From Chiloscyllium plagiosum (lineage: Eukaryota): a DNA stretch of 56,004 nucleotides. This document shows positions 1 to 56,004 of this stretch, piece after piece. How positions within the stretch are numbered: the first letter of the stretch is position 1; the number at the start of each line of letters is the position of its first letter. The notes under the pieces are model-generated. The model did not search any database and had not been told where the DNA came from. It saw only the letters and a program-made list of their open reading frames with translations. The stretch lies in the NCBI RefSeq assembly GCF_004010195.1, contig NC_057756.1:8562773-8618776 (forward strand). The letters are read 5' to 3'. Position numbers and translations under genes: made by a program.

Positions 1-129
1 CTCACCCCACACTCCCTCACCAGTCTCACTCCCCGAGTCCCTCCACAGCCCTCAGTTATCACCCCACCCTCTTCCCCCATCATCCCCTCCCCACGCCCAT
101 CCTCCACTTCATCCTCACCCCTCCTTTAC

Positions 130-420
130 ACACATGGGCTGACGTCACTTCGGCGGTGCTGATTGGCGGAGACGCCTGTCCGTCGTGGCCCCGCCCTAGT
201 AACGGGGTCCCGCCCCCTAGTTACCGCTTGTTCCTCCAGCGGCGGCGGGAGCGCGCGGCGTTGCCATGGAGGTAGGATCAGGGTTGGGGTGAAATTCAGG
301 CCGTTACCATGGAGACGGGCCCGGATTGGCCTGGTGCCGCCGCCTAGAACGGGCCGAGCTCCCGTCTGTAGCTCATCCAGGATGGAAGATCAGACCATGT
401 CCTTTAGACAGGCTGGAGAG
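130..420 (+). promoter_or_regulatory. CpG-island promoter / first exon region of the IRG gene
   Basis: CpG-rich. Perfect CRE TGACGTCA 140-147; reverse CCAAT box CTGATTGGC 159-167; GC boxes near 189-196 and 209-216; RFX X-box-like GTTGCCATGGAG 260-271 and GTTACCATGGAGAC 303-316. Confidence 0.75.
266..271 (+). CDS. Putative coding part of IRG exon 1 (Met-Glu)
   Basis: Strong Kozak GCCATGG followed by donor GAG|GTAGGA. Phase 0 joins the acceptor TTTCCTGCAG|GAA ATG ATG at 4131 in frame, giving MEEMMMFFY... Confidence 0.6.
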
Positions 421-459
421 CTGGGATAATCCTTAATATTGTGTAAATAATCAACCAGT

Positions 460-2040
460 AGTCTCCAAGTAATATCTGCTTCATATCTGATAATCTCCAA
501 ATACCATTTACTTCATCTCTAATAATTTCCAATTAATATTTACTTCATATCTAATAATCTCCAAGTAATATCTGCTTCATCTCTAATAATCTCTAAATAA
601 TATTGACTTAATCTCTAATAATTTCCAATTAATATTTACTTCATCTCTGATAATCTTCAATTAACATGTGCTTCATATCTGATAAACTCCAAATACCATT
701 TACTTCATCTCTAATAATCTCCAATTAATATCTGCTTCATCTCTAATAATAACCAATTAACATGTGCTTCATATCTAATAATCTCTAAATAATATTTACT
801 TCATCTCTAATAATTTCCAATTAATATTTACTTCATCTCGAATTATCTCCAAATAATATCTGCTTCATCTCTAATAATCTCCAATTAACATGTGCTTCAT
901 ATCTAATAATCTCTAAATAATATTTACTTCATCTCTAATAATCTCCAACTAATATCTGTTTCATCTCTGATAATTCCAGTTAACATTTGCTTCATATCTA
1001 ATAATTTCCAAATAATATCTGCTTCATCTCTAATAATCTCCAAGTAATCTTAACTTCATATCAAATAAGCTCCAATTATTATCTACATCATATCTAATTA
1101 TCACCAATTAATATTTACCTCATCTCTAATAAACTCCAATAAATATCTGCTTCATCTCTAATTATCTCCAATTAAAATTTACTTTTTATCTAATATCTCC
1201 GAATAATATCTCCTTTATCTCTAATAATCTCCAATTAATATTTACTTCATATCTAATAATCTCATTAATATCTGCTTCATATCTAATAATCTTGAATTAA
1301 TATATATGTTCTATCTAATAATCTCCAAATAATATTTACTTCATCTCCAATAATTACCATTAATCTCCAAATAATATTTGCTTCATCTCCGATAATCTCC
1401 AATTAACATTTGTTTCATATCTAAAAATCTCCAATTAATATCTGCTTCACATCTGATAATCTCCAAATAATATTTACTTCATATCTAATAAAATCCACTT
1501 ATTATCTACATCATATCTAATTATCACCAATTAATATTTACCTCAACTTTAATAAACTCCAATAAATATCTGCTTCATATCTAATTATCTCCAATTCATA
1601 TTTATTTCATCTTTAATTATCTCCAATTAAAAGTTACTTTGTATCTAATATCTCCGAATAATATCTCCCTAATCTCTAATAATCTCCAAATAATATTTAC
1701 CTCATATCTAATAATCTCATTAATATCTGCTTCATATCTAATAGTCTCGAATTTATATATACGTTCTATCTAATAATCTCCAAATAATATTTACTTTATC
1801 TCCAATAATTACCATTAATATCTATTTTATATCTAATTATAATATGTCATACCTAAGAAACTCAAAATAATATTTATTTCATATCTAATTATATTCCATT
1901 AATACTTAATGTCTAATAATCTCATTAATATCGACTTCATATGTAATTTTCTCCAATTCATATTTATTTCATAGCTAATTATCTCCAATTAATATCTCCT
2001 TATTTAATTTTCCTCGAATAATATTTACTTTACATCTAAA
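460..2040. repeat. AT-rich minisatellite, ~32-bp unit (AATAATATTTACTTCATCTCTAATAATCTCCA-like), in IRG intron 1
   Basis: Dozens of degenerate tandem copies; + strand almost devoid of G. Confidence 0.9.
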
Positions 2041-2633
2041 ACAGACTAGAGCACCCTGAGAAACATTAATAATGTCTAAATAAACATGACTGTTTATTGA
2101 GCTTAATACCCTGGTCCCATCCTCCCCTGTGTCCCTTGATCCCTTTAACCACAACAGCTACATCTGCTGACAACTTGAAAACACATAATGTTTTTGCCTC
2201 AACCACTTTGTGTGATCGTGAATTCCAGAGGCCCGCCCCCACTCTCTGGGCTGAATAACTTACTCCTCATCTCAGTCGTAAAAGCTTAATCCCTTATCCT
2301 TAAACGATCACCCCTTGTCCCGTACTCCCCCATTATTCAAATGTAGGTAGCCTGTCGAGACCTGTGAGAATTTTATAGGTTTCAATGAGATTTTTCCCCC
2401 ACCACCATCACCACCATGCTTCTGAGTTCCAATGAATATAATCCTAACTAACTCAATCTCTTGTCACACTTCAGCTTTGCCATCCCAGGAATCAATTTCA
2501 TTAACCCCCATACACTTCCCTAAAGCAACGACATCATTCCTGAGCTCAGGAGACCAAAACTACACACAGTATGCTTGTATAATAGCAGTAAGATATCCTT
2601 GTTCCTTGCTGCTATACTCAACTAATTTTGCTT

Positions 2634-3252
2634 CACTCTATATCTAACCCAGTGCTGTCCCTGTCCTGGGAGTGTTTGATGGGGGACAGTATAGAGAGAG
2701 CTTTACTCTATATCTAACTCCATGCTGTCCCTGTCCTGGGAGTGTTTGATGGGGGACAGTATAGAGAGAGCTTTACTCTGTATCTAACTCCATGCTGTAC
2801 GTCTGTTGGGAGTATTTGATGGGTACATTGTAAAATAATCTTTACTTTGTGTTCCTTGGATGCTGCCTGACTGGCTGTGCTTTTCCAGCACCACACTTTT
2901 GGAATCTGTATCTAACCCTGTGCTGTCCCTGCCCTGGGGATGTATTTTGGGGGACAGTGTAGAGGGAGCTTTACTCTGTATCTAACCCCGTGCTGTCCCT
3001 GTCCTGGGAGTGTTTGATGGGGACAGTGTAGAGGGAGCTTTACTCTGTATCCAACCCCGTGCTGTCCCTGTCCTGGGAGTGTTTGATGGGGGACAGTGTG
3101 TAGGGAGTTTAACTCTGTATCTATCCCTGTGCTGTCCCTGTCCTGGGAGTGTTTGATGGGGGACGGTGTAGAGGGAGCTTTACTCTGTATCTAACCCCGT
3201 GCTGTCCCTGTCCTGGGAGTGTTTGATGGGGGACAGTGTAGAGGGAGCTTTC
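2634..3252. repeat. Tandem repeat, ~70-bp unit (CTTTACTCTGTATCTAACCCCGTGCTGTCCCTGTCCTGGGAGTGTTTGATGGGGGACAGTGTAGAGGGAG)
   Basis: About 8 copies, interrupted near 2845-2900 by a short Penelope-associated fragment. Confidence 0.9.
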
Positions 3253-3469
3253 AGCTGGGGGAGTTGAATAATACTTGAAGGGGATTCTTTTGAGGTTCTG
3301 CTCGGGGAAGGAATGATGGGGGGGAATGGAGAAAGGTACTAAGTGGGTCGAAGAGCTAGCAAAAGTACAAAGGGCTGAATGGCCTTCTTTCTGCTGGTGG
3401 ATTTGTTAACTACGCAGGCAGCTGTGTCCAATAATAGGTCCCCAGCCGCATCGCACTGAACTCTTTTTA

Positions 3470-3815
3470 CATTCATTCATCCTTGGGCTGTGCCAGTCAG
3501 ACCATCATTTGTAGCCCATCTCCAAGTGCCCTTGAACTGAATGCCTTGCTAGGACTGTTTCAAAGGGGAATTAAGAGTCAACCCCATTGCTGTGGGCCTA
3601 GAGTTCTATTGTAGGCCAGACCGGGCAAGGACGGCAGATTTATTTTCCCAAAGGGCATTGGTGTACCAGATGGGTTTTAAAGATAATCGAGGGGAGTTTT
3701 GTGGTGACAGTCACTGAGACCACCTTTCTATTCAGGGTTTTGTGAATGGAATTTAAATTCTCCCATTGGCCACGGTGGGATTTGAACTCATGTCCTCACA
3801 GCATTTAGCACAGGG
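3470..3815 (-). mobile_element. Deu-domain (SacSINE1-like) SINE, degenerate
   Basis: Reverse complement resembles the tRNA-head / ...CTGCCGTCCTTGCCCGGTCTGGCCTAC...GAATGAAT SINE at 5285-5935. Confidence 0.55.
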
Positions 3816-4130
3816 CCCTGTGCTTCCAAGTTATGATGACTTGATCTGAGCCAGGAGGTTGTGACAGCACTTTTGCCCTGCAGGCAGTGATATGGGCTAC
3901 TGATCAGCTATAATCTCACTGAATGGAGGAACAGGCTGGAGGGGCTGAGTGGCCTATTTCTGTCCCCAAGCTGTTGATGGAAGCCGGTTTTATACTGTGG
4001 CCAGGCTACTCCAAAAACACTGAGGGGGGGTGGGTGCAGAGGTTTGGAAGGTGGCGGAGACGCACATGTCCGTGTCCTTCCTGAATTTGCTCGCCGGCTC
4101 TGAACACTTCTCTGTGATTATTTCCTGCAG

Positions 4131-4817
4131 GAAATGATGATGTTCTTCTACGAAATCTTCATCTCACTGAGAAACTCCTTCTCCTACTACTTCAGGTCGG
4201 CGCAGGTGGAGCCCGCCCAGTGCCTGAGGAAGGTGAGCTTGAAAAAGAGCCTGATGTCCACCAGGAAGCAGTACATCAACGTGGCTGTGACGGGGCCGGT
4301 GAATTCTGGGAAGTCTACCCTGGTGGACGCCATGAGGGCCTACGGCGAGGAAGGGGAGGAGGCCGAGCCCAGAGCGGCTGGGGCCAGCTGCAAGGGCTTG
4401 CCCCGATCCTATGTCTACCCGAGCAACCCCCGGATCCTCCTGTGGGACCTGCCAGGCATCGAGGCCAGCGAGGTCAGGCAGCACGCCTACGTGGAGAAGG
4501 TGGACCTGCGCTCCTATGACTACTACATCCTGACCTCCAGCAGCCGGATGGACGAGGAGGTCCTCTACCTGGCCAACGAGATCTCCCGGATGGGCAAGAG
4601 CTTCCTGTTTGCCCGCACCAAGATTGACGTCTACGTCAGCGACACCAAGCAGCAGAACTTCAACCAGGGTGACCTGCTGCGGGAAATCCGTAAGCACTTC
4701 TCCAAGACCCTGAAGGCCATCGGCGTCCACTTCCCGCACGTCTTCCTCCTCTCGGCGCTGGAGCCAGACAGGTTTGACTTCCAGGACTTCATTGAGACCT
4801 TCAACAGTCAGTTCTGA
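4131..4817 (+). CDS. Immunity-related GTPase (IRG/p47, IRGC/irgq-like), G-domain-only, main coding exon
   Basis: INVAVTGPVNSGKSTLVDAMR (G1, GKS type), YxYPSNPRILLWDLPGI (G3), YDYYILTSSSR, FLFARTKID (G4), VFLLSA..DF, all IRG-typical. Strong GC3 bias. Acceptor at 4130. Confidence 0.9.
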   Translation, partial: EMMMFFYEIFISLRNSFSYYFRSAQVEPAQCLRKVSLKKSLMSTRKQYINVAVTGPVNSGKSTLVDAMRAYGEEGEEAEPRAAGASCKGLPRSYVYPSNPRILLWDLPGIEASEVRQHAYVEKVDLRSYDYYILTSSSRMDEEVLYLANEISRMGKSFLFARTKIDVYVSDTKQQNFNQGDLLREIRKHFSKTLKAIGVHFPHVFLLSALEPDRFDFQDFIETFNSQF

Positions 4818-5284
4818 TCACCGGCGGGATGGACCCGATGCCGCGGAGCCGGCCCTCCCGACTTACCTGAGAGCCGAGAGTGAGTGGCCCGCGAGAGACC
4901 ACAAACACTTGCCATCGGAGGTATTTCCACCCCCCCCCCCCACTCCACCACCCGACAGGTGGCACAGGAGATGGAGGCCTCCCTTCCCTCCTCCCCCCCC
5001 CCCTCCGTCCACACCCCCAACAGAGGTGATGGATCAATCAGTTCGGTGCCGCTCGGCTGGGGGTAGGCGTGGAGTGTACACTCTACAAGGAACACTGAGC
5101 CTGGGACTCTGGGCTGACTCTCGGTGTCAGTGCAGAGAGAGACTGCCACACCGCGATCAATGCTGTCTTTCACTTGAGGCTTTACACCCCAGAGTTTCAA
5201 AGATCTCACAGCCTGAGAGAGGAAGAGTGAAGGGAGTTCTCCCCCCGCTGTCCTGAGTCGATGTTTATTTTAGGGAGGGTGAGA

Positions 5285-5935
5285 TGGCCGAATGGCATTA
5301 TCGCCACACAATTAATCCAGAAACCCAGCTAATGTTCTAGGGGCCCAGGTTCAAATCCTACCACAGGCAGGTGGTGGAATTTGAATTTGATAAAAAAGAA
5401 GCTGGAATTAAGGGTCGAATGATGACTATGAAACCATTGTTGAAAAAACCCACTCAGTTCAGGGAAGAAACTGCCATCCTGACCTTGTCCAAGGCCAAAA
5501 GAAACTGCAGATGCTGGAATCCAAGGTAGACCAAGCTCCTGCTTTTCATCCTTACTTGGGTCTGGCCTACATGTGACTCCAGACTCGCAGCAAGTCCACA
5601 CTGACCCTCCAAAGAGTAGCCCACCCTCACCCATTCCCCTACCCTAAAACTATGGGCAATTTAGCATGACCAATCCACTTAACCTGCACATCTTTGGGAG
5701 GAAACCGGAGCACCCGGAGGAAACCCACACAGGCATGTGGAGAATGTGCAAACTCCACACAGACAGTTGCCAGAGGCTGGAATCGAACCTGGGTCCCTGG
5801 CACTGTGAGTTAGCTGTGCTCACCACTGAGCCACCGTGATGGGGCTGACTCTTAATTATCCTCTGGGCAACTAAGGACAGGCAATAAATGCTGGACCAGC
5901 AAGCGGTGTCCTCATCCCGTGAATGAATTAAACAA
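5285..5935 (+). mobile_element. Deu-domain (SacSINE1-like) SINE, interrupted by an HE1 SINE
   Basis: B-box GGTTCAAATCC; core CTGCCATCCT...TCTGGCCTACATGTGACTCCAGAC; tail GGCAATAAATGCTGG...GAATGAAT. Confidence 0.6.
5590..5838 (-). mobile_element. HE1-type (V-SINE) tRNA-derived SINE
   Basis: Reverse complement reads CACGGTGGCTCAGTGGT..GGTTCGATTCC..GGAGTTTGCACATTCTCC..GGTTTCCTCCGGGTGCTCCGG..CATGCTAAATTGCCC. Confidence 0.8.
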
Positions 5936-6093
5936 AAATCATCCCTGACCTGTGTCATGGCCACATCAGTGTTTGTGAGAGTTTGCAAATTGACTGCCTT
6001 TTTTTTGTAACATTGCATTTAAAACTAAGTCCTGCATTCTCTGTGATGTGGTTTGGTGAGAGAAATATCCAATCTTTCTCCTTTTGTTCACAG

Positions 6094-6272
6094 GTACATT
6101 CCCTCATGCCTCCTCCTCCTCTTTCGGCAGGTCAGACAAGACACAGTGGTTAGTGAGCAAAAGCAGAAGAGAATTCCAAATGACTGGACTCCCTCCCCAC
6201 TACCTTGGGGCTGCTCCGCCTTGCTGTATATACCCTTTACAAACCTGGTTCCCCCCCTCCAAATAAAATAAA
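6094..6272 (+). other. Candidate terminal exon / polyadenylation site of the IRG transcript
   Basis: Polypyrimidine acceptor CTTTCTCCTTTTGTTCACAG ending 6093; tandem AATAAA at 6262-6272. Confidence 0.35.
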
Positions 6273-6679
6273 AATCCTTGTCTCTTTATCACCTGCCTGC
6301 CAAGTTTCCTACATTACGACAGTGACTACACTTCGAGGAAGGCATTTCATTGGCTCAGCAGTACTTGGAGACATCTGGAGGAGGCGAAAGACGCTAAAGA
6401 AAAGTATGTTCTACCTGGAACGTGCGCAGAATGGCTAATTTGTCACAGCAGAGAGCTTAAGGTAGGGCGGAAATCACTGAAATGCTACATAAAGGTCAAA
6501 TCCTGGCTATATTACAAGATCCCAATATATTGCAGTTCCCAGGTATGTAATGAATCTCACCATATTACAAATCCAAAGTATTGCGAATCTGGATATACTA
6601 CAAACCCAGGCAAGCAACAATTATCGGGTATCTTGCAAAGGTATTTCCATTGTTGGGTACACGCATACAAACATGACTT

Positions 6680-8290
6680 GGGAGCCAAAGTACATTGGCC
6701 CTTCAAACCTGCCCCCCTGTCCAATCAGGTCATGTTCAATCTGTTGATGTTTTGAGTTCTACAGTCTCATCCATCCCCAATAACCTTGGATTCCTCCGCC
6801 CAATAAGAATATATCGACCACCGTATTCAAAATATTCAGCGGCCCCCATCTCCACTGCCTCCTGAGGCAGAGACTCCCAAAGTCACACAAACTCCTGAGA
6901 GGAAACAAAACCTCCCCATCTCTGTCCCAAAAGAGCAAACCCTAATTTGAACAGGGAGCACCCCCCCCCCCCCACTCACAACAGGAAACATCCTTTCCCC
7001 ATCCACTTTGATAAAGGGCTAAGGATCATATACACTTCAATCAGGTCACCCCTCACCCTTCTAAACTCCAGTGAAAATAGGCCCAACCTTCCATCATAGG
7101 TCAACTCATCCACTCCAATTTTGTGAACCTCCTCCAAGCTTTGTCCAATGTATTTACATCCTTCCTTAAACACAGAGACCTGAACTGCACCCAGTTTGGG
7201 AGGTGTGGTCTCACCAATACCCTCTGGAACTGAACAACAACATTCTTAATTTTATTAAAAAATGCAGATGCTGGAAATCAGAAACAAAAACAGAAATTGC
7301 TGAAAAAACTCATCAGGTCTGGCAACATTTGTGGAGAGAAATCAGAGTTACCTTTTTGGGTCTGGTGACACTTCTCCAGATCAGACCTGCTGAGGTTTTC
7401 CAGCAATGATTGATAGTTTTATGTTCATTTCCTCACGTAATAAAGGATAGCATTTCATTAGCTTTCTCAATCACTTGCTGGCCAGTCTGCTAACCTTTTG
7501 TGAGTCATGCACTGGAACACCTAGATCCCTCTGCCCCTTGGAATACTGTAGTTGTTCTCCAGTTAAATAATGCACTTGTTTTTATTCTTCCTGCTTTGTG
7601 AGAAGCTTCACTTTTTTCCCACATTATACTCCACTTGACAGACTTTTTCCCATTTACCCAACCTACCTATATCCACCTGGTGTATTTGTCACAAAATATA
7701 TTCCTACTTACTTTTGTGTCTTCTGAAAATTTAGCCTGTATGACTTCACTCTAATCATGTAGATAATTGAAATAAGCTGAGGCACCAGTACAAACCCTCA
7801 TCACATCCTGCCAATCTCTGTTTTCTAACGGCCAGCCAATCTTCTATCCTGTTACTGTGTTATCCCCTAGACCATGAGCTCCTGATTTGTACATTAGCTT
7901 GTTTTATGAGGGACCTTATCCAATCCCTTCTGGAAATCCAAGTACAGTATGTCTAGAACCTAATTTCCTCCAAGGAACTCCAATAAATTGAACGATCGTG
8001 ATTTCCACTTCATAGGATCATGCTGAATCTTCCTGAGTATCTCAAGCTTTTCCATGTATCCAGCTGTAACCTTCTCAATGATAGTCACCAACTCATTCCC
8101 CAGGACAGACATCAAGCTGCCCTTGGTTTGCTGTTTCCTGCCTCCCTCCCTTTTTAAAATGGATGGGTTATGTTTGCCCTGCAGCCTGAGAGAACCTTTC
8201 CAGAGTCCAGTCAATTCAGAATATTGACCCGAAAGCTTACCCAACACCTCAACAACATGTTGCCACCTTTTATAAGAACCTGGGTGAAGT
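6680..8290 (-). mobile_element. Old CR1 LINE fragments
   Basis: Translation LGLFSLEFRRVRGDLIEVY (CR1 ORF2 C-terminus) plus degenerate RT upstream. Confidence 0.65.
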
Positions 8291-8427
8291 CCACAGCTCT
8301 ATCAGCTCTCTGAATGATTGTACTTTCATCAAGTTTCTCCGTCCTAATTTAAAGCTAATATGAGATGTTGCTTGTATCCACTGGGCTGAATATTTGTCCA
8401 CTTCGTCGAAACATCAACTTCTCCACC

Positions 8428-8622
8428 TCCTGATGCTGCCTGGCTTGCTGTGTTCCTCCCAGCCTCCTGCCTGTCCCTCCTGATGGCTGCTTGCTTTGCG
8501 TGTTCCTCCCAGCCTCCTGCCTGTCCCTCCTGATGCTGCCTGCCTTGCTGTGTTCCCCCAGTCTCCTGCCTGTCCCTCCTGATGCTGCCTGGCTTGCTGT
8601 GTTCTCCCAGCCTCCTGCCTGT
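8428..8622. repeat. Tandem repeat, ~50-bp unit (CCTGATGCTGCCTGGCTTGCTGTGTTCCTCCCAGCCTCCTGCCTGTCCCT)
   Basis: Four copies. Confidence 0.85.
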
Positions 8623-8994
8623 CAATTTTGGATTCCAGTATCTGCTGCTTATTTTGTTTCTAATCATGTCCTCATTGTCTACCAACAACTCTGTCCATTC
8701 TCACTCTCTCTATCTCCAGCTGCCATTCTCCAGCTACATTCCTCACCTTGCTATTTTCCGCTCTTACCTTCACTCCACCCATTGATTCACTGCTTGATCC
8801 TCCCTCCCCCATTCTTTCATTTAAAGCCTTCTCAGTGCACCGAGGTCCCAAGCACGGTTCAGGTGCAGACCGTTCTAATAGTACAGCCCCCACTTTTCCC
8901 AGTCCTAGTAGCTGTAGCCCATGAACTGGACCCCCCCCCCCCCCCACCCCCCCACACACACACACACGCACACACACACCAGTTGGGATCCTGG

Positions 8995-10370
8995 GGAGCG
9001 TTGCTGAACAAAGAGATCTTGGAGTGCAGGTTAAAGTTCCTTGAAAGTGGACTCGCAGGTAGATAGGATGGTGGAGAAGGTGTTTGGCATGTTTGCCTTT
9101 AATGGTCAGTGCATTGAGTTGGGAGGTCATGTTGTGTCTGTTAGGCCACTTTGAGAATAGTGGGTTCACTACTGCGCCCCCCCCCGCCCACTATAGGAAA
9201 GATGCTGTTAAGCTTGAAAGGGTTCAGAAAAGATTTACAAAGATGTTCCAGTGAAACTCAGTTCAATATTACTTTCTACTTGAGGACCCTGCAATGCTCT
9301 GCATTCAATATCAAGTTCAATAATTTTAGGAATTGAAATCTCCCATGTCCTAGCCCCAAACCCCACACACCCAGGCCTGTTACCAAACAGTCTGCCATTA
9401 CGCACTACCTATTGTTAGCCACGAACAGTCTCCATCAACAGCTATTCACTCTCCTATTCCACTCCTTTGTCTATCCAACTGTTCTTCTCTCGCTTTCAGC
9501 CCTATCCCCGCCTATCGTTTACCCCTTACCTCCTCCCAAGCTTCTACATAGAACCTGACATTGTCCTAGCTACCATTCGTTCTGAGGAAGCGTACCACAA
9601 AGTTAATTCTGTTTTCTGTACACAGATGCTAACAGACCTGCTGAGCTTTCCCAGCAACTTCTATTTTTGTTTACAATGATGCTACCTGGACTGGAAACGT
9701 AAGAAGAGGCTAGATAGGCTGGGACTTCTTTTCCTGAAACTTGGGAGATTGAGGGTGACCTTATAGAGTTTTATAAAATCATGAGGGGCATGGATAGGGT
9801 AACTAGACAAAGTCTTTTCCCTGGGGTGGGGAAGTCCAGAATGAGAGGGCATAGATTGGATTAGGTTCCCCCCCAGTGTGGTAACAGGCCCTTCGACCCA
9901 ACAAGTCCACACTGAACCTCCGAAGGGTAATTCACCCAGACCCACTCCACTCCCCTATATTTACCCCTGACTAACATGCCTAACACTACGGGCAATTTAG
10001 CATGGCCAAATCACCTGACCTGCACATCTTTGTGACTGTGGGAGGAAACCAGAGCAGCCGGAGGAAAGCACGCAGACACGGGGAGAACGTACAAACTCCA
10101 CACACACAGTCACCCAAGGCTGGAATTGAATCCAGGTCCCTGGCGCTGGGAGGCAGCAGTGCTAACCACTGAGCCACTGTGCTACCCACTGGTTTAGGGT
10201 GAGAGGGGAAAGATTCAAAAGGGTGCTCAGGGAAAACCTTTTCACCCAGAGGGTGGTACGTGTGTGGAATGAGCTGCCAGAGGATGTGGTGGAGGCTGGT
10301 ACAATTACAACATTGAAAAGGCATCTGGATGGGTGTAGAAGGGTTGAGAGGGATATGGGCCAGAATGGAT
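8995..10370 (+). mobile_element. CR1 3' end broken by nested insertions
   Basis: CR1 segments at 8995-9250, 9680-9855 and 10193-10370 (RGERFKRVLRENLFTQRVVRVWNELPE). Confidence 0.7.
9855..10185 (-). mobile_element. HE1-type SINE
   Basis: Full head-to-tail match to the other copies on the reverse strand. Confidence 0.8.
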
Positions 10371-10420
10371 GCAGAACATTCTTGGCCAAGCAGTCCAATT
10401 TGAGATCCAAGGTTGATTTA

Positions 10421-10582
10421 ATTAAAAATCGCACAACACCAGGTTATAGTCCAACACGTTTAACTGGAAGCACTAGCTTTGGGAGCGCTGCTCCTTCATC
10501 AGATGGTTGTCAGCAGCGCTCCGAAAGCTAGTGCTTCCAATTAAATCTGTTGGACTATAACCTGGTGTTGTGTGATTTTTAA
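10421..10582. mobile_element. Penelope-like pLTR remnant in inverted-repeat arrangement with hammerhead-like core
   Basis: ~70-bp inverted arms. The - strand reads CTGATGA-AGGAGC-AGC-GCTCC-CAAA-GCTA; the + arm retains GCTCC-GAAA-GCTA. Confidence 0.6.
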
Positions 10583-11340
10583 CTTTGTACACCCCAGTCC
10601 AACACCGGCATCTCCAAATCATGACTAGGTTGATTTAAATCTTTTTGTCCTGTTGCCTGGTGAGGTGGCTTTTAATATTCTGTGGACAGATATTTACCTG
10701 CAACACCGGGGTGTCTAATAGATGGTTCTTTGTCAATGAGCTTCACAGCTCACTAGCCACTTGAACCCATGCTAGTACACATGAGTACTTGAGCACACTG
10801 GTGCACACAAACACCTCAGCTCACTAGTGCGCACAGACCAGGATTGAAGCGAGTTTTAATCCTGTTCTCTGTATTCTTGGAAAGGGAAAACACAAAACAT
10901 GCCTCTCACCCAGACTGCATTGTCTTTCTCCCATTATGTTCACAGTTTGAGATAATCCCTTGGAGTTTATAATTCAGTTTGTAGCACATCTCTCCAGTCT
11001 CCAGGTTCATCGCTTTGAAGGTTCTTTGGCACCTCATCAAGTGTGACATTCTAGGCTCTCTCTCTCTCTCTCTCGGCAGTCACTGTTTTTTTATACCTGT
11101 AGTCATTTTATTTGGCCATAGAAGTCCTCCTTTAAAAGAAAACGTTAAGAGGTTGATATGTCCCTCGCTGATCCAATGTTACAATATACAGTCAAGACAT
11201 CAGAACAGTGACAATACCGCCTCACCATTCTATCCCCGACTGCGTCTCTATTCTATATGGTCTTTTTGAATGGTTCCTCTGTCATGGTGACATGGTTAGT
11301 TCTCCCCACCCTGTAGCCATCACTCTCATCCAAATAAGCT

Positions 11341-11949
11341 TATTATGGACTAGGTCAGACCCTTCAGAACATGCTTAAGCAGGCAGCCCAGACCATAACT
11401 TTGCAATTTATTTCGGTACGCGCACAGTGAATGTAAGTTAGCGACGTTGACTACCAGGTTTTAAAACAGACAAAAATTTATTCACAAAATTACACAATGA
11501 AACACAAAGAACAGAATAAAGAACCCCTACAGAACTCAGTCTATCCAAACTAGACTTAAGTATGCTGTTCTGAATACACACAACAGACCCAATAAGCAAA
11601 CCCACTTAAAGACCAGTAACAAAAAAAGGGACAGGTGCTTACAGGTTGAAGTTAGCAGGGCAGAAAGAGAGAGAGTTTGTTTCCACACAGTTCTCTGTTG
11701 AACTCCCAACTAGTTCTGGACTGAACTGCTCAGCTATTGTACAGGCCACTTCTAAAACATGACCACTTTGGCCTGAAGTCTCAGCTGGTTACATACAAAC
11801 AAAAATGCATCTCAATACCCTTGAACCTCTGTACCAAACCAGTCTAATCGGCACTGGGAGCGGTTTATGACCTCTCTGAAATAAACCAACGACACAATAT
11901 CCTTGAGAAAAGGAACAGCTTTTAGAGAAAAGAAACCAGCTTTGTGACA
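11341..11949. mobile_element. Solo LTR
   Basis: TATTA(TG-like)...TGACA termini flanked by a 4-bp direct repeat AGCT (11337-11340 and 11950-11953). Confidence 0.6.
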
Positions 11950-13271
11950 AGCTGAAAGAATCTCAGAACTGTTGGGCAATTGCAATGGTAGAAGTTCCTG
12001 CACTCCTTCCTTCCTGGGCCCCCGCTGCCTCACTGGTAGTCACACCCTCCCTCCCTGACCATTGACCAGATGAAAAAGCCTTACCCCTGAAGGGTGTGAC
12101 TGCATGAAGAACATAGAATAGTACAGCAGAGGGACAGGCCCTTCAGCCCCATCCCCCCATGTCTCTGCTGAACCATGATGCCATTCTAAATGAATCCTAT
12201 CTCCCTGCATGTTTTCTCTATCCTTCTATTCCCTGACTGTACTGGTGCCTGTGTAAATGTCTCTTAATTGTTGCTCACGTCTCTACCACCTCCCCAGGCA
12301 CCTCCCACCCTCTGTGTAAAAATCTCAGGCATCTTGAAATGTGCGCCTTCTTGTTTTAAACCCTTGCTCCCCAATATTTGAAACGTCCATCCTTGGGGGG
12401 GGAGGGATGGAAACAGACTCAGATTTCTGCCCTATCCATCCCTCTCACAATGTTCGATACTTCGATCAGATTACTCCTCAGCCTCTGTGAGGGTGTTTTC
12501 GTGAAAAAAAATCCAAGCTTGTCCAACCTCTTCTTCTGGCTAATACACCCCAATCCAGGCAACACCCCCATAAGCCTTTTGACCTTCTGGTACAAAATAT
12601 CCAGGAAACATTCCCCCTCCCCCCACCACCTCCTTGATGTGTTGCTTATGTCTTCAGTTCAGTTCTTCTCAATATATATTTTGTCGAATCACCCTGTTGA
12701 TCCACATCTCTAGGGGCTTGAGACCTTGGCCTCCTGGCTCAGAGCTGGTGACGCTGCCTCTGCACCACAAGAGGCTCCAGTCTTCCGCTCATTTTATTTT
12801 CATTAATCTATTTTCCTTAATGTTCAGAGATGGTGTTATAGGTCGTTCTGCTATAACACATCGTTCGTCAGTGCCAATTGGCTGTAGGGTGAAGGACAAA
12901 TGGTGGACCTTGTTTGGATAACACGCACTTCCTACCGAACGGTCATGGTGACTTTCTATTGGTGATCGTCTACAGCGCGAGGTGGCAGAGCAACACAACT
13001 GCCGCGTTAAAGCAGAACGACCTGTGCACAACTCTGGAGCAGGAGAAAGTGAGGACTGCAGATGCTGGAGATCAGAGTCAAGATGTGGTGCTGGAAAAGC
13101 ACAGCGGGTCAGGCAGCGTCCGAGGGGCAGGAGAATCGACGTTTCGGGCATAAGGCCTTCATTGCTGATGAGCCTTCTAGTCTTCAGATCATACGTCCAG
13201 AAGATCTGTTTGACCCAGATCTCAGTGCTATCCACGAACTTTCATTTCCTGCACGCTGTGACACATTGCGG

Positions 13272-13566
13272 ATTGCATGGTGGCTCAGTGGTTAGCACTG
13301 CTGCCTCACAGCACCAGGGTCCCAGGTTCAATTCCAGCCTCAGGCAACTGTCCATGTGGAGTTTGCATATTCTCCCCGTGTCTGCGTGGGTTTGCTCCGG
13401 TTTCCTCCCACAGTCCAAAGATGTTCAGGCCAGGTGAGTTGGCCATGCTAAATTGCCCATAGTGTTAGGTGCATTAGTCAGAGGAGGGTGGGTTGCTCTC
13501 GGAGGGTCAGTGTGGACTTGTTGGGCTGAACGGCCTGTTTCCACACTGTGGGGAATCTAATCTAAT
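13272..13566 (+). mobile_element. HE1-type SINE
   Basis: GGTGGCTCAGTGGTTAGCACTGCTGCC head, GGTTCAATTCC B box, (TCTAA)n tail. Confidence 0.85.
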
Positions 13567-14985
13567 CACCTGTCCTGCCATCCTTAATCTGTTTTGTTTA
13601 TTAACTATTTAACCTATTTGTTTTTGGGTTTTTTTCCTTTTTTTTCAGATTAATCCAGTTCCCACATTATTTTACACCTCAAGAACAGAACAGGCTTTAA
13701 CCACTTCCCAATTACTCACCAAACTTAGCCCAAATGTGTGGTACTCGAAAGTCCCATCCGGTCAGGAGCAGGAAAGTCAATGTTTCAAGCATAAGTTCTT
13801 CATCAGGTATGTGTGGGGGAGAGGTGGTGGCAAAGAAGATTGACAGGTAGAACAGGTCATGAGGATGGTGCTGAGCTGGAAGGTTGGAATTGGGGTAAGG
13901 TGGGGGGGGAGGGGAGATGAGGAAACTGGTGAAATTGACGTTGATCCCTTGTGGTTGGAGGGTCCCAAGACAGAATGCAGGTTATTCTTCCTGCACGTGC
14001 CCAGTGGCTAGGATTTGGCAGTGGGGGAGGCCCAGGGCTTGATGCTGCCTGACCGGCTGTGCTTTTCCAGCATCACACTTTGTGACTCTGATCTCCAGCA
14101 TCTGCAGTCCGCACTTTCTCCGAGCTTGTTTCTTACTTAAATCTATGCAGATCCTTCTTCCGAAAATGATATGTTGTTCAAATTTTGAGGTATTGATGGA
14201 CATACTTTCATGGAAGTTTCTCACCAAACAATGAACCTATGATTCTTACCTAATATTGTTCTTTGATTTTCTTTTGTTCACGTTCAGCACCCTTGTGCAG
14301 ATTGTCATCTCTTGACGGCTGACAAAGAGAATAGGACTCCCTCCTCCCCTCATCAGATCTCTTATTGACCAAATCTTCAGTAATTTTACTCTAATCCTCT
14401 CCACTCCCATTTCAAGGCTGAGAACAGAACAATTCCTGGGTGAACTAACTCCCCAGAGACCGGTTTCCCATCACCCAGTCAACTTTTATCAAGTCCTTGA
14501 CACTGATGCATCTCCCTCGGAGCCAGCTCTCTGAGTGAGCAGAACGTCTGACCCTCCTGTTTCTATCCGCCAGCCAGAGCTCCCTGATTGGACCAGGTTA
14601 ACAGACCCAATCAGGGAACTCGGATTATATGAGATCGACGTGGCTGACCTTGTTACAATCGCTACACTGGAACTATTGCAAATCCTAACATATTACAGTG
14701 TGCAGGTACGTTAGAAGCCCTGATTATTTTGCAAACATGAGTAAATTATAATTCCCAGATGCATGTTTTCCCAATGACATGAGAATTCCCTGGTCTGTTT
14801 CAAGTTCAGAGCACATTATAAATCTCAATAAATTACAAGTTTGGGTATATAACAAATGTGTGTTATGATTGTCAATAGATAGATAGATAAATAAAATTTA
14901 TTGTTGCTTGTGTTGCGAAAATTTGGTAAAAGTGTCTAAGTCGCCATAAAAATAGCGCCATTTAATTACCTGAATTTTATATATA

Positions 14986-15107
14986 ATGGAATGAACAAAA
15001 AATGACACTTGTCTTGCCTTTGTGTTTTATATGTATATTTATAAATATATATATACATACATATAAAACACAAAGGCAAGACAAGTGTCATTTTTTGTTC
15101 ATTCCAT
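14986..15107. repeat. Perfect 51-bp inverted repeat with 20-bp AT-rich spacer
   Basis: 14986-15036 is the exact reverse complement of 15057-15107. Confidence 0.9.
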
Positions 15108-15139
15108 GGCCTCTTTGTTTCACAAACCGAGCACTGCTG

Positions 15140-16280
15140 AAGGCCTGTCGAAACCATCAAAGGCCAGGGGACGTGTCGAAACTGCCAAGGACCAGGGGCC
15201 TGTCAAGATCATCAAGGACCAGGGGGCATGTCGAAACCATCAAGGACCAGGGGGCCTGTCGAAACCATCAAGGACCAGGGGGCCTGTCAAAACCATCAAG
15301 GACCAGGGGGCCTGTCGAAACCATCAAGGATCAGGGGACCTGTCAAAACCGACAAGGACCAGAGGGCCTGTCAAAACCATCAAGGATCAGGGGACCTGTC
15401 AAAACCGACAAGGACCAGAGGGCCTGTCGAAACCATCAAGGACCAGGGGACCTGTCGAAACCATCAAGGACCAGTGGGCCTGTTGAAAGTGCCAAGGACC
15501 AGGGGGCATGTTGAAACTGCCAAGGACCAGAGGGCCTGTCGAAACTGCCAGGACCAGGGGGCCTGTTGAAACCATCAAGGACCAGAGGGCCAGTCGAAAC
15601 TGTCAAGGACCAGACGGCCTGTCGAGACCATAAAGGACCAGGGGGTCTGTTGAAACCATCAAGGACTAGGGGACCTGTCGAAACCATCAAGGACCAGGGG
15701 GCCTGTCGAAACCATCAAGGATCAGTGGGCCTGTTGAAAGTGCCAAGGACTAGGGGGCATGTTGAAACTGCCAAGGACCAGAGGGCCTGTCGAAACTGCC
15801 AGGACCAGGGACCTGTTGAAACCATCAAGGACCAGAGGGCCAGTCGAAACTGCCAAGGACCAGACGGCCTGTCGAGACCATAAAGGACCAGGGGGGTCTG
15901 TTGAAACCATCAAGGACGAGGGGGCCTGTCAAAACCGTCAAGGACCAGGGGGCCTGTCGAAACTGCCAAGGACCAGACAGCCTGTTGAGACCATAAAGGA
16001 CCAGGAGGCCTGTCAAAACCGTCAAAGACCGGGGACCTGTCGAGACCATCAAGGACGAGGGGGCCTGTCGAAACCATCAAGGACCAGGGGGCCTGTCGAA
16101 ACAGCCAAGGACCAGGGGCCTGTTGAGACCATCAAGGACGAGGGGGCCTGTCGAAACCGTCAAGGACCAGGGGGCCTGTCGAAACCGTCAAGGACCAGGG
16201 GGCCTGTCGAAACTGCCAAGGACCAGGGGCCTGTTGAAACCGTTGAGGACAGGGGTCTGTCGAAACTGTCGAGAACCTGT
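15140..16280. repeat. Minisatellite, 28-bp unit (GCCTGTCGAAACCATCAAGGACCAGGGG)
   Basis: About 40 variant copies; some higher-order blocks repeated. Confidence 0.92.
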
Positions 16281-16439
16281 CTGTCCAACCAAAACAGCTG
16301 CGTCTTAGCCACAGACTGAAGAAAAGATGAATTTGAGACAAAAGATGAAATTAGGAAATAATAATAATCAAAACAAGCATGTGGCCAATCAGCAGAAAGG
16401 GATGGAATGGGCCAGAAGGTCAAACCCAACCGAACACGA

Positions 16440-16601
16440 CCTAATCTGCTGTCTCCCCCACCTAACCTGCTGTCTCCCCCACCTAACCTGCTGTCTCCCC
16501 CACCTAACCTGCTGTCTCCTCCATCTAACCTGCTGTCTCCTCCACCTAACCTGCTGTCTCCTCCACCTAACCTGCTGTCTCCACCACCTAACCTGCTGTC
16601 T
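16440..16601. repeat. 21-bp tandem repeat (CTAACCTGCTGTCTCCCCCAC) running into the gap
   Basis: About 8 copies. Confidence 0.9.
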
Positions 16602-17101
16602 NNNNNNNNNNNNNNNNNNNNNNNNNNNNNNNNNNNNNNNNNNNNNNNNNNNNNNNNNNNNNNNNNNNNNNNNNNNNNNNNNNNNNNNNNNNNNNNNNNN
16701 NNNNNNNNNNNNNNNNNNNNNNNNNNNNNNNNNNNNNNNNNNNNNNNNNNNNNNNNNNNNNNNNNNNNNNNNNNNNNNNNNNNNNNNNNNNNNNNNNNNN
16801 NNNNNNNNNNNNNNNNNNNNNNNNNNNNNNNNNNNNNNNNNNNNNNNNNNNNNNNNNNNNNNNNNNNNNNNNNNNNNNNNNNNNNNNNNNNNNNNNNNNN
16901 NNNNNNNNNNNNNNNNNNNNNNNNNNNNNNNNNNNNNNNNNNNNNNNNNNNNNNNNNNNNNNNNNNNNNNNNNNNNNNNNNNNNNNNNNNNNNNNNNNNN
17001 NNNNNNNNNNNNNNNNNNNNNNNNNNNNNNNNNNNNNNNNNNNNNNNNNNNNNNNNNNNNNNNNNNNNNNNNNNNNNNNNNNNNNNNNNNNNNNNNNNNN
17101 N
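16602..17101. other. Assembly gap (500 N)
   Basis: Run of N. Confidence 1.
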
Positions 17102-17690
17102 GTGGCTGTGCCTTCAGCTGCCTGGCTCGGAAGCTCTGCAATTCCTCACCTAAACCTCTTTGACCAAGTTTCTCTCCCTTCTTCTCCCTCTGTTATTCCA
17201 ATGTCTCTTTCTCTATACTACACAATGTACAAGGTGCTATTGAAAGGCAAGTTGTTGCTCACTCTCCTGCACTGTTTGAACCACACAGCCCATCCCTTAT
17301 CCTGGGTATTGGAGGGTTCAGTCACTGAGAATACCATCTCCTTTGTTTCTCTCAATATCCACATCTCTGTGCTCCCCGCCTTTCCCCACGTACAGCCCTC
17401 ACTGTGGGAGGAGGAACTACTGCAGGGCTCTCTCACTCTCTCCTCTGGCCCTCCCTCTGTCAGTCAGCACAGCTCCTGTGGAGTGCCCAGCTCTTGCCCA
17501 TTGCCTCCCCTATAAGCCTCCTCTTCTCTACACTCTGTGCTCCGTCACCGTGCAGCTCCTGTCGCCCATTTTCCAGCTGCATTGGAAAAGGATGATGACG
17601 GTTATTTAATTGTCCTGAACAGCCCCTTTACACTCGCGTCCAAAATGTTGGATTCTTCTAACCTGTACTCTGCTTGTTTCTCTCTTCTAG

Positions 17691-17865
17691 GAATTATGTT
17701 CGAAGCCAACACTCCAGCGATCGAAATGAAGCATCGAATAGTGTCTCTTTGAGAGAGGTGACCTGTTCAGGTGAAGCACAGAGCCTTGTACCAACAGCAC
17801 CTGAGCATCAGGATGGAGCAGCTGGAGAACAAAACCTTCTGGGGAACGGGGCTGTCCAGCACTGA
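17691..17865 (+). CDS. Cytoplasmic-tail exon of a paralog (gene A) of the IgV membrane gene; upstream exons not visible
   Basis: Acceptor TCTCTTCTAG, phase 2. NYVRSQHSSDRNEASNSVSLREVTCSGEAQSLVPTAPEHQDGAAGEQNLLGNGAVQH* is homologous to 38940-39099. Flanks 17102-19750 align to ~38315-39990. Confidence 0.65.
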
Positions 17866-18526
17866 CTGAGTTTCCATTGCACTGAGCCTGGTTCAGGGAT
17901 GGAGGAGTCAGCCCAGTGTTGAGGGGAATCGAGTGATTCCTGGCGGAAAGTCTGAGCTCAGGATTGGGATCAACAATCACTTCCCACTTTTCACAAACTC
18001 TCTTAGCAGTACCATCTCAGGAGGGAAACTCTCAGTGGGGGGGTGTTATCAATTTAGATTAGATTAGATTACATTAGATTAGATTACATTACAGTGTGGG
18101 GTGTTATCAATTTACAAGAACAACTCTCCAAATACTTCATCCTCTGTTTTGTATCTCAGCATTCCTGTTACAAACTGTGTCCAAACCCAGTCTCAGGTTT
18201 CATCTTGATGATTGTCACCCCATTGATCCTTCCCTGAGAGAGGTTTTTCCAAGATAATTTCCAAAATTATTTATTCTATTGATGAATGAGTGGAAACATC
18301 AGGTAGTTTCTGATAAATGTGTTTCCAGTGTGGGTGATACTGTCAGTGCCCCATTTATTGTCCATGTGGCCTTGACCCACTGCAGTCCTTGTAGTGATGG
18401 TGCTCCCACAGTGGGGAACATGGGAAGAGGCTTCAGAAACTCCCCCTGCAGCAGCACCTACTGGGCAAAGCCAGGAACTACATTATTGCCTACAGTATTG
18501 TAATGAAGGTGTTAATAGTGTATTGA

Positions 18527-18832
18527 TATTAGATTAGATTAGATTACATTACAGTGTAGAAACAGGCCCTTCGGCCCAACAAATCCACACCGACCCGCCG
18601 AAGCGAAACCCACCCATACCCCTACATTTACCCCTTACCTAACACTACGGGCAATTTTGCATGGCCAATTCACCTGACCCTGCACATCTTTGGATGGTGG
18701 GAGGAAACCGGAGCACCCGGAGGAAACCCACGCAGACACGGGGAGAACGTACAAACTCCACACAGTCAGTCGCCTGAGGCGGGAATTGAACCCGGGTCTC
18801 AGGCGCTGTGAGGCAGCAGTGCTAACCACTGT
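18527..18832 (-). mobile_element. HE1-type SINE, absent from the paralogous copy near 39650
   Basis: (TTAGA)n tail then body matching the other copies; CpG-rich, so young. Confidence 0.85.
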
Positions 18833-21800
18833 TACAGAAATATCCTGTAAGTTTATTTATGACTTCTGTGTATGAAGTAAGATTGGAAATATTTTATTTG
18901 TGGACATTTTGTATTTTTAGCCTGGATATTGCTTTTCTACCTGTACCTTTTGCTCCAAGCTGTGATTAAAGAGAAGCTGGTGTTGATACTAGTGTGCCTG
19001 CAGTCTGATGTTTATTACCATCATTATTACGAGCAACTGTTTTTGATGCAGGATTCAGATACTGGATGGTTTACAGATTGAAACTGCATCTGGACAAAAC
19101 TGTACTGATGTGTCTTCTGTCTAGTTAACTGTTAATTTTCTTCTAAATTTTTACAATTCTATTTTCAGCATTGTGTATACCAATACAAAAATATAACTCA
19201 TCAATAATTAATTCATACAGTTGTATTGTAAATGTTTTATAAATAAATCTGTCAGGTACAGTTAGATTTTCTATCAGCACTGTTTGTTCCAGGGTGCAAT
19301 TAAAGGGAAGCTGGTGTGTATGTACAGGATTCTGTGAATATTTTAGAGTTGGATTTATCTGTATTTGTATCCTGGATATTTATCCTGACATTGGACAGAT
19401 ATGTCTGTAAATTGAAATATGACTTTTGGAAATGTAGTATTTGCTCCAACAGTGGTTGGTCATAGTTTTCAATGGAAGGATACAACTTACTTTTCTATCT
19501 ATTGTTAGTTTTCTACCTGTAGTTTTTGCTCCAAGCTGTGGTTAAAGAGAAGCTGCTGCTGATATTAGTGGGTCTACCGTCTGATATAGAATGACTCTGC
19601 TGGTCACTGCATGAACAGAGGGGCTGGTATCTGCAGGCATTAAGTCCCTGATACAACTTGGAGTGAATGGAATTGGCTGAAGACTGGGATCAGTGATTGT
19701 GGGAATCTCAGGAAGAGGCTGGGGATGATCATCCAGTTGGTGTTCCTGGTGATTGGGAGTATAGGTGTTTGGGTGAGGGGGCATGGGGAGTTTGAGAGCT
19801 TCTGTTACCCCAAATACAACATTTAAGGAATATTTATCTTTTTCTGTATAAACTTAATGACATTACACCCCCAAACCACACATTCCCTGTGGTGGAGGCT
19901 GGTACAATTGCAACATTTAAGAGGCATTTGGATGGGTATATGAATAGGAAGGGTTTGGAGGGATATGGGCCAGGTGATGCCAGGTGGGACTAGATTGGGT
20001 TGGGATATCTGGTTGGCATAGACAAGTTAGACCAAAGGGTCTGTTTCCATGCTGTACATCTCTATGACCTCTTCCTCTGGGACATCAGTAATTGAATTGA
20101 TGTCATTTTCAGATTTCACCCTGGCCTGGACAATTTCTTCAACTTTGCTTCCAATGTCCCCTCTTCTCCCACCTTCATAGTCTTCCTGTTCACTCCTGGT
20201 TAGTAAACACTATGAGACCACATGGGATTGTGGGTAAGATACTGACAGAAATTGAAAATAGACAGACTGTCCATCTTTAGGTGGGAACTTACATTTTAAG
20301 AATGTATAGCATTGGGAGAAAGGTATTTGACCCCTGAAGCATGTTCCCCAGTCAATAATATCATGGCTAATCTTCCTCCACTCCACGTTCATGTCTGATT
20401 CCCATGTCCTGGAATTCCCAACAAGGCAAAAATCTCAACAATGAATCTACCAAAACGTCTCCTACAATCCGGATCAGTTCTGGTTCACTAATGTCCTTCA
20501 GAAAAGGAAACTACCATCCTTAGCCGGGCTGGCTGACATGTGACTCCAGACCCACAGCAATGTGGTTGACTCTTAACCTAGTCTGGGTAATTAGGGATGG
20601 GCAATAAATGCTGGCCTATTCAGCAACATCCTCATCCCAGAATGAATTTTTAAAAAATCATTGATGCAGTGCTAAGAGACTATATTAATGATATACATGT
20701 AATGTATATTAATGATATGTTAAATAATGCAGTGCTGAGAGACTGTATTAACACCCTACATTGTCTCCGCACTCCCAATGACGAAACCCATCGCAGGGAC
20801 AAGAGCCCTATAAGGCAGAGAGACACTCACAGTGCAGTGCTGAGGGAGTGCTGCAGTGTCAGAGGGGACATAGGGACAGATTGCTGCAATGTTAGATATT
20901 CTGTTGTTCGGCTGAGACATTGAACTGAAGCTTCATCTGAGAAAATAATCCCTTGGCCATGATCTGGAAGATTTTTGGGCAGTGATTTCACTGGAGACAG
21001 GATTTATTCCTAAATGAAATCAGGAATCAATGAAATGGATGATCTGCTTTCACCATGAACCAGATTTTGTGGGAGTGGGAGCGTGCTGTGCCGTATTTGT
21101 GGCAATACACACTTCAAAACATCTAATTTCACTGTTATCGGTGACAGGCAACTTTGGGATGTCCTATGGTCCTGAAAGACAATGTGGAAATGCAGGTCTT
21201 TGTTCAATTTACTCGAAGGTCTCCCTGAAATACCACTGTGTGCTCACCTGGTGGCGCTGTTACTATGGCTTGGCCATTTGGCGGTGGACAGCACCGCCAT
21301 CTACTGGTTTCAGTTACGTACTGACATAGCCCCATAACACACACTCCCCATGGCACAATCCATTAGACACACAGACACACACACATGTACTCCATAACAC
21401 ACAGACTGTAATGGACATAGTCTAATACAGACTGCAACAGATAGAAGGAACGTCCTGATTGGAATACCTGCCAATACTCAGAAGCATCTTGCTCCAGTGA
21501 AAGGCTTATAATGATGGCCGTGTCATGGGGGAACCGCTCTCCAACACAACGGGAAGAGGGACCCCATTGATACTGTCAAGCCAAAAGGATAATTGAAGCT
21601 GGGGGTGGGATGATGGCCCGGGGCTGGGAGGGATAGAGAGCTGTCAGAAACACACCCCTTTGTGGGTACACACCTCCAAGGGCTCCATGAGCAGGAGAAA
21701 GAGAGCCAGTGCTGAGGGATGTGCACTGGGTTAGGAGTGGTCACCTTTCCAATGCACTGACCAGAAGTGTGTGTGGGAGCTGGGGAAGCCTCGAACATTT

Positions 21801-22099
21801 CATAAATCCTGTCACCTGATGCTGCTGCAGAAACCCATGGAAACCACTGAGACTGAGAGCTGGAGCAATCTATGACTCAAATCAGATCACTGTTCCCCCC
21901 TCCCCCCTATGCAGAGACTTCTAACAACCTGTTCAGGGATGTTAGGACACATCTCTGGAGAAGATGAGATTTGAACTGAGGCTAGAGGTATCCGAGAGGT
22001 GGGGTCACTACCACTACACCCATCCCTTGTCGAATCAACAGTGTGTCTGATAGGAAAAAGCAGTCACCTCCATTTTACGGAATCATTTTGGGGAAGATA

Positions 22100-22655
22100 A
22101 ATTGAGGAGGGAGGGGGTGTGGGGTGGGGGGTCAGCAGGAGCGTGTACCAGGGGCCAGGGGACCAGATGGACAGACACACCGAGGGGGTGTGGGGGGTCA
22201 GCAGGAGCGTGTGCCAGGGGCCAGGGGACCAGATGGACAGANNNNNNNNNNNNNNNNNNNNNNNNNNNNNNNNNNNNNNNNNNNNNNNNNNNNNNNNNNN
22301 NNNNNNNNNNNNNNNNNNNNNNNNNNNNNNNNNNNNNNNNNNNNNNNNNNNNNNNNNNNNNNNNNNNNNNNNNNNNNNNNNNNNNNNNNNNNNNNNNNNN
22401 NNNNNNNNNNNNNNNNNNNNNNNNNNNNNNNNNNNNNNNNNNNNNNNNNNNNNNNNNNNNNNNNNNNNNNNNNNNNNNNNNNNNNNNNNNNNNNNNNNGA
22501 CACACCGAGAGGGTGTGGGGGGGTCAGCAGGAGCGTGTACCAGGGGCCAGGGGACCAGATGGACAGACACACTGAGGGGGTGTGGGGTTAGCAGGAGCAT
22601 GTACCAGGGGCCAGAGGACCAGATGGACGGACACACTGAGGGAGTGTGGGGGGAG
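22100..22655. repeat. G-rich ~68-bp tandem repeat spanning a gap (22242-22498)
   Basis: GGGGGGTCAGCAGGAGCGTGTACCAGGGGCCAGGGGACCAGATGGACAGACACACCGAG copies on both sides of the Ns. Confidence 0.85.
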
Positions 22656-23551
22656 CAGCTTCATTGAGCAGCTGTGTCCATGCTCTCAGTCTGGGTGGCA
22701 GCCCCACTGGGATCGAGCCTGGGAGCGGTGGAGGGGGCAACAAGAGAAAGGGGAGTGCAGGGGGAGGGGGAGGGGGCCCAGAACTGCCGGCTGGACTAAA
22801 CCTGCACATTGCTGGTAACCCCGAATCCCTGGGGTTGGGAAGGTCGAAGGGCGATGAGAGAGAGTCACCGTGGGCCAGGGGCCAGGAAATGGCTGGAGAG
22901 AGAAGGAGAAGCCCCACACAGGGCTGAGGGACATGGAAAGGAGACAGGCCCTTTAGGTGGGGAGCCGACGACTCAATATCTAAACTTCATGGGGAGAAGG
23001 GAAAACGCTAATGGAGAGCTTGAAGGGAAATAAAAGGTGGGATCTCCCAGACTCACCAGAGGAGGGAAAGATCTAGTGGGAAGCAGAAACAGAAACTGGG
23101 GCAGGAGTCAGGGAAAGGTTTGGAGAAATCATCTTGGAAATATCAGAGTTTTTTGGAATGCTCAGAAGAGGAAAGTATGTGTGTGTGTTCAGAAACTGCA
23201 GGATTATTCCAGAGAGGGAGGGAGAAAGGACAGGCAGGATGATATAAAAATGTAGAAGAGGGCACATTGTGCTGGGATATGAAGGGCTGGGGAAAAGGAG
23301 GCAGCTGTAACTGATAGAGAGCTCTTTCCTCCTGCACCCTCACTTTTGGTTCAATATCCCCTCAACCACCAGCATTTAAATCAAACAGAGAATCTGATCA
23401 TTATGACAGTGCTACGTGTGGGAGCTTACCGTGTGCAAATTAATCACCATAATTCTGATATTACAACAGTTCCTTCACTGACAGGGAAGCATTTTGGGAT
23501 ATGGTACAGAGGTGAAAGGTGCTGTATAATGTAAACCCTTCCTGAAACTGA

Positions 23552-24450
23552 GTCATAGAGTCATAGAGATGTACAACACAGAAACAGACACTTCAGTCCA
23601 ACCCGTCCATGCCGACCAGATATCCCAACCCAATCTAGTCCCACCTGCCAGCATCTAGCCCATATCCCTCCAAACCCTTCCTATTCATATACCCATCCAG
23701 ATGCCTTTTAAATGTTGCAATTGTACCAGCCTCCGCCATATCCTCTGGCAGCTCATTCCATACACGTACCACCCTTAGCTCAAACCCTCCAACCCTGGCA
23801 ACATTCTTGTAAATTTTTTTCTGAACCCTTTCAAGTTTCACAACATCTTTCCGATAGGAAGACCAGAATTGCACGCAGTGTCCTAACCAATGTCCTGTAC
23901 AGCCGCAATATCACCTCCCAACCCCTGTACTCAATACTCTGACCAATAAAGGAAAGCATACCAAATGCCTTCTTCACTATCCTATCTACCTGCGACTCCA
24001 CTTTCAAGGAGCTATGAAACTGCACTCCAAGGTCTCTTTGTTCAGCAACACTCCTGAGGATTTTACCATTAAGTGTATAAGTCCTGCTAAGATTTGCTTT
24101 CCCAAAATGCAGCACTTCACATTTATCTAAATTAAACTCCACCTGCCACTTCTCAGCCCATTGGCCCATCTGGTCAAGATCCTGTTGTAATCTGAGGTAA
24201 CGTTCGCTGTCCACTACACCTCCAATTTTGGTGTCATCTACAAACTTACTAACTACACCTCTTATGCTCACATCAAAATCATTTATATAAATGACGAAAA
24301 GTAGTGGACCTTGCACCGATGCTTGACCCAGGACTCCACTGGTCACAGGCCTCCAGACTGAAAAACAACCCTCCAACACCACCCTCTGTCTTCTACCTTT
24401 GAGCCAGCTCTGTATCCAACTGGCGAGTTCTCCCTCTATTCCGTGAGAAT
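23552..24450 (-). mobile_element. 5'-truncated CR1 LINE (RT C-terminal half and 3' UTR)
   Basis: QGPLLFVIYIND...SKFVDDTKIGG...WQVEFNLDKCEVLHFG; (CTATGACT)n-type tail. Confidence 0.85.
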
Positions 24451-24475
24451 AATATAAAAGAAAGTGTTCACACCA

Positions 24476-25019
24476 TCAAAGTTCTGCAATGTTGCTGCAT
24501 TCAGCCTTTAATGGTGGGGAACCATTCAACATCGAGTGGGCGGTGACTCCATGTCCATCCGTATCCTCAATGATGGGGAAACCTTTATTTGCTCAAAGAG
24601 AAGGTGAGAGAGAGAGGAGAAGAGAGCACCCATTGGTGATCATCTTCCCACATTTCTATTCATCCTGCAATGGGTCTTGCAGATTGGAAGCTTGAAGATG
24701 CTCCCTGCTTCTTTATGAAACAGTGCAGCACCCAATGGGGAAACCTGCCATTCTTCCCTAGTCTTGTCTATATGTGACTCCAGTCACACATTAACCTGGT
24801 GGACATTTATAACTGCCCCTTGAAATGTCACGTCATGTCAAGCAGTTTGCAATCAAGCCCCCAGACAGGAAAATTATCATTCCCACAAGCTTGTGCAGAA
24901 GTTCACTCTTGGGTGTCCTCTAGATAACCAGTACATCAAAAACTGGGACATTCCTTTGTAGGTACAGGGCAGCACCACTTGCTCCCCAAAGAACCCAGTA
25001 ACTGGGACAGGCGAGTCAC
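24476..25019 (-). pseudogene. Inverted pseudogene (B) of the IgV gene family: partial V exon plus terminal-exon copy
   Basis: From 25019 downward: acceptor CTTTTCCAG|GTGACTCG, GDSPVPVTGFFGEQVVLPCTYKG, then a frameshift and the conserved Trp TGG>TAG. 24476-24588 copies the exon at 43185-43297 with acceptor AG>AA. Intron flank 25020-25270 matches 30110-30352. Confidence 0.8.
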
Positions 25020-25489
25020 CTGGAAAAGATTGAAAGTATTTATCCCTGCTGGTACATTACGTCCCAAGCTTCACATGGTTACACTGCGATGCTGGATTTA
25101 CAAGAAGCTCTGATCAGTAACTCACTGCTTTCATTTCTGGGGGAAGGTTAAAGCTCAGACATTGAGGGTCTTCATCTAAAAGCAGCTTGTGCTGGATATT
25201 TGTCAGCACTGAGCAGCTGGACAGCACTTTGAATCACATGGTTTCCATTTGGACACACAATGGAAGAACACAGCTGGATACTGGTTACTACCCTCAGGAC
25301 CAGGGTGGGGGTTGGGGGCACAGCTAGAAGAGGTACAATATTGGCTGATGTCAAAGTGTTTTGAACAGGTTGTGATGGACGAGTGCATTGTGCAGGGATG
25401 GTCTGAAAGGGGCCAAGGGAATGTGGATCCGCACATCCCTCCACCACTGAACTGTCTGATCATACTCCTCCTCCCAATACACTCAGACT

Positions 25490-26590
25490 CTGCCTCCTCC
25501 CAGGACCCAAAGCCAAATGTCCTTCACCTCCTAAGGAAGTAGAGGCATTGTTGAGCTTTCAACACATCAACATGGGTGGATCCAGGGCAGATTGTGGGTG
25601 ATCAACACTGCCAGGAACTTAATGCTCTTGAACGTCTCCACCTCAGCTCCATTGATCCATGCCCTCCAATCTGCTTCCTGAAGTCAATGACCAAAACTAT
25701 TGTTTTCCTGGTGGTGATGAAGAGATTGTTGTCTTTACACTATGCTGCTAAGCACTCTATCTCTTCCCTGTACTCCATATCATCACTGTTTGAAATCTCA
25801 CCCACAATATTGCTGTTGTCAGCGAATTTGTGAATGGAGTTGGGGTGGAATTTGGCCACCGAGTTGTGAGTGTATAAGGGGAACAGTAGGGGGCTGAGGA
25901 AGCAGCCTTGTCAGGCACTGATGTTGGGTATTATGGTGGGGAATACTGATACCTATCCTCACTGATTGCAGTCTGTGGGTCATCACATCAAGGATCCAGT
26001 TACATAGGGGAGAGTGGAGACCTAGGTCTTAGAGTTTAGAGATTAATTTGTTTGGAATTCTGGTGTTGAAGGTGGAACTGAGGTCAATAAGTATCCTTGT
26101 TATCCAGAAATTCCGGGGTTGGAGTGCAGGAGCAGGGAAGTGGACTTATTGCATTGGTACTGCTGAAAATGTGTTGCTGGAAAAGCGCAGCAGGTCAGGC
26201 AGCATCCAAGGAGCAGGAGAATCGACGTTTCGGGCATGAGCCCTGCTCCTTGGATGCTGCCAGACCTGCTGCTCTTTTCCAGCAACACATTTTCAGCTCT
26301 GATCTCCAGCATCTGCAGCCCTCACTTTCTCCTTATTGCATTGGTAGGTGAATTGCAAAGGATTCAGCCAATTTGACAGGCCAAACTTCTCATGCTAATG
26401 GGGATCACTGTGGTAGTCATTGAGGCACGTTGCATGCAGTTGTTTGGTACCGAGATGATGGTGGTTTTCTTGAAGCAGGTGGGGACTTCAGACCGGAGCA
26501 AGGAGAGGTTAAAGATCTCAGCAATCCTCCCGCCAGCTGGTACGCACAGGATCCGCATGCACGGCCGGAGACACTGTCTGATGCAATCGG
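25490..26590 (-). mobile_element. Degenerate non-LTR RT fragments (Rex1/Babar-like), with a Penelope-type inverted remnant at 26160-26300
   Basis: Translation IFNLSLLRSEVPTCFKKTTIISVP; inverted arms at 26162-26218 and 26240-26298. Confidence 0.55.
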
Positions 26591-26639
26591 AGTCCTACAT
26601 GATGCCATGAGGGAAGTCACTCCCTTTCCGCTCATCTAT

Positions 26640-27480
26640 GCTGCTCAGGAGTTTTGTGTTTGAACTTTTAACCTGTGACGGAACGGCCCTAAAAGGACAT
26701 CACCCCACGCTGTATCAGAGGAAGGATGCGGGCTCTGGGCTCTCCCATTCTCATAGCGAGGGGGGGGGGGAGGGAGGGAAGGTGTGAGGGATCCGGGTGC
26801 AGCCTCTGTCGGGAAAAGCCGGGCCAAAGCTGCTCTCCCCTGAAGGGATTGCAATGAGACAATGATCCGAATGGGGACTGCCGGAAAACTGTGGGTCCAG
26901 AACCGGGAGAGCAGAGAGGAAAAAGGGGCATGAATTGGTGCACCCCTGTCTCCCCACAATGTAGGTCAGTCTGCAGTTTGTAACTTGTTTTTATGAATGA
27001 GCCAAATGACCGGGAGTGAACCCAGGGTTAGCTCTGGGCTGTATCTGACTGAGACACGATCCGCTCTCCCTCCAACATCGAGTTTTACCAAATGTTTCTC
27101 AGCAGCTTCTCGGTCTCCTGTCAGTGTCTGACCCTGATCCTGATCGCAGTCCCGGTCCCGGTCCCGGTCCCGGGAAAGGAGCTGCAGGTACTTACTGTCA
27201 GTGTCTCCCACCCGGGGACACCGAGGGAGGGAGGGAGGGGGATCTGGGGAAACTTTCTGAGCAGTGAATCACCTCTTTATTAAAAGGAAACGCTGACAAT
27301 CTCAGACACAGACAGAAAGGGCTGGGACTTCTCAGAAGTTTATAAAGTGATGTGTGAGTGAACTGAGGGAGAGCGGAAGGTTTGGGATTGAAATGGTTAA
27401 ACTGTAGGGGATCATTGTCAGAGGGCGGCCCCTGTCCGTCATCGCCCGGGGACAGGGCGGGATAATCAACCTGATCAGGA
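26640..27480 (+). promoter_or_regulatory. CpG-enriched promoter / exon 1 region of IgV gene C
   Basis: Local CpG enrichment around the first exon. Weak NF-kB-like motifs GGGAAAAGCC (26811), GGGGAAACTTTC (~27247), GGGACTTCTC (~27325). Confidence 0.45.
27092..27187 (+). CDS. Gene C exon 1 (N-terminal leader)
   Basis: ATG at 27092; MFLSSFSVSCQCLTLILIAVPVPVPVPGKELQ; donor CAG|GTACTT; phase 0 matches exon 2. Kozak context is weak. Confidence 0.55.
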
Positions 27481-27524
27481 AGGGAATCTGTTGGAAAGGG
27501 ACTGACTGTGTTTTCTTGTTGCAG

Positions 27525-27597
27525 GGACACAGCTCCCAGAAACTACTCCCCCCGCTGCTGCTGCTGCTGCTGCTAAATGTTGTTGCTGCTGTTTCAG
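27525..27597 (+). CDS. Gene C exon 2 (signal peptide)
   Basis: Acceptor TTTTCTTGTTGCAG; GHSSQKLLPPLLLLLLLNVVAAVS; donor CAG|GTCAGT; phase 1. Confidence 0.8.
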
Positions 27598-27704
27598 GTC
27601 AGTGCTGGGACATTTCAGCAGTGATCAAAGGCTTGAAGGGGAGGGTGTGGAGGAGAATCAGGAATCCCTCTTGCTTTAAGTTGCAAGTGGACCCATTCAG
27701 GCAA

Positions 27705-28670
27705 AAGTCAAAATGTGTGGCGCTGGAAAAGCACAGCCGGTCAGGTAGCCCGCGAGGAACAGGAGAGGTAATGTTTCGGACATAAGCCCTTCATCAGGAA
27801 TGTGCAGTGGTATGGGGCTGAGAGATGAATAGGGGGCTGGGGCTCAGGGGAAGGAAGGTGGGAAGGCGATAGGTGAATGCGGGTGGTGGGTAACTGTGAT
27901 AGGTCGGTGGGGAGGATGGAGTGGATAGGTGGGAAGGAACATGGACAGGTAGGACAGGCGGTGCTGAGTTAGAGGGTTGGATCTGGGATGAGGTGGCTGG
28001 AGGGGACTTTTGGAAAGCAGTGAAGTCGATGTTGATTCCGTGTGCTTGAAGGGTCCCAAGGTGGAAGTTGGGTGTTCTTGTTCGAGTTGGTGGGTGGCGT
28101 TGACTTGGTAGTGGAGGAGGCCCAGGGTTTGTATGTCCTTGGGGGAATGGGAGGGGTAGTTGAAGTGGTTGGCCACAGGGTGGTGGGGTTGTTTGGTGCA
28201 TGAGTCCCAGCGATGTTCCCTGAACTGCTCCTCATGTTTGCGTCCTGTCTCCCCAGTGTAGAGGAGACCACATCGAGTGCAGTGGACACAGTAGATGAGG
28301 TGGGTGGATGCACAGGAAATTCTCTGCTGGAGGTGGAAGGATCCTTTGGGGCCTTGGGTGGAGGTGAGGGGGGGGTGTGGTGTGGGCACAGGTTTTATAC
28401 CTTGTGTGGTGGCAGGGGAAGGTGGAGGGTGGGTTGGTTGACAGTGTGGATCCAACCACAATAAGGATAGAACCACCCTGCTCCTCACCTTCCCTCACAC
28501 CCTCACTAATCTCCAGAAATAGCATATGCAATTTCTGCCACCTACAGTCACAGCCCATCACCAAGGACATATTTCCCTCTCCACCCCGATCCGTGTTCCA
28601 CAGAGATCATTCCCTCCGCAATTCCCTCATTAGGTCCATGTGCCCCCCACCCCCAACAACCTCCCAAAGT
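27705..28670 (-). mobile_element. Penelope-like retroelement 3' fragment (GIY-YIG endonuclease + pLTR with hammerhead core)
   Basis: CASTHLIYCVHCTRCGLLYTGETGRKHEEQFREH...PVANHFN (PLE GIY-YIG). The - strand has CTGATGA-A-GGGC-TTAT-GTCC-GAAA at 27774-27797. Confidence 0.8.
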
Positions 28671-29356
28671 TACTGAAGATTTGGTTGGGAGATGTGGGGT
28701 AACTCTCCACACGGTGTCGGGTTGAGGGTTCTGCAGGTTCTGGGTAAATCATTCACCCTGTTCTGTTTTCTCTGGTCAGTGTCCTCAGGGTAGTACCCAT
28801 TCCTTGTGGGATGAGTCTTCCTTCTCTCTGGGGTTGGGGAGGGGGGAGAGAGAGAGATGCTCCCCTGATGTTCCAATCTTGTGGAGCTGCGTATCTCCTG
28901 TTTCTTCTTTCCTTTCCCCCATAGTTTGACACTGTTACCTTTCTGACGCTGCCCCAGTTTATACTGATTTCTCACTAATCGACTTACACACTGAATACAA
29001 ATGCAAACTGCCTTGATTGGTCTCACGTACAGAAAGCTTTGTTTAAATGTGTATTGTTTCACTGTCTTTCATGGAACTGGTATTGTGGGGTAATGGGAAG
29101 TCTTGATTTTAAATGTTATACAGTGCATGAACTGCCTTCCTTTGGACTCTGATATATTTTCTCTAATCTCAAATGATAGTACACATCTCTGGAGCAGATG
29201 GAATTTGAACCTGGTCCTTCTGGCTCAGTGGCAGGGACACTACCACTGCACGATAAGCTCCCTCCAATAGGCTCTGACCTCTCCTTGATGATATCAAACC
29301 AGTGGATATCACTGTCTTTCCCCAGCCAATTTTCAGTCAGTGATGAGGTGATTTAG

Positions 29357-29700
29357 GGCAGCACGATGGTTCAGTGGTTTGCACTGCTGTCTCTCAGCGC
29401 CAGGGACCCAGATTTGATTCCAGCCTCCAGCGACTGTCTGTGTGGAGTTTGCACATTCTCCTCGTGTCTGCGTGGGTTTCCTCCGAATGCTCTGGTTTCC
29501 TCTCACAATCCATAGATGTGCAGGTTAGGGTGAATTGGCCATGCTAAATTGTCCATAGTGTTTAGGGCAGCGTAGGTTAGGTGTATTAGTCAGGGGTAAA
29601 CATAGGATAGGGGAATGGGTCTGTGTGGGTTACTCTTTGGAGAATCGGTGTGGACATGTTGGGTCAAAGGGTTTGTTTCCACACTGTAGGGATTCCATGA
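29357..29700 (+). mobile_element. HE1-type SINE
   Basis: Head, core and tail match the other copies. Confidence 0.8.
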
Positions 29701-30352
29701 GGTGATCTGGGTGGAGGTGATTTTTAGTTGAGTATTTGAAACACTTCGTCCTTTCTGCTCTTGGGGCAAGAAGCTAGCCTTGTTTTAAACAGGGCCCCTC
29801 TTCCCGAAACCGGAGAGCCATTCAGGGATTGGGCTTTGGGTTCTGAGGTGAGGCTGAATCAGGCTGTTTTGGGAGGTGGGTAGGAGCAAGATCTGATGGG
29901 TGAGTGGTGGAGGGAGGTGAGGATTCACATTGCCTCATCCCTTGCCTAGTGTATTCATCTGTCACTGTCCTCCCAACCCTGTCCAAAACACATCCTCAGG
30001 TACCCCTCCCAACACCCATTCCTGATTTACCTTTTGAGAGTCAGTTCACGTGTGAGCTCCATCTCGCATTGTGTACCCTCCGACCATCAGCCCCCATCCA
30101 GCCCATATCCCAGTGTGTGTCCAAATGGGAACCATGTGATTCAAAGTGCTGTCCAGTGCTCAGTGCTGACAAATGTCCAGCACAAGCTGCTTTTAGTTGA
30201 AGACCCTCAATGTCTGAGCTTTAACCTTCCCCCAGAAATGAAAGCAGAGCTTCTTGTAAATCCAGTATTGCAGTGTAACCATGTGAAGCTTGGGATGTAA
30301 TGTACCAGCAGGGAGGGTCTACCTATGGATAAATACTTTCAATCTTTTCCAG

Positions 30353-30697
30353 GTGACACGCCTGTCCCAGTTTCTGGGTTCCTTGGGGAGCAGGTTGTGC
30401 TGCCCTGTACCTACAAAGGGAATGGCTCAGTCTCTGATTTATGGGTAATCTGGAGGACACCCAAGATGGAAACTTTATATGAGTTTCTCGATGGGAGTGA
30501 TGATTTGGCCCAACAAGATCCACGGTTCAGAAACAGAACAAACCTGTTCAAAGATCAACTGGAACAAGGCAACTGGTCAGTTCTGATCTCTGACCTCAGG
30601 GAGACAGACCAGGATGAGTATCAGTGTTACATTCACAAGAGAGTCAGTGTGCACCATTTTTTGGAGCAGCGTGATCGTGTCTATCTGTCTGTAAGAG
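30353..30697 (+). CDS. Gene C exon 3: Ig V-set domain, B7/butyrophilin (ICOSL/CD276/HHLA2-like)
   Basis: VVLPCTY, VIWR, QDPRFRNRTNLFKDQLEQGNWSVLISDLRETDQDEYQC. Canonical phase 1/1 splice sites CCAG|GT and AG|GTGAGA. Confidence 0.92.
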
Positions 30698-30959
30698 GTG
30701 AGAGCTATCTCCTTCAGATATTCGGTATTTAGTTTCTGATTTTATGTCTGTGGTGGTGCAGGAATTATGTCACTGTGGCACACACTAAATTATCTGTTAA
30801 AATAAAAATCTGGAAATAGCAAGTTGGTCCCAATAAAAGTGACCATGAAGCTATTGCATTGCTGTAAAACCCCAGTTACCTGAAGTTACTTTATTCACTT
30901 ATGGGGCATGGGCATTTATTGCCTGTCCCCAATTACCCCTTGAGAAGGCAGTGGTCAGC

Positions 30960-33895
30960 TATCTTATACAGTCAGAGTCAGACAGCACAGAAACACACCC
31001 TTCAGTCCAACCAGTCCATGTGGACCATAATCCCAAACTAAACTCGTCCCACCTGCCTGCCATTGGCCCATATCCCTCCAAACATTTCTTATTCATGTAC
31101 TTATCGAAACCATCTTTTAAATGTTGTAGCTGTACCTGCATCCACGACTTGCTCTGGAAGTTCATTCCACATCTCTTATAGAATCAGAGAGATGTACAGC
31201 ACAGAAACAGACTCTTCGTCCAACTTGTCATGCTGACCTGATATCCCAGCCTCATTTAATCCCATTGGCCCATATCCCTCTAAAAGGAAGAAACAGGAGG
31301 TACGCAGCTCCACAGGATTGGAGCACCAGGGCAGCATCTTTCTCACACTCTCTCTCTCTCTTCCTATGGCTGTATCCATCCAGATGCCTTTTAAATGCTG
31401 TCATTGTACCAGCTTCCACCACTTCCTCTGGCAGCTGTCCCTTGTCGTTTTTTAATCTTTTTCCTCTCATCAAAAAAAATGCCTCTGCCCTCAGGAAAAG
31501 ACACCTGCCATTCACCTTCTCTGTACCCCTCATTATAAAATGAACCTCTTTATGTTCACCTCTCAACCTCCTACTCTCTCGTGAAAAAGGTCTAAGCTTG
31601 TTCTTACAACTCAAATCCTCCATTTCCGGCATTCCCTCCATTCTGAACCCGCTCCAGCTTAACAATATCCCTCCTGTAACAAGGAGACCAGGACTGGGCA
31701 CAGTACTCCAGAAGAGGCCTCACCAACATCATATACAACCTCAACATGACATCCCAACTCCGACACTCAAAGATCTGAGCAATGAAGGCAAGCAAGAGAA
31801 ATGACTTGTTAACCACTTAACCTTCTTGAACTTCAGCATATGTCCTGTAGCAGGTAGACCAACAATGGCTTTAGAGTGAATTCCAGGATATTGACCCAGC
31901 CACAGTGAGGGAAAAGTGATGTATTTCCAAGTTAGGGGTTCAGTGGTTTGGAGGGGAACCTCCATGTGATGGTATTCTCATGTGTCTGCTGTTCTGTTGC
32001 TCCAGATGAAAGTGGCTGTAGGTTTGGAAGGTGCTGTCGAAGAGTGTCTGGTGAATTTTTGCAGTGCATGTTATGGAATGTACACACTGAGCATCAGTGA
32101 TGGAGGGAGTGGATGTTTGTGGATGTGATGCTGAGAAGGTAACGAAACAGGTGGATGAAGGTAAAGCGGTTGATGTGGTGTATATGGACTTTTAGTAAGG
32201 CCTTTGATAAGGTTCCATATAGTAGGCTATTGCACAAAATACAGAGTTTCAGTATTGAAGGTCATTTAGCGGTTTGGATCAGAAATTGGCTAGCTGAAAG
32301 AAGACAGAGTGATGTTTGATGGGAAATGTTCATCCTGGAGCTCAGTTACCGGTGGTGTGCCGCAAGAATCCTTTTTGGGGCCACTACTGTTTGTCATTTT
32401 TATTAATGATCTGGATGTGGGCACAGAAGGATGGGTTAATAAATTTGCAGATGACACTAAGGTAGGCAGAGTTCTGGATAGTGCCGAAGGATGTTGTGGG
32501 TGACAGAGGGACATAGATAAGATGCAGAGCTGGGTTGAGAAGTGGAAATGGAGTTTAAAGCGGAAAAGTGTGAGGTAGTTCACTTTGGAAGAAGTAACAG
32601 GAATGCAGAGAACAGGGCTAATGGTAAAATTCTTGGCAGTGTGGTTGAACAGAGAGATCTCAGTGTCCAGGTGCATAAATCCCTGAAAAGTTGCCACCTA
32701 GGTTGATAGGGTTGTTAAGAAGGCATATGGTGTGTTGGCATTTGTTAGGAGGATTGAGTTTTGGAGCCATGAGATCATGCTTCAGTTGTACAAGACACTG
32801 GTAAGGCTGCATCTGGAGTGTTACATGCGGTTCTGGTCACCGCATTATAGGAAGGATATGGAAGCTTTGGAAAGGCTTCAGAGGAGAATTACTAGGATGT
32901 TACCTGGTATGGAAGGAAGGTCTTACGAGGAAAGGCTAGGGAACTGAGGCTGTTTTCGTTGGAGAGAAGGTGGTTGAGAGGTGACTTAATCGAAACGTAC
33001 AAGATAATTAGAGGGTTAGATAAGGTGGACAGTGAGATCCTTTTCCTTGGATGGTGAAGGCTAACACAAGGGGACATAGTTTTAAATTGAGGGGTGATAG
33101 ATTTAGGACAGATATCAGGGGTAGTTTCTTTACTCAGAGTAATAGGGGCGTGGAAAGACCTGCCTGCAATAGTAGTAGACTCACTGACATTAACGGCATT
33201 TAAATGGGCATTGGACACACATATGGATAATAATGGAACGGTGTAGGTTAGGTGGGCATCAGATTAATTTCACAGGTCAGCGCAACATCAAGGGCCGAAG
33301 GGCCTGTACTGCACTAAAACGTTGTATGTTCCACGCCAGTCCAGCAGGCTGCTTTGCCCTGGATGGTATCAAGCTTCTTGAGTGTTGTTGGATCTGTACC
33401 CATCCAGGGCAAATGGGGAGTATTCCATCACAGTCCTGACTTGTGCCTTGTAGATGGTGGACAAGCTTTGGGGAGTCAGGAGGTGAACTACTTGCTGCAG
33501 TATTCCCAAACCCTGACCTACTCTTAGAGCCGACTTCTGGTCAATAGTAACCCCGAGGATGTTGAGTAGTGGGGTATTCAGTGATGGTAATGCCTTTGAA
33601 TATCAAGGAGCAGTAGTTCGATTTGTTTCTTATTGGATGATGCCTGGCATTTGTGTGATGTGAATGTTACTTGCCACTTATCAGCCCAAGCCTGGGTATT
33701 GTCTAGGTCTTGCTGCATTTGAACATGGACTGCTTCAGTGTCTGAAGAGTTGTGAATGGTGCTGAGCATTATGCAATCACCGGTGAATATCCCCACTACT
33801 CACTTTATGCTGGAGGATAGGTCATTGAGGAAGCAGCTAAAGATGATTGGGCCTGGAACACTATCCTGAGGATCTCCTGCAGAGATGTCCTGGAG
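30960..33895. mobile_element. Nested CR1/LINE fragments in gene C intron 3, including a + strand CR1 RT 3' half at 32130-33330
   Basis: GVPQESFLGPLLFVIFINDLD...KFADDTK; multiple CR1 3'-end pieces. Confidence 0.75.
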
Positions 33896-33899
33896 TAGT

Positions 33900-36090
33900 G
33901 CCACTCCCCCTCCTCTCTTGCCTCCCTTTCTATCCTTCCTGTAGCATTTGTATAAGGGATAGCATTACAGCTATGCTGAGGGAGGATATTCCTGGAAATG
34001 CATCCAGGGAAGTTATTTGGGTGAAACTGAGAAATAAGAAAGGGATGATCACCTTATTGGGATTGAATTATAGACCCCCTAATAGTCAGAGGGAAATTGA
34101 GAAACAAACTTGGAAGGAGATCTCAGCTATCTGTAAGAATAATAGGGTATTTATGGTAGGGAGTTTTAACTTTCCAAACATCGACTGGGACTGCCATAGT
34201 GTTAAAGGTTTAGATGGAGAGGAATTTATTAAATGCGTACAAAACAATTTTCTGATTCAGAATGTGGATGTACCTACTAGAGAAGGTGCAAAACTTGACC
34301 TACTCTTGGGAAATAAGGCAGGGCAGGTGACTGAGGTGTCAGTGAGGGAGCATTTTGGGGCCAGCGACCATAATTCTATTCGTTTTAAAATAGTGATGGA
34401 AAAGGAGAGACCAGATCTAAAAGTTGAAGTTCTAAATGGAGAAAGGCCAATTTTGACGGTATTAGGCAAGAACTTTCGAAAGGTGATTGGAGGCAGATGT
34501 TTGCAGGTAAAGGGACGGCTGGAAAATGGGAAGCCTTCAGAAATGAGATAACAAGAATCCAGAGAAAGTATATTCTGTCAGGGTGAAAGGAAGGGCAGGT
34601 AGGTGTAGGGAATGCTAGATGACTAAAGAAAAAGAAGAAGCATATGTCATGTATAGACAGGATAGATCTAGTGAATCCTTAGAAGAGTATAAAGGAAGTA
34701 GGAGCACACTTAAGAGGGAAATCAGGAGGGCAAAAAGGGTACACGAGATAGCTTTGGCAAATAGAATTAAGAAGAATCCAAAGAGTTTTTACAAATATAT
34801 TAAGGACAAAAAGGTAACTCGGGAGAGAATAGGGCCCCTCAAAGATCAGCAAGGCGGCCTTTGTGTGGAGCCACAGAAAATGGGGGAGATACTAAATGAA
34901 TATTTTGCATCAGTATTTACTGTGGAAAAGGATATGGAAGATATAGACTGTAGGGAAATAGATGGTGACATCTTGCAAAATACTCCCTGGAATATCCTCC
35001 CTCAGTACAGACATAATGTTATCCCTAATCAAAAACCCTACTGCCCCATCTCTCTCGACCCTTTCTCTATTCTTCCTGTGACATCTATATCCTGGAACAT
35101 TAAGCTGTCAGTCTTGTCCATCCCTGAGCCACGTTTCTGTAATAGCTATGATATCCCAGTCCCATGTTCCCAACCATGCCCTGAGTTCATCTGCCTTACC
35201 TGTTAGGCCTCTTGCATCGAAATAAATAGTTAAATTTATCAGTCCTACCTCATTCTCTGCTTTGTTCCTGTCTGCCTTGACTTTTGGACTTGCTCTGTTT
35301 CCCAACTGCACCAGCCTGAGACTGATCTCTCTTCTCACTATCTTTCTTGGTCCCCCTGCCCCTTACTCATTTAAATCCTGGGTAGCTCGAGCAAATATTC
35401 CCACCAGTATTTTAGCCCCCTTCCAGTTCAGGTTCAATCCGTCCTTCTTATAGAGGTCACTTCTACCCCAGAAAAGATTCCAATGATCCAAAAATGTGAA
35501 TCCTTCTCCCATACACCAGCTCCTCAGCCATGCATTCATCTGATCTATCCTCCTGTTCCTACTCTCCCTAACACGTGGCACTGGAGTAATCCAGATTTTA
35601 CAATCCCTGAGGACCTACATTTTAATCCCCTCCCTAATTTCCTCTATTCTCTCCTCAGAACCTCATCCTTTTCTCTTCCTATGTTTTTGGTTCCAACAAC
35701 AACCTCCTGCTGGTCCCTCTCCCGTTTGAGAATATTCTACACCTTCTCCGAGACATCCTTGATCCTGGCACCAGGGAGGCAACACACCATTCTGATATGT
35801 TGTTATTGGCTGCAGAAACGTCTGTCTATGCTTCGGACTAGAGAGTCCCTTATCGTAGTCAATCGCGTGGAATCTGGCGTACCCCTCTTTACATTAGAGC
35901 CAGTCTCAGTACCAGAAACTATCAGTGTTACAGCCCCCTGAGAGTCCATCACCCCCTGCATTTTCCAAAACAGTCTACTTGTTTGAGATGGGGATAGTCA
36001 CAGGAGACTCCTGCACTACCTACCTACCCATCCTCCCTTTCTTTGAGGTAACCCATCTCCTGTATCTGTGGTTTTTCTCCCTTCCTGAAA
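33900..36090. mobile_element. Rearranged CR1: + strand endonuclease region (33950-34980) joined to - strand ORF1 esterase / EN start (34981-36090)
   Basis: YRPPNS...GSFNFPNIDW...LDLLL...SDHNSI on +; NAWLRSWC...LYKKDGL (SGNH esterase ORF1) and IIAITETWL on -. Confidence 0.75.
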
Positions 36091-36370
36091 CTGATACATT
36101 TTAAAATGGAGGTGTCACTGAACTGTATGAGCTAATGAGAGTCAGCGAGTAACAGTGGGTGATGTGAAAGGGACTTACTGCAGGGTTATGTTAAAAGGAC
36201 AGCAGAGTTTGGGGTGGACTGGAGGCAATGTGATACATTGACCAGGAGAATATTGGAACAGCTGTATCATAAAGAAAAAGATGAGGGTTTCAGCAGTTGA
36301 TGAGCTCAGAGGGAGGGAAGTGGAAGGTAGACATTAGATCTGTTTCACATTTCACTGTTGTGTTTTCCAG

Positions 36371-36439
36371 TTCATTCAACCCAAGGCCAAAGTGAAACCC
36401 CTGAAGCAGGTCATGGTGAGCGACTCAATACAACTGAAG
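36371..36439 (+). CDS. Gene C exon 4 (stalk); alternative donors after 36415 and 36439
   Basis: Acceptor TGTTTTCCAG; (V)HSTQGQSETPEAGHGERLNTTE; donors ATG|GTGAGC and AAG|GTAACC, both phase 1. Confidence 0.7.
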
Positions 36440-36699
36440 GTAACCCCCTTTGAAAGTGTATAATGCTGGGGGAGGCACAAAGGGGTGGATCAATGAGTAC
36501 AGCTAACCTCTGACCTCTAAGTCTGAAGGTCACAGGGTCAAATCCCTCTTTTTTAGACCCTGGGAAAAACAAGGGCGCTCACACCCTGCTGCTGCGGGCC
36601 CTGAAGGAGCACCACCCCATTGGGGGAGGAGCAGTACAGTGGGGGAGCACTATATTGTCATAGAGGGTGCAGTACATGGGCATCTGTCAGGGAGATGAT

Positions 36700-37030
36700 G
36701 GTACAGTGGGGGAATGCCACACTGTCAGGGGGAGGGTGGGATTGGGGGGGAATGTCACACTATCAGGGATGGGGGCACACCTCAGTGAAAGGGTGGGACT
36801 GGGGCGCGGGTGCCACACTGTTGGGGAGAGGGTGGGACTGGGGCGGCACACTCAGGGGAGGGTGGTACTGGGGGTGTGCCACATTGTCAGGGAGAGGGTG
36901 AGACTTGGGGAGCTCCACCCTGTCAGGGAGAGGGTGGGACTGGGGCGAAGGTACCACACTGTCAGGGAGAGGGTGGGACTGGGGCGAAGGTGCCACACTG
37001 TCAGGAAGAGGGTGGGACTGAGGCGAGTGG
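36700..37030. repeat. G-rich tandem repeat (TGCCACACTGTCAGGGAGAGGGTGGGACTGGGG)
   Basis: About 8 degenerate copies. Confidence 0.8.
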
Positions 37031-37353
37031 GAACAGACTCTGAGCCAGGGATTGAATCAGGAAACAACAAAGACACACCCGGCCCAGTTGTAAATCCAGA
37101 CCCTCCTCAGTAACATCTGGAGACTGGTTCAGATGTTGGGAGACTCTTTAACATGGTCAGTCAGTGTGTGTGTGTGTGGGATGGTCTGGTGTGTGTGATT
37201 ATTGGGATCTAACCTCCCACATCCCTCCAGGACTAGAATTACCCAGGGATCTGTTTGTACTGGGGCTGGTTCTGAAACACGAGGTGCTGAAGGTCTCTGC
37301 TGTTAGTTTTGTTTGTGTGTCCCAGTCTGATAATGGCTTCATTCTGTCTCTAG

Positions 37354-37456
37354 GTCCTGGACTCGCCACTGGAGCAAGAGTTGGATTGGGAATTGGGATT
37401 GCTGCTGGGATTGGTGCTGGAATTGTGGGTTACATTGTCCTCAAGCGACAAAGAAG
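37354..37456 (+). CDS. Gene C exon 5 (transmembrane)
   Basis: Acceptor TTCTGTCTCTAG; PGLATGARVGLGIGIAAGIGAGIVGYIVLKRQR; donor AAG|GTGAGT; phase 1/2. Confidence 0.85.
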
Positions 37457-38939
37457 GTGAGTTCTGGAATGTTCCACTATTTCCATGGTAACCCTTTGAT
37501 CTTTGTATAACATTGTGTGAAACGTTGCTGAGCTCTGTCCCTGCCCATTCCCTGAGCTGTGAGGATGCTTCAATCCAGCCTGTCATTGAGCAGCAGCATC
37601 CAGTCACTTCCAGCTTGTCATCCTCTCGCTGCTGAACAGTCCCGTGGATTGGAAAGGAGCAAATATTATCCCACTGGAGAGCCAGAGGATGGGGCATATA
37701 TTGTGAATTTCAGGAGGTATTTGAGAAGGTGCCACAGAATAGGTTGTTGTACAAGATGAAGACTCAGGGGATTGGGGGGTAATATAGCATGGATTGTGGA
37801 TTGGTTAATGGATAGGAACCGAGCAGGAACAAATGGGTCATTGTCAGTTGTCAGGATGTAACTGGTGCTGCAAGGATCAGTGCTGGGACCTCAGTGACTG
37901 AGATGAGGGGATAGAGTGGGATTGTCCCAGTTTGTTGCTGATACAAAGCTCAATGGGAAAGTAAGCTGTGAGGAGGATACAGAGGCTGCAAACAGGGATA
38001 CGCTGGTTCACGTTTATACTCCGTGTGGGTGTGGATGTTCCATCGTTAAATCTGTTTCAGACTGAGATGGACAGATTTGAACATTCCCATTCTTTTTCCA
38101 ATCCCTCATTGGTCTCAGCCCTCCCTATCTGTAACCACCTTCAGCTGTATAGCCTCAGATCTGTGTGCTCCTATCTCCCTGATATTTCCATTGCTGCCCC
38201 ACTGGTGGCTGTGCCTGGGTCTGTAGCTCAGCATTTCCCGATAGAAACCTCTTTGGGTTTCTCTCCCTCTGTCTCTGCCCCTCTCGGTTTGTCTCTTCCT
38301 CCCCCCTCCAACTCCTCAGCTGCCTGGCTCTGAAGCTCTGCAATTCCTTAGCTGACCTCTTTGTCCGAGTTTCTCTCCCTCTGTCCCTCTCTGTCTCTCC
38401 AATGCCTCTCCCTTGTCTTTTCCTACACTGCAATGTGCAAAGTGCTATCAAAATGCAAGTTGTTGCTCATTTTCCTACACTTGTCAAACCACCCAGCACA
38501 TCGGTTATCCTGGGCATCAGAGGTTTCAATCACTGGGAAGCCCATCACAGATTTCCTTGTTTCCCTCAGATTTCCTTGTTTCTCTCTCTCAATATCCGTA
38601 TCTCTGTGCTCCCTGCCTTTCCCCATGTACAGCCCTCACAGTGGGAGGAGGAACTATTGCAGGGCTCTCTCACTCTCTCCTCTGGCCCTCCCTCTGTCAG
38701 TCAGCACAGCTCCTGTGGAGTGTCCAGCTCTTGCCCATTGCCTCCCTTATGACCCTCCTCTCCTCTATACTCTGTTCTCCATCACCGTGCAGCTCCTATC
38801 ACCCAATTTCCAGCTGCCATTGGTCTCCAGGAAGATGAGGATCATTTAATGGGTCTGATCTCCTGAACAGCTCCTTGACACACCTGTCCAAAGTGTTGGA
38901 TTCCTTTAACCTGTTCTCTGGTGGATTCTGTCTCCACAG

Positions 38940-39099
38940 GAAACAAAATCTACACAAGATGGCAGCATCAAATGGTGACCCTATGAGAGAGATGACCTGT
39001 TCAGGTGAAGCACGGAGCCTTGTACCAACAGCACCTGAGCATCAGGATGGAGCGGCAGGAGAACGAAACCTTCTGGGGAATGGGGCTGTCCAGCACTGA
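38940..39099 (+). CDS. Gene C exon 6 (cytoplasmic tail)
   Basis: Acceptor TCTGTCTCCACAG; phase 2 fits exon 5; KQNLHKMAASNGDPMREMTCSGEARSLVPTAPEHQDGAAGERNLLGNGAVQH*. Possible internal donor after 39004. Confidence 0.75.
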
Positions 39100-40129
39100 C
39101 TGAGTTTCCACCACACTGAGCGTGGCTCAGGGAGGGGGAATCAGCCCAGTGTTAAGGGGATCGAGTGAATCGTGGTGGAAAGTCTGAGTTTAAGATTGGG
39201 ATCAACAATCACTTCCTGCTTTGCACAAACCCTTCTGAACAGCACAATCTCAGGAGGTAAACTCCCAGTGGGAGTGTTATCCCAATACTAGAAAAACTGT
39301 CCATTTCATCCTCTGTATTATATCAGCATTACTGTTACAGTCTGTGTCCAAACACTGTCTCAGGGTTCAGCTGTGTAACCCTGTGTAATGCTAATCCTGT
39401 GAGATATTTTTCACAGGTAATTTCTTTATTCTTAATTAAGAACTTGTTCTCAGTGTGAGTGATGCTGCCAGGGCCCCATTTATTGTCCATGTGACCTTGA
39501 CTCACTGCAGTCTTTGGAGTGATGGTGCTCCCACAGCGGGGAACACAGAAAGTGGCTTCAGAAACTCCCACTGCAGCAGCGCCTACTGGGCAAAGCCAGG
39601 AACACACTATTGCCTGCAGTATTGTCATGTAGTGGAGGTATTGATCATGTGTTGATCTTATGCAGATATGTCCTGTATGTTTATTTATGACTCTTGTTTA
39701 CAAAACAAGATGGTAAATATTTTATATGCAGATATTTCTATATTTTTATCCTGGATATTTCTTACATTTCTACCTCTGCTTTTTGTTCTGAGCTGTGATT
39801 AAAGAAAAGCTGCCTACAGTCTGATGTTTATTGACACTGCGGTCACTGCATGAACAGAGGGGCTGCTGTCTACAGGCAGTAAGCCCCTGATACGACTTGG
39901 AGAGAATGGAATTGGCTGAAGACTGGGATCAGTGATGATGGGAATCTCAGGAGGAGCAGGAACATTTATCCAGTCGGTGTTCCTGGCTGGAGATGTTCTG
40001 TGAACTCTTCAGTCTTTGACATTGTGCCAAGGGGAGGTACATAGGAGCAGGAGTCGGCCAATTAAGTTGTTTGAGCCTGGTCTGCCATTCTCGATCCTGG
40101 CTGATCATCTACTTCAAAAGAACAAAACA

Positions 40130-40612
40130 ACAAAAGAAAAGTACAGCACAGGAACAGGCCCTTCGGCCCTCCAATCCTGCTTTCACTAAACTAACAAACA
40201 AACCTTCTGCCCTTATTCAGTCTGTATCCCTCAATTCCCTCCATATTCCTGTAATCGTCTGGATGCCTCTTCAATGTCACCAATGTGCCTGCTTCCACCA
40301 CCTCCCCTGGCAGTGTGTTCCAGGCTCCTACCACTGTGTGAAAACCTTCCCGCGCACATCTCCTTAAACCTCCTCCTCTCACCTTGAACCTGTGCCCCTT
40401 GTAATTGAAACTTCAACCCTGGGAAAAAGCCTCTGACTATCCACCCGATCCATGCCCCTCATATTTCTGTAGACCTCTGTCAGGTCTCCTCTCAGCCGCT
40501 GTCTTCCCAGTGAAAACAACCCTAGACTTTCTTTGTGGCCAATGCCCTCGAGATCTGGCAACATCCTGGTGAACCTTCTCTGTGCTCTCTCCATGTCCTT
40601 CTGGTAGCATGG
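40130..40612 (-). mobile_element. CR1 3' end
   Basis: ERAQRRFTRMLP...LGLFSL...RLRGDL. Confidence 0.75.
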
Positions 40613-40748
40613 CAACCAAAACTCATGACCATATTCCTGCCCCATCCCCTGAAGCCTCGTCCTCAAATCCATGCTGACTCTGTACAATCAGTGTTCCCTA
40701 ACATCATCACATCCATTATAATAGATGCTAGTATTTCCCTTGGTACTG

Positions 40749-43008
40749 TGTAATGAAGATGTGGGTATACTATATCTTTAAAAGAGTAAATGCTAGCAGT
40801 GCTAGCACCAAGTATTCTCAATAAGACATAATGTAACATGTGCTCCAGCTACTAGACTAATGCTATTGTACATGAAGTGGACGTCGGAAATACTGCTCTG
40901 ATAAAACAACACCCCTACTGGCTTCCAAAGCCAGACCAGTTCATAAGGAGGTGGAGGCCATGCTCGATGAGGACATCATCGAACCAAGCCAGAGTGAGTG
41001 GAGGTATCCGATTGTCTTAGTTCCCAAACCGGATGGGGCACAATGATTCTGCGTGGATTATCGGAAGGTCAACACTGTTACCAAATCGGACTCATATCCA
41101 ATTCCTAGACTGGAGGACTTAATTGAGAAAGTCAGATAAGCCAGTTACATCACTAAGTTGGACTTAATGCGTGGTTACTGGCAGGTACCTTTATCAGAAT
41201 TGGTGAAAACAATTTCCGCATTTGTAACCCCAAATGGGCTATATCAGTTTAAAGTGATGCCCTTTGGAATGAAGAACGCACCTACCACATTCCAAAGACT
41301 CATGAACAGAGTTGTGGATGGGTTAACAAACTGTGTGGTCTATTTGGACGATGTAGTGATCTTTAGTAAGTCCTGGAAAGATCACATGATACAGCTGGCA
41401 GAGCTCTTTGAATGACTATGAGAAGCAAAACTGGTGATAAACTTAAATAAAATGGAATTCGCGAAAGCAGAGGTGACATTCTTGGGATATAACATTGGTC
41501 ATGGAAGATTGACCCCACGGAATGCAAAGACGAAGGCCACCAAGAAATTTCCATGACCCATCTCGAAGAAAGAGGTGCTTCGATTCTTAGGACTCAGCGG
41601 ATTCTATTGGAAGTTTCTTCCAAATTTCAGCAGTGTAGTGGCACTGTTAACCGATATGCTGAAGAAGAACACAAAGTTTCGGTGGATAGAACAATGCCAG
41701 GAGGCATTCGATCATTTGAAGTCAATATTAACCACCAAACCAGTTTTAGCTATACCAAACTTTTCAAACCTTTTAAATTCGCCAGCAATGCTTGTGACAT
41801 TGGAGTTGGAGCTGTACTCCCACAGGAAGATGAAGATGGGATTGAACTGCCACTTGGTTAGTTTTTGAAGAAGATCAACATCCACCAAAGGAAATACTCC
41901 ACAATCAAAAAAGAACGATTGAGTTTGGTACTGCCTTACAACATTTTAACATGAACAAAGTGTCAGAGACGGTTGTGTACCTGACCACAATCTGCTTACA
42001 TTCTTAGAACTCTTTAAAGACAAGAATATGAGACTATTTTAGTTGGACTCTTATATTACAGACTTTTAATTTAAAAACCGTATATGTTGTCGATTGGAAG
42101 AATGTAATCGCGTAATCACGGATTTAACTGATAGAGTTTAAATAAGATTTGTCTTTATTTAATGTTATATAGGTAAATGAGAAGAAGTTCGGGAGAACTT
42201 ATATTAAAGTTCTCTGTATGTTAGGGTAATGTGTTTAGAAAGTAGAGAAAAAGAAAAGCCATCTTTTCTTCATAGTAGTTCATTCTTTCTTAAGGGGGTG
42301 GTGTTATGAAGATGTGGGTCTATTATACATTTAAGAGATAAAAGCTCGCAGTGACAGCACCAAGTGTTCTCAATAAGACACAATGTAGCACTTGCTGCAG
42401 CTACTGGGGTAGCTAGTTGCCTGGAAACAACAAAACAGATTTAAATTTGGCCAATCAGGTTAAATTATATCCCAAAAAATACCAAATTCCAATCAAGTTT
42501 GAATTGAGTATATTGACAATCTTAAAGGCCAATGATACAATCCGATTCTTTGGGGTATAAGACTGGGGAAAATTGAATAGTTGGGAGGAGAATTGCCACC
42601 AGACCAACAGATGTAGACTGCTAGTCAAAACTCTGAGAGGTACCTGTCTGGAGAAGGAGTTTGCACAGAGAAAAACCTCAACACTGACCTGGAGAGCCAT
42701 TCTACTGACTAAGATAAAAAGAAGATTGGATTGCTGGCTGGTTTTAAAATTGGAATTTTCCTGTAAATCTTAATTGGGAGTCTTATCGGACTAGTACTTT
42801 GGAAGGGAAGGTAAAGATAGGTTATAGGAAGGAGATGTAAATAGTTGTTAGTTAATTATTCTCTGTTATACTTTAAGAAACGAAGTTGTTAATTTTTCCT
42901 TTAAATAGTTCTTGGCCACTTGAATTTTTACAGATTACCGTATGGGATATGTTATTTCTGTGTTACTGGTTTTAAATTAAGCAGGACGGTTTACCCTGTG
43001 TTGTAACA
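40749..43008 (+). mobile_element. Internally deleted Ty3/Gypsy LTR retrotransposon (likely Gmr1-like)
   Basis: Partial 5' LTR from 40749. Degenerate RT (LDLMRGYWQVPL, MPFGMKNAPTTFQR, YLDD) and RNase H. PPT AAGGGGGTGG before the 3' LTR TG...CA at 42302-43008. TSD ACTG at 40745-40748 and 43009-43012. Confidence 0.88.
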
Positions 43009-43184
43009 ACTGACATCAGGTGAACAAGCCTGTGGCTTCTTGTAACCCCACTGTTTCAGAAAGAAGGGAGAGCATTTTCAAACTTCCAATCCGTAGGCCC
43101 CATTGCAGGATGAACAGAAATGTGGGAAGATGATCATCAATGGATGCTCTCTCTCCCTTTCTCTCTCACCATCTCTTTGAGCAG

Positions 43185-43297
43185 ATGCAGGTTTCCCCAT
43201 CATTGAGGATACGGATGGACATGGAGTCACCTCCCACTCTATGTTGAATGGTTCACCACCATTAAAGGCTGAATGCAGCAGCATTGCAGAGCTTTGA
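43185..43297 (+). CDS. Candidate alternative terminal exon of gene C
   Basis: Long polypyrimidine acceptor ...CTCTTTGAGCAG; phase 1; (D)AGFPIIEDTDGHGVTSHSMLNGSPPLKAECSSIAEL*. Frame and stop are preserved in the inverted copy at 24476-24588. Confidence 0.5.
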
Positions 43298-46104
43298 TGG
43301 TGTGAACACTTTATTTTGCATTGACTCCATTTCAGGAAGGGTTTACATTTATACAACACGTTTCAGGTCTGTATGACATCCAGAAATGCTTCCCTCTCAG
43401 TGAAGGGACTGTTGTAATCTCCGAATGATGGTGGTTAATTTGTGCACAGTAAGCTCCCACACGTAGCACTGTCATAATGATCAGATTCTCTGTTTGATTT
43501 TAAATGCTGGTGGTTGAGGGGGATATTGACCCAAAAGTGAGGATGTAGGAGGAAAGAGTTCTTTATCAGTTACAGGATAGGACAGCATGGAAGGAGGCTG
43601 TTTGGCCCTTCATATTTTGGCTGGCCCCCCTCTTCTCAAATCATTTTAACCATTTACACCTCAATCAGACCACCCAGTAATCTTTTACAGCGAGGAGAGG
43701 ATCTTGTGGTACAGTGGTAGTGTCCCTATCTCTGAGTCAGATGACTTAGGTTCAAGCAATCCCCCTGCCCTGAGATGTATAATACCATCTCTGAATGGTG
43801 TGAGTCAAGAACAGGTCTTACAGAGAGAGTGTCAAAGCTGAGACTGTGCAGCCTGTCCTCCTGATGTTACCCTTTTCACTTTGCTCTCATTCTGGTTAAT
43901 TCACAGTGTGCCCTCTCCCTCATAAATCCTTCCTGGGGTGCAGTGCCCACAATTGAACACTGTGACTCCAGGTCAGTGTGGTGGGGAGGGGTGTGTTTAA
44001 CCAACTCGAAGCCCCTCTGAGCCAGCATTACATTGCTGAGCAATTTGACAGAGTCACTCCCTGTTCCATCCTTTACAGAGGCTGCTCTCACTTTTTCACA
44101 TGGACAGTGGCTAGGGGTGGGATTGAGGGGGGGGGGTCACATTTCAACATCTCACAGACTCAGGGAGTCGGACAGGATGTTTCAGAAAGATCAGGTTTGA
44201 GATAACAGGAAACAGGAATTTCAGAAATAAAACAATTCCAGACTGGATGCAGGAACAATGTTTCACCTTGGCCAGGGCTCCAGAGCAAGGGGTCACAGCC
44301 TCAGGATACGGGAGAGGCCATTTCAGACTGAGCTGAGGAGAAATGTCTTCACTCAGAGGACAGTGAACCTGTGGGATTCTCTCCCACAGAAAGCTGTGGA
44401 GGGGAAATCACTGAATATGTTTCAGAAAACCCAGATACATTCCTTGAGGCTGAAGGTGTTGAGGGTTATGCGGAGAGAGTGGGAGTACAGTGTCATAGAG
44501 GATTGTGCCTCATGAAAAGCCGAGCCTGGTTTTACTAGTAAGACCTAACCTTTCCCTGATCCCCTGAAACACTTGCAGCTGGAATAAAGATTGGTGAATC
44601 TTAACTTTGACCCAGCAAATTCCTGCAGCCCCTATGAGGTTTCAAAATGTCTGGTTGTATTGGATATGACCTCCCGCTGAGGTGATGTTTATTCCCACCT
44701 GCTCCAGGTGATCATGGAAACATGTTCCACTCCAAATACAAACCTCCCGTCTGTGTATCTGTTCATTCACTTTCCTTCTCATTTCTGCATTTCGATAGTG
44801 CTGCACATTCTGTGACCTGCCTTAACCTCGCTTTTACAATCATTGGGTGGGATTAAACAATGTTTAGGGTCATTGGTTTGTTGAAAGTGTACATTTAGCA
44901 AGATGACAGCTGAGTAAGATGCTCCAGCCAGTGCTTTTCTGCTTGCCAGTTCTCTTTGTTTCTTCTCTCTCTCTGCTGCAGTTTGTCTTCATCCCACATC
45001 CCAACTTTTAACTTGTTAAACCATCCTACCTGGAGGGAATGGAGAACGGAGTCTGAGACCAGCCTGGCTCGACAGACGAGTCACAGCTGGAGTGGGAGTG
45101 CGGATAGAGCCCAGAGCGGGGAGTAGAGACACAGACAGAGCCCGGAACAGGAGTAGAGGCACAGACAGAGCCTGGAGTGGGGAGCAGAGCTGCACTGGAG
45201 CCTGAAGCGGGAAGCAGGAGCAGGAGTAGACAAAGCCCAGGCCAGCTGGGGGGGGATGAGTCCGGGACAGAAACCAGTGCGTGGAGGCAGTTTGGACTCA
45301 TATTCTGAAACCTGGTGGGCATGGACCCAGTGAAAAAAGAAGAATGACTTGAGTACTTTATAGATACTTTTTATTCTCATTCTGGTATTTTAAACTCTGT
45401 ATTCCCATGCTTGTCTATTTGTATTTATTACTATTTGAATTCTGTAACAACATTTAAAGTACCTGTACCTAGGTACCCTGGGTTTTGGAAAGGCTGCTTG
45501 GGAGGGGCTGTGGGTCCCACCTCCTGCAGCCCAACCTCTGGAGACAGAAGGACCATGTTTCTGGGGAGGAAGTGCAGGTTCTCACACCGTTAACCCCTTC
45601 CATTACCCAGTTTGGTAGCTCCAGCCTTCAGGGCTCAGCCAGCTCGCTCAGTGTGGTTTATTACTGAGTGACCTTTGGGGATGGACAGGGAAGACCCACT
45701 CAGTTAACACTGTGTCTGTGTGACCCTCAGTGCTTCCTCCAAGTGGGGGTGAACATTGTGGGGTATCCATTGATCAGCTGAGGGAGAGCAGTAGGTGAGA
45801 ATCAGTAGAAGGTTTCCAAGCCCATGTCTGACCTGAGTCTGACAGATTTCACGGGCTCAGAGTCAATGTTGAGGAGTCCCAAGGTTGTTCCCACATGATT
45901 GCATACCATTGTACTGCCATTTCTGGTGGGTCTATGTGACCAGTGTGTTATGAAATGGAGGTCAACACTCCTCTACTGATTAAACCCGAAACACCCACAG
46001 TAGTTCACCTCACCTGGTAATTTGATAAAAGTAGTATGATGAGGAGAGTAACCTACCTCTTACCCCAATTTGTTATAAAGGAGTAATTAAATAAAATGGA
46101 CTCC

Positions 46105-46460
46105 CTGATACTCACTTCATACTCATCCTGGTCTGTCTCCTTGAGGTCAGAAATCAGATCTGACCAGTTGCCTTGTTCCAGTTGATCTTTGCTGAAAATG
46201 TGTTGCTGGAAAAGCGCAGCAGGTCAGGCAGCATCCAGGGAACAGGAGAATCGACATTTCGGGCATCAGGTTTGTTCTGTTTGCAAACCTTGGGTCTTGT
46301 TCTGTCAAATAATCACTCTCATTGATGAATGTCTGAACATTTCATGCTCTGATATCCCCCAAATTACCAATAAATCAGAGACTGGTACATTCTCTTTGTA
46401 GATACAATGCAGTACAGCCTGCTCCCCAAGGACCCCCAAAACTGGTACATGGGAGTGACA
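46105..46460 (-). pseudogene. Inverted V-exon pseudogene (D) of the IgV family
   Basis: Reverse complement is homologous to 30353-30630 (QDPRFANRTNL, KDQLEQGNWS, ETDQDEY). Acceptor lost (CCAG>TCTG). ~75-bp Penelope-type insertion at 46191-46266. Flank 46460-46700 matches 30110-30350. Confidence 0.8.
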
Positions 46461-46809
46461 CAGAAAAGATTGAAAGTATTCATTTACAGATAGACCCTCC
46501 CTGCTGGTACATTACATCCCAAGCTTCACATGGTTACATTGCGATGCTGGATTTACAAAAAGCTCTGATCAGTAACTCACTGCTTTCATTTCTGTGGGAA
46601 AGTTAAAGCTCAGACATTGAGGGTCTTCAACTAAAAAGCATTTTGTGCTAGATATCTGTAAACACAGAGCAGCTAGACAGCATTTTGTATCACATGTTTT
46701 CTAATGTACACATGATGGGAGAACATGTTGGGATAGCTGTCAGACCCCTTTGGGAGAAACATATGCAGTCTAGTCCCTGTATTTTAAAATAAAGTATACT
46801 TGATAGAAT

Positions 46810-49060
46810 GTAATGTTGGATGCTGTTCAATAGAGATTCATGAATCTGTTTCCTGGGATGAAGCAGGTAACTTATTAAGAATGGCTAAAGAAGTTAGGCC
46901 TTTATCCATCAGATTTTAGAAGAATCAAGCATGATCTTATTGAAACAAAGAGGATTCTGAGGACTCTTGAAATGGTATGTGATGAAAAGATGTTTCCACT
47001 AGTGGGAGAATAGGGTGCATAGCTACATAATAAAGGAATGTTCATTTAACTGAAAGGGTCACGGATTCATGCAGTACAGAACAGGTCCTTCAGCCCATTG
47101 ACCCATCTGCACTAATCCTATTTTCCAGCATTTGGCCCATACCCTTGAATATTATGACATTTCAAATGAACATCAAGTAACTTTTGCAGATTGAGAGATT
47201 TTCTGCCTTAAAGACTGTCCCAAGCAGCACATTCCAGATTCCCACCACCTGCTACATGAAAAATAATTCCTCAAATTCCTTCTAAAATCTCCTGCTCTTC
47301 ACTTTAAAATTAAGCTCTCTTAGTATTGCCCTTTGACTAAGCAAAATAGCTGCTTCCTTTCCAGCCTGTTCCCGCTCCTCAGGTATGTCTCTTTCAGGTC
47401 GCATTCAACCCTCTCTGTCTAAAGAAAACAATTTGAGCTTATCCTGCATCTTGATAGCCAAACTGCTCCATCCCAGGAAATATTTCCATGACTCAATGTG
47501 CCCTTCTCTGCACCAAGTGCGACCACATCCTTTCTGTAGAGACCAGGACTGCACATAGTGCTCCAGCTGTGGCCTAACTAAAGTTTTGCTCTTATAATAT
47601 ACATCACAACTGATAAAATGTTCCTTCTCAACCACCTTGAAGGGATTTCTTCTCCCAGGGGGTATGTCTGGAATTCATATCCCAGGAAGCGTCCCTAACT
47701 CAGCACGTTGACCTGGAAGAGTATTAGTATTCCACATGGCCAAGATGTTTAGCTCTTAAACTATTCCTTTTTTATATATTCACTATGGGATGTGGGTGTC
47801 ACTGGCTGGGCCAGCCCCAGTTTCTTTGATAAGCTGATGGTTGAGCTGCCTTCTTGAACCACAATACCATTAGGGAGGGAGTTCCAGGATTTTGGAGGGA
47901 GCCATTAGGGAGGGAGTTCCAGCAACACTGAAAGAATAACATATTTCCAAGTCAAGATCATTACTTCCTCTAAAACACCAATTAATCTAATTCCAAAGAC
48001 CAAATACGTTTTAATAATGGGACAACAAAGGTATTCACCCAGTCCTGCTTACCAATGTTGCTGCTATTTGTGCACTTGACACAGTAGTTGCACATTACAC
48101 ATGAATGGATAGGGGACACAGAGTTAAGACAAGAGGCAGAAAGTTTAGAGGAGATGTGATGAAATGTGTTTTCACTCAGAGGATGTGGGAATCTGAAACT
48201 CACTGCCTGTAAGATTGGTAGAGGCAGAAACATTTAGATGTGCACTTGCAATGCCAAGGCATACAAGGTTTCAGGTCAAGTGCTGTAAAATGGGATTAGA
48301 ATAGTTAGGTGGCTGTTTTTTACCTGCACAGACTCATTAAGCTGAAGGGCCTTTTTCTGTGCTGCAGACATCCAACATCAAAATTAACACACATGACAGA
48401 ATCATATAGAATCCTATAATATTAGAATATTACATTACAAAGTGAAGCCATTTGACCCATCATGTCTATACTGGCACCCAAAAGAGCTACCCAGCTTGTG
48501 CCACTCTCCTCTATATTTATCCTTTTCAAAATATATCCAGCTGTCTTGAAACATCCTATGGAATCTGCCTCCATAGAATCAGACAATCAACTGTGCAGAA
48601 ACAGACCCTTTGGTCTAAGCAGTCCATGCTGAACATAATCCCAAACCAAACTAGTCCCACCTACATGTTTGTGGCCCTTATCCCTCTAAAGCTTTCCTAT
48701 TCATGTGTCTTTTAAATGTTGTAATTATGCGCACATCCATCACTTCCTCAGGAAGTTCATTCGACATGAGAACCACCCTCTAAAAATTTTGCCCCTCATG
48801 TCTTTTTAAAAATCTCTCTCCTCTCACCCTAAAAATATGTTCCCGAGTCTTGAAATCCTCCATTGTAGGGAAAAGACACTTACTATTAACCCTATCTATA
48901 CCCCTCGTTATTTTATAAACCTCTATTAGGTCATCTCTCAACCTCCTACACTCCAGTGGAAAACGTCCCAGCCTATCCAATCTTTCTTTAAAACTCAGTC
49001 CTTTCATAGTACATCCTGGTACATCTCTTCTGAACCCTCTCTAGCTTAATAATATCCACC
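46810..49060. mobile_element. Mosaic of old CR1 3' fragments and SINE pieces
   Basis: For example ERLDRLGRFPLECRRLRDDLIEVYKI on the - strand. Confidence 0.6.
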
Positions 49061-49693
49061 ACTCTCCCAAATCCAAACAAATCCTAAAAACTCTGAGTGG
49101 AGACGTTTTTCCTCATCTCACTCCGGGCTCTCTTGCTGACAATCGTGAAATTGTGCCCCCTGGTTGACTTATCAAGCCAGGTTCCAGTTCTGATGAAGGG
49201 TCGCTAGATCTCAAATGTTAACTCTGATTTCTCTCCACAGCAATTTCTCAAAACTTTTCAGCAATTTCTGTTTTTGTTTCACTCTGGCTGGTCTAATACA
49301 GCAAACCTTTTAATAACAAGCACCTGCGGGACCTCGAGTGTACCGGTTGATCAAGTGGCCCACGTAATCAAAATAAAAACACACTTACTGATAGAAACAT
49401 AATGCTCGGGGTATGCACATCATTGTTTCACCATATCTACAGCAAAATTCACTTAAATAACAATATAACTTTGCCTTAAATAAAACTTAGCGCCAGAGAG
49501 CCTTTTTACTGGCACCTTCAATTGACTACTGTTATTCGGACATCACGAAGATCGCGAATTAGCCGTCATTTCACCGGCTAATCAAGAGTTGGACTCTGCC
49601 AATTCGATCACAGAAATGATGCGATGTATGCCCCCAGACATGGCAAAGAGCTGTTACCTGGTTCACTTTGGCTCGCGTGACAAATGCTTCGAT

Positions 49694-49787
49694 TCATTTC
49701 TCCGTTTGCTTTGGCCTCACTGACATCAGCTCAGACTTTGTCGTTGAGTTTGCCTTCTGTGTTTGTTTGATTCCATTTCCTTGTGGC
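49694..49787 (-). CDS. Gene E cytoplasmic-tail exon
   Basis: Acceptor GTGCCTTCAG; phase 2 matches the TM exon; (K)PQGNGIKQTQKANSTTKSELMSVRPKQTEK*; donor CAG|GTAAC after 49658. Confidence 0.55.
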
Positions 49788-51349
49788 CTGAAGGCACATG
49801 TTTTTTTCAAGCAAAATGATTAAATGTGGTTTCTTCCATTCTCTTCTGAATAGAAGCTTCAAATTTATCTACATTAATGTATCCATGAAAAATAAATTTA
49901 AATAAGATGTTTGAAAAGTTTGATAAACAATAATTGAACAAAAGATATAGTTCATAATGTAATTGGTAAATTTGTATAAGAGATAAAGTACGTTAGTGGT
50001 ATAGTGATTTACTTTAGCTTGCTTTTCAGATGGTAATGTGTCTCACGTTTACTCATTATTTTAACTGCAAAGCAATGTTTTGTTAATTGTTTAGGAAACA
50101 TTTTAAAAATTTCTTTCTTTGTCTTGTTGGGCAATTGTAGGACCACCAAGCATGTTTTTGCCATACCCAAAGCTTGAATTACCTTGCTTGTTTCACAGCC
50201 TATTGCCTGAAGTGACTATTAGTTCTAATTATTCCATGGCAGAATGCTTTGAAGGTCCAAGTGTATCCCAGGGCAGTTAGGCTGGCGAATTCAGGGACTT
50301 CTTTGACCTGCCATCAATGACTGTGGGTGCATTTGCAATGCACTGTGCAGAGCTCTGCAGTAAAATGGAAACAATAATGGATGTTAAAAAAAAGGCAAGT
50401 GTCAAAGTAAAGGGCAAGATCTGAGGGGAGTAGCCAGCACTTTCACCTCAGCTGCCCCAACTGCTACAAAACAACATTGGAAAGCACGGATTGATAAACA
50501 CCATATTTTAGAACAACACCAATGGAAAAATTCTGTCAACTTTATGTAACATCGCTTACAAGAAATAACATCTTATTTAATTTGAATCTGTTACCTAAAT
50601 ATATTTAAATAGCATTTCCTTCTCAAAATGTTATTGTATTTGTATGATAATTATTTCAGAGTGCACATGCCTTATTTTAACAATTATATAGCCATTGGAA
50701 ATTCTGCACTCTTTCAACAGGCTGCTTTAGGAAGTGAAAGATTTCAACTCATGCACAGCAAGATTAAGGAGACGATTGAAAGGAGAATGATGGAAGCGAT
50801 GACACAAATATAATATTACATAAAGTCCAGGATTTGAGGCAGGTTGAAGACCCAAAAGACTCACTGCACAACCAGAAGTGATTGTTGTAACTAAGCAGTA
50901 TGCAGGCCTATGGACAGCGAAGGCTAGCTGTGACAATTTTTCAGTCTTATTTTCACAATATTTTTTAATTGCTTGTTAGAGTCAGTCAGGGAGCAGAATG
51001 TTTTGATTCACTCATGGAATGTGGCATCACTGGCTGGGCCAGCATTTACTTCTAGTCCCTAGTTGCCCCTGAGCTGCCTACTTGAACTGTTGCAGTCTAC
51101 GATATATTTCTGAGTCAGGATGTTGAATGTCTTAGAGGGGAACTTGCAGGGTCAGTGTTTCCACGTGTCTGCCCTTGTCCTTTCAGATGGAAGTGAAGTG
51201 GGCAGGGGATTGGAAGGTGCTGCCTCAGGGGCCTTGTTAGATGTACTTCAGAAGTTCAGTTAGGTATAGACACCTCCCAGATCAGAATAATATTTGGATA
51301 CATCAAAATTCAAATTTCTACCTTTGACTGTGGTGAGATTTGAACCCAG

Positions 51350-51775
51350 GTCCCAAGGATGAGGTTACTGGGAAAGGGAGGGGTGTCGGCACTGGAGGAG
51401 GTTACAGAAGTAGGAAGGGGAATTGGGGCTGGAGGATGTTACTGAGAGAGGGAGGGGTGTCAGTGCTGGAGGAGGTTACAGATAGAGAAGGGTTTGGGAC
51501 TGGAGGGGGTTGCAGAAATAGGATGGATGTAGTGGTTGAAGAAGGTTGCAGAGATAGGGAGTGGTGAATGGACTGGAGGATGTTACAGAGATAAGGAGGG
51601 ATGTAGGGTTTGCAGGAGGTTAGAGAGATAGGGACGGGTGTAGGGTTCAGAGGAGGTTACAGAGATAGGGAGGGATGTAAGTGCTGGAGGGAGTTACAGA
51701 GTTAGGGTGTGGTATGGAGGCTGCAGGAGGTTGTAGAGATAGGGAGATGTGTAGGGGCTGGAGGGGGTTACAAGT
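51350..51775. repeat. G-rich tandem repeat (GGAGGAGGTTACAGAGATAGGGAGGGG...)
   Basis: About 11 degenerate copies. Confidence 0.8.
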
Positions 51776-51804
51776 GTGGGAAGAGGTATATGTCATTCAC
51801 TTAC

Positions 51805-51925
51805 TTGTCTCTTCTCTTTCTGGCCTTGACAATGAAGTAAATCAGAAGTGGTGAGGTGATGAGCAGAACAGCGCCTCCTGCAGCTACCAGTCCGTATTTC
51901 TGTATCAGTTCCCATCTCATTCCCA
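51805..51925 (-). CDS. Gene E transmembrane exon (type I membrane protein)
   Basis: Acceptor CCTTCACAATCAG; GMRWELIQKYGLVAAGGAVLLITSPLLIYFIVKARKRRD; strong donor AA|GTAAGT; phase 1/2. Confidence 0.75.
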
Positions 51926-52954
51926 CTGATTGTGAAGGATTGACAAAGAGATAATTGTACTGATCAGATTAAAGTTTTCTGAAGTCCACTGCACAGCTTT
52001 CAAAGAATTCCCTTTCCTTTGGCTACTGAGGGGTAATGTGAACCTCACTCAATTTCAATTTTGAGAGTCATTTGACTCTCGAACAGAACAGAGGTGAATG
52101 GTGATAGGAGCAGACCCTTCAATCTTTCCAGCCTGTGCCACTAGTCAATACACTATGTCCTGCAGGAAGGGCCCCTAGGGGATTGATATATTCTTGTCTC
52201 CACCATCATCACTTGCTGTTTGAGAGCCAGCTACATTCTATTGTGGCTCTCTCAGTTTCTAAATCAACAGATTCAAACATCTCAACATCAACCTGATCAA
52301 AGTCATATCATTGTTTGAAGCTGTGTATCAGGTCAACCTTCAGTCGTCGCTCAAGAAAACAATCTCCAGCCTGGTAAATCTTTCTTGTTAGTAACAATTT
52401 CTCAGTCTGGATTCAAGCTGACACATCTGAGTTTCACCTTCTCCAGTGCCTCTACACCCTCTCCATAAATGTGGAGACAGGAATTGTGTACAGTGCTCCA
52501 CATGTGGTCAAACAAAGGGAGACTGGAACTGTACACACTACTCCGAGTATGGGCCGAACAGAGGCATACAAAAGCCATGCGCCATGATCAAAATGTGGTC
52601 TGAATAATGCTCTGAAAGTTTAATGTAACTTTCTTACATTTCGATTCTACTTTCAGTTCTATGGCCAGAATTAGAAGTTTACCTTGGGTTTCATTTGTTA
52701 AAAATACATACATTCTGCAAGCAGTTATTTTCCAGTCACAGTGAAATTTTTGTTGTAACTGACCATTGTGACATCTTTCTGAAACATGACAGGAACCTCC
52801 CTTTGGGAATTGCTGAGTGTGGAGTTACTTATAGTAGGGGAAGAATCTCAGTTGTCAGCACAAATACAGCACAGGACTTAACAACACAGCTTCTGGTCCC
52901 TAATAAGCAGCAACTGGTATCTGTCAGTCCACAGAAAGACTCAGTCCTGTGATA

Positions 52955-53645
52955 GGGAGAAAGTGAGGACTGCAGATGCTGGAGATCAGAGTCGAAAAGT
53001 GTGATGCTGGAGAAGCACAGCAGGACAGGCAGCATCCAAGGAGCAGGAGAATCACTATTTCGGATATGGACCCTTCATCAGGAATAGGGGGGAGGGGGCT
53101 GGGAGATAAATGGGAGGGTGGGAGTGGGGCTGGGGGGAAGGTAGTTGGGGAGGCGATGGGTGGATGCGGGTGGGAGGTGACAGTGATAGGTTGGCATGCA
53201 AGTCTTGGGCCGCCTCCACTGCAAAATCCAAGACACCTCACACCTGGAGGAAGAATGTCAGATCTGCGGCCTTGGGACACTCCAACCACACAGCATCTAC
53301 AGCGATTTCATCAGTTTCCTAGTTTCTCCTCCCCCCACCTTATCCCAGATCCAAACTTCCACCTGGCACCGCTTTCTTGACCTGTCCAGCCTGTCCATCT
53401 TCTGTCCCACCTTTCCACTCCATGCTTTCCTTCAACCTATTACCGTCACCCCCCCACCTGCATCTGCATACTGCCTTCACAGCTACCTCCCCACAGCGCC
53501 ACCCTCCTATTTATCTCTCAGCACCCTTCTCCCCATTTACCCCCACATTCCTGATGAAGGGCTTGTGCCTGAGGTGTTGATTGTCCTGCTCCTCGGATGG
53601 TGCCTGACCTGCTGTTCTTTTCCAGTGCCACACTTTTTGACTCAA
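52955..53645. mobile_element. Penelope-like pLTR pair in inverted orientation
   Basis: - copy 52955-53190 with CTGATGA...GAAA at 53058-53081; + copy 53200-53645 with CTGATGA at 53551. Confidence 0.7.
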
Positions 53646-53779
53646 TCCTGGAACATCCAGCCTTGAGCTCCTTGGCCATGATAGGGAAGCAGAACAGGGA
53701 GAGGCCGCTGACACAGCAGAAAGCATCAAGGATGCGTGCATTGCTTTAGCCTCTCAGGAAGTCCTAAAGTGTGGTGCAT

Positions 53780-54882
53780 TCTCATCACTGACCTCTGACA
53801 GCATGGCATTCCTTCAGCACTGACCGTCCAACAGTTCCGCACACCCTCAGTACTGACCCTTCTATAGTGTTGCACTCCCTTAGTACTGACCCTCCTACAC
53901 TGCAGTGCTCCCTCTGATGGTGCGGCGCTGACCCTCCGACAGTGCAGCGCTCCCTTAGTGCTGGCCCTTCTACAGTGCGGCACTCCCTCAGCACTGACCC
54001 TCCTTCACTGCAGTGCTCCCTCAGCACTGACCCTCCAACAGTGCAGCACACCTTCAATATTGACCCTTCTACAGTGCTGCACTCCCTCAGTACTGACCCT
54101 CCTACACTGCAGTGCTCCCTCAGCACTGACCCTCCGACAGTGCAGAGCTCCCTTAGCACTGACCCGCCAACAGTGAGGCACTCCCTCAGCGCTGACATTC
54201 CGATAGTGAGGCACTCCCTCAGCGCTGACATTCCGATAGTGAGGCACTCCCGCAGCGCTGACATTCCGACAGTGAGGCACTCCCTCGGCGCTGACCCTCC
54301 GACAGTGCAGCACTCCCTCAGTACTGACCCTTCTACAGTGTTGCACTCCCTCAGTACTGATCCTCCTACACTGCAGTGCTCCGTCAGCACTGACCCTCTG
54401 ACAGTGCAGCACTCCCTCAGCACCGGCACTCCCTCAGCACTGATCCTCTGACAGTGCAGCACTTCCTCAGCACTGACCCTCCTACACTGCAGCGCTTCCT
54501 CAGCACTGACCCTTCAACAGTGCAGCACACCCTCAGTACTGACCCTTCTACGGTGCGGCACTCCCTCAGTACTGACCCTCCGACACTGCAGTGCTCCATC
54601 AGCACTGACCCTCCGACAGTGCAGCACACCTCAGCGCTGACCCTTCGGCAGTGCGGTGCAACCTCAGCACTGACCCTCCGACAGTGCGGAGCTCCCTTAG
54701 CACTGACCCTCTGACAGTGAGACACTCCCTTGGCACTGACCCTCCGACAGTGCAGAGCTCCCTCAGCACTGAACCTCTGACAGTGAGGCACTCCCTCAGT
54801 TCTGGCCCTCCGGTGGTGCGGAGCTCCCTCGGCGCTGGCCCTCCGACAGTGCGGCGCTCCCTCAGCACTGACCCTCCGACAA
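53780..54882. repeat. Minisatellite, 33-bp unit (CAGCACTGACCCTCCGACAGTGCAGCACTCCCT)
   Basis: About 33 copies; explains the repetitive ORFs in all frames. Confidence 0.92.
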
Positions 54883-55275
54883 CAGGAGAGAAGCACTGAA
54901 AATAGTGATTATTATTCACAATTGATATGATAGGTGGTCATATCCTGGTTGTATAATGTCAAATTTATACTTTTGCAACAGGCCCCACAGTTTTCTTCTT
55001 TAGAGCTATAAAATGAAATGGAGTCTAGTTTTGTATAATTGAAACACCAGGAGAGTTTCATAACTTGAAAGTCATGTTCTGCTTATTGATTTAGCTCAGC
55101 AGTCCAGTGTTGCTATTTGAAGTGATGAGAGTTTAAGTTTGAGATTGCACAGTGAGGTAAACAAATTCTGCCTGACAACAGCTGACTGATAGGTTGTGTT
55201 CTAAGTGCCATGGCGATTGAGAGGAACATGCAGTGCCTGCAACTGGAAAGCACCCATCTATCCGACTTTCTTTAC

Positions 55276-55290
55276 CTCTTGCAGAGATAA
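55276..55290 (-). CDS. Candidate 15-nt stalk micro-exon of gene E
   Basis: TTTTGCAG|TTATCTCTGCAAGAG|GTAAAG; phase 1/1. Confidence 0.35.
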
Positions 55291-55349
55291 CTGCAAAATC
55301 TTTATATAAATTGAGAAAAGACCAAGATGTAACCAGTCAAACAGTAAAT

Positions 55350-56004
55350 TAAGGTTTTTACAAGTAGATGAAGGACAAAAGGGTAACTAGGGAGAGAATA
55401 GGGCCCCTCAAAGATCAGCAAGGAGCTGTGTGGAGCCACAGAAAATGGGGGAGATGCTAAATGAATATTTTGCATCAGTATTTACTGTGGAAAAGGATAT
55501 GGAAGATATATACTGTAGGGAAATAGATGGTGACATCTTACAAAATGTCCAGATTACAGAGGAGGATGTGCTAGATGTCTTGAAACGGTTAAAGGTGGAT
55601 AAATCCCCACGACCTGATCAGGTGTACCTGAGAACTCTGTGGGAAGCTAGAGGTGTGATTGCTGGGCCTCTTGCTGAGATATATGTATCATCGATAATCA
55701 CAGGTGAAGTGCCAGAAGACTGGAGTTTGGCAAATGTGGTGCCACTGTTAAAGAAGGGGGGTAAGGACAAGCCAGGGAACTATAGACCGGTGAGCCTGAC
55801 CTCGGTGGTGGGCAAGTTGTTGGAGGGAATCCTGAGGGACAGGATGTACATGTACTTGGAAAGGCAGGGACTGATTCGGGATAGTCAACATGGCTTTGTG
55901 CATGGGAAATCATGTCTCACAAACTTGATTGAGTTTTTTGAAGAAGTAACAAAGAAGATTGATGAGGGCAGAGCAGTAGATGTGATCTATATGGACTTCA
56001 ATAA
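55350..56004 (+). mobile_element. CR1 ORF2 fragment (EN-RT linker and RT start)
   Basis: GGKDKPGNYRPVSLTSVVGK-type and SQHGF..GKSCLTNL motifs; 55355-55545 near-identical to 34790-34980. Confidence 0.85.

What the first reader, a model, noticed from the sequence alone, without database searches (positions are those of the whole stretch)
17102..55290. Birth-and-death cluster of single-IgV B7/butyrophilin-like receptor genes next to an IRG GTPase in a shark
Seen: at least four related loci within ~30 kb, namely the gene A 3' end (+), pseudogene B (-), complete gene C (+) and pseudogene D (-). The TM and tail exons of a fifth type I membrane gene E (-) share the 1/2 TM-exon phase. Known: B7/BTN-family V domains carry the RT.LF...GN.SL...D.G.Y.C signature and are immune co-signalling molecules; most have V+C domains. 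Inference: this is a lineage-specific, rapidly turning-over family of V-only co-signalling ligands or receptors in a cartilaginous fish, adjacent to an innate-immunity GTPase gene. It may be undescribed.
Basis: partly seen in the sequence, partly recalled or inferred. Interest (0 to 1): 0.8.

Follow-up and report, generated by a model that had tools for sequence, protein, structure and literature searches.

The report
Shark single-V B7-like gene cluster
This bamboo-shark region holds one working, expressed gene for a membrane protein with a single B7-type antibody-like domain, plus three broken or cut-off copies; it belongs to a large gene family seen so far only in sharks, whose function is untested.

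Summary

- **Gene C (+, 27092-39099)** is an intact six-exon gene of 281 codons. Each exon is 100% identical to RefSeq protein P0181, "CD86-like", of Chiloscyllium plagiosum.
- **Expression:** contigs of three runs join the V exon directly to the stalk exon (30697>36371, GT..AG). A DNA-like run lacks this joint. So the gene is spliced and has no IgC exon.
- **Other copies:** A is an intact tail-exon copy cut off by a 500-N gap. B and D are broken V-exon relics. Copies differ by 14-27% in DNA, so they are not haplotype artefacts.
- **E** is a lone TM-like ORF with no similarity to the family.
- **Gap 22242-22498** lies inside an intergenic 64-bp minisatellite.
- **V domain type:** B7, with human B7-H4 the best single-domain match.
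- **Family:** every named close relative is a shark protein, from 12 species, under inconsistent automatic names.
- **Conservation pattern:** the loop regions vary, while the last 23 tail residues are 86% conserved.

The scan noted a related V-linker-V gene 168 kb away (unchecked). Function is untested. Four paper searches found no description of the family.

The parts
4134..4817 (+). IRG/IIGP-type GTPase ORF (227 aa), G domain only; context, outside the finding
   Evidence: Pfam PF05049 IIGP E 2.9e-40, profile 23-214 of 375. No ORF downstream continues it.
16602..17101 (.). Assembly gap (500 N) that cuts off gene A upstream of its 3' block
   Evidence: N run. A/C homology starts at 17114, right after the gap.
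17114..19749 (+). Gene A 3' block, colinear with the 3' end of gene C (38316-39986)
   Evidence: Four colinear blastn blocks at 73-80% identity.
17691..17865 (+). Gene A tail exon: acceptor AG, open frame and TGA stop all kept
   Evidence: Sequence. 84% aa identity to the C tail and 91% to Hemiscyllium P0226/P0183. DNA alignment.
22108..22658 (.). Intergenic ~64-nt minisatellite holding the assembly gap 22242-22498
   Evidence: TRF array 22499-22658. Two further units at 22108-22239 on the left flank.
24907..25263 (-). Pseudogene B: 5' fragment of a V exon (about 25019-24907) plus upstream intron; frameshifted and truncated
   Evidence: 85.8% identical to C 30110-30466. 1-nt deletion and loss of homology after about column 400. 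tblastn.
27092..27187 (+). Gene C exon 1 (ATG, 32 codons, ends in phase 0)
   Evidence: Sequence. 100% to P0181 residues 1-32.
27525..27597 (+). Gene C exon 2: hydrophobic signal-peptide core, ends in phase 1
   Evidence: Sequence. 100% to P0181 residues 33-56.
30353..30697 (+). Gene C exon 3: IgV domain, phase 1-1
   Evidence: Pfam V-set 1.9e-9. 100% to P0181 residues 58-171. Spliced to exon 4 in three runs.
36371..36439 (+). Gene C exon 4: 23-codon stalk with an NTT site, phase 1-1
   Evidence: Sequence. Joint 30697>36371 in X1, X2 and X3. 100% to P0181 residues 173-194.
37354..37456 (+). Gene C exon 5: glycine-rich transmembrane segment, phase 1-2; the only copy in the window
   Evidence: Sequence. 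tblastn finds one copy. 100% to P0181 residues 196-228. Helix 211-235 in the model.
38940..39099 (+). Gene C exon 6: cytoplasmic tail and TGA stop
   Evidence: Sequence. 100% to P0181 residues 230-281.
46077..46725 (-). Pseudogene D: V-exon relic (about 46463-46077) plus upstream intron
   Evidence: 79.6% identical to C. Acceptor lost, 73-nt insertion, stops.
51805..51925 (-). 'Gene E' TM-like ORF segment with AG/GT borders in phase 1/2; unsupported as a gene and unrelated to the family
   Evidence: Sequence and translation. Best blastp E 0.40 against 236 stored proteins. No Pfam hit.

Best explanation
The region is a piece of a multigene cluster, seen so far only in sharks, of B7-type V-domain membrane proteins in Chiloscyllium plagiosum. 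Gene C is intact and spliced. It encodes a long leader with a signal peptide, one IgV domain closest to the B7-H4 and PD-L1 V domains, a 23-residue glycosylated stalk, a glycine-rich transmembrane helix, and a 58-residue tail without tyrosine. Shown here: the gene structure, the direct V-to-stalk splice, the B7-type fold, the multi-copy and order-specific expansion of the family, and the decay of copies B and D. Inferred: the protein sits in the plasma membrane with the V domain outside. The variable C-C' and F-G regions of that domain would form a binding surface that differs between paralogs. The near-invariant last 23 tail residues (TAPEHQDGAAGE.NLLGNGAVQH) would dock one common cytosolic partner. 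That would make the family a set of diversified recognition or co-signalling molecules rather than one conserved ligand. Turnover is by local duplication, inversion and decay among retroelement debris.
For: All six exons are 100% identical to P0181, a 281-aa RefSeq model. The joint 30697>36371 (GT..AG) appears in one contig in each of three runs with 0 mismatches, and is absent from run X16, whose contig reads through the exon/intron border. V-domain type: phmmer gives VTCN1 60 bits, MOG 44.6, BTN1A1 37.6, PD-L1 35 and CD276 29.6 per domain. The family profile gives VTCN1 66.8 and PD-L1 about 52. The AF2 V domain has pLDDT about 90, and Foldseek hits PD-L1, B7-H4 and CD86 IgV with TM (target) 0.75-0.90. 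Family: 65 hits, 64 of them named shark proteins, and 66 hits, 65 of them named shark proteins, from 12 species. There are 72 distinct shark V domains. Heterodontus forms one clade of 12 (95/89), and gene C sits in a clade of four (100/98). Mean pairwise identity is 30% in the F-G region, 36% in C-C', 76% in D-E-F and 86% in the last 23 tail residues. Copies differ by 14-27% in DNA. B and D are broken. Retroelement fragments lie next to and inside the genes.
Against: No functional data exist. The runs are only guessed to be RNA, their organism and tissue are coded, and I saw one joint only; the other four rest on identity to the RefSeq model. The tail has no known signalling motif and no Pfam hit. 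Closeness to B7-H4 is a similarity ranking, not a phylogeny with canonical B7 genes, which I could not bring in. 'Seen only in sharks' rests on word-index searches and on 30 of 150 representative hits looked up. In the careful tree two long-branch teleost V domains fall among the shark rows. Loop variability alone does not show positive selection. Whether A is a whole gene is unknown.
Confidence: 0.72

Rival explanations
1. Gene C is simply the 1:1 ortholog of a known single-copy B7 gene (CD86 as RefSeq names it, or VTCN1 or CD276) that lost its IgC exon, and the other pieces are unrelated debris.
For: RefSeq calls it 'T-lymphocyte activation antigen CD86-like'. B7-H4 is the best single-domain PDB match.
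Against: Identity to human B7-H4 IgV is only 31%. Each shark has several paralogs on one scaffold, under nine or more different automatic names. C. plagiosum alone contributes 5 distinct V domains, which fall in different subclades. A, B and D are clear paralogous copies.
Confidence: 0.05
2. The extra copies are assembly artefacts, that is, uncollapsed haplotypes or misjoins around the two gaps.
For: Two N gaps lie in the region, and gene A begins exactly at a gap.
Against: Copies are 73-86% identical in DNA, far below allelic identity. They lie in different orientations and carry different lesions. The A tail is nearer to Hemiscyllium paralogs (91%) than to the C tail (84%). An independent DNA-like run covers C with 0-1 differences per contig.
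Confidence: 0.02
3. The family is not immune at all. It would be a set of V-only adhesion or channel-auxiliary membrane proteins of the sodium-channel beta-subunit / myelin P0 kind.
For: The architecture is the same (signal, one V, TM, short tail). RefSeq names several members 'sodium channel subunit beta-4-like'. The family profile hits SCN4B at 2.1e-10 over V plus TM.
Against: The V domain scores higher with B7-H4 (66.8 bits) and PD-L1 (about 52) than with SCN4B (43.8 over a longer stretch). The top listed Foldseek hits, to rank 50, are all B7-family IgV domains. Order-specific expansions, pseudogenes and variable loops are not what conserved single-copy channel subunits show.
Confidence: 0.1

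Closest known systems
B7-H4 / VTCN1 (B7 family co-inhibitory ligand)
   Same: It is the best single-domain sequence match to the IgV (60 bits, E 1.7e-15; 66.8 bits with the family profile; 31% identity and TM 0.82). The motif region FR.RT..F.DQ...GN.S.......TD...Y.CYI is shared in the alignment.
   Different: B7-H4 has IgV plus IgC and is single-copy in mammals (recalled). Here V is spliced straight to a stalk. The family has many copies per species, some V-V, and a conserved tail of its own.
PD-L1, CD86 and CD276 IgV domains (B7 family)
   Same: Same V-domain fold. Foldseek E about 2e-11 for PD-L1; CD86 gives TM 0.90 at rmsd 1.4 A. Profile hits are about 52 bits for PD-L1 and 36 for single V-C CD276.
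   Different: No IgC2 domain. Identity is 23-24%. No evidence for a CD28-family partner.
MOG and butyrophilins (BTN/BTNL)
   Same: B7-related V domain. MOG is also V-only with a TM segment. RefSeq labels many members 'MOG-like' or 'butyrophilin-like'. PDB scores are MOG 44.6 and BTN1A1 37.6 bits.
   Different: No IgC and no B30.2/SPRY: V-set is the only Pfam family that clears its cutoff on P0181. The tail is hydrophilic with no second hydrophobic segment. It scores lower than B7-H4.
Teleost multi-V 'CD276 homolog / BTNL2 / VTCN1-like / hemicentin-like' proteins
   Same: They are the nearest relatives outside sharks in the all-against-all HMMER search. They are built from repeated V domains of this type.
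   Different: At most 39% identical, often 3-15 V domains long, and they lack the shark tail. 17 of the 17 looked up are teleosts.
Germline multigene V-type receptor families (teleost NITR, mammalian NKp30/KIR-like systems; recalled, not tested)
   Same: Birth-and-death clusters with pseudogenes, variable loops at the tip of a V domain, and short tails.
   Different: Those V domains are of the antigen-receptor (VJ) type or of C2 type and carry ITIM/ITAM logic. Here the V domain is B7-type and the tail has no tyrosine.

Membership tests
B7 family (CD80/CD86/PD-L1/B7-H3/B7-H4) | N-terminal IgV domain of B7 type | tested here: met
   In the phmmer run the five strongest distinct molecules are B7/BTN-related, and in the profile run the top three are B7 ligands. 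Foldseek top hits are PD-L1, B7-H4 and CD86 IgV. Pfam V-set.
B7 family (CD80/CD86/PD-L1/B7-H3/B7-H4) | Membrane-proximal IgC domain (V-C ectodomain) | tested here: not met
   The V exon is joined directly to a 23-codon stalk exon in three runs. P0181 has only V-set above its Pfam cutoff. Relatives have V-stalk-TM or V-V.
B7 family (CD80/CD86/PD-L1/B7-H3/B7-H4) | Type I membrane protein with a short cytoplasmic tail | tested here: met
   Signal-peptide exon, TM exon and 58-residue tail. Predicted helix 211-235.
B7 family (CD80/CD86/PD-L1/B7-H3/B7-H4) | Binds a CD28-family or other lymphocyte receptor | not testable with these tools
   Needs binding assays.
Butyrophilin / BTNL | IgV-IgC ectodomain plus cytoplasmic B30.2 (PRY/SPRY) | tested here: not met
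   No IgC exon. No SPRY/PRY hit on P0181 or on the tail exons.
VTCN1 (B7-H4) orthologue | Single-copy gene, V-C, orthologous placement and synteny | tested here: inconclusive
   Multi-copy and V-only argue against it.
MOG | Single V, TM, then a second membrane-associated hydrophobic segment | tested here: not met
   Single V and TM are met. The tail KQNLHK...GAVQH is hydrophilic throughout.
IRG / IIGP GTPases (for the ORF at 4134-4817) | G domain followed by the C-terminal helical domain (Pfam profile 1-375) | tested here: not met
   Only profile positions 23-214 are matched. No continuing ORF downstream.

The most novel reading that the evidence does not exclude
The family is a shark invention: a germline-encoded, non-rearranging repertoire of B7-type single-V (and V-V) surface receptors. 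The C-C' and F-G regions of the V domain have diversified by birth-and-death evolution. All members signal or traffic through one invariant 23-residue cytoplasmic peptide of a kind not yet described. On this reading it is a candidate for the innate, NK-type or gamma-delta-T-cell-facing recognition system that has not been identified in cartilaginous fish.
Probability: 0.2. Interest if true: 0.75.

Novelty: new variant of a known kind. Interest (0 to 1): 0.5.

Why it matters
Sharks are the oldest living lineage with antibody- and T-cell-based immunity, yet their germline receptor and co-signalling families are poorly charted. This is a B7-type family that has dropped the constant domain and expanded separately in several shark orders. 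It varies mainly in two V-domain regions, C-C' and F-G, and keeps one invariant tail peptide. Automatic annotation hides the family under at least nine unrelated names. Recognising it as one family gives comparative immunologists a defined set of genes to test for ligands, cell types and a possible new tail-binding partner. It also corrects misleading labels such as 'CD86-like' or 'sodium channel subunit beta-4-like'.

Tried and rejected

A tree with canonical CD276, VTCN1, HHLA2, ICOSLG, BTN and MOG could not be built. I used PDB similarity rankings instead.

I looked for further family pieces with tblastn of 226 stored proteins against the window.
- Apart from A, B, C and D, the only hits were retroelement-derived parts of chimeric gene models. 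One example is 25522-25841, an RT fragment matched by the N-terminus of P0123.
- The C-terminal exon of P0062 also matched, downstream of the A and C tails.

A, B and D have no detectable leader or TM exons in the window.

Gene E:
- no similarity to the 236 stored proteins;
- no Pfam hit. My first Pfam try (fifth query) was in the wrong frame, as one search shows, and says nothing;
- no tail exon stood out among the ORFs.

The ESM Atlas gave no look-alike for the tail.

Shark monophyly against teleost V domains was not settled. The quick tree gave 85. The careful tree placed two long-branch teleost rows beside Pristiophorus. The AU test did not reject shark monophyly (p 0.51).

Tree rows dropped: 2 short domains, 20 duplicate sequences and, through a naming slip in my script, all but one V domain of each of the 7 teleost proteins.

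Papers:
- Searches gave listings only.
- I read passages of PMC12227049, PMC12841164, PMC12151841 and PMC11599192. None describes this family.
- PMC3709836 (Flajnik 2012, B7 evolution) is not held.
- I did not ask for supplements. Those of PMC11599192 and PMC12841164 may list shark B7/BTN genes and could bear on the novelty claim.
Full report
**What is in the window.** The window has two N runs, 16602-17101 (500 N) and 22242-22498 (257 N).

A tblastn search with the translated V exon finds three V loci:
- C at 30346-30696 (+), 100% identical;
- D at 46454-46095 (-), E 3.9e-18, with in-frame stops;
- B at 25026-24925 (-), E 3.9e-12, covering only the first 34 residues.

A blastn comparison of the window against itself shows how the copies relate:
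- 17114-18050 matches 38316-39281 at 80.1%, with three further colinear blocks up to 19749/39986 at 73-79%. This is gene A against the 3' end of C.
- B against C: 85.8% over 373 columns, inverted.
- B against D: 81.2%.
- C against D: 79.6%.

These values are far from allelic identity. The copies also lie in different orientations, so haplotype duplication does not explain them.

**The gap named in the finding.** TRF finds a 64-nt array at 22499-22658. A fuzzy search finds two more units at 22108-22239 on the other flank, in the same orientation. The gap therefore lies inside an intergenic minisatellite between A and B. No exon is near it and no reading frame crosses it. True continuity cannot be shown. 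I did this test, not first.

The other gap (16602-17101) matters more, because homology of A to C begins 13 nt after it.

**Gene C.** The splice sites were read directly from the sequence.

| Exon | Coordinates | Content | Phase |
|---|---|---|---|
| 1 | 27092-27187 | ATG, 32 codons | ends in 0 |
| 2 | 27525-27597 | signal-peptide core | ends in 1 |
| 3 | 30353-30697 | IgV | 1-1 |
| 4 | 36371-36439 | stalk with NTT site | 1-1 |
| 5 | 37354-37456 | transmembrane | 1-2 |
| 6 | 38940-39099 | tail, TGA stop | |

The exons add up to 846 nt, or 281 codons. tblastn of 11 shark relatives maps onto exons 1-4 and 6; exon 5 drew only an out-of-frame hit there and is placed.

Compared exon by exon, all six are 100% identical to stored protein P0181 at residues 1-32, 33-56, 58-171, 173-194, 196-228 and 230-281. 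RefSeq names P0181 [quoted passage not shown]. So the window matches the whitespotted bamboo shark, and the gene is already modelled there.

Whole-protein steps used P0181.

**Expression.** The V exon's 31-mers are held by 18 runs. None of them is on record as RNA. I laid 30450-36449 against X1, X2, X3 and X16.
- In each of X1-X3 (three samples, one study) one contig joins 30695>36369 with "cut +2". That is 30697>36371 with GT..AG ends and 0 mismatches.
- The X1 contig runs on for a further 206 letters beyond the stalk exon.
- X16 lacks the joint (0 contigs). One of its contigs reads through the exon/intron border (30587-31011).
- Unique intron bins 35250-35449 and 36050-36249 have depth 0 to 1.1 in X1-X3.

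This is a spliced transcript in which V is followed directly by the stalk, so there is no IgC exon.

Limits: the RNA label of these runs is a guess, the organism and tissue are coded, and I saw only this one joint.

**Copies A, B, D and E.**
- **A.** The tail exon 17691-17865 keeps its acceptor, open frame and TGA. The distal coding part is much better conserved against C than the flanks are. Its peptide is 91% identical to Hemiscyllium P0226 and P0183 but only 84% to the C tail. A and C therefore separated before those genera did. No V, stalk or TM copy for A exists in the window.
- **B.** It keeps about 240 nt of intron and about 113 nt of V exon, has a 1-nt deletion, and then loses all homology.
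- **D.** It has lost the acceptor AG, carries a 73-nt insertion and has stops.
- **E.** The segment 51925-51805 (-) reads GMRWELIQKYGLVAAGGAVLLITSPLLIYFIVKARKRRD between AG and GT in phase 1/2. Its best match to 236 stored proteins has E = 0.40. It has no Pfam hit (the try was out of frame, as one search shows). It abuts a tandem repeat at 51357-51772. I count it as unsupported.

Retroelement pieces lie next to B (RT, 23831-24382), inside C intron 3 (LINE endonuclease, 33847-34551) and between C and D (RNase H, 41553-41868).

**What kind of V domain.** The V exon hits Pfam V-set at E 1.9e-9.

| PDB target | phmmer, gene C V exon | family profile, 32 full-length rows |
|---|---|---|
| VTCN1 / B7-H4 | 60.3 bits, E 1.7e-15 | 66.8 bits |
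| PD-L1 | about 35 bits | about 52 bits |
| SCN4B | not among the best listed hits | 43.8 bits, over V plus TM |
| MOG | 44.6 bits | 37 bits |
| CD276 | 29.6 bits per domain | 36 bits for single V-C |
| BTN1A1 | 37.6 bits | 34 bits |

AlphaFold2 on P0181 with that alignment gives a V domain with pLDDT mostly 77-95, and a TM helix at 211-235. Foldseek against the PDB returns PD-L1 IgV (E about 2e-11), B7-H4 IgV (31% identity, TM 0.82) and CD86 IgV (TM 0.90, rmsd 1.4 A).

**The family.** HMMER against 1.84 billion representatives gave 2692 hits at E <= 1e-3. Of the 150 listed, 13 are 56-79% identical. All 13 are shark proteins. The 17 lower-identity hits that I looked up (27-39%) are all teleost, mostly multi-V proteins. 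The other 120 were not looked up.

Two word-index searches gave the following.
- 65 hits among 722 candidates.
- 66 hits among 77 candidates.
- Every named hit is a shark protein, plus one unnamed eukprot entry.
- The species are Chiloscyllium plagiosum and C. punctatum, Hemiscyllium, Stegostoma, Rhincodon, Heterodontus, Carcharodon, Cetorhinus, Mustelus, Scyliorhinus canicula and S. torazame, and Pristiophorus.
- No batoid or chimaera appears.
- For most species every listed hit lies on a single large scaffold.
- The names range over CD276 homolog, BTNL2, BTN1A1-like, MOG-like, SCN4B-like, ICOS-ligand-like, CD86-like, JAML, MXRA8-like, VTCN1-like and 'uncharacterized'.

**Tree.** I used 72 distinct shark V domains and 7 teleost ones, with 114 columns.
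- Gene C sits in a clade of four with C. punctatum P0221 (89% identity) and P0182, and Hemiscyllium P0183 (support 100/98).
- The 12 Heterodontus domains form one clade (95/89) and the 4 Mustelus domains another (98/78).
- The five C. plagiosum domains fall in different subclades that are shared with other orectolobiforms.
- This is the birth-and-death pattern: old paralog lines within an order and separate expansions between orders.
- In the careful tree two long-branch teleost rows sit beside Pristiophorus. The AU test does not reject shark monophyly (p 0.51).

**Variation pattern.** Column entropy over the 72 shark V domains is highest at residues 34-42 (C-C') and 86-108 (end of F, F-G, start of G). 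In the 32-protein alignment the mean pairwise identities are as follows.

| Region | Mean pairwise identity |
|---|---|
| F-G region | 30% |
| C-C' | 36% |
| Whole V domain | 64% |
| D-E-F | 76% |
| Transmembrane | 44% |
| Last 23 tail residues (27 rows, five orders) | 86% |

The tail has no tyrosine and no Pfam match, and it found no Atlas look-alike.

**Reading.**
- Shown: an intact, spliced, V-only B7-type membrane-protein gene with decayed paralogs, inside a family that all named hits place in sharks only.
- Inferred: a surface molecule whose variable V tip binds differing partners and whose invariant tail engages one cytosolic partner.
- Open: whether it acts as ligand or receptor, and in which cells.

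**Known or new.** The gene models exist in RefSeq. Four full-text searches and passages of four papers gave no description of this family. The 2012 B7-evolution paper is not held, and I did not see any supplements.

Scan notes agree on the six-exon gene (s1-883920) and on the G-domain-only IRG (s1-883984). They also report a V-linker-V gene 168 kb further on (s1-883655, unchecked).

Noticed in passing
window 4134-4817 (+): The IIGP/IRG-type ORF stops after the G domain (Pfam profile 23-214 of 375). No ORF downstream continues the helical domain. It is either a truncated relic or a G-domain-only IRG.
   Followed up: partly
P0224 (Hemiscyllium) residues ~55-155 and P0014 (Rhincodon) residues ~50-150: Two family members carry a different ~100-residue cysteine-containing ectodomain module. 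It replaces the V domain in P0224 and precedes it in P0014, with the same leader, TM and tail. It has no Pfam hit. This suggests exon shuffling within the cluster.
   Followed up: partly
P0017 (Cetorhinus maximus, 584 aa): This RefSeq model is named 'PRDM7-like'. It fuses a family V-stalk-TM part to a long C-terminal part that I did not analyse. It is probably a read-through model.
   Followed up: no
window 18345-18482 and 39443-39604 (+): The C-terminal 46-54 residues of C. punctatum model P0062/P0227 match a stretch about 0.35-0.5 kb downstream of the A tail exon (91%) and of the C tail exon (65%). This is either an alternative last exon or a mis-modelled 3' UTR.
   Followed up: no
window 15139-16277, 36684-37025, 51357-51772, 53781-54881: Four minisatellite arrays, some with long ORFs on both strands. 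The first lies about 0.3 kb upstream of gap 16602-17101, the second lies in gene C intron 4 just before the TM exon, and the third abuts the 'gene E' segment.
   Followed up: partly
window 30110-30352 vs 25020-25263 vs 46464-46725: The ~240 nt of intron upstream of the V exon are conserved among B, C and D as well as, or better than, the exon itself. C carries a 15-nt deletion there. All three copies begin to align at about the same point, as if the duplication unit had a fixed 5' border.
   Followed up: partly
one search hits P0002, P0005, P0009-P0012 and others: Teleosts hold very long proteins with 5-15 V domains of this B7-like type. They are annotated as hemicentin-like, BTNL2 or uncharacterized. 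This looks like a separate poly-V expansion in bony fish.
   Followed up: partly

What the first reader, a model, noticed from the sequence alone, without database searches (positions are those of the whole stretch)
27092..39099. Complete hidden 6-exon gene: leader, signal peptide, IgV, short stalk, TM, tail (~281 aa, no IgC, no B30.2)
Exons 27092-27187, 27525-27597, 30353-30697, 36371-36439, 37354-37456 and 38940-39099 all have GT-AG sites. Junction phases are 0,1,1,1,2 and give an open 846-nt CDS. The tail has no tyrosine, so no ITIM/ITAM. The architecture is V-only B7-like.
Basis: partly seen in the sequence, partly recalled or inferred. Interest (0 to 1): 0.7.

Follow-up and report, generated by a model that had tools for sequence, protein, structure and literature searches.

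The report
Shark single-domain B7-like surface protein gene
This is a real six-exon shark gene, already in public gene models, for a predicted cell-surface protein with one B7-type immunoglobulin domain and no tyrosine signalling motif; it is one copy in a shark gene cluster whose members appear to swap exons, and it likely serves as a ligand for immune-cell receptors.

Summary
The gene is real but not hidden. All six exons, GT-AG sites and phases check out, and the 281-aa product is letter for letter RefSeq XP_043539187.1 ('CD86-like', Chiloscyllium plagiosum). Contigs of three probable RNA runs show the stalk-TM junction and leave the genome at both ends of the V exon; the V-stalk, TM-tail and exon 1-2 joints were not seen directly. 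No IgC exon lies in the gap-free introns, and 0 of 86 family records carry one. The V domain is B7/butyrophilin-type (nearest B7-H4, B7-H3, PD-L1, MOG) but forms its own clade, found in 12 shark species, so the CD86 name is unsupported. The gene lies in a ~420-kb cluster beside nectin-like and IRG-GTPase genes. Variation concentrates on the predicted binding face, without proof of positive selection. New here: the same leader/TM/tail frame also carries a second, degenerate Ig-like domain, and this gene looks like a hybrid: its stalk type comes with that domain elsewhere, and its glycine-rich TM exon is 103/103 identical to that of such a gene. Likely a ligand, evolving like chicken BG genes; function untested.

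The parts
27092..27187 (+). Coding exon 1, 32 codons, with a (GTCCCG)x4 repeat and a first hydrophobic stretch; most relatives have only about 7 codons here
   Evidence: same exon in carpet-shark records; ATG context weak, in-frame stop at 27050, no other in-frame ATG before the V domain; not tested on RNA
27525..27597 (+). Exon 2, leucine-rich signal-peptide core (predicted cleavage near VAAVSG/D)
   Evidence: one contig leaves the genome at 30350, where an exon 2-3 splice predicts
30353..30697 (+). Exon 3, B7/butyrophilin-type IgV domain (C75, W90, C148; sequons N80, N117, N130)
   Evidence: Pfam V-set E 1.2e-9; PDB B7-H4, B7-H3, MOG, PD-L1; fold pLDDT 79-93 over most of the domain, Foldseek MOG/PD-L1/BTN3; contigs with 0-1 differences
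36371..36439 (+). Exon 4, 23-codon stalk of 'type 2' (sequon N191), the type that accompanies the degenerate Ig-like domain in other family genes
   Evidence: joined to exon 5 in three runs
37354..37456 (+). Exon 5, glycine-rich predicted TM (G201-G205-G209-G213-G217 spacing) and basic anchor KRQR; identical to the TM exon of the gene at G000:C47:8756170-8756272(-)
   Evidence: GT..AG joint of 914 nt in X1, X2, X18
38940..39099 (+). Exon 6 coding part: tyrosine-free tail with the family's conserved end TAPEHQDGAAGE(R/Q)NLL; stop TGA
39100..39820 (+). 3' UTR with ATTAAA at 39798 (end approximate)
   Evidence: long contigs over 39015-39673 with 0-3 differences and falling depth beyond 39596
17691..17865 (+). 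Last coding exon of a paralogue whose other exons were not found (assembly gaps upstream)
24907..25263 (-). Truncated, frameshifted V-exon copy (pseudo-exon)
46077..46699 (-). Broken V-exon copy with stops and a repeat insertion (pseudo-exon)

Best explanation
This spliced shark gene encodes a predicted type I surface glycoprotein with a single B7-type IgV domain that likely works as a ligand: its variable GFCC' face would be read by receptors on immune cells, while its tyrosine-free tail likely handles sorting or anchoring rather than signalling. Shown: exon structure, identity with a RefSeq model, V-type fold, absence of IgC, B30.2, ITIM/ITAM and charged TM residues, cluster organisation, variation concentrated on the C-C'/F-G half, exon-level mosaic similarity. 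Inferred: signal cleavage, membrane insertion, ligand role, and that the copy arose by duplication and exon-level recombination or gene conversion, taking its stalk and recently its TM exon from a neighbour with a different ectodomain.
For: Model equals XP_043539187.1. Stalk-TM joint in 3 of 3 contig runs; unique intron bins near zero depth against 5-26 on exons 4-6; contigs leave the genome at 30350, 30697 and 37352 as splicing predicts. Best solved relatives are ligands of the B7/butyrophilin group. Of 47 family records with TM and family tail, 0 have an ITAM, 1 an ITIM-like match (a PRDM fusion model) and 1 a charged TM residue, so this is not a paired-receptor family. Mean column entropy 1.65 on the C-C'/F-G half against 0.56 elsewhere. 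A paralogue 47 kb away (LOC122544203) is listed in 47.7% of endothelial and 40.3% of other cells in a bamboo-shark single-cell table (PMC11372145 supplement), which fits broad display. Mosaic: TM exon 103/103 with the X-type gene but stalk 57/69 and tail 125/160; tail closest to another copy, 150/160. B7 proteins act as ligands of CD28-family receptors (PMC11599192 passages).
Against: No partner is identified and no function was tested. dN/dS among 7 intact V exons stays below 1 on both halves (0.64 and 0.37; pN/pS of the front half 0.73, 0.53-1.05), and synonymous divergence is also higher on the front half, so positive selection is not shown; the partition was drawn after seeing the alignment. 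The V-stalk, TM-tail and exon 1-2 joints were not among the rows shown (80 joint rows hidden); one TM contig leaves the genome at 37454, three bases before a TM-tail splice predicts; the stalk-TM joint could also come from the X-type gene, which shares the TM exon; in run X2 the main TM contig is a different, more hydrophobic variant; the runs are only guessed to be RNA and the raw-read run laid nothing. The TM ranks 44 of 47 in hydrophobicity and AlphaFold did not model it confidently. Expression data are for a paralogue, not this gene.
Confidence: 0.55

Rival explanations
1. The front face varies because microbes or parasites bind it: the proteins are exploited attachment sites or decoys, as proposed for the chicken BG region, and a host receptor is secondary or absent.
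For: Birth-and-death cluster with at least 5 broken V exons beside 7 intact ones; front-face variability; BG-region genes diversify by cassette exchange in loops, read as recognition of many ligands (PMC5043582 abstract).
Against: dN/dS below 1; no binding data; compatible with, not exclusive of, the ligand reading.
Confidence: 0.2
2. It is a cell-adhesion molecule of the nectin/CEACAM/myelin-P0 style, binding itself or paralogues in trans and oligomerising through the glycine-zipper TM.
For: Neighbour is a nectin/PVR-like gene; GxxxG repeats in the TM; conserved tyrosine-free tail end; broad expression of a paralogue.
Against: The V domain is closer to B7-H4/B7-H3/PD-L1 than to nectins or sodium-channel beta subunits (profile E 6e-18 for B7-H4 against 1e-10 for SCN4B); the long zipper is confined to this gene and one neighbour, not the family; no clear PDZ-type end.
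Confidence: 0.13
3. It is a signalling receptor that uses the conserved non-tyrosine tail motif (PEHQ...ExxLL) or an adaptor.
For: Tail residues 259-274 are as conserved as the Ig core across sharks (entropy mostly 0-0.7); pN/pS 0.44 over 7 open tail copies.
Against: No ITIM, ITAM or charged TM residue; the motif matches no canonical consensus that I recall exactly; conservation may partly reflect conversion between copies.
Confidence: 0.07
4. It is the shark CD86 (or B7-H3/B7-H4) orthologue, as the database names suggest.
For: RefSeq name 'CD86-like'; the weakly supported sister group in the tree includes a conventional V-C B7 locus with CD80/CD86/ICOSL among its hits (87/74).
Against: CD86 is not among the 60 best of 104 PDB hits shown; no IgC; the family is a separate clade (100/99, stem 0.89) and other B7-like V exons lie on other contigs; family members carry many different automatic names.
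Confidence: 0.03
5. It is a decaying or poorly anchored copy: transcribed, but the long leader and weak TM give little surface protein.
For: Weak ATG context and lost ancestral-type short start; TM near the family's low end; many pseudogene neighbours.
Against: Open frame; 88%-identical intact counterpart in C. punctatum (P0058); V plus type-2 stalk in three carpet-shark genera; strong basic anchor after the TM.
Confidence: 0.05

Closest known systems
RefSeq XP_043539187.1 'T-lymphocyte activation antigen CD86-like' (Chiloscyllium plagiosum)
   Same: Identical, 281 of 281 residues.
   Different: Nothing in sequence; the name is an automatic label that the tree and architecture do not support.
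B7 family ligands (B7-H4/VTCN1, B7-H3/CD276, PD-L1, CD80/CD86, ICOSL)
   Same: IgV of the same type by sequence and fold; type I layout; no signalling motif.
   Different: No IgC in the gene or in 86 family records; multi-copy cluster with V and V-V forms; separate clade; receptor unknown.
Chicken BG genes (PMC4046983 abstract and passages; PMC5043582 abstract)
   Same: B7/butyrophilin-type single V, TM, tandem cluster, hybrid genes, expansion and contraction, segmental exchange.
   Different: BG has a heptad-repeat coiled-coil tail from many small exons, a CDR1 cysteine dimer and MHC linkage; here a single-exon 57-aa tail, only the two canonical V cysteines, and nectin/IRG neighbours. Analogy, not orthology.
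MOG
   Same: Single B7-type V plus TM; top Foldseek hit.
   Different: MOG is single-copy with a second hydrophobic segment in the tail (recalled); none here; 23% identity.
Butyrophilins and teleost tandem-V butyrophilin-like proteins
   Same: Next-nearest database hits, 26-38% identity.
   Different: No IgC, no B30.2; butyrophilin-like V exons of this genome on contig C37 fall in another part of the tree.

Membership tests
B7 family (canonical) | B7-type IgV domain | tested here: met
   Pfam V-set, PDB and Foldseek best hits B7-H4, B7-H3, PD-L1, MOG, BTN
B7 family (canonical) | IgV followed by IgC | tested here: not met
   No C exon in introns; 0 of 86 family records hit a C-domain profile at E<1, 3 of 3 controls did
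B7 family (canonical) | Binds a CD28-family receptor | not testable with these tools
   No binding data
CD86 / CD276 / VTCN1 orthologue | Groups with the named gene in a tree; single-copy V-C architecture | tested here: not met
   Own clade 100/99; V-C B7 loci elsewhere in G000. The tree held no named mammalian sequences, so the sister group stays open
Butyrophilins | IgV-IgC and cytoplasmic B30.2 | tested here: not met
   57-aa tail, Pfam gives only Ig families for P0015
Chicken BG | Single V in a tandem cluster with hybrid genes | tested here: met
Chicken BG | Heptad-repeat tail from many small exons; CDR1 cysteine dimer | tested here: not met
   Single tail exon; only C75 and C148 in the V domain
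MOG | Second hydrophobic segment after the TM (recalled) | tested here: not met
   Hydropathy scan finds none after residue 226
Paired Ig receptors / NKp30-type activating receptors | ITIM-bearing members or charged TM residue | tested here: not met
   0 ITAM, 1 ITIM-like (fusion model), 1 charged TM among 47 records
Type I membrane protein | Cleaved signal peptide and one TM helix | tested here: inconclusive
   Two N-terminal hydrophobic stretches and a marginal TM by simple scales; SignalP and DeepTMHMM not available

The most novel reading that the evidence does not exclude
Sharks have a modular surface-protein locus in which one leader-stalk-TM-tail frame is loaded with interchangeable ectodomains (B7-type V, V-V, or an unnamed degenerate Ig-like domain), reshuffled by exon-level recombination into a polymorphic self-marker or pathogen-sensing system, a cartilaginous-fish counterpart of chicken BG that arose independently in the nectin/CEACAM region, with an unrecognised tyrosine-free tail motif as its common output.
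Probability: 0.25. Interest if true: 0.6.

Novelty: new member of a known kind. Interest (0 to 1): 0.3.

Why it matters
As a gene model it adds nothing to public annotation. Its value is the family: a shark expansion of constant-domain-free B7-type proteins that I found described in none of nine literature searches, and whose automatic names (CD86-like, CD276, ICOSL, MOG, SCN4B) can mislead shark immunology. If they are ligands, they give candidates for the orphan CD28-family receptors reported in sharks (PMC11599192, passages) and a second, independent case of BG-like evolution in the oldest lineage with adaptive immunity.

Tried and rejected
Hidden IgC or second ectodomain exon in the introns: none by Pfam, candidate-exon scan or tblastn with the degenerate domain. 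Alternative short first exon of the MAGQEQQ/MDGKQMQ type upstream in the window: not found. Positive selection: not shown. Homodimer prediction of the V domain: no verdict, score 0.00, alignment not used; no evidence either way. Run search: no RNA holder on record; raw single-cell run X20 laid 0 reads at about 6% sampling, no test. Exons 1-2 were not covered by a read lay. Relatives in rays or chimaeras: none named among the hits, but 123 of the 130 distant representatives were not named, so absence is not shown. Degenerate domain: no Pfam family above cut-off, one self hit in the word search, atlas leads under or at 0.91, low-confidence fold with Ig V/I-set matches at Z up to 6.9. Expression of this gene in the single-cell supplement: its gene ID is not known to me; a guessed ID and 'CD86' gave 0 rows in a file cut when stored. 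Flajnik et al. 2012 (PMC3709836), the paper most likely to treat shark B7 genes, is not held and was not seen.
Full report
Observation. Replacing the boundaries with random AG/GT sites within 150 nt gave an open frame in 0 of 5000 draws, a crude control. The product is identical to P0015, RefSeq XP_043539187.1 'T-lymphocyte activation antigen CD86-like' of Chiloscyllium plagiosum.

Transcription. No holder was on record as RNA. I laid 4 of the 24 listed runs on 30200-39900. In three contig runs (X1, X2: guessed RNA; X18: kind unknown; two studies) the 914-nt stalk-TM intron appears as a GT..AG joint. Depth is 5-26 on the bins of exons 4-6 and 0-0.4 on two unique intron bins (36032-36355, 36680-37003). 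V-exon contigs differ by 0-1 letters, while paralogous V exons are at most about 90% identical, and contigs leave the genome at 30350, 30697 and 37352, exactly where splicing to the neighbouring exon predicts. Against: the V-stalk and TM-tail joints are not among the 15 rows shown (80 hidden, crowded out by repeats); one TM contig ends at 37454, not the predicted 37457; the stalk-TM joint could also come from a paralogue with the same TM exon; X2's main TM contig is a different variant; the raw-read run X20 laid nothing; exons 1-2 were not covered.

No constant domain. Introns 2-5 contain no N; no phase-1 candidate exon of 225-345 nt was found in introns 3 or 4. Of 34 intronic plus-strand open frames of 60 aa or more, 33 were scanned: none hit an Ig family, one is a LINE endonuclease, and the control C2 exon scored E 2e-15. 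A genome search with PF08205 found no match between C47:8.53 and 10.2 Mb (150 of 302 candidates scored). A C-domain profile hit 0 of 86 family records at E<1 and 3 of 3 controls, two of them close to the profile's inputs.

What the domain is. Pfam V-set, E 1.2e-9. Best single-domain PDB match is B7-H4 (E 1.8e-15), with B7-H3, MOG, BTN1A1 and PD-L1 following; CD86 is not among the 60 shown of 104; the family profile gives the same order. The AlphaFold model is confident only over the V domain (block pLDDT 70-93; overall 61) and matches MOG, PD-L1 and BTN3.

The family. All 56 hits of the first search and 76 of 78 of the second are named shark proteins, from 12 species; the other two are an unnamed record and a gar protein at 31%. 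In the exhaustive search, the 20 of the best 150 at 53% identity or more are shark records and the other 130 are at 38% or less; 7 of those were named (five bony fish, a frog, a horn-shark V-C B7). A tree of 46 V domains (22 genome loci, 24 database proteins chosen by score) makes the family a clade at 100/99 on a long stem; its sister, two conventional shark B7 loci, has only 87/74, and butyrophilin-like exons on C37 and the B7-H3-like and B7-H4-like loci fall elsewhere. No named mammalian sequence was in the tree, so origin is open, but orthology to CD86 is unsupported.

The cluster. The window is G000:C47:8562773-8618776. In 656 kb around it (76,308 N) I mapped 7 intact V exons in 5 genes (three V, two V-V), at least 5 broken V exons, orphan exons, and two genes of another ectodomain type, in both orientations. 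Upstream lie an IRG GTPase frame and a nectin/PVR-like gene.

A hybrid gene. Some records share the leader, TM and tail but carry a ~90-aa Cys-rich domain (X) instead of V; its weak fold evidence points to a degenerate Ig domain. No X exon lies in this gene, yet its stalk is the type that accompanies X in catshark, basking shark and carpet-shark records and accompanies V only in carpet sharks (6 records). Its TM exon is 103/103 identical to that of the X gene about 155 kb away on the other strand, whereas stalk and tail are 57/69 and 125/160, and the tail is closest to a third copy (150/160). The C. punctatum counterpart has a different TM. I infer recent conversion of a ~470-nt tract; an assembly artefact is not excluded.

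Anatomy and mechanism. Leader: two hydrophobic stretches (8-26, 39-57); paralogues start only 7 codons before the exon 1 donor, this subgroup uses an upstream ATG in weak context with no alternative before the V domain. TM: six glycines in 19 residues with i+4 spacing, +0.7 on a recalled insertion scale against a family median of -1.5, rank 44 of 47, followed by KRQRRK. Tail: no tyrosine; family-wide 0 ITAM, 1 ITIM-like match (a fusion model), 1 charged TM in 47 records; the end TAPEHQ...E(Q/R)NLL is as conserved as the Ig core and resembles, without matching, acidic dileucine sorting signals (recalled). V domain: entropy over 23 proteins is 1.65 on strands C, C', F, G and their loops and 0.56 elsewhere (0 of 20,000 permutations; partition post hoc, sequences related), but dN/dS over the 7 intact exons is 0.64 and 0.37, and dS is itself higher on the front half, which fits segmental exchange as well as selection. 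The GFCC' face is the usual receptor-binding face of B7 proteins (established knowledge). A neighbour paralogue appears in 47.7% of endothelial and 40.3% of other cells. The best reading is a broadly displayed, diversifying ligand (0.55); pathogen-driven decoy, adhesion molecule, non-tyrosine receptor, decayed copy and true CD86 are the rivals.

Literature. Nine searches listed no paper on this shark family. Seen: PMC4046983 abstract and passages, PMC5043582 abstract (chicken BG); PMC11599192 passages; PMC7677710 passages, 0 hits for CD276 or butyrophilin; PMC11372145 main-text term search, 0 hits, and rows of a truncated supplement; PMC12227049 and PMC3964593 only reference-list hits. Flajnik et al. 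2012 was not held, subscription papers are missing, and unseen supplements may list these genes. Earlier notes of this scan already describe the family in horn shark and another gene of this cluster; they are not independent support.

Verdict. Observation confirmed, interpretation supported, gene already annotated. A new member of a known kind (V-only B7/butyrophilin-type proteins in a dynamic cluster). Interest 0.3; the ectodomain-swapping frame is the part worth following.

Noticed in passing
G000:C47:8751480-8761366 (-), L044-L045: Gene with the family's leader, stalk, TM and tail but a 92-codon Cys-rich exon in place of the V. Relatives in five shark species (P0035, P0074-P0079, P0083-P0085). 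No Pfam name; a low-confidence fold resembles Ig V/I-set domains (Z 6.9). One whale-shark model has both this domain and a V.
   Followed up: partly
window 37175-37643 vs G000:C47:8755983-8756453: 471-nt tract 97.5% identical around the TM exon, flanked by 76-88% identity: recent gene conversion or assembly artefact.
   Followed up: partly
G000:C47:8724051-8725300 (-): Orphan copy of the exon 1 end, intron 1 and exon 2, 95.4% over 1255 nt and 100% over exon 2, with no V exon found next to it.
   Followed up: no
window 4104-4814 (+): Open frame of an interferon-inducible (IRG/IIGP) GTPase, Pfam E 2.7e-40.
   Followed up: partly
G000:C47:8524272-8529879 (-), L087: Nectin/PVR-like gene (V and C2 exons) about 33 kb upstream of the window. 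With the IRG gene this recalls human 19q13 (from memory).
   Followed up: partly
window 17691-17865 (+), 24907-25263 (-), 46077-46699 (-): Orphan tail exon and two broken V exons of the same family.
   Followed up: partly
G000:C47:8809306-8822050 (-): Second degenerate-domain gene type with a longer tail; this assembly shows an in-frame stop in the tail exon and its ectodomain exon was not found.
   Followed up: no
window 33847-35450 and 41140-41865: LINE endonuclease/RT remnants in intron 3 (Pfam) and an LTR-type RT remnant downstream of the gene (by eye).
   Followed up: no
window 462-2039, 15142-16266, 53806-54881: Long tandem arrays of 32, 28 and 33 bp; N runs at 16602-17101 and 22242-22498.
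   Followed up: no
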